Virus record (IMG/VR): IMGVR_UViG_3300025141_015556
DNA length: 64,000 nucleotides
Reading direction: 5' to 3' (one strand)
DNA from: a virus
This document shows, in pieces, positions 1 to 64,000 of the stretch. The notes beneath the pieces are model-generated. The model did no database searches. It saw nothing but the letters and a program-made list of their open reading frames with translations, and was not told the DNA's origin. Each line of letters starts with the position of its first letter. The first letter of the stretch is position 1. Position numbers and translations under genes: made by a program.

Positions 1-340
1 CAACTTTTTTTATTCCCACGTGCCGCATTGCATTCTCACACATGCGGCACGGTTTGCTAATTCTTGCTTTACCTTCTCTGTTAATACGGGCCACATATAT
101 AGTGGCGCCTTGAGTAGTCGAACGTTCCATCCCCAGAATTGCGCCCAGTTCTGCGTGCAGCGTAGCATCACCACGCCCCTCGCGACGGAAGCGACTACCG
201 AAACTGCAGTGTCGATGTTTGTTGCAGGAAGCACTTCGTACGGAGCTGCCCTTCACAAGAACGGCGCCATGTCTAAACTTTCCATAATTTGATTGTTCTG
301 CCACTCTCTTGGCGAACTCTATATATCTCTTGTTCTTCAA
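1..340 (-). CDS. Zn-dependent cytidine/deoxycytidylate deaminase family protein (3' end runs off the window; absent from ORF track)
   Basis: Manual translation from TTG at 340 (GAGGA RBS upstream): MKNKRYIEFAKRVAEQSNYGKFRHGAVLVKG...LHAELGAI...IYVAR...SKPCRMCENAMRHVGIKKV; HAE and PCxxC motifs; frame open to the window edge. Confidence 0.85.
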   Translation of the reverse strand, partial: MKNKRYIEFAKRVAEQSNYGKFRHGAVLVKGSSVRSASCNKHRHCSFGSRFRREGRGDATLHAELGAILGMERSTTQGATIYVARINREGKARISKPCRMCENAMRHVGIKKV

Positions 341-370
341 CTGTATCCTCTAACGTATGAAGCTCCTATG

Positions 371-399
371 AGTATACCTCACAGGAGCCTCGAAGTCAA
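371..399 (-). promoter_or_regulatory. sigma70-like promoter (TTGACT-17 nt-TATACT) upstream of the deaminase
   Basis: Minus strand reads aacccTTGACTtcgaggctcctgtgaggTATACT; intergenic, about 30 nt before the start codon. Confidence 0.8.
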
Positions 400-430
400 G
401 GGTTAAGTTTAATAAGTATCGGGAATCTCC

Positions 431-1030
431 TCAGTCGCCGCGGGCCCAGACCTCGTAGTCAGCCACCAGCGGTATTCCGGTCTCGTGTTCGACAGGGCCA
501 CCCCTCTCCTCGTTCCAGTTCCCGTTAGGGCCTCCAAAGGCGCTGTGCCATTTCCCATCTGGCTCTGCTACGGCGCGGAAGGCATCCATCCGATCTGTAC
601 CAATATCTTTGTGCGCTATATTTATCCACTTAATTTCTTCTTTAAAAAATTTCTTCATCTCAGCTTCGCTGATCTTTCCTGCATCGTAAAGGTCTTGCAT
701 ATACAGTGGTTGCAAGCGTTTGCTGCCGTCGGGAAAAATCCTCGGCTGTTTAAGGGCCTTTTGTTCTTCAGCTTCCAGCGCGTCGTGATACGGATCTGGT
801 TTGGCGCGCCGTACGGGATCACCTAGTTCGGCCGTTGGATCCGTTTGTGGCGGTGTGCTGCTCGGTCCACCACCCCCCACAGCAGCTGCTCCTAGGGCGC
901 CTGCCGCGGCAAGACTTGCAAGCCTTTGTTTCAGACCTTCATCCAGCGACTCTTCTTCGCCCTCTTCCAAAAACCTGCGCCAGCTCTCTGTCATTAGCTG
1001 GGCTTCTTTATAACTGGACCACTTACTCAT
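431..1030 (-). CDS. Hypothetical protein with N-terminal ESWRRFLEE leader; possible internal head protein
   Basis: Start re-placed at MSKWSS (1030; GGAG RBS, late-type motif at 1054-1061); leader QLMTESWRRFLEE resembles that of the neighbouring kinase. Confidence 0.7.
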   Translation of the reverse strand: MSKWSSYKEAQLMTESWRRFLEEGEEESLDEGLKQRLASLAAAGALGAAAVGGGGPSSTPPQTDPTAELGDPVRRAKPDPYHDALEAEEQKALKQPRIFPDGSKRLQPLYMQDLYDAGKISEAEMKKFFKEEIKWINIAHKDIGTDRMDAFRAVAEPDGKWHSAFGGPNGNWNEERGGPVEHETGIPLVADYEVWARGD

Positions 1031-1053
1031 TGTTGTTCTCCGGGAATACATAC

Positions 1054-1061
1054 TAATTAGT
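1054..1061 (-). promoter_or_regulatory. Putative late promoter element ACTAATTA
   Basis: Intergenic copy of the recurring ACTA(T/A/C)TTA motif. Confidence 0.6.
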
Positions 1062-1069
1062 CTTATTCT

Positions 1070-1987
1070 TTATCTACGTCGTATTCTCTTTAATGATGGA
1101 ATGCCAACAAGCTTTACTGTTGTATATCCCTCTGTTCTATCGGGCGCTGAATATTGGCCAAAGAAGCGATCATAGGCTTGAGGGGGAATGGTTTTTGATC
1201 TTCCTGGTTCGGCAGCAATTTCTTGTGCTCGGGTGGTAGCAATTTGTTTAATTTCTTCCTTCTCTTCGTCGCTCCAGCCGTCAAGACTATTGGCGAAAAC
1301 ATACGCCTCTTGAACAAACCTATCATTAATAATTTTAGAAGCCTCTTCGGAAGTAAGATTGGCCATTGGTATTTTGGTGATGGCACTAGCCATTTGCATA
1401 CGATGACCATCTCTTTCATCACGTGACATATTAAGCATGTCGACAACAACATTCTTTTTTTCTGTAGCGTATGTACTTCTCGCCGTTTCAAACTCATCCT
1501 TTATCGCTTCGTTAGCAGACTTAATCTTGGGATAATATAAGGGAACAAAAACATTAATAGGTACTCCCCATCCGCCTTCGGTACGTGGCGTCAAAGCTTT
1601 AATATAATCCTGTGCCTCAAAGGGAGCCACGGGGCCAAATTGTTTTGTCTCAGCTACATGTTCTTTATTAAATTTATCTGCGACTGCCTGCAAGGAAGCT
1701 AAATATTGTTCAACCTTTTGTGGATCTTCGGGGCTCGGAAGGCCGGGAGGGAGTATCTCTTTGGGAGGTCTCTTATACATATCATCATATGTTCCAACGC
1801 CGCTTTCCCGGGCAACTTTTTCAACTATGTCATCACGATTAAGAATCGAAAATTCACCTGATATGTTTTTCTCTACCCACGTTGACTTTCCTACTGCGGG
1901 GGGGCCGACCAGAAAGATCATTCGCGGCTTGGTTGGGCCCCCTTGTTCACTCAAGAACCTCTTCCAACTTTCCATTATCAGCTTCAT
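1070..1987 (-). CDS. P-loop kinase (AAA_33/polynucleotide kinase-like) with MKLIMESWKRFLSE leader
   Basis: Walker A GPPAVGKST, ILNRDDI, VVVDMLN, C-terminal KTIP...PDRTEGY typical of this family. Confidence 0.75.
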   Translation of the reverse strand: MKLIMESWKRFLSEQGGPTKPRMIFLVGPPAVGKSTWVEKNISGEFSILNRDDIVEKVARESGVGTYDDMYKRPPKEILPPGLPSPEDPQKVEQYLASLQAVADKFNKEHVAETKQFGPVAPFEAQDYIKALTPRTEGGWGVPINVFVPLYYPKIKSANEAIKDEFETARSTYATEKKNVVVDMLNMSRDERDGHRMQMASAITKIPMANLTSEEASKIINDRFVQEAYVFANSLDGWSDEEKEEIKQIATTRAQEIAAEPGRSKTIPPQAYDRFFGQYSAPDRTEGYTTVKLVGIPSLKRIRRR

Positions 1988-2001
1988 CGTAAAACCTGAT
2001 A

Positions 2002-2009
2002 TAAATAGT
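2002..2009 (-). promoter_or_regulatory. Putative late promoter element ACTATTTA
   Basis: Copy of the recurring motif about 15 nt upstream of the kinase start. Confidence 0.6.
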
Positions 2010-3118
2010 TACTCGTCGTCTAAAGTGTAATGATCTTCTGCGTTGCCGATGCGATTATCAAACTTCATAATAATTTCTTCATCCATTATATCGAACACTC
2101 GGCGCCTAAACCGCTCATCTTCTAGCTTATCGATCCAATGGGATCCTTGGAATTTCTCTTCCGAGCCATCATCATGCACCAAGGCATACCATGCGCCTGC
2201 TCGCTTGAGATTCTCCGAAGACTTAATAGCTTCAAGCCAGGATTCTTCATCCTGCACGCCAACATTTTCTCCCCACAGAATCTTAAAGGCACAGTTACGC
2301 CCCTGCGTTCCGAAGCGAGACTTCTCCAGCTTAACCTTCACTTCTGATCCGATGCGGAATCCATTGTCGTCCAGAACAAAGCTGGCCTTGGCCTTGCGTC
2401 CGGTTAGCCAGACGCGCAGAGAATAAGCATAAATCATTGCCTTCCCTCCCGGTGTGACGTACGGAGTGGTCATGGCCTCAGCCGGAAACCTTGTGATGTT
2501 GGTCTTCAATTGGTTTAGAACCAGAAAGGTTGATTGGCTGTTCGCAATAGGGATGGTCAGCTTGGACATTCCCTTGGCGAGGATGCGAGCCTTCACTGCC
2601 ATCGATGATTGAGGGTTGAAATCTCCCTCCACGTCTGAAACAGACGGGGTAAGGGCGAGCGAATCCCAAATAAACAGGGTTTTCTCTGCTCCGCTATTGA
2701 GGATTTGTTCAATAGTTTCAAGTACTTGCTCGACTGACTGGACCTGAACGTAAATAAGCGTCTCTAAGTCACATCCGGCGCGCTCTAAGAAGGCTGGATC
2801 GATCGCAGACTCGGCATCCATATAGATTACATTCATGCCCATTCTCTGGGCGTTGCCAGCAATCTGTGCAGCCATGAAAGATTTGCCTGTTGATTCTAAA
2901 CCAGCAATCTCTGATATCTTTCCAACCGGAATGCCCGCAAGCTTCCCGCGGCATATAATGCTATCGAGCCAGCGTGATCCTGTGGGAATCCATTCCTTAA
3001 CCTCGGTTGGATTTTCATTTTTAAGATTGTAGGCAACTTCCATTCCAGAAGTTTTATTGATTAAGCTTCGAAGATCGCCAATAGAAACCTTGCCCGCCGT
3101 TGATTTACTCCGCGCCAT
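2009..3118 (-). CDS. uvsX: RecA/UvsX-like recombinase
   Basis: WIPTGSRWLD, GIPVGKISEIAGLESTGKS (Walker A), IWDS (Walker B), LNQLK, TPGGKA, KSRF; start re-placed at MARSK (3118, AAGGA RBS). Confidence 0.93.
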   Translation of the reverse strand: MARSKSTAGKVSIGDLRSLINKTSGMEVAYNLKNENPTEVKEWIPTGSRWLDSIICRGKLAGIPVGKISEIAGLESTGKSFMAAQIAGNAQRMGMNVIYMDAESAIDPAFLERAGCDLETLIYVQVQSVEQVLETIEQILNSGAEKTLFIWDSLALTPSVSDVEGDFNPQSSMAVKARILAKGMSKLTIPIANSQSTFLVLNQLKTNITRFPAEAMTTPYVTPGGKAMIYAYSLRVWLTGRKAKASFVLDDNGFRIGSEVKVKLEKSRFGTQGRNCAFKILWGENVGVQDEESWLEAIKSSENLKRAGAWYALVHDDGSEEKFQGSHWIDKLEDERFRRRVFDIMDEEIIMKFDNRIGNAEDHYTLDDE

Positions 3119-3230
3119 CTCGATCCTTTGTTCTTTCCTGAAGCTCATAAACTTGAGCATCCAGACGTCTAAGCCTATACACTAAATAAAATGCGCCTAT
3201 AAAAAACGCCAGTGCGGGTAGCAACTCCAT
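3105..3230 (-). CDS. Small single-pass membrane protein, 41 aa (not in ORF track)
   Basis: AGGAG RBS then ATG at 3230: MELLPALAFFIGAFYLVYRLRRLDAQVYELQERTKDRDGAE*; fills the gp32-uvsX gap and overlaps the uvsX start. Confidence 0.7.
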   Translation of the reverse strand: MELLPALAFFIGAFYLVYRLRRLDAQVYELQERTKDRDGAE

Positions 3231-3249
3231 CTTGTCTCCTAAAATAAAT

Positions 3250-3274
3250 AAGGCACCTGATAACCCTGTGCCTT
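3250..3274 (-). terminator. Stem-loop downstream of gp32 (terminator, attenuator or processing site)
   Basis: AAGGCAC-11 nt loop-GTGCCTT followed on the minus strand by ATTTATTTT. Confidence 0.45.
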
Positions 3275-3290
3275 CCTGTGGGTGAATAAT

Positions 3291-4067
3291 TTACAGGGCG
3301 CCCAGCTCTGCGAACGCAGCATCAACAGCGTTCGTCTCTTCACTAGCGTTGCTTTCGTTATACTTCTTAGTCTCCGAAGAAACCGTTTCCGGATCTTCAA
3401 CACCACCATTAACAAAGGCGTCCAACATGGCGCTTACGTCATTAAATGTCTTGCGCTCAAAAAGAGTATCAAAATCGGGGATAGACTCAAGCAGTTCTGT
3501 GCACTTTTCGGAGGTCATATCCTCGCATAGTTCAGAACTGCGCCGCCTCGGCGTAAGCTTCGTCTGCGGGAAGCTGGCGCCTGGAGGCTTGCCATACACC
3601 ATCGTCAAATCGGTACCGGTTTCGGGATCGGTAATGTCTCCATACTCGGGGTTCAAAACAAGAGTAAGAAGGTTCTCATACGCAGTCTTACCATAGCCCC
3701 AGATACGGACTCCCTTATCTTCCTCACCGCGAACCAACACGGGGGAGAAGAAGCGCGCTCGAACAAAAAGACTCTTGGCAAGCTTCTTACTTTCCTCATC
3801 GTTATTGTCAACGCCTTCGCGCCACAGCTGTGAAGCAAAGTCACATACGGGGCACTCTTCTCCAAAATTGCGCTTAGGACATAAAAATCCTGGATTCGTT
3901 GCCAAATTATAATGGAACCACTTCTCCTTGAAAGGGTCCCCATCGGAAGTCGGAACAATTCGAATGCTCTGCTCCCCATCGTTGGGACGCCAGAAGGTGT
4001 CCCTATCGCCGCCTTCGCCGCGAACGTTAGCGAGCTTTGCTCGCATCTTTTCTACATTAATACCCAT
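3291..4067 (-). CDS. gp32: T4 gp32-like single-stranded DNA-binding protein
   Basis: FWRP...IRIVP, HY...CPKRNFGEECPVC zinc site, WGYGK, DITDPETGTDL, acidic C-terminus ending DAAFAEL. Confidence 0.9.
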   Translation of the reverse strand: MGINVEKMRAKLANVRGEGGDRDTFWRPNDGEQSIRIVPTSDGDPFKEKWFHYNLATNPGFLCPKRNFGEECPVCDFASQLWREGVDNNDEESKKLAKSLFVRARFFSPVLVRGEEDKGVRIWGYGKTAYENLLTLVLNPEYGDITDPETGTDLTMVYGKPPGASFPQTKLTPRRRSSELCEDMTSEKCTELLESIPDFDTLFERKTFNDVSAMLDAFVNGGVEDPETVSSETKKYNESNASEETNAVDAAFAELGAL

Positions 4068-4098
4068 TTTGTTTTCCTTTCATCGGGTTAGAGTACGA

Positions 4099-4956
4099 TC
4101 AGCCAATATCCTGATCGTCTAAAATATCTATATATGATTGTACCACAGAAGAATGCTTAATGCAATAACAATATTTTTGTTCATAGTTGGTTTTATATAC
4201 ACCATAAGAAACATTAAGATTGTCTTCTACTTTGTCTTTGACAAAGCTTGTGATGTTCTTGAAAAGCTTCTCGTTTGTCTTCAACTCTTCCTCATTGATA
4301 CCATAATAGTATACCACATCACGTGGTAATTGCAAGTCAAAAAACCATTTTTCTTCGCCATTTTCTAGGTCCAAAACCCCCACGGTTGATATCCTAGAAA
4401 TTTCCGCAGGCTGAGTGAAGGTGCCCAAAACAGCCTCCGACCGATTAAATACAGTTATCATATGAAACGTGTTAACAATCGCCTGATTAATGGCATCATA
4501 ATATTCCATAATGGAAATATCACCAAGCACCTCTTGCATCTGTAAATTTGAAATCAAATAAATTCTTTCCACAAGTCCGGAGCGCGCATACTCTTGAAGA
4601 ACATTATAAACTATTCTCTCTTGCTTGGCTTCTAGTTCACTTAAAAGCTGTATATCGGGGCGCACATATAAAATGGAAGTCGGATTATGAGATAGCTCCT
4701 GTAATATTCTCAAGCAACACCCGGTTATCGCGCCGGCGCCGGCCAATATAAAAATGCTTTCTCCATGAATTTTCTTAAATTGCTTCGCGAAAGAGGGGTA
4801 GTTTTCTTCGTACTGTTGGTGTCCTTTCTGTTTTGGAATATTAAAACAGCCGGGCCCCTTGATTCCGGTATCTATTTTATAAATACTATATTGTGGAAAT
4901 TTAGAAAAACAATTTGCAATTGCGCAGCCGGCGCTCCCAAGACCTATTATATTCAT
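4099..4956 (-). CDS. Tubulin/FtsZ-like GTPase-domain protein (PhuZ/TubZ-like, degenerate signature)
   Basis: N-terminal IIGLGSAGCAIA (T1 loop), IDT, ILAGAGAITG in place of the GGGTGSG T4 loop, YVRP, ISN, INQAI. Confidence 0.65.
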   Translation of the reverse strand: MNIIGLGSAGCAIANCFSKFPQYSIYKIDTGIKGPGCFNIPKQKGHQQYEENYPSFAKQFKKIHGESIFILAGAGAITGCCLRILQELSHNPTSILYVRPDIQLLSELEAKQERIVYNVLQEYARSGLVERIYLISNLQMQEVLGDISIMEYYDAINQAIVNTFHMITVFNRSEAVLGTFTQPAEISRISTVGVLDLENGEEKWFFDLQLPRDVVYYYGINEEELKTNEKLFKNITSFVKDKVEDNLNVSYGVYKTNYEQKYCYCIKHSSVVQSYIDILDDQDIG

Positions 4957-4989
4957 TCCCCTGCCCAATCAAAAATATTGCAATGTTTT

Positions 4990-6183
4990 TTAGCCATTGT
5001 AATTTAACCTTTTCATCTCGCCAAAGGTTTTGCCCACGGATATATTTACTTTATATTTACCAAATTTAGTTTCACTAAAGCTTTTCATAAGATCTGGAAT
5101 AAGGTATCTATCTTCATCTTTTAAATCGATAACAATCGAATCGTGAAGCATGAATGCGATATTGCTCTTTTGTTCTTTAAGTTTATCATTGATCTGAACC
5201 GCCTTTGCTAATACCAGATCGCTCGTTGTGCTTTGTATAATATAATTCAAGGCGTGGTGATTGTCAACATTTTTTATTTCTCTTTTGAACTCTGTTACAA
5301 TGTCGTGGCCATCCCAATATTTTTCAAGAACCAGCTCTTTGTTATAAAATCTTTGGGCGCGCTTGTTCGCCCTCTTTGAATATAGCCATGCAAATATTTT
5401 CTTCTTGGCCTCTTCTCGTGTCAAATTTCCATCATAAATATTTTTAATATTCCATTCATGAATGTCTTGCTCTGGCTGTGATTCCCCAGAGAGGGCCAAC
5501 AGGGTCCGGACTTCGGCCGCATTGTAATCTAGTTCCAAAAACCAATCATTTTGTGGAAAAATACATCCTCGAAATTCCTTGTTTAACGTCAATATGGGGA
5601 AGGTGTTGGGCACCCCGGCCAGACGGCCGGTAATGGTGCCCCACGGATTATAGTCACAAATCTTTTTAATTTTTTGAATACGGCCAGCAAAATTTTTACC
5701 CTGTAAAGAGCCCAATTTATGTTTTATCGCACTTAAATTGATTCTCAATGGTTGTTGTCTTATGTCACCAATCAGTTTTAGGACATCGGTCATATCATCA
5801 TGATTTTGAGGCCTAGGATAAGTTTCAAAAACATGCTTGGTGATTTCATTTTTAAGATCATAAAATTCGAAAAGGAATGGTTCTGGTAGGATCTCATAAA
5901 GGCACAGCTCTTCTAAATTTAACTTGGACAATATAAATGATTTTCTAAATGCTTCAAATTTTGTTTTAATTCTCTCCCACATAGACTTATATTGCGGAGG
6001 GCACACCTCAGTTAAATTTTTGCCATTACAATATACACGCCCAAATTCAATTTGGTAATTTTTCAAACTCGTGCTGTAATCCCATGTTTTTGTTAATGAC
6101 GCATCAGGTAGATAGTAATAAAAATTTCCCTCAGCATAATATCCAATACATTGATTTTTGTTATCTAATGGTTGAAAAAACAA
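4990..6183 (-). CDS. Minimal family A DNA polymerase (polymerase domain only)
   Basis: TITGRL, motif A ELDYNAAEVR, motif B REEAKKKIFAWLY, ALNYIIQSTTSD, motif C MLHDSIVID; only 397 aa. Confidence 0.85.
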   Translation of the reverse strand: MFFQPLDNKNQCIGYYAEGNFYYYLPDASLTKTWDYSTSLKNYQIEFGRVYCNGKNLTEVCPPQYKSMWERIKTKFEAFRKSFILSKLNLEELCLYEILPEPFLFEFYDLKNEITKHVFETYPRPQNHDDMTDVLKLIGDIRQQPLRINLSAIKHKLGSLQGKNFAGRIQKIKKICDYNPWGTITGRLAGVPNTFPILTLNKEFRGCIFPQNDWFLELDYNAAEVRTLLALSGESQPEQDIHEWNIKNIYDGNLTREEAKKKIFAWLYSKRANKRAQRFYNKELVLEKYWDGHDIVTEFKREIKNVDNHHALNYIIQSTTSDLVLAKAVQINDKLKEQKSNIAFMLHDSIVIDLKDEDRYLIPDLMKSFSETKFGKYKVNISVGKTFGEMKRLNYNG

Positions 6184-6192
6184 ATGTCCTCC

Positions 6193-7515
6193 CTAATCGA
6201 ACTCAGTAAGCCTTTCTACTAATGACCTATGTGTTATTCTACCATCTTTATGTTTCCATTTCAAGGGTTTTATATTTTTTGATGTCATCAAAAAGCTGCG
6301 CGGATAAACGTATCTTTTATAAATAGAATTAATATAAATTATAGCATTTTCAAGCCCACTTGAGAATTTAATTGGCTTTATATCATAAACATCACGAGCA
6401 ATACGTACCATATATTCTTTGTTGAGGTGTGTGTTCCCCTGCTCTATGGTTCGTAAATCAATATAAAAGTTTATCCAATCGAAATCTAGCATTTTTATTG
6501 ACAGCGTATGTAATGACGCATCCGGGAATCTTTGAATGGGTTCGGATATTGCTGTTTTATTTGGACATCGAGCGTCTGCGATCTTTTCTTCTTGATAAAA
6601 AGGATTCAAGTCAATGTATTTATTATAAAAATTAACAAACATCTCCTTCAAATTAGCAATGTCGTAAAGGCAACTAGGATTATAATAGTGAGAAAAGAAA
6701 TTTCTTTTTGTGATCGAATTTCCCCCGAGGTTGGTATAGCGACCTACATAAGCAAGCATCGCTGGAGAAAAAAGATCTGCGGTTAAAATCCATGGGGCGT
6801 TTTTATTTACTATAAACCCAAATTTTTTGGCCGCGGCTCGATAAAAAGCAAAATTTGGATCACTTACAAAATGGCGAAATTTTTCCTTATCATTTCCACA
6901 ATCATAATTTCCTATTTTAATGGTGATCCCTGAGATCTGTGGATTCACGGTGCCCGTAAGGAGAAAATTTGTTATTGTAATGGGCAATATTCTTGCAGAA
7001 TCTTTCAAGAACTGTTTAAAAACAGGAACAAATGTCTCAAAATTTTTAATTTTGTTATTGTGCACCGGCATATAGTATCTCAGCATGCCTTCATATATAC
7101 CTTCTATGTACGTGCCGTATGATTTTTCCGGACACACCCATCCCTCCGAGGCCATCAGAAATCTTAGATCTTCATTACTGCCAGGAGCCAACAATCCATT
7201 AGTAGTGGCAGTTTTCATATGCCTTGCGAAAGCTTCAAATGACTCAACTACAAAATCGGCTGCGTATACTCTTTTCTTTTTTGCGCTTATGACCGGTCGC
7301 AAACGTTTAGCGTTGAACATAATGGTGTTTTGTGCATTGTCTACGCGACCATAAAGTGACTTGCCGTACCACGTGTCCAAATCAGTAGGATAGTCGTCGG
7401 GATAAACGGCATCACTGTACAAAGAACGTTGATAAAAAAGAGCTAGGGGGCTTAAATCATTAGTCCCTAGAGGATTTATCTCATCATTAATTGAATAATC
7501 GAATATAGCTACCAT
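6193..7515 (-). CDS. Hypothetical protein at the end of the tail/baseplate module
   Basis: Long ORF; start re-placed at MVAIFDY (7515, GGAG RBS), which removes the overlap with the upstream gene. Confidence 0.7.
   Translation of the reverse strand: MVAIFDYSINDEINPLGTNDLSPLALFYQRSLYSDAVYPDDYPTDLDTWYGKSLYGRVDNAQNTIMFNAKRLRPVISAKKKRVYAADFVVESFEAFARHMKTATTNGLLAPGSNEDLRFLMASEGWVCPEKSYGTYIEGIYEGMLRYYMPVHNNKIKNFETFVPVFKQFLKDSARILPITITNFLLTGTVNPQISGITIKIGNYDCGNDKEKFRHFVSDPNFAFYRAAAKKFGFIVNKNAPWILTADLFSPAMLAYVGRYTNLGGNSITKRNFFSHYYNPSCLYDIANLKEMFVNFYNKYIDLNPFYQEEKIADARCPNKTAISEPIQRFPDASLHTLSIKMLDFDWINFYIDLRTIEQGNTHLNKEYMVRIARDVYDIKPIKFSSGLENAIIYINSIYKRYVYPRSFLMTSKNIKPLKWKHKDGRITHRSLVERLTEFD
6236..6264 (-). 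promoter_or_regulatory. sigma70-like promoter (TTGAAA-17 nt-TAGAAT) for the replication operon, inside the upstream gene's 3' end
   Basis: Minus strand aacccTTGAAAtggaaacataaagatggTAGAAT; same AACCC prefix as the 371-399 promoter. Confidence 0.6.
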
Positions 7516-7531
7516 TTTAATACTCTCCGTT

Positions 7532-10500
7532 TCATTCAGTACCGGGGCCCCCATCGCGAATGCGGTACGCTTCGGCGTGGTCGCCGGCGGCGAGGAGGTC
7601 GAGGACGCGGCCCCTCCACTGCGCATTGGTCTCCCTATAGAAGGGGCTGTGTTGTGGTCGATCGACAAACTCTGGGCCGGTCCTCAACGGGTCCCAAGGA
7701 TCATTAGGATTATATGCGTCTGTGGTGGCGCCACTCTGATCTCCGCGGCCGCCGCCGCCGAACTCCAATAGATCGGTGGTGAAGCCCCCTGCTGCATTGA
7801 CGAAAGAGCCCGGGCGATCGGTCTGCCCACCAGAAAAAGGGTCATAAAACCCTGATATTTCACCAGTAGTTTGCGATGGATCTCGGGCTCTACCGTATTG
7901 CTCTAAGAGTCGATCATAAATAAACCACTCTCCGTTCGCGGCCTCTATGGGCACAAATCGCTCTTCATCGCGGGTGAAGTCCGGCAGGTCCGTGGCCATG
8001 GTATACCCCTCTTCTCTTTCTCGAGAAAGAGAAACTTCTCTTTCTCTTTGTTTCTCTTCTTGTTGTTTCCTCTCCCTTTCTTTTTCTCTCTCCTTGTATC
8101 TTTTTATCTCTTCTTTGGTTGGTGGCGGTTTTTTAGTAGGCGCTTTCTTCTTCTTCTTCTTCTCTTTCTTTTTCTCCTCTTGCTTCTTCTTGGTCTTGGT
8201 CGGTTCTTGCTCTTCGATCTGTTCTTCTTCTCGATCGTCCCCGGTTTCCTCTTGTGCGGTCGTTTGTGCATCGGGCTTGCGCATTGCTTCGTGGAGCGCC
8301 TCGGCTGTAACGCTAAAACCATTCTCATCAATCCTATGAGTTACGCCAGTAACCAGAAAATAACCACCTAGGCCCAACATCCTTGCAAGATTGGGAAAGC
8401 CGCGGCTTTGAGGCGAACCAAGCCCCATCAAAGAGGGGTTGATAAAGATGTATTGACCATTTTTCAAAAGCGTGTTTCCAACCATATTTAATGTGGCTCC
8501 ATAGTATTCTCTTAATTGAGCGGGCCCCAAAGTTCCTTGCCTTTGAATTTTTGCCTCACGAAGATATGGCTGATCTTGTCTATTAAATGTGATCTTTTTA
8601 ACAAGGCCTGACGAAGCGCCCAAATAAAAATGATAAATTCCCTGAGCTAAATCGTCGGCGGGATTATCTAAACCGGGCGCTTGTGGTAACGAGTCTGTAG
8701 AATAAACAAATAGAGAAGGCACTCCAGAGGGGGCTCGTCGGAATCCCGATGTCCGCCCCTTGGACTGCACGTGCCGCAAGTTTTCGCCCAGTCGATACTC
8801 CCCCTTCGCGATGGCTCGGCGGGCTCGGGTTAACGTCGTGGTCTTTCCTCGAAATTTATGGCCATCCAGGACGACAAACTCATTAACGGCAAATCTAGTT
8901 GGTACATACGGAATGCCGGGAAAACAGCCAGGCCCCAGAGCCTGTGAAACTAAACCAGCTAAAATGTCTTTTACAAAAAAATCTAAATAATATTTTACTC
9001 TATCCTTTTTAATAACATTTTGCAAAAACCATTCATTAAAAGCATTTAAAGAAATGGGGATATGACTTATAAGCATTTGTTCAACGATTCCAAGTCGTCC
9101 TAAATTGCTTAATGGTTCTAGTTTCGAAACTATTCTGGAAACATCTATCTTTCGCAGGCCTTCGCAGTCAGCCTTCCTATGAATATTTTTTACACTATAC
9201 GCCACCAACGGGTCAACCAACTCAAGAGTTCCCAAAAAAATAGAAAAAACGCCGGCATGCAACTGCTTCTTAAGATGGGGCTGCTCCAATACTGAGGATA
9301 TAAGATCCCCCAAATACATATAATGGATGTCAACTACATCTTCTGGAGTTGCGCTTTGTATGGTGTTAATAGATTGTCCCAACTGATCCTTCGTTTTGCT
9401 ATCAATCGGCCCAGTAACATTTTCTAAAGCCAAATAGAGCGGATTTGTTTGTTGATTTAACCCAGTTCGACCGCCAGGATTAATTGTATAGCCGGTCGCA
9501 CCTCCAGCAGCAAGCCCCTGACGTTTTTTGGCTCGTTCCTCACGTCCCTTCGGACTTAAATCTTTCCACGGGGTCAGCAACAATTCGCTCATTGGCACTC
9601 TGACGGTGTTAACAAGGCCGCTTTTAAAGAGATTACCCAAAAGGCGCCGATACCTGACAATTTTATCCTCAGACTCTGCGCTTTCTCGGTCATTTAACAA
9701 TTTTTCATACTTTGCCTCTTGGCGAGCGCTCAGCTTTTTTTTCTCATCCATGCTTATGGCTCGCAGCTGAGACAGCTCAGAGTTTGGATCCGAAAAAGGA
9801 TTTTCAATTGCCGCCTTATTGGCAAGCAAATCGGCGCGTTGAGATCTCATAATGCCGGAGAGCGCTCCTTGATAATTAACCACAAGGGTAACCGATCCGT
9901 CATCATTAATATCAATTTCGTGGCGCGCCAGTTGTAAAAAGAGTGTTGTCCTCTGATTGATCAACGCAAGATTTAACTGTTTAACTTGGGCCGAGGTCAG
10001 ATCGCCTATGGCCCTCATGGCTTCTTCATCGGGAATGGCCCATCCAACAACCGCTTTAATTCTGTAATAAACTCCGTCATATATTTTTCTGGGGTTGTCG
10101 AAACATGCGAACGCCTTCTCGCCGATATCACCAATCTTTGGATCTACTATATTTGGAATGGTCTCTGGCGCCATAATTAAATCCAAAAATGCTGGATTCG
10201 CCAGGCCGGCTTGCCAATCTTTTAGTTTTCCTCCGGCTATTTGTTCCATCGTGGGCCTAAAAAGATCATACATGCTTTGAAAGTGTACGGTCAAAGTGGC
10301 TACTATATTATTATCGACCTCGGCAGGCTGCACTCCTTGGAGCGTCCACTCGAAACTTTTCAGGCCGGCGCCGGCTTGGCGCCCTATCTTTCCATCCAAC
10401 ATCTCTTTTATATCATCAGGCTCAGTATGGCTTTTAAATGGAAGAGCGGTTTGACCTTTGGGTAATAGCGGATCCTCTTTATCGTATATTACTCGATAAA

Positions 10501-12229
10501 GTCTTATGTACGGCACGAGAAGAGCATGTTGTGCTGGCGTTAAATTTAATATTGCCTCTGTTGATGTATTATTTGTTTTTGGATCTCCATGTTGCAATTG
10601 GGAAACTATATTACCGGGAGGAGCACTTAAATTAGCGATGTTTGGATATCGTCGAGCTTTTGCTGCAGCTGTAATGCTTCGTATGTTCTCGATCAAAAAA
10701 CACTGCTGGTCCCACACCGTAACTGCCTTCGGAATCTCCTCGACTGGCTCGGGGTCGATCACTACCTCGCCTCGGGTTTCGCCAAAGCCCTCGCGAGCCG
10801 CCCGATTCTGTTGCTGTTCCTCAAGCATGGCCTGCATATCCTCGGCGATCTCGAGAATCCCAATATGCTTATATACTCTTATTAATGCTTTAAATACTTC
10901 ATGGAACTGATCATTAAATGTAGCAGATTTATATATATCCGAGTCGCCGATGAGGGACGTGAAGGACCAAAAAGAGTCCCAATTGGTTTCTACCTTGTCC
11001 ATCCAGCCTGCAAGCTCATCGTCCTTGGTGATGATTGCGACACCGTTTTCGTCCCTCCACCCGGCCGTCTGAAGCGCAAAGTCGCGGTCTATAAATGTGT
11101 GGCTTGACGTGGTGCGTGCTTCTTGCACCCCAGCGGCGAACTCGCGCGTGGGCATCTCCTCGACGTTGGTTCTCCCCGGTTTGAAGAAATCGACCGTGTG
11201 CGCGAAGCTATACTTACCGTCTAAAAAGGCGCGAAGACGGTACATGGCCAGATCCCACGATGCGCGCGCCGATATATCTCCTGCGGCGCCGTTCCATAAT
11301 AGACGCTCGGAAACCTCGCCGGCGGCGCCACCGTATGCTAGATTTAAAATTACAGGAAATGGTATGCCCGTGTTCGGCCTTCGGGACGCGGCCTGGATTT
11401 CCTCAACAACGCGGTAGAAGGTTGGGTCGGCGGTGGCGAGGTAGCTAAGTCCCTTCCACTCCTCGTACTCGGCGGTCTGGGCGACGGATGGCTGGGGGCC
11501 CGGGCGCACTGCACTGAGGCGGTCCCAATAGCCCTCTTGGGGAAAAAAAACATTAGCAAACAAATTACTTTTGAGGGCCCGGGCATATTTCATATCACAC
11601 CAGCCAACGATATGCATGTTATCGCCCTGGAAGGACGCCGAGGCGCCTCCCGTGGAGCTATCCGCACCGTTGGCCATGTTCCATGGCCACCAAACTTCCT
11701 CGGCTGCATCATTTACATCTCGGGTGCCGAAAACAAATCCTAGATTTGGCTCGACAAAGCGATTGAATATGGCTAAAAGTTCAGGCAACAACAAAACCTC
11801 ACCTTCCATATCAACGTTCTCCATATTATTGCCTGGGAGCGGCATGTCCAAAATATTCATCGAAAGATAAGCATCCGTGTGGAGACCATATCTCGTGGGG
11901 GCCCCAAACGGGTATCCATAAATATTATAGTCCAAGTATTCTTGAGTCGCTATAGCGGTCGGGCTGCCCAAAATCCGTGACGCTATTGAAGACGGGGCAA
12001 AGTTGTATGTTACCGCGGAATTGCCGTCAGCACCGACCTTTGGATAAAATGCGTTCTTGTATGCGACTTCTGGTCGCAGCGGCTCCGCTGCAACCGGCGC
12101 TGCTGTGCCAACTGAAGCGTCGTATACGGCGTTTATGAAGCCATTTTCTTTTAACCAGTTATAACCAGCCATCCAAAATCTTTGAAAATTTAGCTTAACA
12201 TTTTGGACATTATCTGTTTGAACGGTCAT
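7532..12229 (-). CDS. Large baseplate hub protein (gp27/late control D-like domain) with charged C-terminal extension
   Basis: ATLNMVGNTLLKNGQYIFIN...GGYFLVTGVTHRIDENGFSV resembles the end of hub proteins; follows tape measure, tube initiator and LysM genes; K/E-rich tail. Confidence 0.6.
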   Translation of the reverse strand: MTVQTDNVQNVKLNFQRFWMAGYNWLKENGFINAVYDASVGTAAPVAAEPLRPEVAYKNAFYPKVGADGNSAVTYNFAPSSIASRILGSPTAIATQEYLDYNIYGYPFGAPTRYGLHTDAYLSMNILDMPLPGNNMENVDMEGEVLLLPELLAIFNRFVEPNLGFVFGTRDVNDAAEEVWWPWNMANGADSSTGGASASFQGDNMHIVGWCDMKYARALKSNLFANVFFPQEGYWDRLSAVRPGPQPSVAQTAEYEEWKGLSYLATADPTFYRVVEEIQAASRRPNTGIPFPVILNLAYGGAAGEVSERLLWNGAAGDISARASWDLAMYRLRAFLDGKYSFAHTVDFFKPGRTNVEEMPTREFAAGVQEARTTSSHTFIDRDFALQTAGWRDENGVAIITKDDELAGWMDKVETNWDSFWSFTSLIGDSDIYKSATFNDQFHEVFKALIRVYKHIGILEIAEDMQAMLEEQQQNRAAREGFGETRGEVVIDPEPVEEIPKAVTVWDQQCFLIENIRSITAAAKARRYPNIANLSAPPGNIVSQLQHGDPKTNNTSTEAILNLTPAQHALLVPYIRLYRVIYDKEDPLLPKGQTALPFKSHTEPDDIKEMLDGKIGRQAGAGLKSFEWTLQGVQPAEVDNNIVATLTVHFQSMYDLFRPTMEQIAGGKLKDWQAGLANPAFLDLIMAPETIPNIVDPKIGDIGEKAFACFDNPRKIYDGVYYRIKAVVGWAIPDEEAMRAIGDLTSAQVKQLNLALINQRTTLFLQLARHEIDINDDGSVTLVVNYQGALSGIMRSQRADLLANKAAIENPFSDPNSELSQLRAISMDEKKKLSARQEAKYEKLLNDRESAESEDKIVRYRRLLGNLFKSGLVNTVRVPMSELLLTPWKDLSPKGREERAKKRQGLAAGGATGYTINPGGRTGLNQQTNPLYLALENVTGPIDSKTKDQLGQSINTIQSATPEDVVDIHYMYLGDLISSVLEQPHLKKQLHAGVFSIFLGTLELVDPLVAYSVKNIHRKADCEGLRKIDVSRIVSKLEPLSNLGRLGIVEQMLISHIPISLNAFNEWFLQNVIKKDRVKYYLDFFVKDILAGLVSQALGPGCFPGIPYVPTRFAVNEFVVLDGHKFRGKTTTLTRARRAIAKGEYRLGENLRHVQSKGRTSGFRRAPSGVPSLFVYSTDSLPQAPGLDNPADDLAQGIYHFYLGASSGLVKKITFNRQDQPYLREAKIQRQGTLGPAQLREYYGATLNMVGNTLLKNGQYIFINPSLMGLGSPQSRGFPNLARMLGLGGYFLVTGVTHRIDENGFSVTAEALHEAMRKPDAQTTAQEETGDDREEEQIEEQEPTKTKKKQEEKKKEKKKKKKAPTKKPPPTKEEIKRYKEREKERERKQQEEKQREREVSLSREREEGYTMATDLPDFTRDEERFVPIEAANGEWFIYDRLLEQYGRARDPSQTTGEISGFYDPFSGGQTDRPGSFVNAAGGFTTDLLEFGGGGRGDQSGATTDAYNPNDPWDPLRTGPEFVDRPQHSPFYRETNAQWRGRVLDLLAAGDHAEAYRIRDGGPGTE

Positions 12230-12248
12230 GTTTTTATCTCACCGGTGA

Positions 12249-12587
12249 TTAAACCCCATAATACTCGAAGGCGCGCTCTAGTGGAAGAGGAATATATACA
12301 AGATCGCCAGTTTTTAAATGTGATTCGGTGGGAGCCTGATTGTACCAGGCTATCACCCACCAATATTTAACGTCTCCATAGTACTCATGTGCTAATTTAT
12401 AAAATCTATCTCCGGTTGACCAAATCCTCTCTGCGGGGATCAAATTTAAAGTCTCTTCGGATGTTGGACTGCTTAATATCTGAGTGGGATATTGTCTTAT
12501 AAAGTTCACGGCGCGCTTTTTAAAAAACTCTTTGTAATGAGAACTTTGGTTTCTCACTATGCCGGAATTATCGTATCTTGAAGTCAT
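12249..12587 (-). CDS. LysM-like baseplate wedge protein (gp53/tail X-like)
   Basis: GDRFYKLAHEYYGDVKYWWVIAWYN...GDLVYIP. Confidence 0.8.
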   Translation of the reverse strand: MTSRYDNSGIVRNQSSHYKEFFKKRAVNFIRQYPTQILSSPTSEETLNLIPAERIWSTGDRFYKLAHEYYGDVKYWWVIAWYNQAPTESHLKTGDLVYIPLPLERAFEYYGV

Positions 12588-12613
12588 AATAGTTATTCCA
12601 TAATTTTAGATTG

Positions 12614-13606
12614 TTATTCGCCCCATAGATTTGAAAAAGCTGACGGGTTTGTGCGGTACTGTTCGAGGGCGTCCTTTCTTGCTCTATGCCACGCGGGCCC
12701 TCGGCGTGGTGGCCGGCCGCCTTGTGCGGTGAAGTCCCTGTTGACGTTCTGCAGCACCAATTTTTCCTGAGCTTGAGTTTCCAAAAGTTGACGTTTTTGC
12801 TGTTCCAGCTCTGAAACGTTAATTCCGGAGGCAGCTAGACCATAGCCGCTAAGAGCAGTGCGCTCTGGATCGGCGGCGAGGGCATGGTCGGTCACACCCG
12901 GTTCGTGCGCGGGGTGAGAGGAACCATCCCATCCGGGCAACGCGGTGTGGATTACCTTAAGATTAAAATTTATTCTCAATAATTGCGGGAACATCTCACC
13001 GTCTTGTAAAAAAAATCCCGAAGCGAAGTCTGGTTGATATGAAAATCCATCGATGTATCCCAGATGGCCGCCCCGGGCGCCCCTGCCGCGGCCCTTGACT
13101 AAGTTTGCCCACCTAACTTTTATGAGCGGTGCTGCTTTCAACGTATTTGAATCACTAAAGCCGCCTTCATTGTAAGTGGGATATAAATATCCCATAAGCT
13201 CGTCAACGTACCCCGTGTTGGCCATGGCTTGGAAAAGGTTGGAAGCTACTATATCAAAAGACATAGAAATCGTTCTTTGTGTGCGCTGAAAAGTTACAAG
13301 GGGGTCCATGCGCCCATAAACCGTTTCCTCCTTCCAAGTAGAACTAAGACTATCGACAAAACTTGTGACCCAGCCAGGAAAACTGACTACGTTCGGGTAC
13401 GTGACACCCTGCGCGCCGGCAATGACGTCATTCTGGCTGCCGGCGGCGATGTATTTAAACGATATTTGCCATAGAGGGTTGTTTGGATCTGCAATAAGAT
13501 TTGGATTGCCACCGCCCTTAGCAGCTTTTTTCAGGTCTTCCTCGCGCCTCTTTTTAATGTTTGCTGCAGCCTGCGAGGGAGATATCGGTTTTGGTGGTAT
13601 GGCCAT
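12614..13606 (-). CDS. Tail tube initiator/baseplate tube-like protein (gp48/gp54-like)
   Basis: STWKEETVYGRMDPLVTFQRTQRTISMSF, YPTY, PLIKVRWANL; lies between tape measure and LysM genes. Confidence 0.65.
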   Translation of the reverse strand: MAIPPKPISPSQAAANIKKRREEDLKKAAKGGGNPNLIADPNNPLWQISFKYIAAGSQNDVIAGAQGVTYPNVVSFPGWVTSFVDSLSSTWKEETVYGRMDPLVTFQRTQRTISMSFDIVASNLFQAMANTGYVDELMGYLYPTYNEGGFSDSNTLKAAPLIKVRWANLVKGRGRGARGGHLGYIDGFSYQPDFASGFFLQDGEMFPQLLRINFNLKVIHTALPGWDGSSHPAHEPGVTDHALAADPERTALSGYGLAASGINVSELEQQKRQLLETQAQEKLVLQNVNRDFTAQGGRPPRRGPAWHRARKDALEQYRTNPSAFSNLWGE

Positions 13607-13624
13607 TTTTTAATTATCCCTGGT

Positions 13625-15820
13625 TCATCCTACACCCTGTGTCACGTGTCTTAACTTGTTCGTGCCATGCTTAACCACGTGAGCCGTGAAGTTTCGATCA
13701 CCAAGCACTATCGTGGCGGGTTGTTTGCTGGATTTTTCGACGGCCGCGGCCACTCTGTTGGACGCTGCGACGCTCTGCGTCAAAAGGTCCCAGTCTTTCT
13801 GGGGGAGGCCTGTAATGCCTGCCTGCGAGGCTGGGGCGCCCGGGGTTGGCATTTGTGCGGGTTGCGAGACACCGCCAGGGCCCATAGAGGTAACAGGGCT
13901 GTGGGGGGGCTGTGCGGCCGCCTGAAGCGCTGACTGTGGAACGACAGTGCTGACACGCGGTATGTTGAGCGGCTGCCTTGAGGTCGGTCCTCCCACTGCC
14001 GCTTGCGTTCGTTGAACTCCTGCCATACCCTGAGCAGCGGCATCTTCCATTTCGTCCATGGCCATATGGCCGGCAATGCCCACGCCGAACATTTTGGCGC
14101 CGCTTACTATCATAGGAACTGCCCACGCCGCTGCGGCGCCTTTGGTCGCAATCAACCCGATTACGCCACCAGCGATCATGGCCGCGCCGGCATATGTCGA
14201 GAAGTATATAATTGCCTTTGTCAATCCATAAATTTCTGCTGCAGCTTGGCCGCTACTTTCTACCATACTCCGGAAGCCTCGCACCATGGGTAAAATGCGT
14301 TCTTCAATTAGAGGCTGCATATCAACCAGCATGGCATTAAATGCTGCTTTTAATTGGTCTATGACCGATTGGGCTTCGGCCGCCTGATCGGCCAATTTCT
14401 TTTGAGCCAATCTTTGTTTCTCAAATTGAGCGGTCGTGGCGCCAAATATTCTATTTGCCTCATCCACGCTAACACCTAGCGCGTCAGCAATTGCCATTCT
14501 TTCAAATCGATTTAGTTCATCAAATTGTAAACCAGCCACATTCGTCAATCTTTGTAGAATAGATATACGCTCTTCATCTGTTGCGTTAAGAAGATCAATT
14601 GAATTCAAATACGGACCGCCAAGAATCGCATTCAAGCGGCCCACTGCCCGGGCAGAATCTTCAAAAGTATCAAATTTGCCAGTAATATTAAGAAGTTGAC
14701 CCATCTCAATGCCCGTCTGCTTAGAGTGTTTTGCGAGCCCTTCAAATACACTCATCATATCTCTACCATATTTGGCCAAAACGGGGGCCGAAGCCGAAAA
14801 ATCTTCTGCCAGTTTGCTAGCGGGGAGCCCAATAGCATCAGAAGTTGCTTTAATCTCAAGTAGCAATTCTTCCGCCTCGGTGGCATTCAGCCCCAGAGAG
14901 CGAGTTGCAATATCTAAATTTTTGGCTGACACAGAACTCGATACGCCGAGTTCCGCTAAGAGTGAAACTGTCTCGCCTATATCTCTTTGTGATGTTTCGC
15001 TTAATTGACTAAATTGAGAAAAACTCGTATATAGATCTGTAACGGCCTGGCCGGCTTCTGCACTATCGACACCATACAATGCCGTGGCGCGTTGAATAGT
15101 GGAAATTGTTTGTCCATATTCCATCCCAGCCCCGGTTGATTTCATAAATTGGGACCGCGCTGTGTCTTGAGCCGCGGCAAGCTTGATCACGGCGCCGGCA
15201 AATCCTAATGCTAGTTCAGCTCCCTTGGCAGAGAGAGAATTGAGGGCACTATTTCTGGTAATAAGGCCTTTAAATCCAGTCGCCACCCCTTTGATTCCGC
15301 CGGCGTGAAGTCGAGCATAAAAGTCTGCCTGTTTAGAGGCGGTAGCGAGGCCGAACATGGTTTCAGCTAGTTCTTTACCAACCTCAATGCCCTCTCTCTG
15401 GTAAACTAACCTTTCTTCTTTGTCGGCGAGCTCGGCTTTGCGGGCTTCCTGCAGCTTCTCCGACAGCTTGAGGAATTCTTCCGATTGCAGTGTTGATTCA
15501 ATTTCTAGCTGAAGCGCCTTTTCGTCCATCTCAAGTTGATAATCAATTTTCTTGTTTATCTCGGTGGTGAAAGCAATTTTTCTCTCAAGAAGCGAAATTT
15601 CATCTTTGAGGACCTTTACCCGGTCCAGGCGCATCACGTCTAATTCGCCCTGAACGTCGCGTTCTCCCTCCTGGGCGGCAACCAAGTCTCGGGTGGCTTC
15701 TGCCTGGTTCGCGATCTCCCGAACCGACATCTGAATTGTTTTAACGTCGTCTTCCGGCGGCTTGTCGGAACCGCCGCCGCCGCCTTCAGGAGACCAATAT
15801 ATTTTATTCCATAAGCTCAT
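13625..15820 (-). CDS. Tail tape measure protein
   Basis: 731 aa, Ala/Leu-rich helical, hydrophobic segment near the C-terminus; position after the tube and chaperone genes. Confidence 0.75.
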   Translation of the reverse strand: MSLWNKIYWSPEGGGGGSDKPPEDDVKTIQMSVREIANQAEATRDLVAAQEGERDVQGELDVMRLDRVKVLKDEISLLERKIAFTTEINKKIDYQLEMDEKALQLEIESTLQSEEFLKLSEKLQEARKAELADKEERLVYQREGIEVGKELAETMFGLATASKQADFYARLHAGGIKGVATGFKGLITRNSALNSLSAKGAELALGFAGAVIKLAAAQDTARSQFMKSTGAGMEYGQTISTIQRATALYGVDSAEAGQAVTDLYTSFSQFSQLSETSQRDIGETVSLLAELGVSSSVSAKNLDIATRSLGLNATEAEELLLEIKATSDAIGLPASKLAEDFSASAPVLAKYGRDMMSVFEGLAKHSKQTGIEMGQLLNITGKFDTFEDSARAVGRLNAILGGPYLNSIDLLNATDEERISILQRLTNVAGLQFDELNRFERMAIADALGVSVDEANRIFGATTAQFEKQRLAQKKLADQAAEAQSVIDQLKAAFNAMLVDMQPLIEERILPMVRGFRSMVESSGQAAAEIYGLTKAIIYFSTYAGAAMIAGGVIGLIATKGAAAAWAVPMIVSGAKMFGVGIAGHMAMDEMEDAAAQGMAGVQRTQAAVGGPTSRQPLNIPRVSTVVPQSALQAAAQPPHSPVTSMGPGGVSQPAQMPTPGAPASQAGITGLPQKDWDLLTQSVAASNRVAAAVEKSSKQPATIVLGDRNFTAHVVKHGTNKLRHVTQGVG

Positions 15821-15831
15821 TAATTAAGTTC

Positions 15832-16206
15832 CTACTTAATTGGCCACAAAATGCCAGTTTTATTCTCAAACTCTTCCACTGCCCGATTTAAAGCATGCCG
15901 AGATTCAAAAGTCTCGGGCGCGCCAAGGCCGTGTTCTATGTAGTCTTTCATATAATTTTTTTCTCTGCGAAGAGTTTTCATAAAAGTTTCTACTTGCGAG
16001 GGGGTACCCACAATTTTAACCTGTGGTTCTGGCTGGCCGTCGGACGATTCTTCAACCTTGTGGCGGCCTGGACTTCCCGCCCCCTCGCCAAACATATGCC
16101 GAAGTAATAATTTCACGAGGCCGCCAAATTGAGCTATGAACGACTCATTTAAAAGCGATGGATTCTTATTTAAATTAATAATTAATTGTTCTTGTTCATG
16201 CGGCAT
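15832..16206 (-). CDS. Hypothetical protein with its own late-type promoter element
   Basis: 124-aa ORF, GAGGG RBS, ACTAATTA at 16230-16237. Confidence 0.7.
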   Translation of the reverse strand: MPHEQEQLIINLNKNPSLLNESFIAQFGGLVKLLLRHMFGEGAGSPGRHKVEESSDGQPEPQVKIVGTPSQVETFMKTLRREKNYMKDYIEHGLGAPETFESRHALNRAVEEFENKTGILWPIK

Positions 16207-16229
16207 CTTTGTCCCTCAAGTTAATATAC

Positions 16230-16237
16230 TAATTAGT
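16230..16237 (-). promoter_or_regulatory. Putative late promoter element ACTAATTA
   Basis: Intergenic copy of the recurring motif. Confidence 0.6.
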
Positions 16238-16257
16238 ATTTGAGGAACAAAATGCAT

Positions 16258-16455
16258 TTAACCACCAAGGTTATAATGAGAAGAATTCTTTTCGCGTGCC
16301 GCTCTTATATTTTCAAATTCTTTAATTAGACGCTCAACAAACCAATGACGTAATTGTATCGGAAGATTATACGCCTCAAAAAAACTCCAACCGCCGTGGT
16401 GTTTCAATATAAACAACTCTTCATATATGGATTCTTGATACTCATCGCTTAGGCC
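16258..16455 (-). CDS. Frameshift-accessed C-terminal extension of the tail assembly chaperone (gpGT/gp51-like; not in ORF track)
   Basis: Open +1 frame directly after a T7 run: GLSDEYQESIYEELFILKHHGGWSFFEAYNLPIQLRHWFVERLIKEFE...; no in-frame ATG; resembles gpT/gp51-type chaperone tails. Confidence 0.7.
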   Translation of the reverse strand, partial: GLSDEYQESIYEELFILKHHGGWSFFEAYNLPIQLRHWFVERLIKEFENIRAAREKNSSHYNLGG

Positions 16456-17299
16456 AAAAAAAGCCTGCAGTCAATGGAACTGCAACCCTCCCATCGTGAT
16501 TACACGATACACAAATAAAATCGTGAGTTAGGTCGACATCGGGACTAATTTTTTCATAAACTGATTTAATATGCACAGAATCCTGAATTGGCAATACTTC
16601 TAAAAATTTATTAATAGTGGCGGCATCTGTTCTACCATTAACAGAAACCACCATTAGCCTTAAAAGATCGGTAGCGATCGAGGAAGGGAGCTTTTGTTTT
16701 CTTTTTCTTTCAGTTCCTTCTGAATATGCCTTTTCTTGGGCGCCCGTCAAAAGGCGCAACTCCACTTGAAGTCCACATTTGGGCAAAACAACAAAATAGG
16801 TATTATTTTCAGATGCGTGCACCTCTTCGGGCACTTCTGAATGATGTACAGTAAGGTTGTCTAGATCGAAATTGACTGATTGCTGAGTGGTACAGACGGG
16901 GCACCCCACTCTTGTTTCATAATGGGGCCCATAGCCCGTTGCGCGCGCTCCAATGATTAGAGCATTTTTGTCACCAACTAAAAGTTCATCTATTTTAATT
17001 GATTTGTCGACTATTAGTGACTGTAATAGTCTATCGATAGCAATTCCTTTTCGCAAAAGACTTTCAGAGGTTAAAATATCCTCTTCTTTTGCAGTCATGT
17101 GTTTGATTTCTACAGAACTTTTACCGTGGAGGGGGTGCCCTTCGGCATAATACCTCCCTTGACTCGGAAGATCAATAAATTCTGTTGGCGTAACAAACGA
17201 AAAGAGATCTTCGTTTTGTTGACTTGTGACTAAGGGAGGGGGGGAAACATCCGGTGCTGGGGCGCCTAGGCCTAGGCGGTCTTCATTGTTTCTTGACAC
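16442..17299 (-). CDS. Tail/baseplate hub assembly chaperone (T4 gp26-like)
   Basis: LPSQGRYY, MTAKEEDIL, LLVGDKNAL..AR..GYG, CPVC and CVSC zinc motifs, ends FFWP. Confidence 0.8.
   Translation of the reverse strand: MSRNNEDRLGLGAPAPDVSPPPLVTSQQNEDLFSFVTPTEFIDLPSQGRYYAEGHPLHGKSSVEIKHMTAKEEDILTSESLLRKGIAIDRLLQSLIVDKSIKIDELLVGDKNALIIGARATGYGPHYETRVGCPVCTTQQSVNFDLDNLTVHHSEVPEEVHASENNTYFVVLPKCGLQVELRLLTGAQEKAYSEGTERKRKQKLPSSIATDLLRLMVVSVNGRTDAATINKFLEVLPIQDSVHIKSVYEKISPDVDLTHDFICVSCNHDGRVAVPLTAGFFWPKR
16456..16462 (-). other. Slippery TTTTTTT heptamer (candidate programmed +1/-2 frameshift site)
   Basis: GGC TTT TTT TGG CCT AAG CGA TGA at the chaperone 3' end; the downstream frame is offset +1. 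Confidence 0.65.
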
Positions 17300-17320
17300 A
17301 TTTACCTCATTTCTTTATTT

Positions 17321-17881
17321 TTAAATATCTAGCGGCGGGCTTGATTCATATGTTGCCCAATCGTAACGAATTGTAATATCCACATTCAAAAGAGCATCGC
17401 CCGTATAATCCAGTGTACCAAATTTTGCACCAGTTATAAAGGCATTATTTAAAATCCATTTGCCAATAAGGGTACCTTCGCCATCCAATTGACGAATAAT
17501 CACATCTCCAATGGCATCATGAGCATTCACTTTATTAACTGTGCCAACCTGCTGTTGAGCACCCTGCAAAGCTGCAGATTGCTGATCGGGTCTGAGATAT
17601 CCTGATTTCGAGAGAGCATCATATAAGAGTGCGTTTCCATCCGGATTGACTGAGTTAACGATAGTGACGGTTACTTCATCCCATGTAACGGTGCCCGGGT
17701 AATGATATTCATTGCCCAAAAACCTGTGGGGCGTTGTAGAGATTGTATATCCCGGCGTAAGCACTGTTTTTGCAAGATAGTCTTCAAAGCTTGCACCATC
17801 CGCTGTAACCAAGTTACTAAAATTAACCAAAAATCTATGTTGTCTCTTGGGCTCCGAAGACGCTAAATTCCAAAATGCCAT
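17321..17881 (-). CDS. gp19: Tail tube protein (gp19-like)
   Basis: EPKRQHRF, YPGTVTWDEVTVT, QLDGEG..IGKWILNNAF, FGTLDY, IRYDWA; directly after the sheath gene. Confidence 0.88.
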   Translation of the reverse strand: MAFWNLASSEPKRQHRFLVNFSNLVTADGASFEDYLAKTVLTPGYTISTTPHRFLGNEYHYPGTVTWDEVTVTIVNSVNPDGNALLYDALSKSGYLRPDQQSAALQGAQQQVGTVNKVNAHDAIGDVIIRQLDGEGTLIGKWILNNAFITGAKFGTLDYTGDALLNVDITIRYDWATYESSPPLDI

Positions 17882-17902
17882 TTTATTCCAATCTCCTCAA
17901 GT

Positions 17903-17910
17903 TAAATAGT
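17903..17910 (-). promoter_or_regulatory. Putative late promoter element ACTATTTA (tail tube)
   Basis: Intergenic, precedes the GAGGAG RBS. Confidence 0.65.
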
Positions 17911-17933
17911 GAAAAAAATCTTTTCTCCCCACT

Positions 17934-20900
17934 TTAATCAACAAATGATGCCCCCGTCCTTGTAATATTAAAGTCAAGGGCAATAAACTCGATAGCTCGT
18001 GTGGGCTTCAAGTATATCTTAGCATACATAATATTTCTATCGATTAAGTCAGCAGTCGTCGTAGTTTCATCGAGGACAAGCTTATAATCGGTAAGGCCAA
18101 AATTAGTCTTGACCGTATCCAAGAAGGGTGTCACTTGACTTGTAAATCGGTCCCACGTACTCTGAACATTGGGATCAAAGAGCAACGTTGTTGCAATCTG
18201 GGAGATTCTTTTCTTGACAAAAATCAGCATTCTTCGAACATTAATGCGATCTAGCGCAGACGATGTTACTTGAAGCGTCTTCTGCCCAAAAATCACGATT
18301 CCTTCCGCCGGGAATTTGGCAATTGGATTGACATTTGCGGCGTAGAGATCGTCTCTCTGCTTCCTTGTAAGCTGTTCGACGATGTTTACGACCGGGAGAC
18401 CCGCAGAACCCTCTGTAAGGCCTCCACGATTGAATCCGGCCGGTGCAAACCAAACTTCAGTCTTCCGCTGAGAGCTAGAGAACGTCCCCAATGCCGGGAT
18501 AGACGGAGGTACCCAAAGTAGCTTACCATTAATAGTATCTCTGACCTGAACCCAAGGATAGTATGCGCAGCCATAGCTGGAATTTAATCCGCGTGACTTC
18601 AGGTTATTAAGGATGTCTGTTACACTCCCCACGCGACCCGAAAAAGAGTCGGTGTTTTCAGTGGTCTCCTTAAAGCCCCCCTTCAAATCGACAATCGCCA
18701 AGGCATCCGCGCGATCCTCACATGTATTAATCAGATGCGTCGTGAGACCCTCATTTGTGATACCAGGAACGGTCGCAAGATTCATTTCTACTACCTCTGG
18801 GTCGGCAATTGCATCAATGGCTCGTTTAATAGAGTAATTGGCATAATAACCAAACTCAGTGGAGTCCTCCAAAGCGGTATTGTCAAAAGGCTCTGGTTTT
18901 CTTATATCAAGCCCATCAAAACCACCATGAAGCGGGACCGTAAACCTATCAAATCCTTGATTGAGCGGCTCTTCCCACGAACTAGACACCGCGGTCATAG
19001 AGGCGCCGGCGGCTCCGGGGCCTCCGGTCGAAAGAATTCTACGAGAACCAGAAACCCATGCCGCATTAAGCGACCCGGTGAAAATAAGATCGTCTAGTGT
19101 AAATGGCACCGATAATTCACAACCAGCCGCAGTAGAAGTAAACTGATCTGTGAGCACCCCGCCGCGCGGCATCAAAAGATCGAGGTTAGATTCGCCGAAT
19201 CGAACAGATCCGGCAGTACGCCCAGTATTAAATCCGAAATAAGCATCAGTAGTATTACCCAAACCTCCGTCTGAACCGCTTTTACGCAGTGCGGGTGCTG
19301 GGAATTTAATCGATCCGGTAAAGTCTGCCGATCGGAAGCCTAGGCCGTGATTAACCTGCGTACCTGAGCCGAATAGCAAATAGGAGCCGCTCAGTCCCGT
19401 AGCTACGCCGGCGACGGAGGGGCCAGGAAGTGCCGTGGTATTTGCTAGGGATGCGGCATCAAATGACGAACCAGAAGCGGCAATATAAGATCCTAAATCT
19501 GGTGAATTGCCACTTAGGTTAACAGAAACATCTGCATATTTAACGACCCCAAGGAACCCAAAGGGCAGGTATTGTGTGCTTCCACCATGGCCGTTCGCCA
19601 GTTCTATACGAATATATCGCGATTGATTATCAAATTCGCCGTATGTTACATATCTCTTAAGAGTGTTGTCCCACGAAGTACGACGATCTCCAATTTTTCT
19701 CTTTACATAATTTAAAGAATTCTCATTCAGGTTGCAATCATTAAATTGTTCCAACACCCGAACAACATTATCGGAATCTTTTAGACTTCTCACCACTATA
19801 GAGAAGCTGCCCCACGGGTCCGCGTCAGGATTGGGGGGCGCCGCAATATCTTCAATTGAAATTTTCAAATTACGATTTGTCCAGTCGCCGGGCTCATTAA
19901 GAGCATGCAGTTTAAACAATTTTTGCATGGCGGTGGCATCGTAGCTTCCAGAATCAGTGGTAATATCTTGAGAAATTATCCACGGAGTTTGTGCCGACAG
20001 TAGTGGCATCGCAAAACTAGCGCCATTGCCTCCGGCGGCTTCGAGAAGGGGCAAAAGAGCACCCCAATATTTATTTGAAGAGCCGGCTGTAACTGTATCT
20101 TTCAAATGTCGATCAAATGTCTCGCCGACCCAATATTTTGTTACAGTATCAGATGTTGCTGTATTCGAGAGCTGAGGGTTGGTGTTCAGTGCCTTTCGAA
20201 TATACCGGGGGGATTCAGAATTAAAATTAACAGATGTTAGTAAATCCTTGCTTCCTTGATAATTTTTGATATACATCTTAAATTCATAATCCGAACTTGC
20301 AACGGATGATTCAACCATGGCACATGTACCAGTTACAACAGCCGAATCATCTCGGCCGGCCAAAGTACCACTTAAAGCAAAACTAGACTGATTGGTGCTA
20401 GAACTATTTGCATAAAGAATGGCAGCCAACGCTCCAGTTGAAACATAGTTGCTCATGCCGCCAGATAATCCTGTAAATGTGACATTGGAACAATTTAATG
20501 ATTGAATTAAGGTATTGCTAGCGTACCCGACGAGGCCGCCGGAAATGGAAGCGGTAACATTAATGCGCGGTCCTGAGACGCTACCGCTGCTAACAACGAA
20601 CTGATGTGTTGCGGCGCCATCGGATGTAGTGGGGCCGTTCGAGGTACCGTCGAGGTCTCCGCCTAGCGAACACGAACCAAAGACTTTGGGATAATCGGTT
20701 GTGGGCGCTCCGGTGGAGGTCCCCACATATTTGGTACCAATCGATCGAGTCATTGAAATCATCAGTTCGTGGAAAAAATGATCTGCCAGCGCCGTCGCGC
20801 CGGCGGCCGTCGCCACACCGCCCGAGACAAGAATTGCATTTTCTTCGTGCTGGCCAGCAACGCCTTGGGTGTCCACCCCGTCATCACTTCCGCTGGGCGA

Positions 20901-21443
20901 CCACTGAAATCTAAAAACATGACCATCGCTGCCAGTAAACGCAACAATCGCATATTCGCCGGGGGTATTAGTGGCGTGTGAGGCTTGCAAACTTCCGGTA
21001 GCTTGCAAGTTACCGTCCTGAGATCCAGAATTCCAAATAAACAGTCCGTATGCGCCACAGCCGCTTGTGGATTGTGCTGGATTAATCTTCCATCCTGCAT
21101 ATCCGGCAGATGTTTTATCGGGACTTTCTGCGCCCATGAGACGAACGAAAGTTAATGGAGAACTGTTCCGCAAATATGCCTGGGCGCCATAGCCACCATA
21201 AGTGGGACCAACGTTGTTGCCATCTCGCCAAACGTCGCCGCCGGCTCCACCTGGGATAGGGGCACCAAACGTCTCAACGAACTCTGAAAAGGATTCGACT
21301 GTGATCGGTCGAAGGCCGGGCCCCGACTTAGCGCGCCCAATAACGACTGGGCCAATACCAGCTGGGGAGGCTGGAATCTGGGAGTTGTCTATTTCATTAA
21401 TGAAAACTCCCGGCGAAACAAATCTAAACTTCTTAACCGCCAT
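17934..21443 (-). CDS. gp18: Tail sheath protein (gp18-like) with large insertions
   Basis: FVSPGVFINEID N-terminus; YYPWV, WFAPAGFNRG, GQKTLQ, ALDRINVRR, PTRAIEFI. Confidence 0.95.
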   Translation of the reverse strand: MAVKKFRFVSPGVFINEIDNSQIPASPAGIGPVVIGRAKSGPGLRPITVESFSEFVETFGAPIPGGAGGDVWRDGNNVGPTYGGYGAQAYLRNSSPLTFVRLMGAESPDKTSAGYAGWKINPAQSTSGCGAYGLFIWNSGSQDGNLQATGSLQASHATNTPGEYAIVAFTGSDGHVFRFQWSPSGSDDGVDTQGVAGQHEENAILVSGGVATAAGATALADHFFHELMISMTRSIGTKYVGTSTGAPTTDYPKVFGSCSLGGDLDGTSNGPTTSDGAATHQFVVSSGSVSGPRINVTASISGGLVGYASNTLIQSLNCSNVTFTGLSGGMSNYVSTGALAAILYANSSSTNQSSFALSGTLAGRDDSAVVTGTCAMVESSVASSDYEFKMYIKNYQGSKDLLTSVNFNSESPRYIRKALNTNPQLSNTATSDTVTKYWVGETFDRHLKDTVTAGSSNKYWGALLPLLEAAGGNGASFAMPLLSAQTPWIISQDITTDSGSYDATAMQKLFKLHALNEPGDWTNRNLKISIEDIAAPPNPDADPWGSFSIVVRSLKDSDNVVRVLEQFNDCNLNENSLNYVKRKIGDRRTSWDNTLKRYVTYGEFDNQSRYIRIELANGHGGSTQYLPFGFLGVVKYADVSVNLSGNSPDLGSYIAASGSSFDAASLANTTALPGPSVAGVATGLSGSYLLFGSGTQVNHGLGFRSADFTGSIKFPAPALRKSGSDGGLGNTTDAYFGFNTGRTAGSVRFGESNLDLLMPRGGVLTDQFTSTAAGCELSVPFTLDDLIFTGSLNAAWVSGSRRILSTGGPGAAGASMTAVSSSWEEPLNQGFDRFTVPLHGGFDGLDIRKPEPFDNTALEDSTEFGYYANYSIKRAIDAIADPEVVEMNLATVPGITNEGLTTHLINTCEDRADALAIVDLKGGFKETTENTDSFSGRVGSVTDILNNLKSRGLNSSYGCAYYPWVQVRDTINGKLLWVPPSIPALGTFSSSQRKTEVWFAPAGFNRGGLTEGSAGLPVVNIVEQLTRKQRDDLYAANVNPIAKFPAEGIVIFGQKTLQVTSSALDRINVRRMLIFVKKRISQIATTLLFDPNVQSTWDRFTSQVTPFLDTVKTNFGLTDYKLVLDETTTTADLIDRNIMYAKIYLKPTRAIEFIALDFNITRTGASFVD

Positions 21444-21500
21444 TCTTAGATATCTCCCTGTTTACTGCGTATGCATATGTTATGCAAGTTAATTCATTAA

Positions 21501-21508
21501 TAAATAGT
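21501..21508 (-). promoter_or_regulatory. Putative late promoter element ACTATTTA (tail sheath)
   Basis: Intergenic copy of the recurring motif. Confidence 0.65.
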
Positions 21509-21527
21509 ATTAGATAGCTCGAAAGAC

Positions 21528-22472
21528 TCATTCTCTATAAAATCCTCTTCCATCGATATTATCAGGTATGTCTCCAAAAATAACTTGCTCTCTGGCGAAC
21601 TTAAATTCAACCGCGTTTTCACGTTTTACAATTTTGGGATTTTCTTGATTATCGCCCTCGCCAATTAAATAACCAAGCACATCAACGTTGATTGTGGTTT
21701 CATAATTCCTCTGTTCAAACCCCAAATTGCTCGTATTGCTGTTGTTGTCATAACTTGCATCTATAAAGACTTCAAATTTGTGATTGTCTCGCTCAATTCG
21801 AGGAGCCATCGAACTATTGCCCGAAATTGTCACCCACGGCTGTATAAGATCGTTCATTTGCTGTTGATATTCCGTGCGTAGATTAATCTGATATCTGACA
21901 GTTACCCAAGTTGGTAGTGGAATAGTGATCGTCTGATAAACAACTTTAGCGGTAGACATATTTCTAGCGTGAGCGCTATTATTTGCTCCTCTTGCTTCGT
22001 TCGGACCCAGGCGCCGATTTGCGACTGCATTTTGAAATTCAGCCGTTTTTTTCTGATTTATCTTTCGGGCGATTGTAATTGTGCCCCCTTTTTCATCATT
22101 AATTGGAAAAACATTGGCCCATGGAAGACCCCGCTTATTGGGATCTTTGGTCACTGTTTTTCTTTCAATAGTAATCAGCGGCAAAATCAAGGATTCTTCT
22201 GCATCTCGTATTTCTTTGTTGGCCTTCAGTTGAAATGCTCGTTCGGCGGAAGCCCAAATTATGGGCACCTTTTTAAATCCCTTATTGGAGGTGGTAAATA
22301 GATTTAATTTCTCATTCACAAAATCATACAAAGCATAATCTATAGTTTCCAGTGTGGAGGGCATAAAAACTATCTCATGCAGTTTTTCTTTTACCTGCGG
22401 TGCACGAATATAATCATATCGACGAGATTTTTTATCCTGTAATTGTCGTTGGGTTTTTTTAACCGGCATCAC
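21528..22472 (-). CDS. Tail terminator/sheath stabiliser (gp15-like)
   Basis: KVPIIWASAERA, LPLITIER, PTWVTVRYQI; between neck and sheath genes. Confidence 0.6.
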   Translation of the reverse strand: MMPVKKTQRQLQDKKSRRYDYIRAPQVKEKLHEIVFMPSTLETIDYALYDFVNEKLNLFTTSNKGFKKVPIIWASAERAFQLKANKEIRDAEESLILPLITIERKTVTKDPNKRGLPWANVFPINDEKGGTITIARKINQKKTAEFQNAVANRRLGPNEARGANNSAHARNMSTAKVVYQTITIPLPTWVTVRYQINLRTEYQQQMNDLIQPWVTISGNSSMAPRIERDNHKFEVFIDASYDNNSNTSNLGFEQRNYETTINVDVLGYLIGEGDNQENPKIVKRENAVEFKFAREQVIFGDIPDNIDGRGFYRE

Positions 22473-22965
22473 TTATACCCCTAAATGTGCCGCGGCGGGC
22501 CCGGACACATTCGGCACTAATTTGGAACTTGTGGTCAACTTGACCAAAGTAATATCTTGTATCATTAAAGGTTTTAACAATTTCATATAACTTATCACCA
22601 TATTGAACAAAATCTCCGGCTCGAACAAAAAGATTTTGGTCTTCCGTGAGTCGTTTTCTATGAAAATTAACAGTCAGCTTCGTCTGATATTCATACGAAT
22701 AACGATCATTGGTTTGTACATTTTCTACTTCTACATATGCGTATACGCGGACTGGGGGTAGAAAACTTTTATTTACGGATTCTCCATAAAGAGGATGAAA
22801 ATCAGTTGCCTCGGCATCAACAGGATAATAGATTATTGTTTGGCCAATAATTCTTTCAGCGAGTTCATCATTAACCTGTTTTACAAGATCGCGCTCTTTC
22901 TTCCCAAAAAACATGGGAGGTGGAGGGGCCGCGGGTTGTGCCCATTTATCGTCTGGATTTGCCAT
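22459..22965 (-). CDS. Neck/head-closure protein (gp14-like)
   Basis: GQTIIYY, PLYGES, VRAGDFVQYGDKLYEI; position. Confidence 0.65.
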   Translation of the reverse strand: MANPDDKWAQPAAPPPPMFFGKKERDLVKQVNDELAERIIGQTIIYYPVDAEATDFHPLYGESVNKSFLPPVRVYAYVEVENVQTNDRYSYEYQTKLTVNFHRKRLTEDQNLFVRAGDFVQYGDKLYEIVKTFNDTRYYFGQVDHKFQISAECVRARRGTFRGISDAG

Positions 22966-22969
22966 CTAA

Positions 22970-24235
22970 CTACCCTACATAGATGCCGCCGGGGACATCG
23001 GCCAATAGTTTATCTGCATTGTCAGACATTTCTGAATCCTTCGTGGAAAGGTTCACATATGTCAGTTCATCAAATGTTGTCTTAAGCTCCTCTCTCAATG
23101 CGTCTTGTTCCGCTTTCGCTTGAGAAAGCAATTCGGCATGGTTTAGCGTCACCGATTCCCCTGGAATTGGCACTGTATTAAATTTACCACGAATTTGTCC
23201 CAGCATTTCTTTTGAAAGAGCCAGCGCAAAGCGGCGGATCCATTGTTTTCCAATCGAGTTAATACTGTTATAATCAATATTTTGAAATGGAAGTGTGTTC
23301 ATGTTGTTGATGCCCAAAACTCCTGTATCTACACCAGAATCTGTTTCATCCCATGGGTCTTCATCGACCGTAAAATAGAACCAAAACTTTGTTGGGCTTG
23401 CATCCTTTGGTGGAGGGAAAATTCTTAGTTTGTTGTTCTTAATTTCATATGACCAATGAGAAACCCTGGTGTTAAGCGCATCCTCATAGTTCATTGCTTG
23501 AAGTTTATTCTGCCAAACGGGAACAATATCAAATGTTGAATCATCTGCATACTGTCCATACGTACGCAAGTTGCCAACAACGCTGAACCCGCCATAATAC
23601 CCGTAAAAGCGCCACATAGCGTTCGGTGATTTATAAAATACTTTTCGAATTATAATTCTCTTCTTGCCAACTTTCCCATAATATTCTTGACCAGTCTCGG
23701 TGGCAGCAGATTCTGATATTATTGTTTGTATATCATAATCTTGCTGATCGGTTACAGTATCAAAAGAACCTGAATATATGTTTTTTGTGCCCCCCAGGCC
23801 GGCCTCTGTAATGGCGTGGTCGGACACCCTCCTAACGTGTCCATAATCATATTTTGGATATCTTAACTCAATATTTAAATCAGCCAGGTCGTCTCCAGAA
23901 ATGACTTGGCCATCGTGAGTAAACGAAGCAGTGGTGTGTCCAAGAAAACTGGAAAGAGAATTTTTTGCTTGGTGTACATTAACTATATAAGAATATTCCA
24001 AACAAGCTTCTTCGTAGGCTGCATAAACGTTTCCCTCTGTTAGCTCAATATCTAATACGTCTCCGCCCAATTTTTTATATGTATAGGCAACCTGATCTAC
24101 AGACCCTGATTGGAAAAAAGAATTTAATACGTATACGCCAAACGGCAACGAAGAAGAAATATTTCCTAAAGTGCCAGTTATCGGTAATATATTGTTATTT
24201 GTGGTTGAAGCCGGACTAAGTGTAGGAAGCGCCAT
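22970..24235 (-). CDS. Neck/head-tail adaptor protein (gp13-like)
   Basis: KLGGDVLDIELT, WIRRFALALSKEMLGQIRGKF..PIPG..VTLN. Confidence 0.8.
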   Translation of the reverse strand: MALPTLSPASTTNNNILPITGTLGNISSSLPFGVYVLNSFFQSGSVDQVAYTYKKLGGDVLDIELTEGNVYAAYEEACLEYSYIVNVHQAKNSLSSFLGHTTASFTHDGQVISGDDLADLNIELRYPKYDYGHVRRVSDHAITEAGLGGTKNIYSGSFDTVTDQQDYDIQTIISESAATETGQEYYGKVGKKRIIIRKVFYKSPNAMWRFYGYYGGFSVVGNLRTYGQYADDSTFDIVPVWQNKLQAMNYEDALNTRVSHWSYEIKNNKLRIFPPPKDASPTKFWFYFTVDEDPWDETDSGVDTGVLGINNMNTLPFQNIDYNSINSIGKQWIRRFALALSKEMLGQIRGKFNTVPIPGESVTLNHAELLSQAKAEQDALREELKTTFDELTYVNLSTKDSEMSDNADKLLADVPGGIYVG

Positions 24236-24254
24236 ATTATAATACTCCTCATTT

Positions 24255-24262
24255 TAAGTAGT
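24255..24262 (-). promoter_or_regulatory. Putative late promoter element ACTACTTA (second copy TCTATTTA at 24273-24280)
   Basis: Intergenic, between the capsid terminator and the neck gene RBS. Confidence 0.55.
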
Positions 24263-24278
24263 ATAACTATTATAAATA

Positions 24279-24309
24279 GAAAGCCCCGGCTCTATGAGCC
24301 GAGGCTTTC
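24279..24309 (-). terminator. Intrinsic terminator after the major capsid gene
   Basis: GAAAGCCTCGGCTC-ATA-GAGCCGGGGCTTTC hairpin followed by TATTT. Confidence 0.8.
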
Positions 24310-24333
24310 ACATTTATTCACCCAGATGGAGAA

Positions 24334-26208
24334 TTAACCTACCATCATATCCTGGACAAAAACGATCCCGTACATGTCGGGTCGAACCATCTTCTTGGCA
24401 TATCGGGTCATGACTCCCTTGCGGGGCACGAAGTCTTCAACACCAAAGATCGTGGGGGTAGTCTGGAGTGGCACATAAGGTGCATAAACATAACCAGACT
24501 CCAGGAAGGAGCTTCCTCTACGTCCAACGAGGATCAAACCACGCAGGAAGTAAGGATCGACATAAATGTCGAACTTCTTAGAAAGGCTACCAACCTTAAC
24601 CGAACCAGCATCGCCTCTATCACTGTCAACAGTAACATTCGCGCGGAAACCAGCGGTAAACTCAAGGATGTTAGCAACTTCTGGTGAGCACACCACAAAG
24701 TTAGCAGCACCACGTAGAGTCTTACGGTGGATCTGAGCCGAGACATCATTGATTGTCTCAATGAGAGTCTCATACCATTCACTTACATTACCAGTGAAGT
24801 CGGGAGCAACTGTATCTGCACCAACCTCGACACCAGTCTCACGGTTTACGAACTTACCGGGAGCACGGGACCAATAACGCACGGTCGTAGCGCCTCGAAC
24901 CAGATCTTCAAGAATCTCACGGTCAATTTCGAGCGCAATTTGCTCAGAAAGGATCTGAGTGAGCTCGACTTCGGCATCCAAATTGTGATAGGCATTAAGA
25001 TCCTGTCCCAATTCCGGAGTCCACTTGGCCTTCAGCTTCTTAGTGATCGCCGTAACGGCCACTGAATCGACCTTGATGTCGATCTCGGGAATCTGAGTAT
25101 TATTCTCAAGACCCCATGGGCTTGCTCCAACAACAGAGCCGATAGCCCCGCCTGCATTAAAGGTATCATCAATCGGGTATTCCCAAGTAAAGGTCTCGGA
25201 AGTTCCCAAAGAACCAGCTGAAACACCACCGACAGATTCGCTAAGCTGTACAGCGGAAGCAGCACCATCGAAAGATGCAGCGACCATGATAACAGCCTCA
25301 GATGCCTGATCGTTAAGCGCTCCATTTTGAGAACCGGAGCCATATCGCGTTAATCTACGAACGAGATGTGCCGGCACGCTGTCGTCAGTACCATCGAAAA
25401 TGCCCCTGCCTCCATCAACGCCGGAAACCTGAATAGCAATTAGGTCTTGTTTATTCAGCGTATCACCAGATGCCGTAAGGCCGGTAAGTACCGCTTCGAA
25501 AACGAAAACGTTTGCTGTGCCCGAAAGGGCCAATAAATCCGGATCAAACTGAATAAGCTCGTCAAGAGTGTGCTTACCGCGACCAGAAAGGTCGTTGGTG
25601 GTCTTGGTAGTATCTCCAACCGTACCAGAAACAAGCGGGCGGAGTACATCCGGAGCGCTTCGCTGAGCAAATGTGCGAGCATTCGAACCGGTCGGTGAAG
25701 CATAACCATTATTAAGGTTATACGGACCCTTATCAGCGAACTGATTACCCAGGTCTACACCGCCAGTAAGCTCGGCGCCTACAACGTTGCCGCCATAAAG
25801 GGATCGATCTGCGGCATGATAGCCGAGTCGAGCGGAACCATCTCCGCTGTCCTTTCCTGCGCCTAGATCGCCAGAAACAACGAAATCTAGGAAGAAGATC
25901 AGGCCAGAGGGTAAACTCATGGGCTGAACACTTACTAGATCATTGGCAATTAAATTGCCGAATACGCGACGAACGAGGGGGAATGCGACGGCTGCAAAGC
26001 CTTCAACATCGCCACTGGACATCGAGGATCCTTCTCGGAGTAGCTCTTTGGCTTGGTTTTCAAGCAAAGAAGCCATCCCGTTTCGAAGGTGGTCGCCGCC
26101 TAGACCCTCAAGAAGACCAGTCTTTTCCCACTTGGAGACAAGAGCGCTGGATTCCTGTGAGAGATCTCGTCGAACGATTCCTTCTGTCAGTTTTTCTACA
26201 ATAGACAT
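24334..26208 (-). CDS. gp23: Major capsid protein (gp23-like)
   Basis: KWEKTGLLEG, LLENQ, PLVRRVF, VSVQPMSLPSGLIFFLDF, KLKAKWTPELGQDL.AYH.LDAE.EL, YAPYVPL, KGVMTRYA. Confidence 0.96.
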   Translation of the reverse strand: MSIVEKLTEGIVRRDLSQESSALVSKWEKTGLLEGLGGDHLRNGMASLLENQAKELLREGSSMSSGDVEGFAAVAFPLVRRVFGNLIANDLVSVQPMSLPSGLIFFLDFVVSGDLGAGKDSGDGSARLGYHAADRSLYGGNVVGAELTGGVDLGNQFADKGPYNLNNGYASPTGSNARTFAQRSAPDVLRPLVSGTVGDTTKTTNDLSGRGKHTLDELIQFDPDLLALSGTANVFVFEAVLTGLTASGDTLNKQDLIAIQVSGVDGGRGIFDGTDDSVPAHLVRRLTRYGSGSQNGALNDQASEAVIMVAASFDGAASAVQLSESVGGVSAGSLGTSETFTWEYPIDDTFNAGGAIGSVVGASPWGLENNTQIPEIDIKVDSVAVTAITKKLKAKWTPELGQDLNAYHNLDAEVELTQILSEQIALEIDREILEDLVRGATTVRYWSRAPGKFVNRETGVEVGADTVAPDFTGNVSEWYETLIETINDVSAQIHRKTLRGAANFVVCSPEVANILEFTAGFRANVTVDSDRGDAGSVKVGSLSKKFDIYVDPYFLRGLILVGRRGSSFLESGYVYAPYVPLQTTPTIFGVEDFVPRKGVMTRYAKKMVRPDMYGIVFVQDMMVG

Positions 26209-26237
26209 TATTTTAATTTCCTCCTTAAATGTTTATC

Positions 26238-27275
26238 TTAGTTTTTTATACCCGCCAAACGCAACATACGTGCCATGTGCGGGTCGCTTGTTGGAGAAGG
26301 CAAATCTTGTCTTCTCCTGGCAGAATGTAGCATAGAAGTCACAGGACGACTTACAGCTTCGCTAAGTGAGTTTGTTTGTCGTCCTTTGTGAACGCTCACC
26401 GCTCCCTGAAGCGTGTCATATAACGACGTTGCCTCTTCTACCGTTTTAGCATTGAAAACTGCTTCGACAATTTTTTCTTTTTGTCGCTCATTCAAGGAGT
26501 AATCGTTCAATGCTTTATTCTGGTAAACCAATTTCGCGTTTTCCAGAATCAAATAATTTAGATGTTCTTTTGCCTCATTAAGCAGGGATTTCAGTTCCTC
26601 TGCCTCAACGCTAAGGCTTTTAATTTTATTTTCGTATACTTTTTGATATTTTTCTCTCTTTTCGGAAGCTTCTTCTGATTCTTGTGCTTTTGCTCTTATC
26701 TCTGCCTCTACCTCTTCGGTATGCTCTTGCGTATCGGCGGAAGCAAGGGGGGCAAATCCAGTGGCAATATCAGCTTTTGGATCAATGTCAACCGTAAGCT
26801 CTTCAACAACCGATTTAAGGAGATCCTCAGAAATCGTTAATTCTTCTTCGGGAGGAGCTGCTTCTTCTGGTGCCGCTGGCATACCACCAAAAATTTCTTC
26901 GGCGGCCTCCTCAGAACCGATTAATTCTGATGCTTCAAGTTCGTCGGCTTCCTCTTCAGCATGAAGGCGCGCGCGGATATCATCAAAATCGATTTCAATT
27001 ACTTCATCTTCTTTTGGTCCGTCAATTTCTGGATCTTCATGTGCTAGCGGGACTTCATCTATAAACGAAGAGTCTTCAAGAGGAGTTGTTTCTTCGGGCA
27101 TGCCGAGAGGCTCTCCCATACCCACAGGGGGCTCCTCCTCTTGTTCTAAAAGGCTGTCTATAGCCTCCTTAACCTCTCCAGAATATTTCTCTAAAACGAG
27201 ATTTTCGGCATTTTTCATAGCTGCGTCTTTTAAAGACTTAGCGTCTACAATAGCCTGTTCTAACAATGAAGACAT
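26238..27275 (-). CDS. Prohead core/scaffold protein (gp22-like)
   Basis: Very acidic coiled-coil directly upstream of the capsid gene; NAKLVY..., ends MARMLRLAGI. Confidence 0.75.
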   Translation of the reverse strand: MSSLLEQAIVDAKSLKDAAMKNAENLVLEKYSGEVKEAIDSLLEQEEEPPVGMGEPLGMPEETTPLEDSSFIDEVPLAHEDPEIDGPKEDEVIEIDFDDIRARLHAEEEADELEASELIGSEEAAEEIFGGMPAAPEEAAPPEEELTISEDLLKSVVEELTVDIDPKADIATGFAPLASADTQEHTEEVEAEIRAKAQESEEASEKREKYQKVYENKIKSLSVEAEELKSLLNEAKEHLNYLILENAKLVYQNKALNDYSLNERQKEKIVEAVFNAKTVEEATSLYDTLQGAVSVHKGRQTNSLSEAVSRPVTSMLHSARRRQDLPSPTSDPHMARMLRLAGIKN

Positions 27276-27308
27276 TAAATCACTCCCATTCCTGATAATT
27301 TATCAACT

Positions 27309-27316
27309 TAATTAGT
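27309..27316 (-). promoter_or_regulatory. Putative late promoter element ACTAATTA (scaffold/capsid)
   Basis: Intergenic copy of the recurring motif. Confidence 0.65.
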
Positions 27317-27351
27317 ATTGAGAATACTAAAAAGACTGTAAAGACAATATT

Positions 27352-27414
27352 TTATACCTCACGAAGAGCTTCATAGATATCTTCAAACACCGAGGCTTGA
27401 TAAAAAGCAGTCAT
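27352..27414 (-). pseudogene. 20-codon ORF MTAFYQASVFEDIYEALREV, possible remnant C-terminus of a replaced gene
   Basis: Resembles the end of the upstream protein (EDTFEGIFEAAGLGA). Confidence 0.3.
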
Positions 27415-27421
27415 ATTCCCA

Positions 27422-28348
27422 TCACGCACCTAAGCCGGCAGCCTCAAAGATGCCTTCAAATGTATCTTCGTCTACGTCATCACTAAATATCGCGTGGGCC
27501 GCCCATCTGATATCGGCGGGCGGTGTTCCGGTTGTATTATATCCAAAGCGCAAGCCGGTAAGGGGGGCGGGGCACGGGTCACAAGATGGTGCCATATCCC
27601 ACGTGGATTGGTTGGTACCCCAGTTACTACCTATCTGTTGAACGAATGCTTCGAATCTATCAGCGCTACCGTTGGCATCGGAGTCATATAGTCTCCACGC
27701 AAAAAACCACCAATTGTTAGTTCTATCGTCGCTTGAATTACCGTGGGATAGCGCAAAGTTAGTCCCCGTTGCCCCGAATGTTACCCCGTTAATTTTGTTG
27801 TATGTGGCAAGCCCCAGCACATTAGCCGTGCCTTGTGGTGTGGTGGCGGTACCGAAATAAGACACTATCTCGATGCGGCTGTGAACGGACGGCTGGTAAA
27901 AGATGACGAACCCAGCGCAAGGCTCGACCGGATCGCAGCAACCGACAGGCGCTGTCCAGGAGTCTTGGGCTGCGCCATAGTTCGTAGTATTACAATCCCC
28001 AGCGTCAGTAGAAACATACTTTGTTAAGGCTGTTGAGTGGCCGCCAGGCGCGCTGCTGTCTTCAATCTGCCAGTTTCCTGTACTGGCCAGCTCGGCGATG
28101 AGGTTTGGTTTATCGTTACCGCCAATCTCTGTCATTATTGTAGCACCATCGGCCAAGTCTCCAGTGTTAACTTCTTGGCAAGTCCATAGTCCGAACAGAT
28201 TCCCGGTGCTCTGACATGCGGCAACGAAGGCATCTCCTCCTCCTCCCCCCTCCTCGCCGGCGATTGTTTTAATTTTGTGAGTCTCTATGCCGGCGATTGT
28301 TTTGGCGTGTTCGATTTCAATCAAATTGATGGTATAGATTGACCCCAT
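27422..28348 (-). CDS. Putative fibre-tip/adhesin protein (LamG/concanavalin-like beta-sandwich)
   Basis: Short N-terminal repeat (KTIAG twice), poly-Gly linker, Trp/Cys-rich beta domain with WWFFAW. Confidence 0.5.
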   Translation of the reverse strand: MGSIYTINLIEIEHAKTIAGIETHKIKTIAGEEGGGGGDAFVAACQSTGNLFGLWTCQEVNTGDLADGATIMTEIGGNDKPNLIAELASTGNWQIEDSSAPGGHSTALTKYVSTDAGDCNTTNYGAAQDSWTAPVGCCDPVEPCAGFVIFYQPSVHSRIEIVSYFGTATTPQGTANVLGLATYNKINGVTFGATGTNFALSHGNSSDDRTNNWWFFAWRLYDSDANGSADRFEAFVQQIGSNWGTNQSTWDMAPSCDPCPAPLTGLRFGYNTTGTPPADIRWAAHAIFSDDVDEDTFEGIFEAAGLGA

Positions 28349-28350
28349 TA

Positions 28351-29970
28351 TTATTCCTCGACACCTAGTTCAACATAAGTGGTGCTGGGATTAAAATAAA
28401 TTACATTTGCCACATCGGTTGCATAACCAACGACCCTCACATAAGCGTTCCCGCCCCCGTTTTCGTGTTTGCCTGTATCGGGGAGACCGCTGGTCATAAA
28501 GGATTTGTGCGCAAAACTAGAACTACAAACATATACGGGGCCCCCTTTTACAAATGACTCAGAGAACCACGTATGAGCATCAAAATAGCCACGAACTAAC
28601 ATTCCATTCGAATTAGGGTTGCTACCAATAGAAATTGCAAGAAGTTGAGTATGACCGCTTCCTGTAGCAGTCGCGGACGCCGAGGTCCATGTGCCAGCGG
28701 TATTCAGATAATATAAGCCACCCGCTTCCAGAGTGGTGGTGGCTGTGCCTAAATATAAGACCTCTCCGCCGCCCGTATCATTAGAAAGGTTTATTGGATT
28801 TCCGGCGCCGGTATGATGTACACTGAATGAAACTTTAGGCGCCGTAGTGTTAACACCGACTTTAGCAGAACCAGCAGTCGTCGCTCCGCCGACGGCGGTG
28901 GGGCCCACCAGGGTGGTTGTATCGCCACTAAATACAGCATTCCCAGCGATAGTCAAACCAGCCGCGCCAGAAAAGGCGCCTGCTGCTGTAATGCTGCCAT
29001 TTGCTGTCACCAAATTTTGACCGCTGACGGCGCCGGCACCAGAGACAGTGGTTCCAACAATTATAGAGCCCCCAATAATGCCGTTCCCAGAACCAGATAT
29101 GGCGCCGGCAGCGCTAATGCTACCATTGCGTAACGTCAAACCAGCAGAAGCAGATATGGTGCCATCAGATTTAATCGTCCCGCCGCCATTTCCATCGCCA
29201 TAGCCATTTGCAATATGCAAGTTTTGTCCAACTATATCACCAGATGCGCTTATGTCAAGTGAAGCGGTAATGGAACCAGAGGCCTTGATTGCAGAAGCGC
29301 GCGACGAGAACAAGGTTTCCCCACCAAAAGTGGATCCCAGACCGGCACCATAATCACCACTAGAGGAAAAATAGGCGCCGGCCACCCTATTAGCACCTGA
29401 AACGGCCGTGCCAGCAACCACGGTTGTGTTCACCGCCAAATTTTTCCCTTCGATAAGTTGGGAGGCAGAAACGTTATTACCTGCTATCACATTCGCCGCA
29501 CCGGAAATAACTCCCGTATTGGTGATGGAACCGTGTGCCAATGTTATACTTTGGCCCAATATTGGGCCGGATGCACTTATAGCCACAGAAGCAGTGATTG
29601 ACCCCGAGGCCTTGATTGCAGAAGCGGGCGCTGAAAACAAGGTTTCGCCGCCGAAAGTTGAGCCCAAACCAGCACCATAGTCGCCGCTAGAGGAGAAATA
29701 GGCGGCTGCCACCCTATTGGCACCTGAAATAGCTGTGCCGGCAACCACAGTTGTATTTACTGCCAAATTTTTCCCTTCGATAAGCTGGGAGGCAGAAACA
29801 TTATTGCCTGCTATCACATTCGCCGCGCCAGAAACAACTCCTGTATTGCTGATCTTGCCGTGCGCCAATGTTATGTCTTGGCCTAATATTGGGCCAGAGC
29901 CAGTAATACTTCCATCTGCCTCTATGCTACCTGATGCCTCAAAAGATCCAGTTTGAAATTTATAAGCCAT
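28351..29970 (-). CDS. Repeat-rich fibre protein (head or tail fibre), paralogue 2
   Basis: Gly/Ser/Ala-rich repeats (ASGSITAS, ISGA), VGVNTTAP fibre motif, C-terminal GGLYYL...VRVVGYA...IYFNP domain. Confidence 0.7.
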   Translation of the reverse strand: MAYKFQTGSFEASGSIEADGSITGSGPILGQDITLAHGKISNTGVVSGAANVIAGNNVSASQLIEGKNLAVNTTVVAGTAISGANRVAAAYFSSSGDYGAGLGSTFGGETLFSAPASAIKASGSITASVAISASGPILGQSITLAHGSITNTGVISGAANVIAGNNVSASQLIEGKNLAVNTTVVAGTAVSGANRVAGAYFSSSGDYGAGLGSTFGGETLFSSRASAIKASGSITASLDISASGDIVGQNLHIANGYGDGNGGGTIKSDGTISASAGLTLRNGSISAAGAISGSGNGIIGGSIIVGTTVSGAGAVSGQNLVTANGSITAAGAFSGAAGLTIAGNAVFSGDTTTLVGPTAVGGATTAGSAKVGVNTTAPKVSFSVHHTGAGNPINLSNDTGGGEVLYLGTATTTLEAGGLYYLNTAGTWTSASATATGSGHTQLLAISIGSNPNSNGMLVRGYFDAHTWFSESFVKGGPVYVCSSSFAHKSFMTSGLPDTGKHENGGGNAYVRVVGYATDVANVIYFNPSTTYVELGVEE

Positions 29971-31460
29971 TTAGTTTTCTATCCTTTTCATTAGAATACC
30001 ATCCAGCTCGTGCCACTAGTAATTAGTTGCACAGATGCTCCCGGTGTTGTTAAATATATCTCTCCGGCGCCATCAATATTATCGCCCGGATAGTACGGTG
30101 TAATAATTTTTACATTATGATTCATATGGTAAGGGGTGAATTTACCAACAGCGGCTCTCTTGATAAAGAAACAACTCCCCGACCTAATATCTTCTGCACC
30201 AGTTCCCAACCTTGGTAGTTCCAAGGTTATAACGCCGCCGCCAGAGCAATTAATGTACATATCGCCATGCTCAGGCTTCAAAAACCCAACTTGGGCGGCG
30301 TTTATTGTCCCAGTGGGCTTTACATTATATTGGAAAGTGGCGCCGAGGATCTGGCCGTACTCGTTGATAATTTCGTTATTGTTGATTGTCAGCGATTGTC
30401 CAACTAGGGAGCCGGCTCCTGAAACATTAACTAACGAAACTATATTACTTCCAGTGATTGACCCCGAAGCTTTGATTGCAGAGAATGGCGCTGAAAATAA
30501 TGTTTCACCGCCGAAAGTGGAGCCCAAGCCAGCGCCATAATCACCACTAGAGGAGAAATAGGCGCCTGCCACCCTATTGGCACCCGAAATAGCAGTGCCA
30601 GCAACCACAGTTGTATTCACTGCCAAGTTTCTACCGAGTACACCAATAGAAGCAGAAACATCATTACCTGCTATTACATTAGCAGCGCCAGAAACAATTC
30701 CTGTCGCACTAATAGAGCCATGGCCAACTACTAGATTTTGACCGCTGATTGTGCCGGCACCAGAGAGCGTGCTTCCAGCTACAATACTGGCAGCGCCAGA
30801 AACAATTCCCGTATTGGTGATGGAACCGTGTGCCAATGTTATACTTTGGCCCAATATTGGACCGGATGCACTTATGGCCACAGAAGCGGTAATAGAGCCA
30901 GAGGCTTTGATTGCAGAAGCGGGCGCTGAAAATAATGTTTCGCCGCCGAAAGTGGATCCCAGGCCAGCACCATAATCACCACTAGAGGAGAAATAGGCGG
31001 CTGCCGCCCTATTAGCACCTGAAATAGCCGTGCCGGCAACCACAGTTGTACTTACTGCTAGATTTTGACCGCTGATTGCGCCAGCACCAGAGAGCGTGCT
31101 TCCAGCTACAATACTGGCAGCGCCAGAAACAATTCCTGTCGCACTAATAGAGCCGTGGCCAACTACTAGATTTTGACCGCTGATTGCGCCAGCACCAGAG
31201 AGCGTGCTTCCAGCTACAATACTGGCAGCACCAGAAATAATTCCCGTATTGTTGATGGAGCCATGTGCCAATGTTATACTTTGGCCCAATATTGGACCGG
31301 ATGCACTTATGGCCACAGAAGCAGTAATGGAGCCAGAGGCCTTGATTGCAGAAGCGGGCGCTGAAAATAATGTTTCGCCGCCAATAGTAGAGCCCAGGCC
31401 GGCGCCATAGTCGCCACTAGAAGAGAAATAGCCGGCCCCAATTTTGGCAGCACCAGAAAT
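29270..31460. repeat. Long imperfect direct repeats shared within and between the two fibre genes
   Basis: Module anchor at about 31429, 30994, 30559 (435-bp period) and 29699, 29372 (327-bp period); identical block GTGCCAATGTTATACTTTGGCCCAATATTGG occurs three times. Confidence 0.9.
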
Positions 31461-31826
31461 AGACGGTGTCGTCCCCACCACGGGGCCAGCGCCTATTGAT
31501 ATTGTTCCAGTAAACTGATGGAGATCGTCCGCGGTATCCCCAAACTTTGAAGCGCCGCTTGAAGAAAATACAGTAACGTGTTTGTGAGATAAAGTGGTAA
31601 CATACATCCCATGGGCAAATATTGACCCAGAAACATCTAGAGTGCCTGTAAGTTTTAGTGTATGGTGGTCGGTAACGGTCGCAGATCCGGTAGGATCCCC
31701 AGAAGACGTCAAAAAGACAAGACGGTTGCTACCGGTAAAATAATTATCGTCTTCTAGATACTGTAAAGATCCAGTTGGACCACTCCCTGTGGAAAGGTGA
31801 GCGCCTACGTATGCCCAGCCACCCAT
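29991..31826 (-). CDS. Repeat-rich fibre protein, paralogue 1
   Basis: SSGASKFGDTADDLHQFTG, three copies of YFSSSGDYGAGLGSTxGGETLFSAP, C-terminal ITLELP...IDG...W domain as in long-fibre proteins. Confidence 0.7.
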   Translation of the reverse strand: MGGWAYVGAHLSTGSGPTGSLQYLEDDNYFTGSNRLVFLTSSGDPTGSATVTDHHTLKLTGTLDVSGSIFAHGMYVTTLSHKHVTVFSSSGASKFGDTADDLHQFTGTISIGAGPVVGTTPSISGAAKIGAGYFSSSGDYGAGLGSTIGGETLFSAPASAIKASGSITASVAISASGPILGQSITLAHGSINNTGIISGAASIVAGSTLSGAGAISGQNLVVGHGSISATGIVSGAASIVAGSTLSGAGAISGQNLAVSTTVVAGTAISGANRAAAAYFSSSGDYGAGLGSTFGGETLFSAPASAIKASGSITASVAISASGPILGQSITLAHGSITNTGIVSGAASIVAGSTLSGAGTISGQNLVVGHGSISATGIVSGAANVIAGNDVSASIGVLGRNLAVNTTVVAGTAISGANRVAGAYFSSSGDYGAGLGSTFGGETLFSAPFSAIKASGSITGSNIVSLVNVSGAGSLVGQSLTINNNEIINEYGQILGATFQYNVKPTGTINAAQVGFLKPEHGDMYINCSGGGVITLELPRLGTGAEDIRSGSCFFIKRAAVGKFTPYHMNHNVKIITPYYPGDNIDGAGEIYLTTPGASVQLITSGTSWMVF

Positions 31827-31832
31827 AGTTCG

Positions 31833-32291
31833 TTAAACCCCTACGCTGCCGGTCCAGTTCGTATAGCTAGCGCTTACAGGGTCTGGCGATATACTAGGAT
31901 TGTTGATCGCCCCTTGATTAATAAATGTTAGGCCAGCCACAACAATAGCATGGTTAGAACCGCTTATCCACACCTCTGTTAATTTTAGATCAAGTGGGCC
32001 TACTTGGCCGGGGCCCGTGGTGGTACCAGAGGCGGGGCACAAAAAATACCCTGTATTATTATGAAGCTCGGCTTCGAGCGAAGCAGAAGAAAATCCCACA
32101 CGCAGTTCCGAAGCGCCTTCGTTCTGAATCATAACCCACTTGGTTACATTAGGAAATTGTATTTTAACAGGGCCGCCTACATTTCCACAGTTTACAGCAC
32201 CCGTAACGAACGGTTTTCCTGAAACTTGATAAGACCCTACATTTTGTAATCCAGCTCTGTATTGATAAGTTGGGTTCGATGGGTGTGTCAT
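31833..32291 (-). CDS. Small virion structural protein (possible capsid decoration)
   Basis: GLQNVGSYQVSGKPFVTG, FPNVTKWV, beta-rich; late-type motif upstream. Confidence 0.6.
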   Translation of the reverse strand: MTHPSNPTYQYRAGLQNVGSYQVSGKPFVTGAVNCGNVGGPVKIQFPNVTKWVMIQNEGASELRVGFSSASLEAELHNNTGYFLCPASGTTTGPGQVGPLDLKLTEVWISGSNHAIVVAGLTFINQGAINNPSISPDPVSASYTNWTGSVGV

Positions 32292-32312
32292 TAATATTTC
32301 TCCAGCTATACT

Positions 32313-32320
32313 TAAATAGT
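32313..32320 (-). promoter_or_regulatory. Putative late promoter element ACTATTTA
   Basis: Intergenic copy of the recurring motif. Confidence 0.65.
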
Positions 32321-32333
32321 ATTAAGTTTGTAA

Positions 32334-32549
32334 CTAATTCCTTTTATTGCTTTTTCTTTCAAGGCGTTCGCGCTCTCGGATAGCCTTTCTTCGTTTTATT
32401 TTTCTTTTAACAGATGGCTTTATATAGTGTGAGCATCTTTCACGATAACTTTCTAAGACTCGCTCCTTTTTAACTTTTTTTATAAAGCGTCTGATCAGCC
32501 TATCTGAATTTTCACGTGGGCGCGCGCAAACACTAACATTAATAGCCAC
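32334..32549 (-). CDS. rpsU: Phage-encoded ribosomal protein bS21
   Basis: 71 aa, basic; ENSDRLIRRFIKKVKKERVLESYRERCSHYIKPSVKRK matches the bS21 pattern (E..E..LRRFK......G...E.R.R..Y.KPS..R). Confidence 0.85.
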   Translation of the reverse strand: MAINVSVCARPRENSDRLIRRFIKKVKKERVLESYRERCSHYIKPSVKRKIKRRKAIRERERLERKSNKRN

Positions 32550-32558
32550 TGAATATTC

Positions 32559-33005
32559 CTATTTCCCAGATTCTACATGCGCTTTCCAGTGCTTGCCAAC
32601 TGCACCGAATAAGCCGTCTATATTAACGCCCTGATCTGTAGCCTCAACATGTGCTAGGGGGCCTTCGTAAGGTATTGGCGCGCCAGGAGCAGGACCCCCA
32701 GATGACAAGGGACTTGTACCTTCAAAAAGGTTAATGCCGTTGTAAGAATCTTTTCCTATTGCATCCAAAAGTTTCTTTTTGTGTGCGTTGAATTTCTCTT
32801 TTTGCTCTCTGATTGACCGTTGACGAGCCTCGTCGGACTGAATATTTGATTTACTTTGTGGCTGAGATTCAACAATTTGAGCGGCGCGCAGACCGGTAGT
32901 CACCTCCGATATAATTCCTGATAATACGCCGTCTTCAAACATCACCTCCTTTATACATTCTTTTATTAAGGGCTTAAGAATTTCTTTTAATTGTTTTTTA
33001 TTCAT
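32559..33005 (-). CDS. Hypothetical head-module protein
   Basis: MNKKQLKEILKPLIKECIKEVMFE N-terminus; abuts the protease gene. Confidence 0.7.
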   Translation of the reverse strand: MNKKQLKEILKPLIKECIKEVMFEDGVLSGIISEVTTGLRAAQIVESQPQSKSNIQSDEARQRSIREQKEKFNAHKKKLLDAIGKDSYNGINLFEGTSPLSSGGPAPGAPIPYEGPLAHVEATDQGVNIDGLFGAVGKHWKAHVESGK

Positions 33006-33608
33006 CTAGTCCTCTAAAATTTCATTTAATACGCGGTTAATTCTGTCTGCCTTTGTAAAGACCTCGTTGATTCTGTTTTTGTTTTCTCGCATCATAAACG
33101 CGCCAGGGGTGGAGGGCTCTGATACCATATCAAAACAGATTAATTGAAAATCGTCTTCGACCATGGTTTTTCCTGCACTTTCAGTAACAGAGCCCAAACC
33201 ACGAGAAGAGATTCCAATAGATACTCCCGAATCCACCAAAGAACGGAGGATGCCGCCAGATGGGGTATCCAAAACCTTCATTTTACCCATAACTTTGTTG
33301 GTATCCATCCAGATATCTGTTATTTGATGAGAGACGTTTCTAAGATTGATAACCGAATCTTCCGGGTGATCAAGTTCACCCAGTGCTCGGTTATCTTTTA
33401 CTAGTTTTTTATAGTTTTTAACCTCTCTTTCCAATATTGCTTGAGGATAAATGCGCCCGTTGCCATTTTGTGTTTCTGCCATTTGCATCATACCAGACAA
33501 CATCATGCCACCTTCGGCAACAAATTTCTTTTCAGCTTCTGTAAGGAGATCCTGACAGGAGCCCCCATCGCAAAGCTCATAATATTCTCGGAGAAGTTGT
33601 TGGGTCAT
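33006..33608 (-). CDS. gp21: Prohead core protease (gp21-like)
   Basis: NGNGRIYP, ALGELDHP, VSH, LDTPSG, GISSRGLGS, DMVSEPSTPGA; start at MTQQLLRE (ATGA overlap). Confidence 0.94.
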   Translation of the reverse strand: MTQQLLREYYELCDGGSCQDLLTEAEKKFVAEGGMMLSGMMQMAETQNGNGRIYPQAILEREVKNYKKLVKDNRALGELDHPEDSVINLRNVSHQITDIWMDTNKVMGKMKVLDTPSGGILRSLVDSGVSIGISSRGLGSVTESAGKTMVEDDFQLICFDMVSEPSTPGAFMMRENKNRINEVFTKADRINRVLNEILED

Positions 33609-34273
33609 TCCGACGCCCATGGCGATATATTTTCAGGCTCGGGGAGCGCGCCGAGCGTCTGCGCTTGTCGATGCGCGGCTTGCTGGATGCGACCGGTGCC
33701 CCTACCGACACGGCGAGACCGCGGAGAACCGACATGCATAAGGAAAGCCCGTCGGGCGTTCCTTAGCTCCACTTTCATTCTGGTATTATTTTCTTTCTGC
33801 TCTCTTCTTACCAATAGTTTTTCAATGGCCTGCCCGGCCGGTGAACCTACGAGGCCCTCGGGATCTTCTTCATATGTTGGAGAGGTGTAGGCCGGCGGAA
33901 ACGCGGCCTTTGGCTCGCCCGCGGCGGGATTGCTCCAGGGTCTGGTCCGTTTTTCAAGTTCTTTACGAGTCATGCCGGGCTTCTCCTTGCCCGGTAAACC
34001 GGAGCCAACGGGGACCGGTCCTCTATATGGTCTTGAAGGTACGTGTACTTCGCCCGACTGTCCAGTCTTCGGTGAGGCCTCTATTATCTGATATACAAAT
34101 TCAACCAATTCTTGATTGGTAAAGCCATGCCTTAAAAGTGGAACTTCTAATCGTTTTGCTAATTCCTCAATAGCTGGATCTACCGCCTCTAGTAAAATTT
34201 CTCTATCGCGATCAGCCGTCTCATGCAAGAAATATCTTGGATCAATTCTTTTCTTATTTTTTTTATACCTCAT
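33605..34273 (-). CDS. Hypothetical protein with KRIDPRYFLHE leader; putative internal head protein
   Basis: N-terminus MRYKKNKKRIDPRYFLHE is nearly identical to that of the neighbour; the remainder is unrelated. Confidence 0.7.
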   Translation of the reverse strand: MRYKKNKKRIDPRYFLHETADRDREILLEAVDPAIEELAKRLEVPLLRHGFTNQELVEFVYQIIEASPKTGQSGEVHVPSRPYRGPVPVGSGLPGKEKPGMTRKELEKRTRPWSNPAAGEPKAAFPPAYTSPTYEEDPEGLVGSPAGQAIEKLLVRREQKENNTRMKVELRNARRAFLMHVGSPRSRRVGRGTGRIQQAAHRQAQTLGALPEPENISPWASE

Positions 34274-34276
34274 GAT

Positions 34277-34801
34277 CTATTCCTCTGAAATCTCTCCTTC
34301 GCTGGCTGCAGCGAGGAACTGCCCTAAAAGTTTGGAAATTGCTCTTTGGTCCGCGGCTAACGCTTCTCGATGTCCTCTAAGAATGCCTAAGATATCTGCG
34401 ACAGCTTTAGAATCTGTCAAGCCGAGCTTTTTAGCATCATTTTCTAAATCTTTCAAAGCCTTCCCCATGGGCTTATCAAACTTCAAAAGAAGATTTTCAA
34501 TCTTTTTCTTGTGAAGGTCAATGATCTTTATTTTCTTTCCATAGCCATAAGCCCCCGTGGTGGCTCCTGCTATCGGAGTTTCCTCGGGAACTTTTCCGCC
34601 GCCGACCGCGGTGCGGATTGCGGAGGCTCTTTTGCCAACTGCTTTGCCGGCAGCCCCTACGGCACCCTTGGCTCCTGCGAAGCGACTCCGGAGTCGGTCG
34701 AAGACCCCCTCTTCAATTGCTTCGAGTTCCTTCTGGGTGAGGCCCTGCTCTTCCAAGAAATACCTAGGATCAATTCTTTTTGTATTTTTTCTGCGTGCCA
34801 T
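34277..34801 (-). CDS. Hypothetical protein with KRIDPRYFLEE leader; putative internal head protein
   Basis: N-terminus MARRKNTKRIDPRYFLEE; basic helical body. Confidence 0.7.
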   Translation of the reverse strand: MARRKNTKRIDPRYFLEEQGLTQKELEAIEEGVFDRLRSRFAGAKGAVGAAGKAVGKRASAIRTAVGGGKVPEETPIAGATTGAYGYGKKIKIIDLHKKKIENLLLKFDKPMGKALKDLENDAKKLGLTDSKAVADILGILRGHREALAADQRAISKLLGQFLAAASEGEISEE

Positions 34802-34821
34802 TGTATTATCCTCTTAAGCAG

Positions 34822-34872
34822 TCAACTACCCTTGCAACACCGTCGTACTGGTTGTAACATCCATTTAGTCAT
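34822..34872 (-). CDS. 16-aa Cys-Cys peptide MTKWMLQPVRRCCKGS (not in ORF track)
   Basis: AAGGAG RBS 6 nt before ATG; overlaps the stop of the upstream membrane protein. Confidence 0.45.
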   Translation of the reverse strand: MTKWMLQPVRRCCKGS

Positions 34873-35191
34873 GTCGTTCTCCTTTTCCTATTTGTATCCC
34901 GTCGTCGCAGATAATCACATTTAAAGCATATGATGTACCAGAACTCAGGCATCCAAGCAAAAATCCAGTTAAAAGATTATTGCCATCAAAAATAAATAGT
35001 TCCGTATAGTTATTAACGCCCCATAGAAATACGCCAACCCAAAATCCTATGCACATGGGGCAAGAAAAAAAATAATGTTTAGGTCTAATGCGATCTAAAA
35101 GCTTTGAAAAACAAAGCATCTGTGTAAGTCCATAAGCACAAAGAATGAAAAAAACCAAACTTTCAAGAATGGGCCACATTATGACTTGCAT
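34865..35191 (-). CDS. Small membrane protein with CPMC motif (DUF1360-like)
   Basis: Three hydrophobic segments; FFSCPMCIGFWVG. Confidence 0.65.
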   Translation of the reverse strand: MQVIMWPILESLVFFILCAYGLTQMLCFSKLLDRIRPKHYFFSCPMCIGFWVGVFLWGVNNYTELFIFDGNNLLTGFLLGCLSSGTSYALNVIICDDGIQIGKGERHD

Positions 35192-35192
35192 T

Positions 35193-35699
35193 TTAATATC
35201 TGTATCTTAATGGAATATAATAGTAACCCGGTCGCATGGCGCCCTTTTCGGCCTCTTGTGGAACTTCCCCGAGTTCTGTGCTGTCTCGATCGGTTGGATT
35301 TATGTAATAATCCTCCAGCTCTTTTTCATACGAATCAACAACAAGCTTAAGCTCTTCTTCTTCTTTTAAAAATTCAGAAATAACATACACAGCGGACTGC
35401 AAAGAATTCGCTTGTTTTGCTTCTGGAATTGCAGCCTCCAAAGAATTAAATATATTGCCCCCTTGAACCGATTCCCTTTCAACAACCCCCTTGTCTGCCA
35501 AATACTCAAAAAATCTAGACTGAATTGAGTAAGTATCTTCCATCGCAATGTCTTTTGGGAAGGCAATAACCTTATTCCCTTCTGGCAAAACGACAATATC
35601 AATTTTATCGTGATCCATAATCAAAAGATTGCCATCAAGCGTTTTTCTGGCGTTTAGCTCAACTGATGCTTGCGGCCCGCCGATGTCAATTTTAATCAT
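35193..35699 (-). CDS. Hypothetical head-module protein
   Basis: Compact ORF; start at MIKIDIGG overlapping the upstream stop. Confidence 0.7.
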   Translation of the reverse strand: MIKIDIGGPQASVELNARKTLDGNLLIMDHDKIDIVVLPEGNKVIAFPKDIAMEDTYSIQSRFFEYLADKGVVERESVQGGNIFNSLEAAIPEAKQANSLQSAVYVISEFLKEEEELKLVVDSYEKELEDYYINPTDRDSTELGEVPQEAEKGAMRPGYYYIPLRYRY

Positions 35700-36513
35700 T
35701 TGATCCGATTTCCTTAACAAGGTTCTGAATTTTAAGTACCGATAGAATCAATTCTTTGCCTAAAACGCTTGTTCTAAATTCTTCTAGTTTGTTTATCACT
35801 CTTTTTGCTTTTAAAAGCATGTCTTCATCAGTGTATATTTCTTCCATTTTTAAGGCGCCTTTAATTTCTTTTTTAAGGCGACCAATCTCTTCATTTAAAT
35901 AAGCTTTGAGCTCAATTCCGTTATCAGCAAAAGAAGAAATGTACTTACCCAAAAGAACTTTCTGTTCTTCCAAAAGAGAATTATATTCTTGATTATATTT
36001 TTCAACAAAAGATCGGTAAACCAAACTATCAACATGTTTCATTTCTTCAGCGCTTGTTTGAGTTCCTGACATTGTTTTTAATATTGCATCTTCGTACAAC
36101 ACACGCTGTTTTATAGGCGTTAGAGAATTAAAAATTGAGGAGACAGTCGCAAGAGATTTAAAATTTGGCACAAAATTGTTCCAAATGGCGCCGCCGAGTT
36201 CTTTATTAATTTTTTTAATTAGGCGTGTCTGTGTGTAAAACAACTTCTTCTTGTCTAGGGTTCGATGTGATTCTTTGACTTCGTTTAATAACTTTTCCGC
36301 GATAGTGGGCGCCACTTCGGTGGTCTCTAAAAGGGCTTTGTATAAATCGAACTCTTCGAACAGAATACTATTTTTATTAAAGTGCCCCCTTATGATTGAT
36401 ATAACAAGATCTCTTTTTTGAATATCTTTATGAATCAAAGATTTTGTTAATTCTCGTACGAGTACCTCATACAAAAATGCGGTATTACGCTTTTTATTGT
36501 GCTTTTTCCTCAC
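35692..36513 (-). CDS. Helical hypothetical protein downstream of portal
   Basis: KHNKKRNTAFLYEVLVRE N-terminus; overlaps the portal 3' end. Confidence 0.75.
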   Translation of the reverse strand: MRKKHNKKRNTAFLYEVLVRELTKSLIHKDIQKRDLVISIIRGHFNKNSILFEEFDLYKALLETTEVAPTIAEKLLNEVKESHRTLDKKKLFYTQTRLIKKINKELGGAIWNNFVPNFKSLATVSSIFNSLTPIKQRVLYEDAILKTMSGTQTSAEEMKHVDSLVYRSFVEKYNQEYNSLLEEQKVLLGKYISSFADNGIELKAYLNEEIGRLKKEIKGALKMEEIYTDEDMLLKAKRVINKLEEFRTSVLGKELILSVLKIQNLVKEIGSND

Positions 36514-38488
36514 CTGTATTGCTCTCCATTATTGTATTTTTTGCCTCTAACTCGTCAATCAACTTTCTGACAGCAGCAGAATTTTCTAAAAACTGTTGCT
36601 CGCCTTCGTCCCTATAACTAGGTTGCAAGTTTTCATAAAGAGAGTTTATGTTTAAAAGGTCACTCCCTTTAAATATGTCTCTACGCGCACTTGCTTTAAC
36701 TGGACGTAGGTGGCTTTGTGATGTTCTCTTCGTAGGCCCAGACTTGTTTGTTTTTCTTTTATCTTTTATTTTCTTTACCGGATGGTACTCGCTCTTTGAG
36801 TATTTGTGGGGCGTGTCTTCTCTCCTTGCCGGCGCCGCCAGAAGGGAGCTCTCTTCTCCCTCGCCTTCTGGTTCTGTGCCCGGCGCTTCGGCGCCTAGAG
36901 CACCCGCTTCAGTGCCTGGAATTTCGGCGCCGAGTTCGTCGAGTTCCGGCTCCAAACCTAAATCTCCTCCAGGGGCCCCGAGACCCCCCATACCCATGCC
37001 GGCCTCTTCGGCTGCCATTTCTGCGACGGCCTCAAGAGAAGCTTGATATTTACGATCATAATAAGCCTCACGCTGATTGCGTAAAAATTCTTCATCCGAT
37101 TGCGCAAAAACGTTCTTAGAAATCCATCTCTTACTAAACATTCCTTCTGTTACGCTGTTAGCAATTTCAAACTTTGTACGCATGTGCTCTAATTGTTGCA
37201 TTTCAGCTAATTTGGAGGGGTTATTTAAAACGAGTTTAAATGAAATTAAATCTTGCCCTCGATAGCCAAGCGTAAAAAGATGGACAACGGCAATTTTTTC
37301 TAATTCCGAGACTAGCGTACGTTGCAGTCGTTGTATTGTTCTGGAGAACCGGATATCTTTTTGTGCTAATGTTGTCTTATCTTCTTCAGCGCCTTCCCCC
37401 GAAGACAAATATGATTGAGGAATCTTAATTGCTGAAAAGAGTTTATCTCTAACATATTTAACGTCTTCAATATCGTTGAGACTTGCGGCGCCCGGAAGCG
37501 TTGTTATATCTGATCCTACACCGCCCCTCATAGGAATAAAATAATCTTCTTCAACTGAAAGGGGGTTATATCGTAAATCCACTTTCCCAGTCGTTGCGTT
37601 TACAAGAGCATTTCTTTTTAAGGAAGTCTTTACCTTTTCCATATATTGCTCAACATCGTGAGGTGGTATATTGCCAACATCGATCTTAAAGACACGTCGT
37701 TCTGGCGCGCGAACAACCCTGTAGGCCAACATTGCATCTTCAATTAAAACTAATTGTCTCCAGATTCTACGGGCCGGCTCCAAAATTGAAGTACCGTACG
37801 GTGCATTCTTATCATTGCCAAGAATTCTAAAATGCCCAACTTGCCAATTTTCGAATGTCATCTGTGCACTATTCCACTGATACTGAACATAATTTGGATT
37901 TGTTGAATCTTGTCCTTCTAGCCTCTCTACTTCGTTTGGTGGCAAGCCAATAACATTTTTGACGCCGATTGCTTCATCGATGTCTAAATACAAAAAGAAA
38001 TCGCCATATTTGCACATCGTGCGGGCCCAGCCAAATGCATTAAATTCAATATTTAAAGCATCATAAAAAAGACTATGTAAAATTGTTTTAATTTCATCAT
38101 TTCGGCACTCTATTTCCATAAGCTGATTATATTCATTAGAGGTTGTCATTTCATCGGCGTAGATATCCAACGCAGAGGCAATCTCGGGCATATATTCCAT
38201 CTGATCAAAATCAATATACCTTTCATTGCGGTTTTGATTCCGCATTGCCATAGAGGTTAATAGGTTGTAGTTTCTAGATAAATTATCCTGAGCTGCCTTA
38301 AATTGTTGGCCACTAAGGCTCTTAAATCGGTGTTTATATTTATCAAGTGCAACACGGCGGTCTTGTCGCGTAAATTGAGCGCGATAGTTTATTAACGGAC
38401 CAGAAAATAGTCGGGTTAATCTTTTAAAAAGAGGAGAGCCCGGGTTTCTTGGATTGTTGGTGTGTTTAATGTTGTTGTCGGATGCCAT
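36494..38488 (-). CDS. gp20: Portal protein (gp20-like)
   Basis: PEIASALDIYADE, PYGTSILE, EDAMLAYRVVRAPERRVFKIDVGN, EDYFIP, ITTLPG, DIRFSR. Confidence 0.95.
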   Translation of the reverse strand: MASDNNIKHTNNPRNPGSPLFKRLTRLFSGPLINYRAQFTRQDRRVALDKYKHRFKSLSGQQFKAAQDNLSRNYNLLTSMAMRNQNRNERYIDFDQMEYMPEIASALDIYADEMTTSNEYNQLMEIECRNDEIKTILHSLFYDALNIEFNAFGWARTMCKYGDFFLYLDIDEAIGVKNVIGLPPNEVERLEGQDSTNPNYVQYQWNSAQMTFENWQVGHFRILGNDKNAPYGTSILEPARRIWRQLVLIEDAMLAYRVVRAPERRVFKIDVGNIPPHDVEQYMEKVKTSLKRNALVNATTGKVDLRYNPLSVEEDYFIPMRGGVGSDITTLPGAASLNDIEDVKYVRDKLFSAIKIPQSYLSSGEGAEEDKTTLAQKDIRFSRTIQRLQRTLVSELEKIAVVHLFTLGYRGQDLISFKLVLNNPSKLAEMQQLEHMRTKFEIANSVTEGMFSKRWISKNVFAQSDEEFLRNQREAYYDRKYQASLEAVAEMAAEEAGMGMGGLGAPGGDLGLEPELDELGAEIPGTEAGALGAEAPGTEPEGEGEESSLLAAPARREDTPHKYSKSEYHPVKKIKDKRKTNKSGPTKRTSQSHLRPVKASARRDIFKGSDLLNINSLYENLQPSYRDEGEQQFLENSAAVRKLIDELEAKNTIMESNTGEEKAQ

Positions 38489-38491
38489 TTA

Positions 38492-40078
38492 TTAACCCTT
38501 TATAATAGTCATATATTGATCATTGAATTCCTGCGCATTTGCTGATTGTTCAACAAGTTTGGTTGCTTTGTGTCCGAGTTGGCCCGGAATAGTAGTAGAG
38601 AACTTAGTCTCTTTGGAAGAGATAGAAGAGATAAATTGTTTACTATATTCAACTCCTCGCTGGTTTTCCACCAAAACTGTATCCCTCACCCAACAACCAA
38701 TTGCTAAAGACATTATCAAATCATCATTATAACCCCTCATAGCCTGCGGTCGCCCATTATGCCAAATAAATGTTTTCATTTCTGAAATCAAGCGGTTAGA
38801 GTACAACTTAATTAGTTTGTTTCTCATAAACTCTTCCATTTTGGCAATAATGAGGGGTCTTGTTTTTGTCGAGGTGGTAAATCCCGGTATCGCATTCGTT
38901 TGCCATTGTGCTGTGATGGGATCAACGTAATCATGGGAACCTTTTGCAGAGTGATAAATATTATTATAGCCTTTATCTAATAGTTTTTTAAGAACAGCAA
39001 AGCCTATGTTATTGTTTTCAGCGACAATCATACAGTCGCCATATTCCTTGCCAACATTATAGAGCATATCAGCATAATCATCAGGAGTGGGTTTCCCTAT
39101 ATATTCTGCCGCAATAGACAAATCGGTTAAATCAAAAACGTGAAATGCAGAATTATCAGCCCCATCGCCACGAGCTATGTCAGCTGCGATCATATATGAT
39201 TTTTCAGGATTATATTCTTCCCAAATCCAATAGTTCCTATCAAAACCGGTGCGGTATTTTGGTTCACAAGCTTTTTCTATATACCACATCAAATCATCCG
39301 AATGAACAACTGTTTCGCCTGAAACATTAAAATTGCATTCAAGCTCTTGTGCAATTTGTCGTCGCGACATATTTTTGGTTTCTTTTTCAAACCATAGGCG
39401 GTCTCGATCTGGATGTACGTCCCACATCAAAGTGGTCATAAAAAAGTTGTTGGTACCACTTTCTGCCTCTACGCATGTTTTATGAAACCAATTGCCTACC
39501 CCATTGGGAGTAGACAGAGCGATACAACGACCTCCAGTTGATAAAGTGGGGTATAATGCTGTCCACAGCTCCTCTAATTTCTCAACATGGGCAGCCTCAT
39601 CGATAACCAACAAAGACAGAGCCTCTGAGCGGCCGACATCCCCCGATGTTGAGGCGGCTTTAATTTGTGATCCGTTATATAATTCAAAAGAGGTTCTATT
39701 ATCAATTGAAATCTCGGAGATGCGCATCCACTTTGGGAGGCTTTTCATAATTTTTTTAACTTTTCGTACAAGATTGGTGGATGTTTGTAATTTAGTGGCC
39801 ACGACAAGAATATTTTTATCGCGATGAAACAACATCAACCATACAACATATGCCGCCGTAATGGTCGATATTCCAAGCTGTCTTGCTTTCAATACAACAT
39901 TAAAACGATAATCATTAAAATCTTTTAAAAGATCTTTTTGGTATTCATAGGCATTAAAAGGAATAATGCCCCTTTGGGGGTGAGAAATCTTACAGTAATT
40001 TGTAGTAAAATAAGCCGGATCTTTACCGGCTTTAACGACTTCTTTAACTATTTCCTGTTTAGAGAGACTGTACCCCAT
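38492..40078 (-). CDS. terL: Terminase large subunit (gp17-like)
   Basis: LKARQLGIST, LLVIDEAAH, LSTPNG, QELECNF, ADIARGDGADNS, AENNNIG, NDDLIMSLAI. Confidence 0.95.
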   Translation of the reverse strand: MGYSLSKQEIVKEVVKAGKDPAYFTTNYCKISHPQRGIIPFNAYEYQKDLLKDFNDYRFNVVLKARQLGISTITAAYVVWLMLFHRDKNILVVATKLQTSTNLVRKVKKIMKSLPKWMRISEISIDNRTSFELYNGSQIKAASTSGDVGRSEALSLLVIDEAAHVEKLEELWTALYPTLSTGGRCIALSTPNGVGNWFHKTCVEAESGTNNFFMTTLMWDVHPDRDRLWFEKETKNMSRRQIAQELECNFNVSGETVVHSDDLMWYIEKACEPKYRTGFDRNYWIWEEYNPEKSYMIAADIARGDGADNSAFHVFDLTDLSIAAEYIGKPTPDDYADMLYNVGKEYGDCMIVAENNNIGFAVLKKLLDKGYNNIYHSAKGSHDYVDPITAQWQTNAIPGFTTSTKTRPLIIAKMEEFMRNKLIKLYSNRLISEMKTFIWHNGRPQAMRGYNDDLIMSLAIGCWVRDTVLVENQRGVEYSKQFISSISSKETKFSTTIPGQLGHKATKLVEQSANAQEFNDQYMTIIKG

Positions 40079-40086
40079 GCCACAAG

Positions 40087-40629
40087 TTATTTACCTCGTG
40101 TATCGTTTGAAGGGCGCTTTTTGCCCGGGCCGAGAGCTAAAAACTTTTTGTAAGTGTCTTGCAGTTTATCTTCAGAAGGGCCCTTAACTTCATCAACATC
40201 TCCAATGCCGCCAATTTTATAATCACACGTGGCACACACGTCTGTTCTATAGTTTGAAAGCTTTTGTACAATAATTGATGGAGATCCTACCTTGGTCAAT
40301 GTTAAGCCGTTCCCAGTAACTGCTTTATATTCTTTTTTAAGGAAGGAGGCAACTTTACCTATCATTCCGGTGATTTCATTTTCAAAACCATTCTGTGCCA
40401 CCTCTTTAAGGCGAACCTCTGATTGGTAGAGGATCGTTAAATGAGGACCGCGGAAACGAACCTTAAATCCGTCGGATATGCGCTTATCATTAATAAGGTG
40501 TCCCTCTTCACGTTTTAGGCCCACTTTACGAGCCCTTCCGTCCGCATTCAAAGACTTTTCATGAGAGCCATCGTAAGCATTTGCAGCTGCTTGTGATATC
40601 CCCTGAATTATTTCTAATGTTGTGGCCAT
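40087..40629 (-). CDS. Hypothetical protein upstream of terminase
   Basis: 180-aa ORF in a tightly packed operon. Confidence 0.7.
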   Translation of the reverse strand: MATTLEIIQGISQAAANAYDGSHEKSLNADGRARKVGLKREEGHLINDKRISDGFKVRFRGPHLTILYQSEVRLKEVAQNGFENEITGMIGKVASFLKKEYKAVTGNGLTLTKVGSPSIIVQKLSNYRTDVCATCDYKIGGIGDVDEVKGPSEDKLQDTYKKFLALGPGKKRPSNDTRGK

Positions 40630-41022
40630 CTATATATCCTCTTTCTCGGGGCGCCAACTGCTGCTCCATCTTTCTTCTCTTCCTTCAATCCATTTTATAT
40701 AACATGAAAAACATGTTTCAAATTTGTTTATATACAAATCGTCTTGGAAGCTAAAAGAATATTTCTTGCAAACAGAACACGTCCTTTTTATATTTTCTCT
40801 ACTAAGTAGTTTTTTGTTTATTAAAAATCCGCCATGATCAACTTTCTCGGTTTGATTAACTATCTTTTCAAGCTTTTGATTTAATTCATGTGACTCTTGG
40901 ATGTATTTTTTTTCTTTTTCCTCGTCCCAAAGCTGCCTGGGGTTGTCTACCGCTTCTTTGCCATATTTTTGGGCGATAGCTTTTTCTAACTTGGGGATAT
41001 AGTTGGGGTCTTTGTCGGTCAT
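40630..41022 (-). CDS. Hypothetical zinc-finger protein
   Basis: CSVC...CFSC; WIEGREERW. Confidence 0.7.
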   Translation of the reverse strand: MTDKDPNYIPKLEKAIAQKYGKEAVDNPRQLWDEEKEKKYIQESHELNQKLEKIVNQTEKVDHGGFLINKKLLSRENIKRTCSVCKKYSFSFQDDLYINKFETCFSCYIKWIEGREERWSSSWRPEKEDI

Positions 41023-41025
41023 GTT

Positions 41026-41571
41026 TTAAGGATAGGCGCCGATAGTAGCCGGGAGGGCGGTGGCCTTCATTATAAGATCACTGGTGACCCCTCCCCAATA
41101 CACGTTAACCGTTTGGCCAGCACCGCCGGCCGCAAAACCTAAATAAAAAGTGTACTCCTCGTCGGGCGTGAGACCCGTGAGCGTCCAGTATATGGTTAGA
41201 AGGGAGTAGTCGTTGAGTGTAGTGGTAAATAAAACAACAATCTGAGTATCCGATAAGGCTCCAATAGGCGTATAAGTGGCCCAAGTAGAGCCGTCATCTG
41301 ACAATGCGAACTGGGCCGAGTCGTTCGAGCCGGGGAGGCAGGTGAGGGTTGCAGCTATCTCCACGTTTCCCGAGGGAGATGCTCTAAAAGTTACCGAGTG
41401 TTTGTTTGACTTTCCGTCTTCAACATAGGCTACCGTCGCCGTTGTGGTGGTGTCGGTGATAAGGGTAGCAGCGCCATAGCGACTATATCCTACAATTGCG
41501 CCGGCGCCGTTGAAATATTTTCGAAGAAAACTCAGTAAGCGATTTCTAGATTTTAGCTCGGGGAAACTCAC
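41026..41571 (-). CDS. Beta-rich fibre/lectin-like domain protein inserted after the lysis cassette
   Basis: Thr-rich beta pattern, LTGLTP..EYTFYLG; visibly higher GC than flanks; GTGA overlap. Confidence 0.55.
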   Translation of the reverse strand: MSFPELKSRNRLLSFLRKYFNGAGAIVGYSRYGAATLITDTTTTATVAYVEDGKSNKHSVTFRASPSGNVEIAATLTCLPGSNDSAQFALSDDGSTWATYTPIGALSDTQIVVLFTTTLNDYSLLTIYWTLTGLTPDEEYTFYLGFAAGGAGQTVNVYWGGVTSDLIMKATALPATIGAYP

Positions 41572-42032
41572 TTCACTATTTCCGTCGATAGGGCAAAAAT
41601 TCCCAAAGACGTCAAGGTCCCAATTCCAAATCCCAGAGCAACCATAAAAGGCTCCGAGCCGGGCTTTTGCTTAAGTACAAGTTCTTGCAACCTTTCGTTT
41701 TCAGCAACTTTAAGAATCATCATGGATTCATACTTGTCTTTCCAAGAATGAATTTCAACATCTTTGAAGTCCAACTGTAATTGAAATCGTTCTTGTTGTA
41801 AATTAAGTTCATAGTCAATGCGCAAATCACATTCCGCATCCTCAAATTTCTTCTCCACTGCGATCTTAGCTGCGGCGTCTAAAGATAACAATACACCATC
41901 AAATGGCGCAGGCTCTCCCGCCTTTAATGAAGCTATGTCATACTCTGCTTTTTCTTCTTCGTCGTCGGCTACGGCAACCGTTGGAAAAATTAAAAACGAA
42001 ACCAAACAAAGCGATAATATCTTTTTAACCAT
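41568..42032 (-). CDS. Exported coiled-coil protein with C-terminal membrane anchor (spanin-like)
   Basis: Signal peptide ending AVA-D, heptad region, C-terminal FMVALGFGIGTLTSLGIFAL. Confidence 0.5.
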   Translation of the reverse strand: MVKKILSLCLVSFLIFPTVAVADDEEEKAEYDIASLKAGEPAPFDGVLLSLDAAAKIAVEKKFEDAECDLRIDYELNLQQERFQLQLDFKDVEIHSWKDKYESMMILKVAENERLQELVLKQKPGSEPFMVALGFGIGTLTSLGIFALSTEIVK

Positions 42033-42444
42033 ACCTCAATCCAAACGCTTCCGCTATTTCTCTCGACAGCTTCTCAGGATCATTATAATCCTCGTCCACT
42101 AGTTTTTTAAGCTCAGCTCTTTTCTTTTTGTCCAGCGTCTCATTTCTAGTTTTGAATTCCTTTTCTAGCTCCAGCATTCTTTTTTGATGTTCGGCCAATC
42201 TTTTATTCTTTTCTTCAACCTCTGTGCTATGAATGCGATCCAACGTTTCCATTTCATCATTGTGGGACGCGTCTTTAGACTCCATCAAGTCTAAAAGGGC
42301 AGCCAAATATGCTCCGTTGCGAGTAAGTGCTCCGATGAGAGCTACCGTTAAGAATCCCAATCCTAAAACAATTGCCCACCAGTACTTCTTAGCTTTAAGC
42401 CAAGCCTTTTTTAAAAAAGTTTTAACAGCCAGCCACTTCATCAC
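42025..42444 (-). CDS. i-spanin-like protein (N-terminal TM plus coiled coil)
   Basis: WWAIVLGLGFLTVALIGAL then a charged coiled coil; follows the holin-like gene. Confidence 0.55.
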   Translation of the reverse strand: MMKWLAVKTFLKKAWLKAKKYWWAIVLGLGFLTVALIGALTRNGAYLAALLDLMESKDASHNDEMETLDRIHSTEVEEKNKRLAEHQKRMLELEKEFKTRNETLDKKKRAELKKLVDEDYNDPEKLSREIAEAFGLRYG

Positions 42445-42626
42445 TCAACCCCTTTTAATCTTGCTACCATGTCAACAACGCCCTGAGTTCCGATATAAAC
42501 CACAGTGATCATAGTCCAGTCCGCTGATGCCAGATCGGCAAACCCCAATAGGAAACAGGCGGTTATCCAAGCCAGGAGCTTGCGAGATACAAATTTCTCA
42601 AAACCCTTGTCTAATAAATGTTTCAT
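42441..42626 (-). CDS. Holin-like two-TM protein
   Basis: 61 aa, SRKLLAW, two hydrophobic segments, AGGAG RBS, late-type motif upstream. Confidence 0.55.
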   Translation of the reverse strand: MKHLLDKGFEKFVSRKLLAWITACFLLGFADLASADWTMITVVYIGTQGVVDMVARLKGVE

Positions 42627-42647
42627 AATCTTAGACTCCTCTCGTTA

Positions 42648-42655
42648 TAATTAGT
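42648..42655 (-). promoter_or_regulatory. Putative late promoter element ACTAATTA (lysis/packaging operon)
   Basis: Intergenic copy of the recurring motif. Confidence 0.65.
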
Positions 42656-42671
42656 CTAAAGAATTAATTTA

Positions 42672-45600
42672 TTACACCTGGACGTTTGCATAGTTCCCTC
42701 GTTTCTCGATTATAATTTGGGTATCAACACAATCTTTCAAACTCTCAAGATGAGAAATTAAAACAACTGTCTTGAAATACGATTTAATTATTTCAAGTAT
42801 CCGGATAAATCCTTCCATATTTTCTGCATCGAGAGCCGTCCCGGGCTCATCAAGAATAAATATGTCTCCCTTTGGCAAGCTAGAAACCGACAATAGCGCT
42901 AGACGAATAGCCATTGCGGCGATTGTTTTTTCTGCGCCAGATCCCAACTCTAGGGGCCGAGGTTCATGTTTGGGGTGCTTAATGAATATATTCAATCGCT
43001 TTCCATCGTCCTCAAAAAACACCTCAAATGAAACAATATTTGCCAATACCTTTGCCACCTCTTCATTAATAACAGGAAGCTGTTTCTTAATAATGTCATA
43101 GGCAATCCCATTAGAGTGCATACAACGAAGATACAAATCATAAGCTGCATATTCTTGCTGAATATTTTGATGGTCTCGTTTTTGAGTTTTAATATTTTCT
43201 AGTTTTTGTTCCATCGATCCGTTAGCTTTGTAAAGCTCTAAGATTTCATTATTACACCGTTCCCACTGTTTTTGCATTGAGTCTGTTTCTTTTTGAGCAG
43301 CTGTCTTTCGTTTTACTAAGTGCTCAAAATTTTCGATGGATTCTTCGTTTTCTTCATATATGACAATATCGCTTTCCAGAGTATATAATTCATTTTGCAA
43401 TGATAATATGGACGTCTTAGACCTTTCATGTTGCAGTTGCGTATCTTTTAACAGAGACACCATATTAGAGTATTCATTCATCGCGTCGTTGTACTTTGCT
43501 ATATGGAGCGTAGTTCTTTTTGGATCAAGTGTTATAATATATTCTTTTGTGCTCTTCGCAATTTCTAATTTGGATAATACTTTTGTTCGAAGAGGGGTTA
43601 CTTCGTCTTTAACTGCATGTGCATCTTTGATAAACTTACATTTGGGAAACTTATCCCCACACGGAACCTCATCCAAGAGCCGTAGTTTTTTACTTTTACT
43701 ATTATAATCTTTTTGCAGAAGTTTCGCCGCAGTGGTCAAATCAGAAAGCTCTCTGCTTTTTATATCGATTTCGTTCTGTTTTTCGTTAAGCTCATCAATA
43801 TCAAATTTTTCAATTACAGAAGAAAGGCGCTTCACGTTTTTATTAATTTCTTTTATTTTCTTAGCGTGCGCTACATTATTGTTCTTTTCAGTCTCGATCT
43901 TTTCTAATAATTGTTCTTTCTTTTGACGTATGCCCAAAATATCAATAATTTCACTTGGAATCGATTCTATCGACTCATTAATCTCGACCAATTGGGCCTC
44001 TTTGGCGGCCAGTTCTTCTTTTATCTCTTCGCACAATATCTTCTGGTCTCCTAAAGAAGCTCGATTAAGGCCGATATCTCTCTTTGCGTCGACTATTTCT
44101 TCATCAAAATTTCGATCTCCGACGCGTCGTATAAGGGCCTTAAGATCTGAGCTATCTTCCTTTGCATACTTAAATTTCCTTTCGAACACCTCTAGATCTA
44201 AAAACTTAGCCAGAATCTCTTTACGACGAGTAGAGCCTTCTTTAATAAACTGCAGCGAATCTAGCTGCGAAGCCATCGATGTTAGCAAAAAGTCCTCAAC
44301 GGTGCCAAACTTTTTTCTAATGTTGGCGTCGGTTTGTAATCTGCTCGTGCCATTAAAACTTGTAGTTTCATCTATAACAGGGTCATATACACTAAATTCT
44401 AAATCTGTTTTCGCCTCTAGGGTTTCTTCTCCCTTAAGGCGCTTTGTGTACTTCTGAGATGTCCTTTCAATAGAATAAACTTTAGAACCAATACGCAATT
44501 CAGCGGCGCCTCTGCATTCTTCTTTGTTCTGATTTATTATATTAAGATTTTTTCGTTCGTTCTTGGATGTGGTATTAAATATTGTATACAGCAGCCCATC
44601 AATAATGCTAGACTTTCCAGAATAGTTTTTACCAAAAATGCCAACAATGCCATTAACATTTTCAAAATTAATTTTATTATTAGAGCCGTAATTAAACAAA
44701 TTATCCCACTCAAATGATTTAAGCTTCCAATTAATATTCCTAGCTACGTCTTCGCTATCTTCGGCCGCTTTATTATACTTTTGATTTAAATCAAAAACCC
44801 TCTGTAGCATATCTTCAGAGGCCTCAAAACCTTCCAAATATTCTTTTATAAGTCTTTCTTGTACTGAAATGTCACGCAAATTTTCTTTCAGAAATTTGTT
44901 GCCATTTAAATCAACACTGCCGCGCTCGCCTGCAGCGCGATTCAAAAATGTAATTGATTCAGGGTGAAATCTATGGCGCGCGATATCGACGGCGCGCTTC
45001 ATAACATTTAAAGGAAGATTATTATTACTTACTAGTCGTAAACGCGCGTTTTTGGGCACTGCGGCGCCCTTGGGCATTCGCCCCTTTGTGGTCAATTCAA
45101 TGGTAATAAAGGGCTTCGGATTAGAAAGTAAAACATGTCGAACATTAAAAACGTCCTTGTTCTCAATTTCCCAAATTAAAAAACCTTTATCATTGGTCTC
45201 GCCGTGATTCTGCTGCACGATTGAGCCGCTATAGCGAACGCGGCCGGCCGGGTCCAAAATTTGATTAGTCTTGTGAATATCCCCCAACATAGCATAATCA
45301 AAACCTTCAAAAATAGAGACATCGTGATCTCCATGATCCATTACCCAGCCAACATCCGTTTGCACTCCCACGACCGATCCATGATAAAACGCAATATTTA
45401 TTTTATCTAAATCGGTTGGCTTTACCCAATTATCTTCATCGAAGACGCTCAATACATTAAAGCAGAGATCGGCATTAACGTGAACCTCTCCGGCATCCTT
45501 TAATAGGTGCAAATTATTGTGATTTAATGCTTCAACAATAGGAGTAATGGCATCTTGCCTCGATGAATTACGTAAATTTCCATCATGGTTGCCCAAAATA

Positions 45601-45827
45601 ACATAGGTTGGAGCTATCTCCGCCAAACTATTAAGGAAATTAGAACACATATCTACAAATTCTGGCGATATTTGTGTCTTTGTATGGGCGATATCTCCGC
45701 CAATATAGATGTAATCGACTTTTTCAGAACGCAAAGCCTCATACATCTGTTCGAAGACCTTCTTATATTCCCAGTGATATTTTAAATTTTTAATGTGCAC
45801 ATCGGCACAATGCGCGATTTTATACAT
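42672..45827 (-). CDS. Mre11-Rad50 (SbcD-SbcC, T4 gp47-gp46) fusion recombination endonuclease
   Basis: N-terminal metallophosphoesterase ADVH, GGDIAH, GNHD, HG, LGDIH; Walker A GKNYSGKSS; coiled coils; GSGAE signature; Walker B FILDEP; ISH. Confidence 0.93.
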   Translation of the reverse strand: MYKIAHCADVHIKNLKYHWEYKKVFEQMYEALRSEKVDYIYIGGDIAHTKTQISPEFVDMCSNFLNSLAEIAPTYVILGNHDGNLRNSSRQDAITPIVEALNHNNLHLLKDAGEVHVNADLCFNVLSVFDEDNWVKPTDLDKINIAFYHGSVVGVQTDVGWVMDHGDHDVSIFEGFDYAMLGDIHKTNQILDPAGRVRYSGSIVQQNHGETNDKGFLIWEIENKDVFNVRHVLLSNPKPFITIELTTKGRMPKGAAVPKNARLRLVSNNNLPLNVMKRAVDIARHRFHPESITFLNRAAGERGSVDLNGNKFLKENLRDISVQERLIKEYLEGFEASEDMLQRVFDLNQKYNKAAEDSEDVARNINWKLKSFEWDNLFNYGSNNKINFENVNGIVGIFGKNYSGKSSIIDGLLYTIFNTTSKNERKNLNIINQNKEECRGAAELRIGSKVYSIERTSQKYTKRLKGEETLEAKTDLEFSVYDPVIDETTSFNGTSRLQTDANIRKKFGTVEDFLLTSMASQLDSLQFIKEGSTRRKEILAKFLDLEVFERKFKYAKEDSSDLKALIRRVGDRNFDEEIVDAKRDIGLNRASLGDQKILCEEIKEELAAKEAQLVEINESIESIPSEIIDILGIRQKKEQLLEKIETEKNNNVAHAKKIKEINKNVKRLSSVIEKFDIDELNEKQNEIDIKSRELSDLTTAAKLLQKDYNSKSKKLRLLDEVPCGDKFPKCKFIKDAHAVKDEVTPLRTKVLSKLEIAKSTKEYIITLDPKRTTLHIAKYNDAMNEYSNMVSLLKDTQLQHERSKTSILSLQNELYTLESDIVIYEENEESIENFEHLVKRKTAAQKETDSMQKQWERCNNEILELYKANGSMEQKLENIKTQKRDHQNIQQEYAAYDLYLRCMHSNGIAYDIIKKQLPVINEEVAKVLANIVSFEVFFEDDGKRLNIFIKHPKHEPRPLELGSGAEKTIAAMAIRLALLSVSSLPKGDIFILDEPGTALDAENMEGFIRILEIIKSYFKTVVLISHLESLKDCVDTQIIIEKRGNYANVQV

Positions 45828-45830
45828 ATT

Positions 45831-46763
45831 TTATCGAATTGTGTTGGTTTTGGATATCATATATTCATCGAAATCCATTCTTTTTGCTTTCTTTTTTCGA
45901 TCGATGAACCGTTCCGCTGTCATTTCACCCACGTCTGCATAGGGGCTTACTTCTATCATATAGAGTTCAACGTCGTATGTCAAGAGTTTTTTAATTATTT
46001 CTAATGATTTATTTTCTGCATCCGGATCGAGGGCGATATATACAGGCGTGTCATTCTTTACTATTTTCTGAAAAAGCTTTGACTCTTCTCTTAGGGTAGA
46101 GCCCAGCATCGGTACTGCATTGCGGCCGGCTTTTATTGCATCAAAAACGCCTTCAACCAAAATTACATCTGATGTCCAATCAATAAATAAATCATTAAAC
46201 ACAATGTCCCGGCCAACAGGGGGGTTTTTATATTTTGAATAATCTCCCGTATATGATCGAGCAATAAAATAATCAACATCGCCATCCTCATTAAATGAAG
46301 GTACAATAACCCTATTCTCATATTCTCCAGAAGAGCAGTACCCCATCTTCCACCAAATTATATCCTTTTTGGCTAGGCCTCTTTCTTTTAAATATTTTCG
46401 AGCTTGAAAGCCTGTTGGTGGGATTTCCTTATTTGCTAATGAAATAAACTCTTTTGGCAGTTCTGCCACCTGTTTGTCTTCTTTTGGGAAATCAAAAAGA
46501 GTTTCTAAAATAGAATAATCGACGCGGGCTTCTAATTGTTCCCATTGCTGTCGATGTTTATAGGTTCCAAATTTACGAACTATTCTTTGTATATTGATAC
46601 CACGCGAATCGCATATCCAGCATTTATAGGCATTTTTTTCAATATTAATTGAAAATTTCCTTTTGTGGTGGTCGCAATAGGGACAATAAAACAAATATTC
46701 GCTTCTTGATTTGCTATACGCACCAAGAATGTCTTTTAAGATTTTAAGCTTTTTTTCTTCCAT
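45831..46763 (-). CDS. DNA primase (gp61/DnaG-like)
   Basis: CPYCDHH...YKCWIC zinc finger, YLKERG, RVIVP, KYKNP, TOPRIM VEGVFDA, ALDPD. Confidence 0.9.
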   Translation of the reverse strand: MEEKKLKILKDILGAYSKSRSEYLFYCPYCDHHKRKFSINIEKNAYKCWICDSRGINIQRIVRKFGTYKHRQQWEQLEARVDYSILETLFDFPKEDKQVAELPKEFISLANKEIPPTGFQARKYLKERGLAKKDIIWWKMGYCSSGEYENRVIVPSFNEDGDVDYFIARSYTGDYSKYKNPPVGRDIVFNDLFIDWTSDVILVEGVFDAIKAGRNAVPMLGSTLREESKLFQKIVKNDTPVYIALDPDAENKSLEIIKKLLTYDVELYMIEVSPYADVGEMTAERFIDRKKKAKRMDFDEYMISKTNTIR

Positions 46764-47269
46764 AATTCACATGCGGCGCGCGCCACTATAAGGCTGTCCG
46801 CACGATCATAATAGCCGGGTCGAGGATTCCCACTTCTTGTATATTCTACCTTAAAATTGGGTTCCGTGTCAAGTAAAAACTGAAATACTTTCTGTTTTGC
46901 TTTTTCGCCGCGGCGTACGCTTATGCCGCATGTTTTTCTTGCAGATGGCGCAGCAATGTAGTTTGGCTCCATCCCATAAAAACTATACATCAACCATGAG
47001 ACTACGCCATTAAAGCGCGCCAATGTGGAGAGAGTATGAGCAGAAGAAAATCCAGAACGAAACGATTGTAACGATTGTTCAATCCAAATTTCCTGCACCA
47101 CGGTCTGCGTAAATCTTCTATCTTCGAAGTATTTTTTTACAACTTCTATCTTTTTGAAAAAACTTTTATGTTTACGCGTATCTATATGATCGCATACTAA
47201 AATTTCACCATGTTTATTAACTATACTTACACCAGTAATACTTGTACTTACATCTAATCCTAAAAACAT
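46736..47269 (-). CDS. RuvC-like Holliday junction resolvase
   Basis: FLGLDVSTSITGVS, IWIEQ, LARFNG, DRADS acidic tetrad. Confidence 0.8.
   Translation of the reverse strand: MFLGLDVSTSITGVSIVNKHGEILVCDHIDTRKHKSFFKKIEVVKKYFEDRRFTQTVVQEIWIEQSLQSFRSGFSSAHTLSTLARFNGVVSWLMYSFYGMEPNYIAAPSARKTCGISVRRGEKAKQKVFQFLLDTEPNFKVEYTRSGNPRPGYYDRADSLIVARAACELWKKKSLKS
46843..46872 (-). promoter_or_regulatory. sigma70-like promoter (TTGACA-18 nt-TAGAAT) inside the resolvase gene, upstream of primase
   Basis: Minus strand TTGACAcggaacccaattttaaggTAGAAT, about 80 nt before the primase ATG. Confidence 0.6.
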
Positions 47270-48786
47270 TAAATATCCAATTTAAGTTTAAAGACAAAAT
47301 CCCTATTCTCCGTTTTCTTAATTGGTGTAGCGGTTTTTGCTATAGCAATTAAGTTTTTATTTGAATCATATATACCCACTTTAGAAACATATGTTGTCTT
47401 TTGAAAACTTGCTGTAGGATCATTATACGACGAACTGACAATATTTTTAACCGATGCGTTAACATTTTCTCTATAACTATACAGGCCGGTTGTCGGTGAC
47501 ATTGGGGGCGTTAACAAATTGTTTGAATCAAAACTGTGTGATACAAATGTAGGATTATTTGAATAGTTTAGTTCTCCTTTGTTGGCTTTAGCAAACATAG
47601 TAATGGTTTGTAGTCTCGTTGTGCCAGAAAATTCCAACGAAAAAGATGAGCTTACACACGCCTGGGCCAAAGTTACAGGAGAACCGGATATTGGCTGCGC
47701 AAAATATGGCCATCTTGGACTGTCCACAGAACCCTCAACATATTCCTCTGCGTGAGACGCATTTATAGTATCACCAAGAGCATAAGACGAAGTTAATATA
47801 ATAAACCCTTCGTTATATAGAACAATTCCGGCGACACTCCCTGTTCCGATGCCGCCCGGTGGGTTGACCTGTACTAATTCACCATTTCGATTGATATCCT
47901 GCAGTTCTCCAGCAACGGCACCAGAAATATAAAATTTAAGATTTACACTTCCTCTTTTAATCGCGTCGCCATAAAATATAGAAGGAATAGAAAGAAGCCC
48001 AACATTAATAGCGCCAACGCCGCCCAGGAGCGGCAAACCGGTTCGATCATCGTATACGTATGATGGGGTGCTTTGCGCCATTCCGCCCGGGCCACTTTGT
48101 GCGTCCTCGGGGTTGCTAGTAACGGTTGAAGAAGACGCCAACAAATCGCGATCATACAACTCTTTAGAAGATGATACTTCATAATGCCGACTCAAATAGG
48201 TATAGCTATTGAGAACACTTTTAAGCGCGAATAGGTTTGTTACGGTACCGGGTACGATATCAGTTGGGGGTGCCGTTTGGGTGCGCGTCGTTGGCACCTG
48301 CCGAGCCAACGTAGAGGGATAATATTCTTTTGTAATAGAAGCAGAATATGGATAACTAGCAGATATTATAGCCCCATAATCCATTGTATTATATGCCAAA
48401 TTGCTGACAGTATTAAAAGCAATTCTGCTACCATCCTTAACCATAAACGGATAAATAAGACCAGAGTTAACTACATTCTGTTCCGGATTAGGTGAATTGC
48501 CTCCGAATGGTTGCATGTGAATCGCATCCGTTGGAAGGCCCTTGGGCCCTTGCTGGCCGGCGTCTCCTTGCTCGATTGGAGCGCTGCCGGAACGATCAAT
48601 ATTATACTCATAAAGACTTACCGAGCCGGGAGGCACCATTTTTGCTTCTTTGTTATATGCAGAAGCGCTGATGGTGGTTTCGTTGTTATACCAAACACTT
48701 CCACTGTAAATAAAAAATTTTACAGATGGGTAGGTTTTTAAAGTATTGACAAGCTTATCAGTCGGTGCAAACTTATAATAAGGCAT
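47269..48786 (-). CDS. Virion structural protein (baseplate/tail-associated)
   Basis: C-terminal NYSNNPTF...YVSKVGIYDSNKNLIAIAK...KLKLDI; paralogous to the upstream gene. Confidence 0.6.
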   Translation of the reverse strand: MPYYKFAPTDKLVNTLKTYPSVKFFIYSGSVWYNNETTISASAYNKEAKMVPPGSVSLYEYNIDRSGSAPIEQGDAGQQGPKGLPTDAIHMQPFGGNSPNPEQNVVNSGLIYPFMVKDGSRIAFNTVSNLAYNTMDYGAIISASYPYSASITKEYYPSTLARQVPTTRTQTAPPTDIVPGTVTNLFALKSVLNSYTYLSRHYEVSSSKELYDRDLLASSSTVTSNPEDAQSGPGGMAQSTPSYVYDDRTGLPLLGGVGAINVGLLSIPSIFYGDAIKRGSVNLKFYISGAVAGELQDINRNGELVQVNPPGGIGTGSVAGIVLYNEGFIILTSSYALGDTINASHAEEYVEGSVDSPRWPYFAQPISGSPVTLAQACVSSSFSLEFSGTTRLQTITMFAKANKGELNYSNNPTFVSHSFDSNNLLTPPMSPTTGLYSYRENVNASVKNIVSSSYNDPTASFQKTTYVSKVGIYDSNKNLIAIAKTATPIKKTENRDFVFKLKLDI

Positions 48787-48794
48787 CTCATTCC

Positions 48795-49958
48795 TTAATA
48801 ATCCAACCTAACCCTCAAAGTAAATTCAGTGCTCGGGGTCTTCTTGAGGACCTCTCCGTTCTTGAATTCAACAACCATCTGATTATATTCATTAAAAAGG
48901 CCTCCGCCACAAATATAAGAAATCGGCTCATCTTCTGGGTTTTGTTTAACTCTAATGTGACTTCCACCGCCGGCCGATGTGCTCACATATGTTGGATTAG
49001 AAGAATAATTAAATTCTCCATTGTGAACTCGTAAGAAATAAATTGTGGAATTTAATTCCGTTGTATTGTTAAATTGAACATTAGCAATTCTATTTCTCAA
49101 TGAGTCTGCATTCCCTGATATAGAGGCGCTAATAAAAGATGCGCTCACTGATGAAGTCGTATATGTGGTTGTGCTATTCGGTCCAATATAGTTGTCGAGA
49201 TCGACCTCATATCTGCCGGTGGGCCCGGCGCCAGAAGGAAAAGGAAGGTGGAATATGGATGCGCTAATAACGGCAATTCCTGCTTGATAATATAAAAGCC
49301 CATATGGGATCCCGGTACCAGCAGAACTACTATGTAAAAGGGTATACTCCCCGGCTGGCGAGTTCGTCAAATAAGTAGTTGAGCTGCCATCATAAAGAGT
49401 CAAGAAACCATTTCTGCCGCCGCCGGATTCGCCGAGGCCGGATGAAAGTTGTAGACAGGTGCCACCAGTAATAAAAGTAATTTGGAAGGTGCCTTTCTTA
49501 ATCTCATCCTTTGTTAGCAGGCGCGCAAAATTGATGAAATAAACCTCATTTAATTTCCTCCCGCCGGATGCGAGATCCCCATCTTCATCAAAGCGTCGTA
49601 TGGCGCCATTTTCATCATGACCAACCAATATCTGTGCCATCTCGTTATATGTATTAATTTTCTTGGCCTGAACGTTTCTGTATATTCCCGAGGCGCCGAC
49701 GGTGCCAGAAAGGCCAGATCCGGTCGAATACCCCATTGTGATATCAAGAATATGATTCGCCGAAGAACTTAAATAAGGATAGTCGTAAACAGATTGAAAA
49801 ATACCGTGTGAAAAATTCTTAATATTAAAGGAGGTGCCATCTTGGCGATCATACGTTCCAGATAAAATTGTACCGGTAAGTGGAATCGCTTCATGTAACA
49901 TAGACCTTGTGCTTACTATGTCGTCGGGATTAACTGTTTTAAATGTTGAAATTGGCAT
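48795..49958 (-). CDS. Virion structural protein (baseplate/tail-associated), paralogue
   Basis: GLLYYQAGIAVI, EFNYSSNPTY, GLFNEYNQMV, RVRLDY. Confidence 0.6.
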   Translation of the reverse strand: MPISTFKTVNPDDIVSTRSMLHEAIPLTGTILSGTYDRQDGTSFNIKNFSHGIFQSVYDYPYLSSSANHILDITMGYSTGSGLSGTVGASGIYRNVQAKKINTYNEMAQILVGHDENGAIRRFDEDGDLASGGRKLNEVYFINFARLLTKDEIKKGTFQITFITGGTCLQLSSGLGESGGGRNGFLTLYDGSSTTYLTNSPAGEYTLLHSSSAGTGIPYGLLYYQAGIAVISASIFHLPFPSGAGPTGRYEVDLDNYIGPNSTTTYTTSSVSASFISASISGNADSLRNRIANVQFNNTTELNSTIYFLRVHNGEFNYSSNPTYVSTSAGGGSHIRVKQNPEDEPISYICGGGLFNEYNQMVVEFKNGEVLKKTPSTEFTLRVRLDY

Positions 49959-49973
49959 TATTTTTTTCTCTTT

Positions 49974-50891
49974 CTATATTGATCTAACTAGCCTAACTGG
50001 AATATCTAAACGATATCCGGTATATACCCCAGTTACGCGTACGACAGTGTCGATATATTTATACTTACTAGCCTCAAGTTCGGCGCCATCCGAATTCGCA
50101 AGAGCTGCGGTGCCGGTATTACCGATTTGATTGAATAAAGTCACAGAAGTGTTTATTTCACTAGAGGCAAGAATCTTAAAAGCACCTCTAATGCCGCGCG
50201 CGCCTTCAATACTTGAGGCGACTTGAATTCCGGGCGCTATAGATCTTAGCCATGGAATTCCTGATAAGGTATAGGTTGCAATATTATCATCATCTCTAAA
50301 AGACCAATTCGCCTGATTACCCTTTTCATCAGTTATTTTTATCAATCTATCATCCACCTCAATCATAATAGCACTTTCGCGTAGATCTTGATGAAGCCTA
50401 TTCGCCGCAGTCTCATTAATGGTATCTTGGCCTTGATCAAATGCAATTGCATTATCGGTGGCCGAAGGCTGATCACCATTTAGTATTCCGCTCTGTAAGG
50501 AGCCTGCGCCATCCTTATTAAGAGTAAGAACCGTTGTACTATTAACCGGCACTACATATGTATTAAGCGCTTCATAATTCTGATATATTCCTTCTTTAAA
50601 TAATTTCAGTATGGGCAAATATAATAGATCATCGCGATTCATGGTAACCAATCTAGATTTATTGGCAGCACTTTGAGTAAAGGGCTCTAATATGGGAGTC
50701 TGCAAAATTTGTAAATCATAATAGGGAGATCCATTTATATTTAGTCCATCATAGAGTTCATAATTTACTTCACCATCAAACAAAGCGAATTTTTTAACAC
50801 CAAGGCCCTGGCCGGAAGCTAACAGCTCTTTCCCTGTCCTCGTTAACGTCGCATACATAATTATGTCGCCTGAATTGTCTATATAAGCCAT
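49974..50891 (-). CDS. Virion structural protein (baseplate/fibre-attachment N-terminal type)
   Basis: ATLTRTGKELLA...KFALFDGEVNY motif shared with 58509-59510. Confidence 0.6.
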   Translation of the reverse strand: MAYIDNSGDIIMYATLTRTGKELLASGQGLGVKKFALFDGEVNYELYDGLNINGSPYYDLQILQTPILEPFTQSAANKSRLVTMNRDDLLYLPILKLFKEGIYQNYEALNTYVVPVNSTTVLTLNKDGAGSLQSGILNGDQPSATDNAIAFDQGQDTINETAANRLHQDLRESAIMIEVDDRLIKITDEKGNQANWSFRDDDNIATYTLSGIPWLRSIAPGIQVASSIEGARGIRGAFKILASSEINTSVTLFNQIGNTGTAALANSDGAELEASKYKYIDTVVRVTGVYTGYRLDIPVRLVRSI

Positions 50892-50909
50892 ATTTTTTTC
50901 CTCTATATA

Positions 50910-50917
50910 TAAATAGT
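50910..50917 (-). promoter_or_regulatory. Putative late promoter element ACTATTTA
   Basis: Intergenic copy of the recurring motif, before the GAGG RBS. Confidence 0.65.
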
Positions 50918-50936
50918 AATTAATTCAATAACTTCC

Positions 50937-52478
50937 TTAAGGATTGTCTAATCCTCTATTTTTGAATATAATGTTTAAATCCAATTTTTTACCAGTTTTT
51001 TTGCTAGTTACCCTTAATTTAAATATCTTTTCCCAAATTTGATCTACTCCATGAGCGCCTAAAATATTATCACCGGGTGAAACCCCAGTTGCTAATTGCG
51101 TAGGCAATGCAGTGTTTGCCGTGGGCCCCTCGCTAACCATATTTAAATAGGTCTGTTTATAAGATGGTTCTATAAAAATAAATCGTCTTCCGCTTTTAGA
51201 TAACAGTATAGCATCTTCTACAACAAAATTATATGTCTCTATAACAGGATATATTTGTCCATTGTTGTCTACCATCTCGATTTGATAAACTGTGGTTGGG
51301 TTAGAAACATTACCATGAGCATCAATGGCCCTAAAACAATAATAATATTTTCTGTTTGGCGTGATGGCATCTAGATAAGCAGCCAATACGGCCGGGTGTT
51401 CAGGATCACCGGAAATAAATTCTATCGGTTCCGCTATCAAAGAGCCCTCAAAATCCGCATAAGAGTTTGGAGGCCTCGTTGTTCTAAATACTTGATAAAT
51501 ATAGGTTGGGTCATCATTTTTAAATCTAATAGGGTTCATAGTTACAAGTTCATCTATTTCTTCCATCGTTACGTTGGGGGGCGCGCCTGGCATTCCTTGT
51601 GAAATATATATCTCTCTAAACTTTTCTATATCTGATGGTTCTATTTGAATTGGTATTGCGTCAATATTTCCTATTTCTCCGCTAATCAAAAACAATATTT
51701 TATTATTAATATTGCGAAGTGGATAAATGTCGACATTTGGAGGAATAGGGGGATGGTCGGTTACGGTTATTGTATTCCCAATAGAAAATGGCATATCGCC
51801 AATCTGAATGCTCGACATATTCTTAATAACAGCTGTAGTATATAAATCTGGTGTCGGCTCATCGACATTCAAGGCTTGTGCAAGTTGTTGAAAATCAAAT
51901 GCGTTGGTTCCATGGGGCCCTGTAATAAAATTTATCTTGAAGGCATAAGGGTGTGGATCCGCGGGGCCTCCACTGGGTGGGGCAGGGGGGTAGGCGCCCG
52001 AGTGATTATTAAGGCTAATTTCTCTAATTCCCCAAATTACAACCAACTCAGTATCGGTATTTCCGTTGGGGTTCGGTTGTTTAGTCGCTGAAATTTCATA
52101 GCGGCTATTGGTAATGCTAGGATCGGCATCAAAAAAAGCGCCGATATCTGAATTGATCATAGATTCAAGGGTCCGAATATCTAATATCATATCTTTTCTT
52201 AAGCTTGATAAGGGAATAGAGTACTGTGTACCATTGCCCTCTTCAATATCTAGATACCAATTAATTGGCTCATCGCCCAGATCCAGAGGGTTCTCGCCCA
52301 ACGTTGGGGGCTCGAGCATTGGATCGCAGGGGTCATCAATCGGCACACCGCCAGTCCCGCCGCCGCCGGGGGGAACCTCGCCCGGCCCGGGGCCAGGTTC
52401 ACCCTCACCTCCGGGCGTGCCGGTTTCGCCAGGATCTTCTGCTTCTTGTACTTGTTCTGGGACGTCTACTTGTGTCAT
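50937..52478 (-). CDS. Virion protein with fibronectin type III-like domain and Pro/Gly-rich N-terminus
   Basis: YQVFR...YLDAITPNRKYYYCFRAIDAHGNVSNP. Confidence 0.6.
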   Translation of the reverse strand: MTQVDVPEQVQEAEDPGETGTPGGEGEPGPGPGEVPPGGGGTGGVPIDDPCDPMLEPPTLGENPLDLGDEPINWYLDIEEGNGTQYSIPLSSLRKDMILDIRTLESMINSDIGAFFDADPSITNSRYEISATKQPNPNGNTDTELVVIWGIREISLNNHSGAYPPAPPSGGPADPHPYAFKINFITGPHGTNAFDFQQLAQALNVDEPTPDLYTTAVIKNMSSIQIGDMPFSIGNTITVTDHPPIPPNVDIYPLRNINNKILFLISGEIGNIDAIPIQIEPSDIEKFREIYISQGMPGAPPNVTMEEIDELVTMNPIRFKNDDPTYIYQVFRTTRPPNSYADFEGSLIAEPIEFISGDPEHPAVLAAYLDAITPNRKYYYCFRAIDAHGNVSNPTTVYQIEMVDNNGQIYPVIETYNFVVEDAILLSKSGRRFIFIEPSYKQTYLNMVSEGPTANTALPTQLATGVSPGDNILGAHGVDQIWEKIFKLRVTSKKTGKKLDLNIIFKNRGLDNP

Positions 52479-52511
52479 ATTTTACTCTATTTTTCCAAAA
52501 ATCGTGAGTCC

Positions 52512-55280
52512 TTATACCAAAATTTCGAACATCGTGTGGGGAGCCTCCGACATATCAATCCCCAAATTATCCAAGAAGTTTATTAAGTTTTCTCTATATA
52601 CGTCTCCTACAAGCGGCGGCGGGGAAGGCCTATTATCAAAGATGTATATAGCCTCCTCTATTGAGGTGATACGATTTACCCTTTGGGAATATGCTAGTCC
52701 AGTGTACTGCGCTGAGCCCGTCCAGAAGGTGAACGCGTTCTCGGTAGCCGTATTAAAAATCTCGCTGATCCGGTCCCGGACAGCCCATTGTCGTTCGAGG
52801 AGAGCATACAACTCAGCCTGGGTCCCCTCCGGGCCATATGGCTCATCCTTGACGTCTCCGCCCGGCAAAGTTACCAACGTTGGCAGAGGAACATTCCATG
52901 AATCTGGCATAGCGCCGCCATTAATATTGTTGTTTACACCAACGCCGTCCTGAAGCCTTACGAAGACTTGATCGAGACCGACGGACGCGACGCGGCCGAC
53001 CGAGTGGCTCGTGTCGCCCTTGAAAACAAATTTTCCACTTTGGTCCGGATAACCCCATCCAGTATCTTCGGCCTCATTTATATAAATATTGGCATTCAGA
53101 TCTGGTAGAACAAGATCTTGCTCTGTTTCCTTATAGAAGCCTAAAGCGTTTCCAACTGCTTTCCCCTTTCCAAGTTCTTCTGGTGCACGCGGATCCTCAT
53201 AAGAAATCCTATTTCCAACTATCAATTTAATCGTTTTAATATCATATTGATATTTGACGCCATATAATATTTGTGAATCGATATATTCTATAAGATTGGC
53301 ATTGTCATCATTTGGTATATAAAACGTTTGAACCGGAGTGTGTCGATGTATGTCGCTTAACGGAATAGACAGAAGGTCGGTCGGGACTCTGCGCTTTTCA
53401 ATTTTAAACATAAGTGTTTCTGAATAGCAGTCGTCGCCGTTCCAATATTCCTCTATGGTCCTCATCATCTCTTTCCGCAATTGGTTTCCCAAGGTGATCT
53501 CAGACCAGTCCAGATCCGATAAATTAGTATGAATATCCGAGGGGTCCGACTCGTCGATAGCTTGAAATTCGAATATGCCATCGTTGTTGGTGTCTTGGTA
53601 ATATGAAGAATCAACCAAGTATGTGCCACGGGCTCCTTCGTCGTTGAGGCTGTACGATGGCGCCACAAACTCTACACGTTCGGTATTGTACTGGTTATTA
53701 AAGGTACCAAAATTACTGCCACTGGTAAGGTCTAGCCACTTCTTTACCCAATTGTGATAGAAGTCCATCGTCCATAAACTAATTGGCGCTGATCCAAGAG
53801 TTTCCTTTAAAAAGCCTGTACCATCAAGTGAACGAGTTTTGTTAACGGTGCCATCCGGCATATTATTATCAATAGACGCCTCACATGCGATTTGTTGCTC
53901 GGGCGACTCAATCTGATCATTGATGCCCATAAGCCCATCGATATCGACTCGAATTAAATTTGTTATAAAGTGATCCCACAAATTATAATCTTTTAATTTT
54001 TCTCGAAAAATATTATCCCTAGGGGGCGCGCTGTTCGCGAGGCGCTGGGGCATATAGTTAGAAGGAGTATCTGTGCCGCCTAGGCCTATTTGAATTTTTA
54101 TATACATGGGCAAACGATTATAATAAGGCCTTCCGCTATTATCCAAATAGCTCTGGGGTCCTAAAATCGATAAACTACGGGGCCGAATACAAATATTACT
54201 ATATCTTGCGTCAAATATCGCCTGGACGTGGTCAATGGTGGACCCGGGAGCGCCAACGCCCGCCGCCGGAGATGGCGAAGTCGCGGGCGATTCCGAGAGA
54301 GTATTCAAATATACACTAAGTTCATTATAATAGCTCATGCCGGTACCAGAGCCGCCGAGGACATTTCCAGACCAATTAACGCCCCCGTTTAAAGTAATTT
54401 GATCACGATATGCTTCAGGCAGGTCGATATTACCATTGGTGGCCGCTGTTGGATAATACATCATATAATAGTTTGGTAACGCAGTCTCATTTAAACCGCC
54501 GGTGGCGCCGAAGGTCGCGAAGGAAACTTCTTCAAAGTCTTCTTCAAGTGCTGCAATATGATGATTATAAACCATAGAAATATTTTTTATATAATTGAAC
54601 GCCGCATCTTCTGTAAGAGACGGAACAGCAAAGCGCGTAGAAAAATCTTCAAATGTGGCGGTTTGATTAAACAAGGGTGGTATCTCTTCACCTGAATTAA
54701 AGGGTCCCAATATTTGATCATCAGATGTAAACCCAGATACAAAATATTTTTTAATATACGGCCAGCCGCTGCCATCAAGCTGTTTAAGAAGCTCCTCGGC
54801 GGCCAGATTGCTTCCAAAAAGTGGACTATTGATAAGCAACTCTTTCCAGGCATCTTCACGTATGTCAAATTTATATCTTATCTTTTCACTTGCCGATGAT
54901 GACAAAGACAAATCTTCTATGAATGAGATATCTATAATGGGTCCCGTTAATATCGACTGATTAGCGCCCCCACCGACTATATCGATAAAATCGAGATTTT
55001 CAAACATTTTTTCGTATGTTTCGGTTTCGGTATTCCAATAAAAATACCTACCCATCAGGGCTAAAAACTTATCTCTTGTGATGAGGCCGATTCCCGTTCG
55101 CGGTATGCCGATTATACCCTCGGCAAGGCGCGCGGGAGTAGTGCCGGTAGTATCTTCAACAACTCTGCCATCGGGGTACCATAATTTTTTTACACTGGGG
55201 TGGGCGATGCCCGTATTGGTAAGAAAATTTAAATTTCCTCCGACGCGGTGTCTATCCATAAAAAAGATTGTATCGTACAT
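52512..55280 (-). CDS. Large acidic virion protein
   Basis: Start re-placed at MYDTIFF (55280); FKIEKR...YIDSQILYGVKYQY FN3-like segment. Confidence 0.65.
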   Translation of the reverse strand: MYDTIFFMDRHRVGGNLNFLTNTGIAHPSVKKLWYPDGRVVEDTTGTTPARLAEGIIGIPRTGIGLITRDKFLALMGRYFYWNTETETYEKMFENLDFIDIVGGGANQSILTGPIIDISFIEDLSLSSSASEKIRYKFDIREDAWKELLINSPLFGSNLAAEELLKQLDGSGWPYIKKYFVSGFTSDDQILGPFNSGEEIPPLFNQTATFEDFSTRFAVPSLTEDAAFNYIKNISMVYNHHIAALEEDFEEVSFATFGATGGLNETALPNYYMMYYPTAATNGNIDLPEAYRDQITLNGGVNWSGNVLGGSGTGMSYYNELSVYLNTLSESPATSPSPAAGVGAPGSTIDHVQAIFDARYSNICIRPRSLSILGPQSYLDNSGRPYYNRLPMYIKIQIGLGGTDTPSNYMPQRLANSAPPRDNIFREKLKDYNLWDHFITNLIRVDIDGLMGINDQIESPEQQIACEASIDNNMPDGTVNKTRSLDGTGFLKETLGSAPISLWTMDFYHNWVKKWLDLTSGSNFGTFNNQYNTERVEFVAPSYSLNDEGARGTYLVDSSYYQDTNNDGIFEFQAIDESDPSDIHTNLSDLDWSEITLGNQLRKEMMRTIEEYWNGDDCYSETLMFKIEKRRVPTDLLSIPLSDIHRHTPVQTFYIPNDDNANLIEYIDSQILYGVKYQYDIKTIKLIVGNRISYEDPRAPEELGKGKAVGNALGFYKETEQDLVLPDLNANIYINEAEDTGWGYPDQSGKFVFKGDTSHSVGRVASVGLDQVFVRLQDGVGVNNNINGGAMPDSWNVPLPTLVTLPGGDVKDEPYGPEGTQAELYALLERQWAVRDRISEIFNTATENAFTFWTGSAQYTGLAYSQRVNRITSIEEAIYIFDNRPSPPPLVGDVYRENLINFLDNLGIDMSEAPHTMFEILV

Positions 55281-55281
55281 A

Positions 55282-58200
55282 TTAGTAGCCCCCCATGCCT
55301 CCACCGCCACCAGTGCCGCCACCACCAGTGCCACCGCCACCAGTGCGACCTCCACCAGCGGCGCCGGCTCTTCTTGTGGTTATTCTACTCGATGGTCTTG
55401 CGCCCGCGCCGCGGCGGCCCCCGTTGGCAAATGAGCCGCCCGTGCCGGCGCCGGAGTCGGTGCCGAAGCGAGAAGTCCCCGTACGCCTCGGGCGTCTAAA
55501 TGTGCTCATTTTCCGATTCAAAAGTGTTTCGTCCGAGGATAAATATTCAATTGGCACGCCAATGTTTGCTTTATTGACAGTATTCTTTTTCATATTCTTT
55601 TGCAGCGCATTCAAGATATTTTTCAAACTATTGCCCGGCTCAGCCTGCAAGGAAGGATAATATTTAGGCTTTCCGATTACGAATAGCCTATTAAAAGAAG
55701 GAAGTTCATAAACATTTTTACCTTTTATAACTTTATTAGTATCGCGCAATCGACAAATTAAAGCCTGTCTACCCTGACGGGCTCTGTTTAAGTCTCCTTC
55801 ATCTAGCTGTTTCCACATTGGCGCGTTAACAACTGGGCCGTCCATGCCCGTCTCATACCCAATAAGATATTCTACTATCATACAAGAATTATATTTTGAA
55901 TCAAAGTCGAAACTTCCTTTTTCTACTAAGTCGTTCAGATTTAAGTTTAGAGCTGCCGCGGCTGGGGAGGCGCCTATGCTGGATGGATCAACCACAAGAT
56001 TATTATTAAAATCATTTGGTATGCTGTTTATTATCGAATCAACCATGTCTGTATTTAATATTTTATCATCATCGGTCGAAGCGCCTTCAATTTTCACCTC
56101 GTCGTCGCCGGGAATTGAATCTCCCGATGGACCCGAACATGCGGCGGTGCTTGTTTTATCTTCTAAAACAAAATTAGAATCAGCGCCAAAAACGTCTTTA
56201 CTATCAATATACGAAAGACACCCTTGATCTGATTCCAAAACATCTTTTATGTCTACACGAAGAGGTCGTATCGAAATACCATTAAGAGTTAATATATCAC
56301 TTTTAATAGATAAGTCCGATGCATCGTTGAATATATTTTCGCCAACTGGATCAAGTTTATTTTTCAGCAACGGCAACCCATTTTCAAAAGTCATTTCTTG
56401 CCGAGAAATTGTTTTTTGCGGAGTTACAATTGATTCAAGAGAAAGATACCCATTCACATTAATAGACGCCTCGTTAAAGCTTACCCCAGCATAATATTTT
56501 TTTTCCCGAGATATCCTTGCTCTCCATTTTGTATATCCAATAGAAGAAAGGACGCCCGGGCGTTGCTCGAGATCGTTTATATAATTTCGTCCCAAATTTA
56601 ACTGATTTGCATCGTATGCAGAAGAGAATTTATGACTCAGCACAACCGGCACCGGCGTGAAATTTCTTTGCGCACCGTGTATCTTCGAAGAAAAATTTAG
56701 AGTTTCTCCATTGGTCAATGAACAGGTGATTGGCGAAGTGCTTGATATTTGCCTTGTCAGCGTGCTTAATAGTTCCTGCACAATTTTTTCCATTATAAGC
56801 AAACTACTTGGCGTAGCGGATCTAGGATCTGTTAAAATAAGTAAATTTCTTTGCCACTCGTCGATCGATGTTCCTTGGAGTGCTTCACTTCCAAACAAAT
56901 CCAGCGTAACCCCTAAATATGAATTTACAACATCGCTCCAGCTTGTTGTTGTAGTATACAAATAATCTATAATTTTTTTATCAAAAGAATTAGTAGAAGT
57001 ATTAAATCCGGGAGAATATGTAGCCAAACGAACGTAAGAAGTATACTGAGCAAAATCAGAAGAAAGTCTATCGACGGCATCAGTTAGCTTTTTCGAAGAT
57101 TCGTCCGTGTATGTAACATATGCACGATATTGATATAGACCTGTTTTAAACCGGCCGGCCGACAAATCGGACCCAACAAATTGAAAGATTCCGGCCGGAG
57201 TGTTTGTAGATTGTAATTGTTTTAGAGAGCCATCTGTTAATTTGCAAACTAACTCCTCTTTTTGATTCCTATCATAATTGCTTGTTGCCCTTGGAGCGCC
57301 AGCAAGTTCGCTAATTCCCGGCTGCCATCGAACTCTTTTGCGGTATACGTCTATCTCGTGTATTTGTATGGCTTCAGCTAAAGTGGAATTATTATTATAC
57401 AGATAGCTGAATCTTGCGCCATCCCTAGCCACACTTGCCGCGTTAAAAGCAAAGAAGAATTTAACAGCTCCGCCAGCAATTGGACGAGCTCCTTCCTGAT
57501 CGCCGAAGAGGCGAGGCTCTGTACTAAATAAAATAGGAGAAAAATAACTCCTCTGTTTTGTGATGCCGTTTTTAAAAATATTAGATTTTGTTTGGAATCG
57601 ATTTTGTAGTCTCTCATTAATAGATTTATATTTTTTAAATTGAGTAGCCCCATTTTTTTTAAATCTAAGATCTAATATTTTTTTATTTGCAACTTGTTTC
57701 ATATTTAACTTAGAATGGGGACGAGTATGATCATGAGAGGCGCCCGCCATAAAAGAACCGGGGGGCCTCACCCTGGTGCCGGGCAGCAAAGGCGGAGGGC
57801 GATAATAGTGTACCGGGCCGGCCCAAACTTGTCCCGGTGTGCCAGAAATTGAATCTTCCAAAGTAAACAATAACGACGTGCTCGGGGGTTTGCCGCCTCT
57901 AAGTAGGCTTTCGATGCGGGTCTCTCCCATTACAAATCCTAATTTACCCTTTTCATTTGAAAGGCCGGTTGTAAACGATCCATCGTAACAGAAAGAATGT
58001 TTTTGTTGTGGCGCCAAATAGGGAGTTATTAAACATGCCAAATAGCCCTCTTTTGCAATTGATTTTGTCGGAACGCTGGTTTTTACAGACATTTTAACAC
58101 TCTCAATTGCTTCGCCGAGGTCCATGTTTATAATTTCAACATTATTATCTGTTGAGGATTTATCTATCGCATCAAAATCTAGATATATTTTTTTTACATT

Positions 58201-58509
58201 TAGGGAGGGCCCCGACTTGCGCATGACCGATCTCATATAAGACGTGTTGTTTAATAATCTTTCAAGTGTACGCCGAGTTGATACCAAACAAATACACACC
58301 ATTAGCCTATTCCTAATAGCTTTGCTATCATGCCATTTTTTTCTTTTTCTACTGTTTTTGAGAGATTTTAATAATATCTCCATGCTTAAGCCAACAGTGT
58401 TATTGTCAATGGTATTTAAAACGGCCGATTGCAAAAAAGGAACCGGCAATATATTATTAAAGGAATTGCTGCTTATATTCGGCATTACAATCGCTGTATT
58501 GGCTGCCAT
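55282..58509 (-). CDS. Large virion protein with Gly-rich C-terminal tail
   Basis: 1075-aa ORF; WAGPVH...MAGASH motif; ends GGGGTGGGGTGGGGGMGGY. Confidence 0.65.
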   Translation of the reverse strand: MAANTAIVMPNISSNSFNNILPVPFLQSAVLNTIDNNTVGLSMEILLKSLKNSRKRKKWHDSKAIRNRLMVCICLVSTRRTLERLLNNTSYMRSVMRKSGPSLNVKKIYLDFDAIDKSSTDNNVEIINMDLGEAIESVKMSVKTSVPTKSIAKEGYLACLITPYLAPQQKHSFCYDGSFTTGLSNEKGKLGFVMGETRIESLLRGGKPPSTSLLFTLEDSISGTPGQVWAGPVHYYRPPPLLPGTRVRPPGSFMAGASHDHTRPHSKLNMKQVANKKILDLRFKKNGATQFKKYKSINERLQNRFQTKSNIFKNGITKQRSYFSPILFSTEPRLFGDQEGARPIAGGAVKFFFAFNAASVARDGARFSYLYNNNSTLAEAIQIHEIDVYRKRVRWQPGISELAGAPRATSNYDRNQKEELVCKLTDGSLKQLQSTNTPAGIFQFVGSDLSAGRFKTGLYQYRAYVTYTDESSKKLTDAVDRLSSDFAQYTSYVRLATYSPGFNTSTNSFDKKIIDYLYTTTTSWSDVVNSYLGVTLDLFGSEALQGTSIDEWQRNLLILTDPRSATPSSLLIMEKIVQELLSTLTRQISSTSPITCSLTNGETLNFSSKIHGAQRNFTPVPVVLSHKFSSAYDANQLNLGRNYINDLEQRPGVLSSIGYTKWRARISREKKYYAGVSFNEASINVNGYLSLESIVTPQKTISRQEMTFENGLPLLKNKLDPVGENIFNDASDLSIKSDILTLNGISIRPLRVDIKDVLESDQGCLSYIDSKDVFGADSNFVLEDKTSTAACSGPSGDSIPGDDEVKIEGASTDDDKILNTDMVDSIINSIPNDFNNNLVVDPSSIGASPAAAALNLNLNDLVEKGSFDFDSKYNSCMIVEYLIGYETGMDGPVVNAPMWKQLDEGDLNRARQGRQALICRLRDTNKVIKGKNVYELPSFNRLFVIGKPKYYPSLQAEPGNSLKNILNALQKNMKKNTVNKANIGVPIEYLSSDETLLNRKMSTFRRPRRTGTSRFGTDSGAGTGGSFANGGRRGAGARPSSRITTRRAGAAGGGRTGGGGTGGGGTGGGGGMGGY

Positions 58510-59510
58510 TAGCAGGGATCCTCCTCTTCTGTTTGATAAAGGTCTCTTTGAAGTGGTAGTCGCTCAGAAGTTCTTGTTACAAAATGTTCATCGGCGCCAG
58601 ATTCCAAAATATAGTTCTGTGGTATTTCATTATCAACCAACACGGTCATATAATAGTCTACGGTTGGTGTCAAATTATCACTATTCCCAATTGAGACTGG
58701 CACTTCTACGGAACCTGGCTCAGTCAAATTAATAAACGACATGCTTTTTAGCGGCTCTCGGGGGCTATTAGGATCTGCAGATCCAGAATAAAACACCTCT
58801 ATATCAAAGTTTTCTTTCATATAATCAGTATTCTCTTCTAAAACTTCAAGGAATAGATAATTTCTCTTAATAGCGAGATAAAGATCAGAATTGATATAAG
58901 AGCCAACCCCTACTGAAGAATTAAACTCACCAGATTTTGCGTATAGCTGATAATCCACCTCAATATTTATTTGTGGTATCTGCTCCACGGGGCCTCCGAC
59001 TTCTGTGGCGCTGAGGCCAGAAATAGATTCATTTCTACTTGTGTATGTATCCGAAGGGGGCGACGCAGCAGACAATTCATTGTGCAAAGCAAATATCGAC
59101 CACGCTGGCACTTTGTCTGTTGATAAGCTGCTATTGCCCAATGGGGCGCCCAAAAGATCAACCTTTTCTTCAAAAGTTTGCTGATTAAAATATTGGGCTA
59201 TATCTGAACTAAGCGGATCTACATTGTTGTTTGTGTACGCGCTCATAAGATTGTCTGTAAATTGATTAACTCTTGTTTCCGCGCTTGTGATTGTTGGAAC
59301 TATTTTAAGTGACGGAGTTTCGTTTTTAATTCTTTGTTCGGCTTCATTTTGATGTTCAAAAAATCCACCATATCTTGAATCATATAATATTTCATCGTCA
59401 AAAAAAGCATAATACTCGGGGCTGAACCGACCCATAGAGAGCAAATATTTACCATATTCAGTAAGTTGAAGATCTATTACCTCTTCTTTTTTATTAAAAA
59501 ATGTTACCAT
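58509..59510 (-). CDS. Virion structural protein (baseplate/fibre-attachment N-terminal type)
   Basis: LQLTEYGKYLLS...YYAFFDDEILYD, paralogous N-terminus to 49974-50891. Confidence 0.6.
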   Translation of the reverse strand: MVTFFNKKEEVIDLQLTEYGKYLLSMGRFSPEYYAFFDDEILYDSRYGGFFEHQNEAEQRIKNETPSLKIVPTITSAETRVNQFTDNLMSAYTNNNVDPLSSDIAQYFNQQTFEEKVDLLGAPLGNSSLSTDKVPAWSIFALHNELSAASPPSDTYTSRNESISGLSATEVGGPVEQIPQINIEVDYQLYAKSGEFNSSVGVGSYINSDLYLAIKRNYLFLEVLEENTDYMKENFDIEVFYSGSADPNSPREPLKSMSFINLTEPGSVEVPVSIGNSDNLTPTVDYYMTVLVDNEIPQNYILESGADEHFVTRTSERLPLQRDLYQTEEEDPC

Positions 59511-59522
59511 CTTGGTTTATCC

Positions 59523-62500
59523 CTAGTAGTCCCTCTTTTTAGAGATTTTTTTTATACGAGCACTTTCTCCTGTTATAAAAGGTTGGCTAATGCTGACCAC
59601 CGGCAAGGAAGAATCCCCACTGGTCTGAGAAGGCTTACTAATGGCGGGCCCCGCCGGATCATGCATGCTCTGGGCCGGGGGGGGCGCCGGATCATGCATG
59701 CTCTGGGCGGGGATGGCCATCTCTGGTAGTGTCTGTGTTTCTAACATTTCTCTCTCTCCCGCCGCAACATTCTTATACTGCGCAGTTGCATCTATCTTAA
59801 TTAGCTCTACTAAAGAGAAATAATCGTATGGCCAATTATAACTATATTTAGAATCATTGTTTGAAGGAACCGCGAATAGATTAGATGTAAGGTCTTTCTT
59901 GATAAGTCTAGTATAATCTTTTGCGCAACGTTTTTTAGCTTTAAATACTAACCACTCAAGGGTGTCGGAACAATTATATATATCATGTATAAGTTCGTCA
60001 TCCTCAATCGTACATCCTGATATTTGTTGTGCGGGGTCGATTGCACACTCCATATCATGATTATTGACCCTACTGGGCAAGAAGTTTTGCCACAATTGTG
60101 CCACTTCTTCTTTGGTAAAGTCCATAGTAAATTCAAAATCATAAAACAATATTGGATCAACATCATTTAACAAATAATCAAATTTTGGTGGCAAAATATA
60201 TTTGTTTAGTATATAAGAAGCTCTTCTTTCTTCCGGTGTGCTCGTCTTTAGTCTATAGAATTGTCGGCGCCCCTTCACCACTGTGAATGGTACTACTATT
60301 ACTGCCTCGCTAAGAGTCAATTTATCTTTTATTTTACCAATCGCCTTTGGCTTGCCCTCTTCAAACCCGACTAATTTTGCCAAAGACTTGGGATTTCTGA
60401 CGCTCAGTGCGAGAACGTTTGCTGGGGTGGAAATTTCAGCAAAAATTCCTGCCTTAGAGTCGGTTATTAATGCGCCCTCTTGATGCCACATGCCTTTAGA
60501 AATAATTCCACTATCACTAGTTAAATTAGTTGGGTCTGCGGGGGCTACCGTGGCAGCATTCGCAAAATTAAGTACCGGTGTTTCAAATTTGCTTTGAATA
60601 AGCCATGCGGGTTGCTCTTCGCCAGTTTCCGAATTAAATACGGGTACCCTCTGCTTAAGATTAAAACTCTCGGATACTTGCTGTGCAAAATAATACCCAA
60701 TAGCGTCGGTGTAGTAGCCCGCTTCCATGCTTCTATCATACACTTGTTCTAGATTTGTAAATATATCTTCTAGATCTGCCTTCCCTGTAAACGATGGAGT
60801 ATAAACAAAATTTACTGTACCAGTGCCATTAAAATATGCCGGCGTGTGGGGAGCAAAGCTACACGAATGTCCGGTTTCCGAGTCACCGATCGGGATCTCG
60901 GCGAGCTGGTCGCCGCGATCTAGAACAAAGGGCGGCCCAAAGGCGCTTCCCCGCTCATACATTTCGAAACTGCTTCTATCGACATAATCATAGCTGGTCG
61001 CGTGCACATCGCTCTGCGTACCTACTGGATCTAAGGTTCTATACAAAGTGAGAGTCATCGCATATTTATCGCCTTGAGTAACCCCCTCACCACTGGGATC
61101 AAAATCATTTTCTCCTACCGATTGAAAAGTGGTTAAATTTTGATTTTGCATGAAGAACTCAGTGACGCCGCATAACCAATTATCAATAGCAAGTTCATAA
61201 ATCTTGCTTCCAAGGCCGTTCCATATGGTTCCATTGTGAAGATAAGATCCGGCCGCGGCACGAACATTAATACTGTTGCCAGATAAACTAGCCGATCTTA
61301 ATCCACAATCATAAATTTTTCCTAATTCGGAACCACTAATTGCCTCGGCTTTTAGATGTTCTCTAGGTCTGTATAATGCTTCAAATGAAATTCTTTGAAA
61401 ATCGTATGCGTTTTGCGACGCATTTTTATTGCTGTTGCCGCTTAAAACTGAATTGTTGCCATATTGAAATTTGCCCTCTGGTAAATCTAATCCAACGGCC
61501 GAATCGACCGCCTGGCCGCAGTTCGCTATATCCGGCTGTGTACTGGGCTCAGAGGCGGTGCAATACGTTACAAAACTGCCAACTGCAATGCCAGATTTAA
61601 TGGTATTGTATAAGATTCCTGGTCCAAAAAGAGGATTCAACATTGCTCTAAATGCGGCCGGGTAATTGCCTGAAACATTATCGCCGTATGATTTTGAAAA
61701 CAGAGTCGCTAATTCTAAAGTTCTTTCAACTGGGTAAAATCCCTTATATGGCAAAAATTGCTTGATCGCAGATGCTTCCAAGCGCAATTTGTGTCGTTTA
61801 ATTGCAGTATTTTCTGTTGAATTTTTTTCAGCGCCGGGGCCCCGCCATTGCCGTCCATTTACATCTCCATCAATAACACTAAAATATTTAAAGAACTCGG
61901 CAGTCCCATAATGTTTATAAAAATTCTTCTCCGAACTGCTCGACAGAGCCGAGCCAGTCAAGTCAAATACATCATCATAATCGGTAAGCCAGTTTTCTTG
62001 GGCTGTGTCAACATAGTCCTCAATGTGTTCACTAATTCTAAATTCAGGAACTATTGTGTGGTCCTTACCAATAAGGCGCAAATATTGACAATAATCTTCA
62101 TATGTTCTATAAGGCGCTCTACCACTTGAAGTAAGATTCCAAGCAGAATCTCCCCCTACAACAGTATTTTCGCCGCGGCTGCCGTTATAACCAACTGGTA
62201 TTCGACTAGCATATACCGCACTAGCGGTTATATCAAGATTGCCAGATAACCCGTACCAAGCGCTATTAGATTGTAATTCGCCGGCCCCATCTTTTATTCC
62301 TAATGAAGGAGGGGTGGTTCTAAAATTGGCATGGCCATCTAGAGGCCAAATACTAGCGCTATCAAGCGAATCCTTAATCGTTGGATGACCCATGGCGGTA
62401 GTTAGAGTGGTGGTAGTTCTGTTTATTCTAAGATCATCCCAAATATTGTCGATAAGATATTGTGTTCTCGCTCGTGTTGTATTTTGATATACATTAACCT

Positions 62501-64000
62501 CGCGAGGATAAATTCTTTCTTTATATTCTATTGCCGAATTGTTTGAAATCAAAGTTTTGTTTTTAAACCACTGATATGCAGGACTCAGTTTAATGTCTTT
62601 ATGTAGATTTAGCCTATTGTTCAAACTTTCATTAGAAAAATAATCTAAGTTGTTCGCCCATGAGACACGCACATCGACGCCATTATATAAAAATAACACA
62701 GGATGATATCTTGACATGATTGGCTGCTCGGTGTATCGATAGGCCGCATTGCCCTGTAGAGAGCGTACTGGAACCACTGTTGTTCCATGTTGATGGCTAA
62801 ATATTCTAGGGTTGGATCTCACCGATAAAATGTTTCTTTCTCTTTGATATCGCGCGATAGGATGCTCCCCTGTTCTAATTCGTTTCCACATGGGATATTG
62901 ATATGGTCCATTGCGATGAAGCATTAGTGCATTAAAATTACTTGCAATGTTGTCAAATCTCACGAAAGCGGTTGCACCAGCATGGGTTGTCGGCCTCAGC
63001 GCGACCATGACATTGTTATTGGCAACCTCGGCCGCGTTATATCCCAACATATTGCCAGATGGATCTGCAGAACAGCTTATGGGCTCGTATACAATCAGGT
63101 TTAAGCCGACAAAATCGCGCGCGATACCCGGCATCGACTCGTCGGAGATCTCATGCGGCGCAATACCAGACGCACTCATAAGTGGCATGCTCGTAGGAAG
63201 ACCAGCGCTTAATTCGGTGTATCCGAATAAAACAGCGCTAGCGGTCAAAGAAGAGGTAACCCAATGATATTGCCTTGCCGATTGTGGTATCGGATGTTGA
63301 ATCCAACCGTTATCTTGAACTGAGGCGGTTATAACATCGTTTGTGAGTGCGTCATAATATGTTAGTGGATCATTAGTAAACTCTAATCGAAGTTTTGTGT
63401 TACGTTGAATCTTGTGGTATGAAGGATTAGATGATACATCCGGATGGGGATGGGCTTTAGTGCCGCGGCCATATAAATCATCCGGAGTGGGCGTAAATAC
63501 CGGATCGCCGCCAAAGCGCGTTGAATGAAGACTAAGTAGCGTTCTAAGCCCTCTCCAGTGGTTCCCTTGATCTTGTGCCTCCATGGCGGTCCATGTTTCC
63601 TCTGAACCGCTAGTCATACTAAATCCAATTAATCCTCTAACAGATAGATTTCTATAATTCAAGTTGTTATAGACGCTAAATTCTTCATGAGGCGGATCCA
63701 AATATCCCCTTGATTGTACTTCAGGCGCCGCGGGCGATATAAATCTATTAACTATGATCGTTTTATTAGAATCGCTTCCCGTTCTTTCCGGTAGTTCATA
63801 ATTTAAAGCACCACTGACATTCGATGCAGCAACCCTGCCGCTGGTGCCCGCTTCAATAAGATTATTTCCTGTAAGAGGGAATCTGCCCCTTGTGGCCGTT
63901 GTTTCAGGGTTGATGGCAAAATCAAATGATTGATCCTGCCAAAATGGATCGTTTGAAGTTCTTCCGCAAGATTGTATAATTTCATAATTATGTGTATAGT
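59523..64000 (-). CDS. Giant virion/baseplate protein, 5'-truncated by the window edge
   Basis: The frame of the 1392-aa ORF stays open from 63701 to 63998 (manual translation YTHNYEIIQSCGRT...); conserved-looking C-terminal YSYNWPYDYFSLVELIKID. Confidence 0.75.
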   Translation of the reverse strand, partial: YTHNYEIIQSCGRTSNDPFWQDQSFDFAINPETTATRGRFPLTGNNLIEAGTSGRVAASNVSGALNYELPERTGSDSNKTIIVNRFISPAAPEVQSRGYLDPPHEEFSVYNNLNYRNLSVRGLIGFSMTSGSEETWTAMEAQDQGNHWRGLRTLLSLHSTRFGGDPVFTPTPDDLYGRGTKAHPHPDVSSNPSYHKIQRNTKLRLEFTNDPLTYYDALTNDVITASVQDNGWIQHPIPQSARQYHWVTSSLTASAVLFGYTELSAGLPTSMPLMSASGIAPHEISDESMPGIARDFVGLNLIVYEPISCSADPSGNMLGYNAAEVANNNVMVALRPTTHAGATAFVRFDNIASNFNALMLHRNGPYQYPMWKRIRTGEHPIARYQRERNILSVRSNPRIFSHQHGTTVVPVRSLQGNAAYRYTEQPIMSRYHPVLFLYNGVDVRVSWANNLDYFSNESLNNRLNLHKDIKLSPAYQWFKNKTLISNNSAIEYKERIYPREVNVYQNTTRARTQYLIDNIWDDLRINRTTTTLTTAMGHPTIKDSLDSASIWPLDGHANFRTTPPSLGIKDGAGELQSNSAWYGLSGNLDITASAVYASRIPVGYNGSRGENTVVGGDSAWNLTSSGRAPYRTYEDYCQYLRLIGKDHTIVPEFRISEHIEDYVDTAQENWLTDYDDVFDLTGSALSSSSEKNFYKHYGTAEFFKYFSVIDGDVNGRQWRGPGAEKNSTENTAIKRHKLRLEASAIKQFLPYKGFYPVERTLELATLFSKSYGDNVSGNYPAAFRAMLNPLFGPGILYNTIKSGIAVGSFVTYCTASEPSTQPDIANCGQAVDSAVGLDLPEGKFQYGNNSVLSGNSNKNASQNAYDFQRISFEALYRPREHLKAEAISGSELGKIYDCGLRSASLSGNSINVRAAAGSYLHNGTIWNGLGSKIYELAIDNWLCGVTEFFMQNQNLTTFQSVGENDFDPSGEGVTQGDKYAMTLTLYRTLDPVGTQSDVHATSYDYVDRSSFEMYERGSAFGPPFVLDRGDQLAEIPIGDSETGHSCSFAPHTPAYFNGTGTVNFVYTPSFTGKADLEDIFTNLEQVYDRSMEAGYYTDAIGYYFAQQVSESFNLKQRVPVFNSETGEEQPAWLIQSKFETPVLNFANAATVAPADPTNLTSDSGIISKGMWHQEGALITDSKAGIFAEISTPANVLALSVRNPKSLAKLVGFEEGKPKAIGKIKDKLTLSEAVIVVPFTVVKGRRQFYRLKTSTPEERRASYILNKYILPPKFDYLLNDVDPILFYDFEFTMDFTKEEVAQLWQNFLPSRVNNHDMECAIDPAQQISGCTIEDDELIHDIYNCSDTLEWLVFKAKKRCAKDYTRLIKKDLTSNLFAVPSNNDSKYSYNWPYDYFSLVELIKIDATAQYKNVAAGEREMLETQTLPEMAIPAQSMHDPAPPPAQSMHDPAGPAISKPSQTSGDSSLPVVSISQPFITGESARIKKISKKRDY
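59652..59708. repeat. 24-bp perfect direct repeat (33-bp period) flanking a G8 tract
   Basis: CGCCGGATCATGCATGCTCTGGGC at 59652-59675 and 59685-59708; encodes AQSMHDPA twice. Confidence 0.9.

Follow-up and report, generated by a model that had tools for sequence, protein, structure and literature searches.

Virions of mycobacteriophages are reportedly glycosylated by phage-encoded glycosyltransferases; the glycans are said to have been demonstrated chemically by Freeman et al. (Cell Host Microbe 31:1216, 2023; cited in PMC12582341) and to be carried by the subunits of capsid and tail tube on extensions of their C termini. In the GtfA/GtfB system, two adjacent proteins with the GT-B fold, GtfA being a GT4 member, O-GlcNAcylate serine-rich repeat adhesins in the cytoplasm, at the Ser residues of Ser-small-Ser stretches. 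Three-residue sequons also direct protein glycosylation in systems that operate outside the cytoplasm with lipid-linked glycans; examples are D-[ST]-[AILVMT], for general O-glycosylation in Bacteroidota, and N-x-[ST]. The TibC/AAH enzymes carry out cytoplasmic O-glycosylation of many Ser residues of a beta-rich surface protein, TibA/AIDA-I; TibC modifies Ser and not Thr, and small residues follow the modified Ser residues of TibA, as in NSGG (Ser-313) and TSAA (Ser-322) (PMC4358343). In chloroviruses, virus-encoded enzymes are reported to glycosylate the viral capsid protein without recourse to the host machinery (PMC5408694, PMC9614988).

The window analysed here, 64 kb of DNA from an uncultured aquatic phage, contains gp18-, gp19-, gp23-, gp20-, gp21-, gp17- and gp13-like proteins (PHROG, Pfam), a structural module whose membership is that of a T4-like (Straboviridae-related) myovirus. 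An earlier note on this DNA had proposed that a tripeptide recurring in its virion proteins is a glycosylation sequon, an interpretation that is partly supported by our analysis. Like the mycobacteriophage system, the proposed one would use soluble phage transferases with the phage's own capsid and tail proteins as acceptors in the host cytoplasm. Unlike it, the candidate sites, recognised by sequence, are tripeptides within the chains of many different outer proteins and lie in insertions rather than on C-terminal capsid or tube extensions (no site falls in the tube), and the hosts are cyanobacteria and Gram-negative bacteria of aquatic habitats. Here a preference for Ser is seen at the third motif position, whose residue is a putative acceptor. 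TibC/AAH is a GT9-type dodecamer with a single repeat-bearing beta-helix as its substrate, whereas here the motif occurs in many unrelated proteins, GT9 (PF01075) matches two of the four complete genomes with the bias (G001 and Mel-JY01, not G002 or immuto), and the TibA-like pattern [ST][GA][GA] is not enriched in the outer set (1.09x). GtfA/GtfB are likewise an adjacent pair with a member in family GT4; their substrates, long Ser-x dipeptide repeats of secreted adhesins, are unlike the carriers described below. Soluble, virus-encoded transferases are common to the chloroviruses and to the complete relatives considered here, but chloroviruses have a eukaryotic host and N-linked glycans at atypical sites. 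Neither of the two three-residue sequons is enriched in the outer set (D-[ST]-[AILVMT] 0.95x, N-x-[ST] 1.08x).

An ordered tripeptide is enriched in outer virion proteins

Motif counts were compared with shuffled sequence, permuted either over the whole protein or within local blocks of 10, 20 or 40 residues; in the window, all three block sizes agreed with the whole-protein shuffles. With tandem repeats and one paralogue taken out, and 20-residue local shuffles as the expectation, the outer and late proteins contain 95 [ST][GA][ST] sites against 43.9 expected (2.17x, z 7.7), and the remaining window proteins 14 against 23.4. The contrast between exposed and other proteins, which had been judged by eye, is borne out by the counts. 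[ST]G[ST] occurs 69 times against 30.4 expected. The permuted patterns G[ST][ST] (29 against 30.2) and [ST][ST]G (30 against 30.0) show no excess, remaining at about 1.0x, and the excess therefore depends on residue order. The pattern originally suggested, [ST][GAS][ST], holds for its Gly and Ala forms but not for [ST]S[ST] (SSS and the like), which reaches 1.3x (z 1.4).

At the middle position, the residues raised were G (2.4x), A (2.0x), I (1.9x) and no others. ISG, SGS, TGS and TGT scored highest in an unbiased scan of tripeptides seen more than 10 times, and only SGS (78 against 19.0), TGS (59 against 18.4) and SGT (41 against 18.4) stood out in a pooled x-G-y scan, in which neither N nor D was raised beside Gly. 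The motif is not a generic Gly turn. At the third position, Ser is favoured over Thr both among the Gly motifs (SGS 4.1x, TGS 3.2x, SGT 2.2x, TGT 1.4x) and among the Ala motifs (SAS and TAS 2.4x, compared with 1.1x for SAT and 1.4x for TAT); beta-strand propensity would predict the reverse, and the pattern looks like the preference of an acceptor site. The residue preceding the motif is hydrophobic at 48% of sites, compared with a background of 31.5% (p 4e-4). The refined motif, narrower than the first pattern, is [ST]-[GA]-Ser, frequently with hydrophobic neighbours, and in this order it occurs at two to four times chance in the outer virion proteins of the phage and its relatives. Ser inside the motif uses all six codons, like background Ser, and the bias therefore acts at the protein level.

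Proteins that carry the motif

The carriers and the tube, an internal control, are listed in Table 1. Every tripeptide that the earlier note gave as an example is present in the protein named for it. The sheath consists of a conserved core, which in a structural model matches T4 gp18 (Foldseek), and about 690 aa of insertions; residues 801-1167 match PHROG_23 and the Pfam sheath domains. The sites were said to cluster in the variable insertions, and they do: 21 of the 24 sheath sites fall within residues 143-830, one (139-141) is at the margin of the N-terminal core, and the C-terminal core has only SSS 989 and TSS 1060. Neither of these two is [ST][GA][ST], which numbers 16 in the insertions, one in core 1-142 and none in core 831-1169. 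Segments found only in the sheath of the window phage contain seven [ST][GA]S sites against 2.1 expected. In the sheath model, sites are found inside strands, at their ends or in the short loops next to them, an arrangement that would fit glycosylation and a structural role alike.

Table 1. Coordinates and motif counts of carrier proteins and of the tail tube; expected counts are from whole-protein or local shuffles, with z in brackets.
Protein	Coordinates	Strand	Sites	Expected, whole-protein	Expected, local	Remarks
Tail tube, 186 aa	17321..17881	-	0			internal control; PHROG_4542
Tail sheath, 1169 aa	17934..21443	-	24 [ST][GAS][ST]	12.2 (3.7)	13.2 (3.3)	15 are [ST]G[ST] (5.3 expected)
Neck protein, gp13-like head-tail adaptor, 421 aa	22970..24235	-	5		2.3	PHROG_211
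Major capsid protein, 624 aa	24334..26208	-	5		3.7	PHROG_138; excess in the window alone not significant
Fibre-like protein, 539 aa	28351..29970	-				Ser/Gly/Ala/Thr-rich; 327-nt tandem repeat
Fibre-like protein, 611 aa	29991..31826	-	27	14	14.5	Ser/Gly/Ala/Thr-rich; 435-nt tandem repeat, 2.2 copies
152-aa protein, no function assigned	31833..32291	-	5		1.3 (3.4)	adjoins fibre-like pair
505-aa protein	47269..48786	-	16	5.3 (4.8)	5.2 (5.0)	strongest excess in the window
387-aa protein	48795..49958	-	11	4.3	5.9	relatives viral only
947-aa late protein, no function assigned	52512..55355	-	8		4.0 (2.1)	weak excess
Giant late protein, at least 1491 aa in the window	59523..63998	-	18	8.8	9.0 (3.2)	5' end beyond the window

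The capsid protein shares 47% identity with its counterpart in Flavobacterium phage immuto. PHROG_138 covers its residues 368-606 and another capsid profile 7-101, and all five of its sites lie within an insertion at 173-293. Its claimed enrichment holds for the family ([ST]G[ST] 108 against 41) but not for the window alone. The 539-aa fibre-like protein, weakly similar to the immuto 'tail fiber protein' _223, is a paralogue of the adjacent 611-aa protein (61% identity), and its count of 21 sites against 12 is inflated by repeats; a single repeat copy of the 611-aa protein entered the de-duplicated statistics. PHROG and Pfam searches gave no family match for the 152-aa protein. The 505-aa protein, which has a C-terminal part in common with the 387-aa protein and whose protein atlas relatives are all uncharacterised viral clusters, is probably a baseplate or fibre component. 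The motif had been described as rare in portal, tube and terminase, in agreement with what we find: the portal, the tube and an SbcC-like nuclease have 0-1 sites each, and the terminase has three against 1.8 expected. There is no excess in the 1075-aa and 333-aa window proteins. Neither BLAST nor profile-profile comparison detected a domain common to the carriers, as expected from their description as non-homologous.

The bias is confined to one lineage and resides largely in conserved columns

The bias is also present in a relative with a complete genome of 190 kb, and two phages in culture show it as well: immuto, which infects Flavobacterium, and Microcystis phage Mel-JY01. The sheath family has 535 sites against 229 expected, and [ST]G[ST] is raised in the neck family (109 against 37, 2.96x) and depleted in the tube family (6 against 24, 0.25x); the hub and scaffold lack the motif. 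In the complete relative G001, the homologue of the 505-aa protein has 6 sites against 2.2, that of the 387-aa protein 8 against 2.4, and that of the giant protein, 3688 aa long, 46 against 19.7 (z 5.9). The bias is specific to this lineage and absent from T4, whose structural proteins stand at 0.94x ([ST]G[ST] 0.69x), from the sheath and capsid of cyanophage S-SSM7 and from LR756511; the sheaths of RM378 and LR756508 have no bias either.

Most sites do not accumulate freely but are positionally conserved: homologues at 40-55% identity share 6-15 site columns in the sheath, 6-8 in the capsid and 3-5 in the neck, and masking the columns occupied at 10% or more leaves residuals of 1.09x, 0.73x and 1.2x, respectively. 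Most of the excess thus consists of a few conserved columns, mostly in lineage-specific insertions. Those of the neck family include T-[GA]-[TS]-F and Y-S-[AG]-S-F. Several columns keep both hydroxyl residues while the middle residue varies among G, A and S, so that a Gly-specific backbone angle is not the conserved feature there; Gly is invariant in columns 434, 1328 and 592.

Relatives share a soluble glycosyltransferase pair

As the earlier note stated, the window has no visible modifying enzyme: no glycosyltransferase was found with PHROG (every ORF of 100 aa or more) or Pfam (the ten motif-rich proteins). Sugar genes do co-occur with the bias in relatives, where the note had advised looking for them. 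All four complete biased genomes (G001, G002, immuto and Mel-JY01) carry an adjacent pair of soluble GT4 transferases, GT-A and GT-B, which adjoins variable sugar-nucleotide islands without membrane proteins, and all four have GT2 genes besides. No membrane helix is predicted in GT-A, GT-B or the immuto sugar-island proteins, and the acceptor would therefore be soluble rather than lipid-linked. GT-B occurs in 5 of 50,697 phage records, four of immuto and one of Mel-JY01, both of which, as the cultured representatives, show the bias. It is found in at least 571 IMG/VR contigs as well; ten of ten large ones have the same sheath family, and seven sheaths from large GT-B contigs together contain 78 sites against 45.8. 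Homologues of GT-A occur in RM378 and LR756508, despite their unbiased sheaths. Since a single clade has both the bias and the two transferases, their co-occurrence is confounded by descent.

Among solved structures, GT-A matches the transferase B736L of chlorovirus NY-2A best (PDB 3oy2, E 1.8e-7), although the match spans no more than about 120 residues, in the nucleotide-binding half; GT-A has no significant similarity to Gtf1 (E 0.17-0.92). We found no literature report of glycans on virion proteins in the motif-bearing clade. Analysis of immuto DNA by LC-UV-MS/MS gave dA, dC, dT and fdPreQ1, with no mention of a sugar-bearing nucleoside (PMC10516641).

Discussion

We tentatively propose, with a probability of roughly 45%, that [ST]-[GA]-Ser is the acceptor site of a phage-encoded, cytoplasmic Ser-O-glycosylation of the virion. 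The tripeptide, usually hydrophobic-flanked, would be recognized by an O-glycosylation system whose enzymes are encoded by the phage and act in the cytoplasm, with the third-position Ser as the acceptor and the capsid insertion domain, neck, sheath insertions and fibres as the decorated parts. The candidate writers are GT-A and GT-B, the soluble GT4 pair of the complete relatives, next to which lie the sugar-nucleotide enzymes and further transferases of the variable island; the pair would act on proteins, and the window phage would carry it too. Glycosylation is favoured by an order-dependent excess that survives local-composition shuffles, acts at the protein level and is not a Gly turn; by the third-position Ser, the hydroxyls kept in columns, carriers without a common domain and the private sheath segments; by a lineage-specific motif that outer proteins carry and tube, hub and scaffold do not; and by GT-B tracking the bias, the soluble enzymes, the immuto DNA chemistry and the B736L match. 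Against it stand the window without a transferase, GT-A in two phages with unbiased sheaths, and the conserved columns, which a structural role would explain equally well. Sugar genes in large aquatic phages are often there for other purposes.

We prefer glycosylation to a purely structural motif, which is possible but which we hold to be less probable. Hydrophobic-[ST]-small-Ser-hydrophobic would then end or edge beta-strands in lineage-specific insertion and fibre domains, with two hydroxyls on the exposed face and the small residue on the packed face, and would be inherited by descent with no reader. The positional conservation of most sites, the invariant Gly of some columns, the strand-associated sites of the sheath model and the hydrophobic flanks accord with such a role, and since the insertions are absent from T4, the lack of the motif there may reflect different folds. 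It is harder to reconcile with one ordered tripeptide being raised across proteins without a detectable common fold, including segments private to the window phage. The outer proteins of T4 (gp34, gp37, gp12, gp10, gp7, Hoc, gp18) are beta-rich, yet have [ST]G[ST] at 0.69x; N and D are not raised beside Gly, contrary to beta-turns; Ser exceeds Thr at the third position, contrary to beta propensity; and the middle residue varies in several conserved columns.

A reader other than a glycosyltransferase seems unlikely. It might be another Ser modification (phosphorylation, acylation or phosphoglycosylation), an assembly chaperone of the phage, or an outside ligand, with the paired hydroxyls contacting host polysaccharide. 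The statistics point to selection of an ordered, Ser-centred tripeptide in outer proteins and not to the identity of its reader; immuto encodes its own GroEL/GroES, and the G001 island also has carbamoyl-, formyl-, sulfo- and methyltransferases. However, no Hanks-type protein kinase was found in any of the four complete biased genomes, the transferase pair is the only candidate found to track the bias, and we know of no precedent for three-residue chaperone or ligand motifs. That composition, repeats or a pattern chosen post hoc created the bias, conceivable for a pattern picked by eye on the window itself and for paralogues with tandem repeats, was tested and is very improbable, as the excess persists under 10-residue local shuffles and after removal of repeats and paralogues, permuted patterns do not share it, and the bias is replicated in G001, immuto, Mel-JY01 and 64 sheath homologues, none of them used for defining the pattern.

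Because the biased phages share a soluble transferase pair, [ST]-[GA]-Ser may mark where a phage-made sugar coat is attached to the virion.

Gene content of the window

PHROG and Pfam searches placed the window as a distant T4-like myovirus module, with its genes on the minus strand throughout and a G+C content that ranges from 0.38 to 0.49 in 4-kb blocks. By capsid protein, the nearest cultured relatives are Flavobacterium phage vB_FspM_immuto (immuto, 47%), Microcystis phage Mel-JY01 and Rhodothermus phage RM378. Between the capsid gene and the prohead-protease region lie two adjacent paralogues of 539 and 611 aa. Each contains a tandem repeat, of 327 nt (1.9 copies) and 435 nt (2.2 copies) respectively, and both weakly resemble the annotated tail fibre of immuto; their gene position suggests that they are head or neck fibres. 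A protein-atlas search with the 505-aa protein yielded uncharacterised viral clusters only. Long neighbouring ORFs, read from the first possible start codon, overlap by 74 nt (52512-55355 and 55282-58509) and 137 nt (6193-7668 and 7532-12229), and the true starts probably lie further downstream.

Table. Assigned genes of the window and the glycosyltransferase pair of the complete 190-kb relative G001
Feature	Genome	Coordinates	Strand	Basis or remark
UvsX, SSB, DNA-polymerase piece	window		minus	PHROG/Pfam
Baseplate hub	window		minus	PHROG/Pfam
Tail tube	window	17321-17881	minus	PHROG/Pfam
Tail sheath, 1169 aa	window	17934-21443	minus	PHROG/Pfam
gp13-like neck	window	22970-24235	minus	PHROG/Pfam
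Major capsid protein, 624 aa	window	24334-26208	minus	PHROG/Pfam
Adjacent paralogous pair, 539 aa and 611 aa	window	28351-31826	minus	13-14% Ser, ~17% Gly
Prohead protease, portal, large terminase	window		minus	PHROG/Pfam
SbcC-like nuclease, primase	window		minus	PHROG/Pfam
Large unknown late proteins	window	run up to right edge	minus	PHROG/Pfam
GT-A	G001	93472-94737		matches immuto _89, 31% identity
GT-B	G001	94734-96830		matches immuto _90

An ordered tripeptide is over-represented in late proteins

The earlier note had proposed an S/T-G/A/S-S/T bias as a candidate glycosylation sequon of virion proteins. Every tripeptide that it listed was found in the window, and nine proteins exceeded expectation when whole proteins were shuffled. 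In the same test, the portal, tube and nuclease had 0-1 sites each and the terminase 3 against 1.8 expected. Shuffles were also confined to blocks of 10, 20 or 40 residues so that local composition was kept, and block size had little effect on the excess. Under these local shuffles, [ST][GAS][ST] occurred 152 times against 83.4 expected in thirteen late proteins pooled (z 8.0). The ordered patterns [ST]G[ST] (69 vs 30.4) and [ST]A[ST] (47 vs 25.2) were raised, and the permuted patterns G[ST][ST] (29 vs 30.2) and [ST][ST]G (30 vs 30.0) were flat. The SSS-type form, [ST]S[ST], which the earlier note had counted as part of the motif, showed no significant excess. A scan of the middle residue raised only G, A and I, and nothing in the window's other proteins. 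Composition or low complexity is thus ruled out by the local shuffles and permuted patterns. Repeats and paralogy are real for the 539-/611-aa pair, yet the excess persisted once one paralogue and the extra repeat copies were taken out: the de-duplicated outer set contained 95 [ST][GA][ST] sites against 43.9 expected (z 7.7), compared with 14 vs 23.4 in the remaining proteins, and the motif was preceded by a hydrophobic residue in 46 cases vs 13.6. When all tripeptides were scanned without a preset pattern, ISG, SGS, TGS and TGT scored highest among those seen more than 10 times.

The motif was refined on the pooled outer proteins of the window, G001 and immuto. SGS (78 vs 19.0), TGS (59 vs 18.4) and SGT (41 vs 18.4) stood out in an x-G-y scan. 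Serine was favoured at the third position with Gly in the middle (SGS 4.1x, TGS 3.2x, SGT 2.2x, TGT 1.4x), and the Ala-middle versions gave 2.4x for both SAS and TAS, 1.1x for SAT and 1.4x for TAT, which defines the motif as [ST]-[GA]-Ser. Its serines use all six codons in background proportions, indicating selection at the protein level; a nucleotide-level motif or codon-pair effect was rejected on this ground and because the non-virion genes lack the bias. Neither Bacteroidota nor N-linked sequons were enriched.

Spread of the bias among related phages

A set of 64 non-identical sheath homologues drawn from IMG/VR (37-54% identity) contained [ST]G[ST] 476 times against 209 expected, with permuted patterns at 1.0-1.2x. 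At these loci and in their flanking genes, enrichment reached 2.96x in the neck family, 2.64x in the capsid family and 2.34x in the sheath family; it was lacking in the tube (0.25x), the hub (0.57x) and the scaffold-like and baseplate families. The tube family (loci L001-L080) had 6 [ST]G[ST] sites vs 24 (z -3.8), but its permuted patterns were also somewhat depleted (0.6-0.7x), so that avoidance of the motif is not clear. Carriers in G001 were the sheath, the adjoining 1025-aa protein, the homologues of three window proteins (the giant one, 3688 aa long in G001, and those of 505 and 387 aa) and two others, and permuted patterns stood at 1.0x genome-wide. In immuto, the structural region contained 121 motifs vs 67.3 (z 7.2), and no excess was seen in the non-structural region; the sheath, capsid and neck of Mel-JY01 were enriched.

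The bias is not a general property of T4-like virions: 27 structural proteins of T4, including many beta-rich outer ones, gave 0.94x ([ST]G[ST], 0.69x), and the sheath and capsid of cyanophage S-SSM7 had no excess. None was found in LR756511 or in the sheaths of RM378 and LR756508. The last, a 484-kb uncultured phage, encodes a tandem pair of 824-aa sheath paralogues (202-209 kb, L109/L111), neither with a motif excess.

Site conservation and structure of the carriers

Among the carriers, BLAST linked only the 539-/611-aa paralogues and, through a common C-terminal piece, the 505- and 387-aa proteins. Profile-profile comparison by hhalign of the alignments for capsid, sheath and neck gave nothing (probabilities <1%). 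A shared shuffled domain, Ig-like or similar, was rejected on these grounds and because Pfam searches found no domain in the carriers besides the sheath domains of the sheath.

In the sheath alignment, 191 of the 476 motifs fall in six columns, and with those masked the excess was 1.56x. Masking all columns with the motif in >=10% of sequences left 1.09x for the sheath, 0.73x for the capsid and 1.2x for the neck, values that understate any residual excess and make an ambiguous test of turnover, because this mask also strips sites shared by descent. Conserved columns retain both hydroxyl residues with S/T interchange, and the third position is Ser in most cases; the middle position alternates between G, A and S in several columns and is an invariant Gly in others, and the flanks are hydrophobic or aromatic. 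Sheath segments 143-333 and 645-704, nearly private to the window phage, contained 7 [ST][GA]S sites vs 2.1, and the 339-residue C-terminal core zero [ST][GA][ST]. These segments occur in just 3-7 of the 64 homologues, have pLDDT <50, and seem to have been acquired recently by a sheath that was already enlarged (1169 aa vs 659 in T4).

A sheath model built from a 55-sequence alignment (mean pLDDT 72) was confident in the core and shared insertions and poor in the private segments. The core resembles T4 gp18 and other sheaths; the insertions had no solved match. Motif sites are predicted just after strands (139, 789, 798), inside strands (358, 371, 709), in a bridge or loop (722) and in a short helical turn (498). 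The whole capsid model (mean pLDDT 52.7) was too poor for use.

A glycosyltransferase pair and variable sugar islands in biased relatives

The search of relatives for sugar genes co-occurring with the bias, as the earlier note had suggested, was productive: G001, immuto, Mel-JY01 and a further complete genome, G002, encode a pair of GT4 glycosyltransferases, GT-A and GT-B, adjacent in G002 as well. Among 50,697 phage records, GT-A matched only immuto, Mel-JY01, LR756508 and RM378, and GT-B only immuto and Mel-JY01; T4, in the same collection, matched neither query, and LR756511 and S-SSM7 have neither gene. GT-B was present on at least 571 IMG/VR contigs and the sheath family on at least 595 IMG/VR stretches. 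All 10 large GT-B contigs tested carried the sheath family, and seven complete sheaths from these ten, pooled, had 78 motifs vs 45.8.

The immuto sugar island (11 kb, 49.1-59.9 kb, L091) encodes five glycosyltransferases, two WecE-type aminotransferases, a methyltransferase, a 'pilin glycosylation' acetyltransferase-like protein and an NDP-sugar epimerase. The 23-kb island of G001 (L096-L097, 92.6-116.6 kb) contains two GT4 and three GT2 genes, NeuB, a CMP-sugar cytidylyltransferase, a UDP-GlcNAc 2-epimerase, a PIG-L deacetylase, and carbamoyl-, formyl-, methyl- and sulfotransferase-like genes, a set that points to a glycan of nonulosonic-acid type. Only the first two GT4 genes and an upstream PD-(D/E)XK nuclease are common to both islands. 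The remainder is entirely different, with NeuB, cytidylyltransferase and 2-epimerase in G001 vs WecE aminotransferases and acetyltransferase in immuto, and looks like a cassette-style variable glycan locus. No island protein had a predicted membrane helix. Use of the island for DNA glycosylation is unlikely in immuto, since LC-UV-MS/MS of its DNA found dA, dC, dT and fdPreQ1 replacing dG, with no glycosylated nucleoside reported (PMC10516641).

Other sugar-related genes lie beside structural modules: a >1200-aa FkbM methyltransferase-annotated protein with GT4- and GT9-like pieces and a 639-aa cytidylyltransferase-like protein in Mel-JY01 (4.7-13.2 kb, L103), and a UDP-galactopyranose-mutase-like gene in RM378 (112985-114136, L107).

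Interpretation of the motif

In one phage clade, unrelated outer virion proteins show selection for an ordered, Ser-centred tripeptide. Its occurrence with a clade-specific soluble glycosyltransferase pair beside variable sugar cassettes is consistent with a signal that directs the attachment of a phage-made glycan. We put the probability that the motif is a virion glycosylation site at roughly 0.45. Tentatively, the outer virion surface of this aquatic T4-like clade would be coated with phage-made O-glycans, attached at a three-residue sequon, [ST]-[GA]-Ser, that the conserved soluble GT4 pair would read; swappable sugar-nucleotide cassettes would make the glycan differ between phages, being of an amino-sugar type in immuto and of a nonulosonic-acid type in G001. 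Among working systems, the closest analogy is the cytoplasmic Ser-O-heptosylation of autotransporters, in which Ser, not Thr, is modified when small residues come after (PMC4358343); the nearest phage precedent is mycobacteriophage virion glycosylation (Freeman et al. 2023, as cited in PMC12582341).

Against glycosylation, site positions are largely conserved, the bias and the GT pair are confounded by descent, and GT-A alone does not predict the bias, being present in RM378 and LR756508, whose sheaths lack it. A purely structural motif is somewhat less probable than glycosylation; a generic Gly beta-turn is not supported, given that N and D showed no rise beside Gly in the x-G-y scan of the pooled outer proteins. 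Were the motif structural only, a lineage-specific convergence over unrelated folds would still be unexplained. Another reader than the GT pair, or a modification other than glycosylation, is improbable. GT9 occurs in two of four biased genomes; no Hanks kinase or GT41 was found in the biased genomes, and a phage protein kinase or GT41 was rejected as motif reader. That the bias is an artefact is scarcely credible, as it outlasts both local shuffling and the removal of repeats and paralogues.

Because immuto and Mel-JY01 are cultured and have both the bias and the GT pair, the question is open to direct test; cultured hosts of the clade span Flavobacterium to Microcystis. Should the motif mark glycan attachment, a very common aquatic phage group would bear a sugar coat over its capsids, necks, sheaths and fibres, with consequences for adsorption, for adherence to mucus and marine polymers, for how well virions withstand proteases and grazers, and for the way host defences recognise them. 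The coat would also give a reason for large variable sugar islands usually ascribed to host-surface or DNA modification. Among phages of Gram-negative bacteria, this would be the first system of virion-wide glycosylation directed by a sequon.
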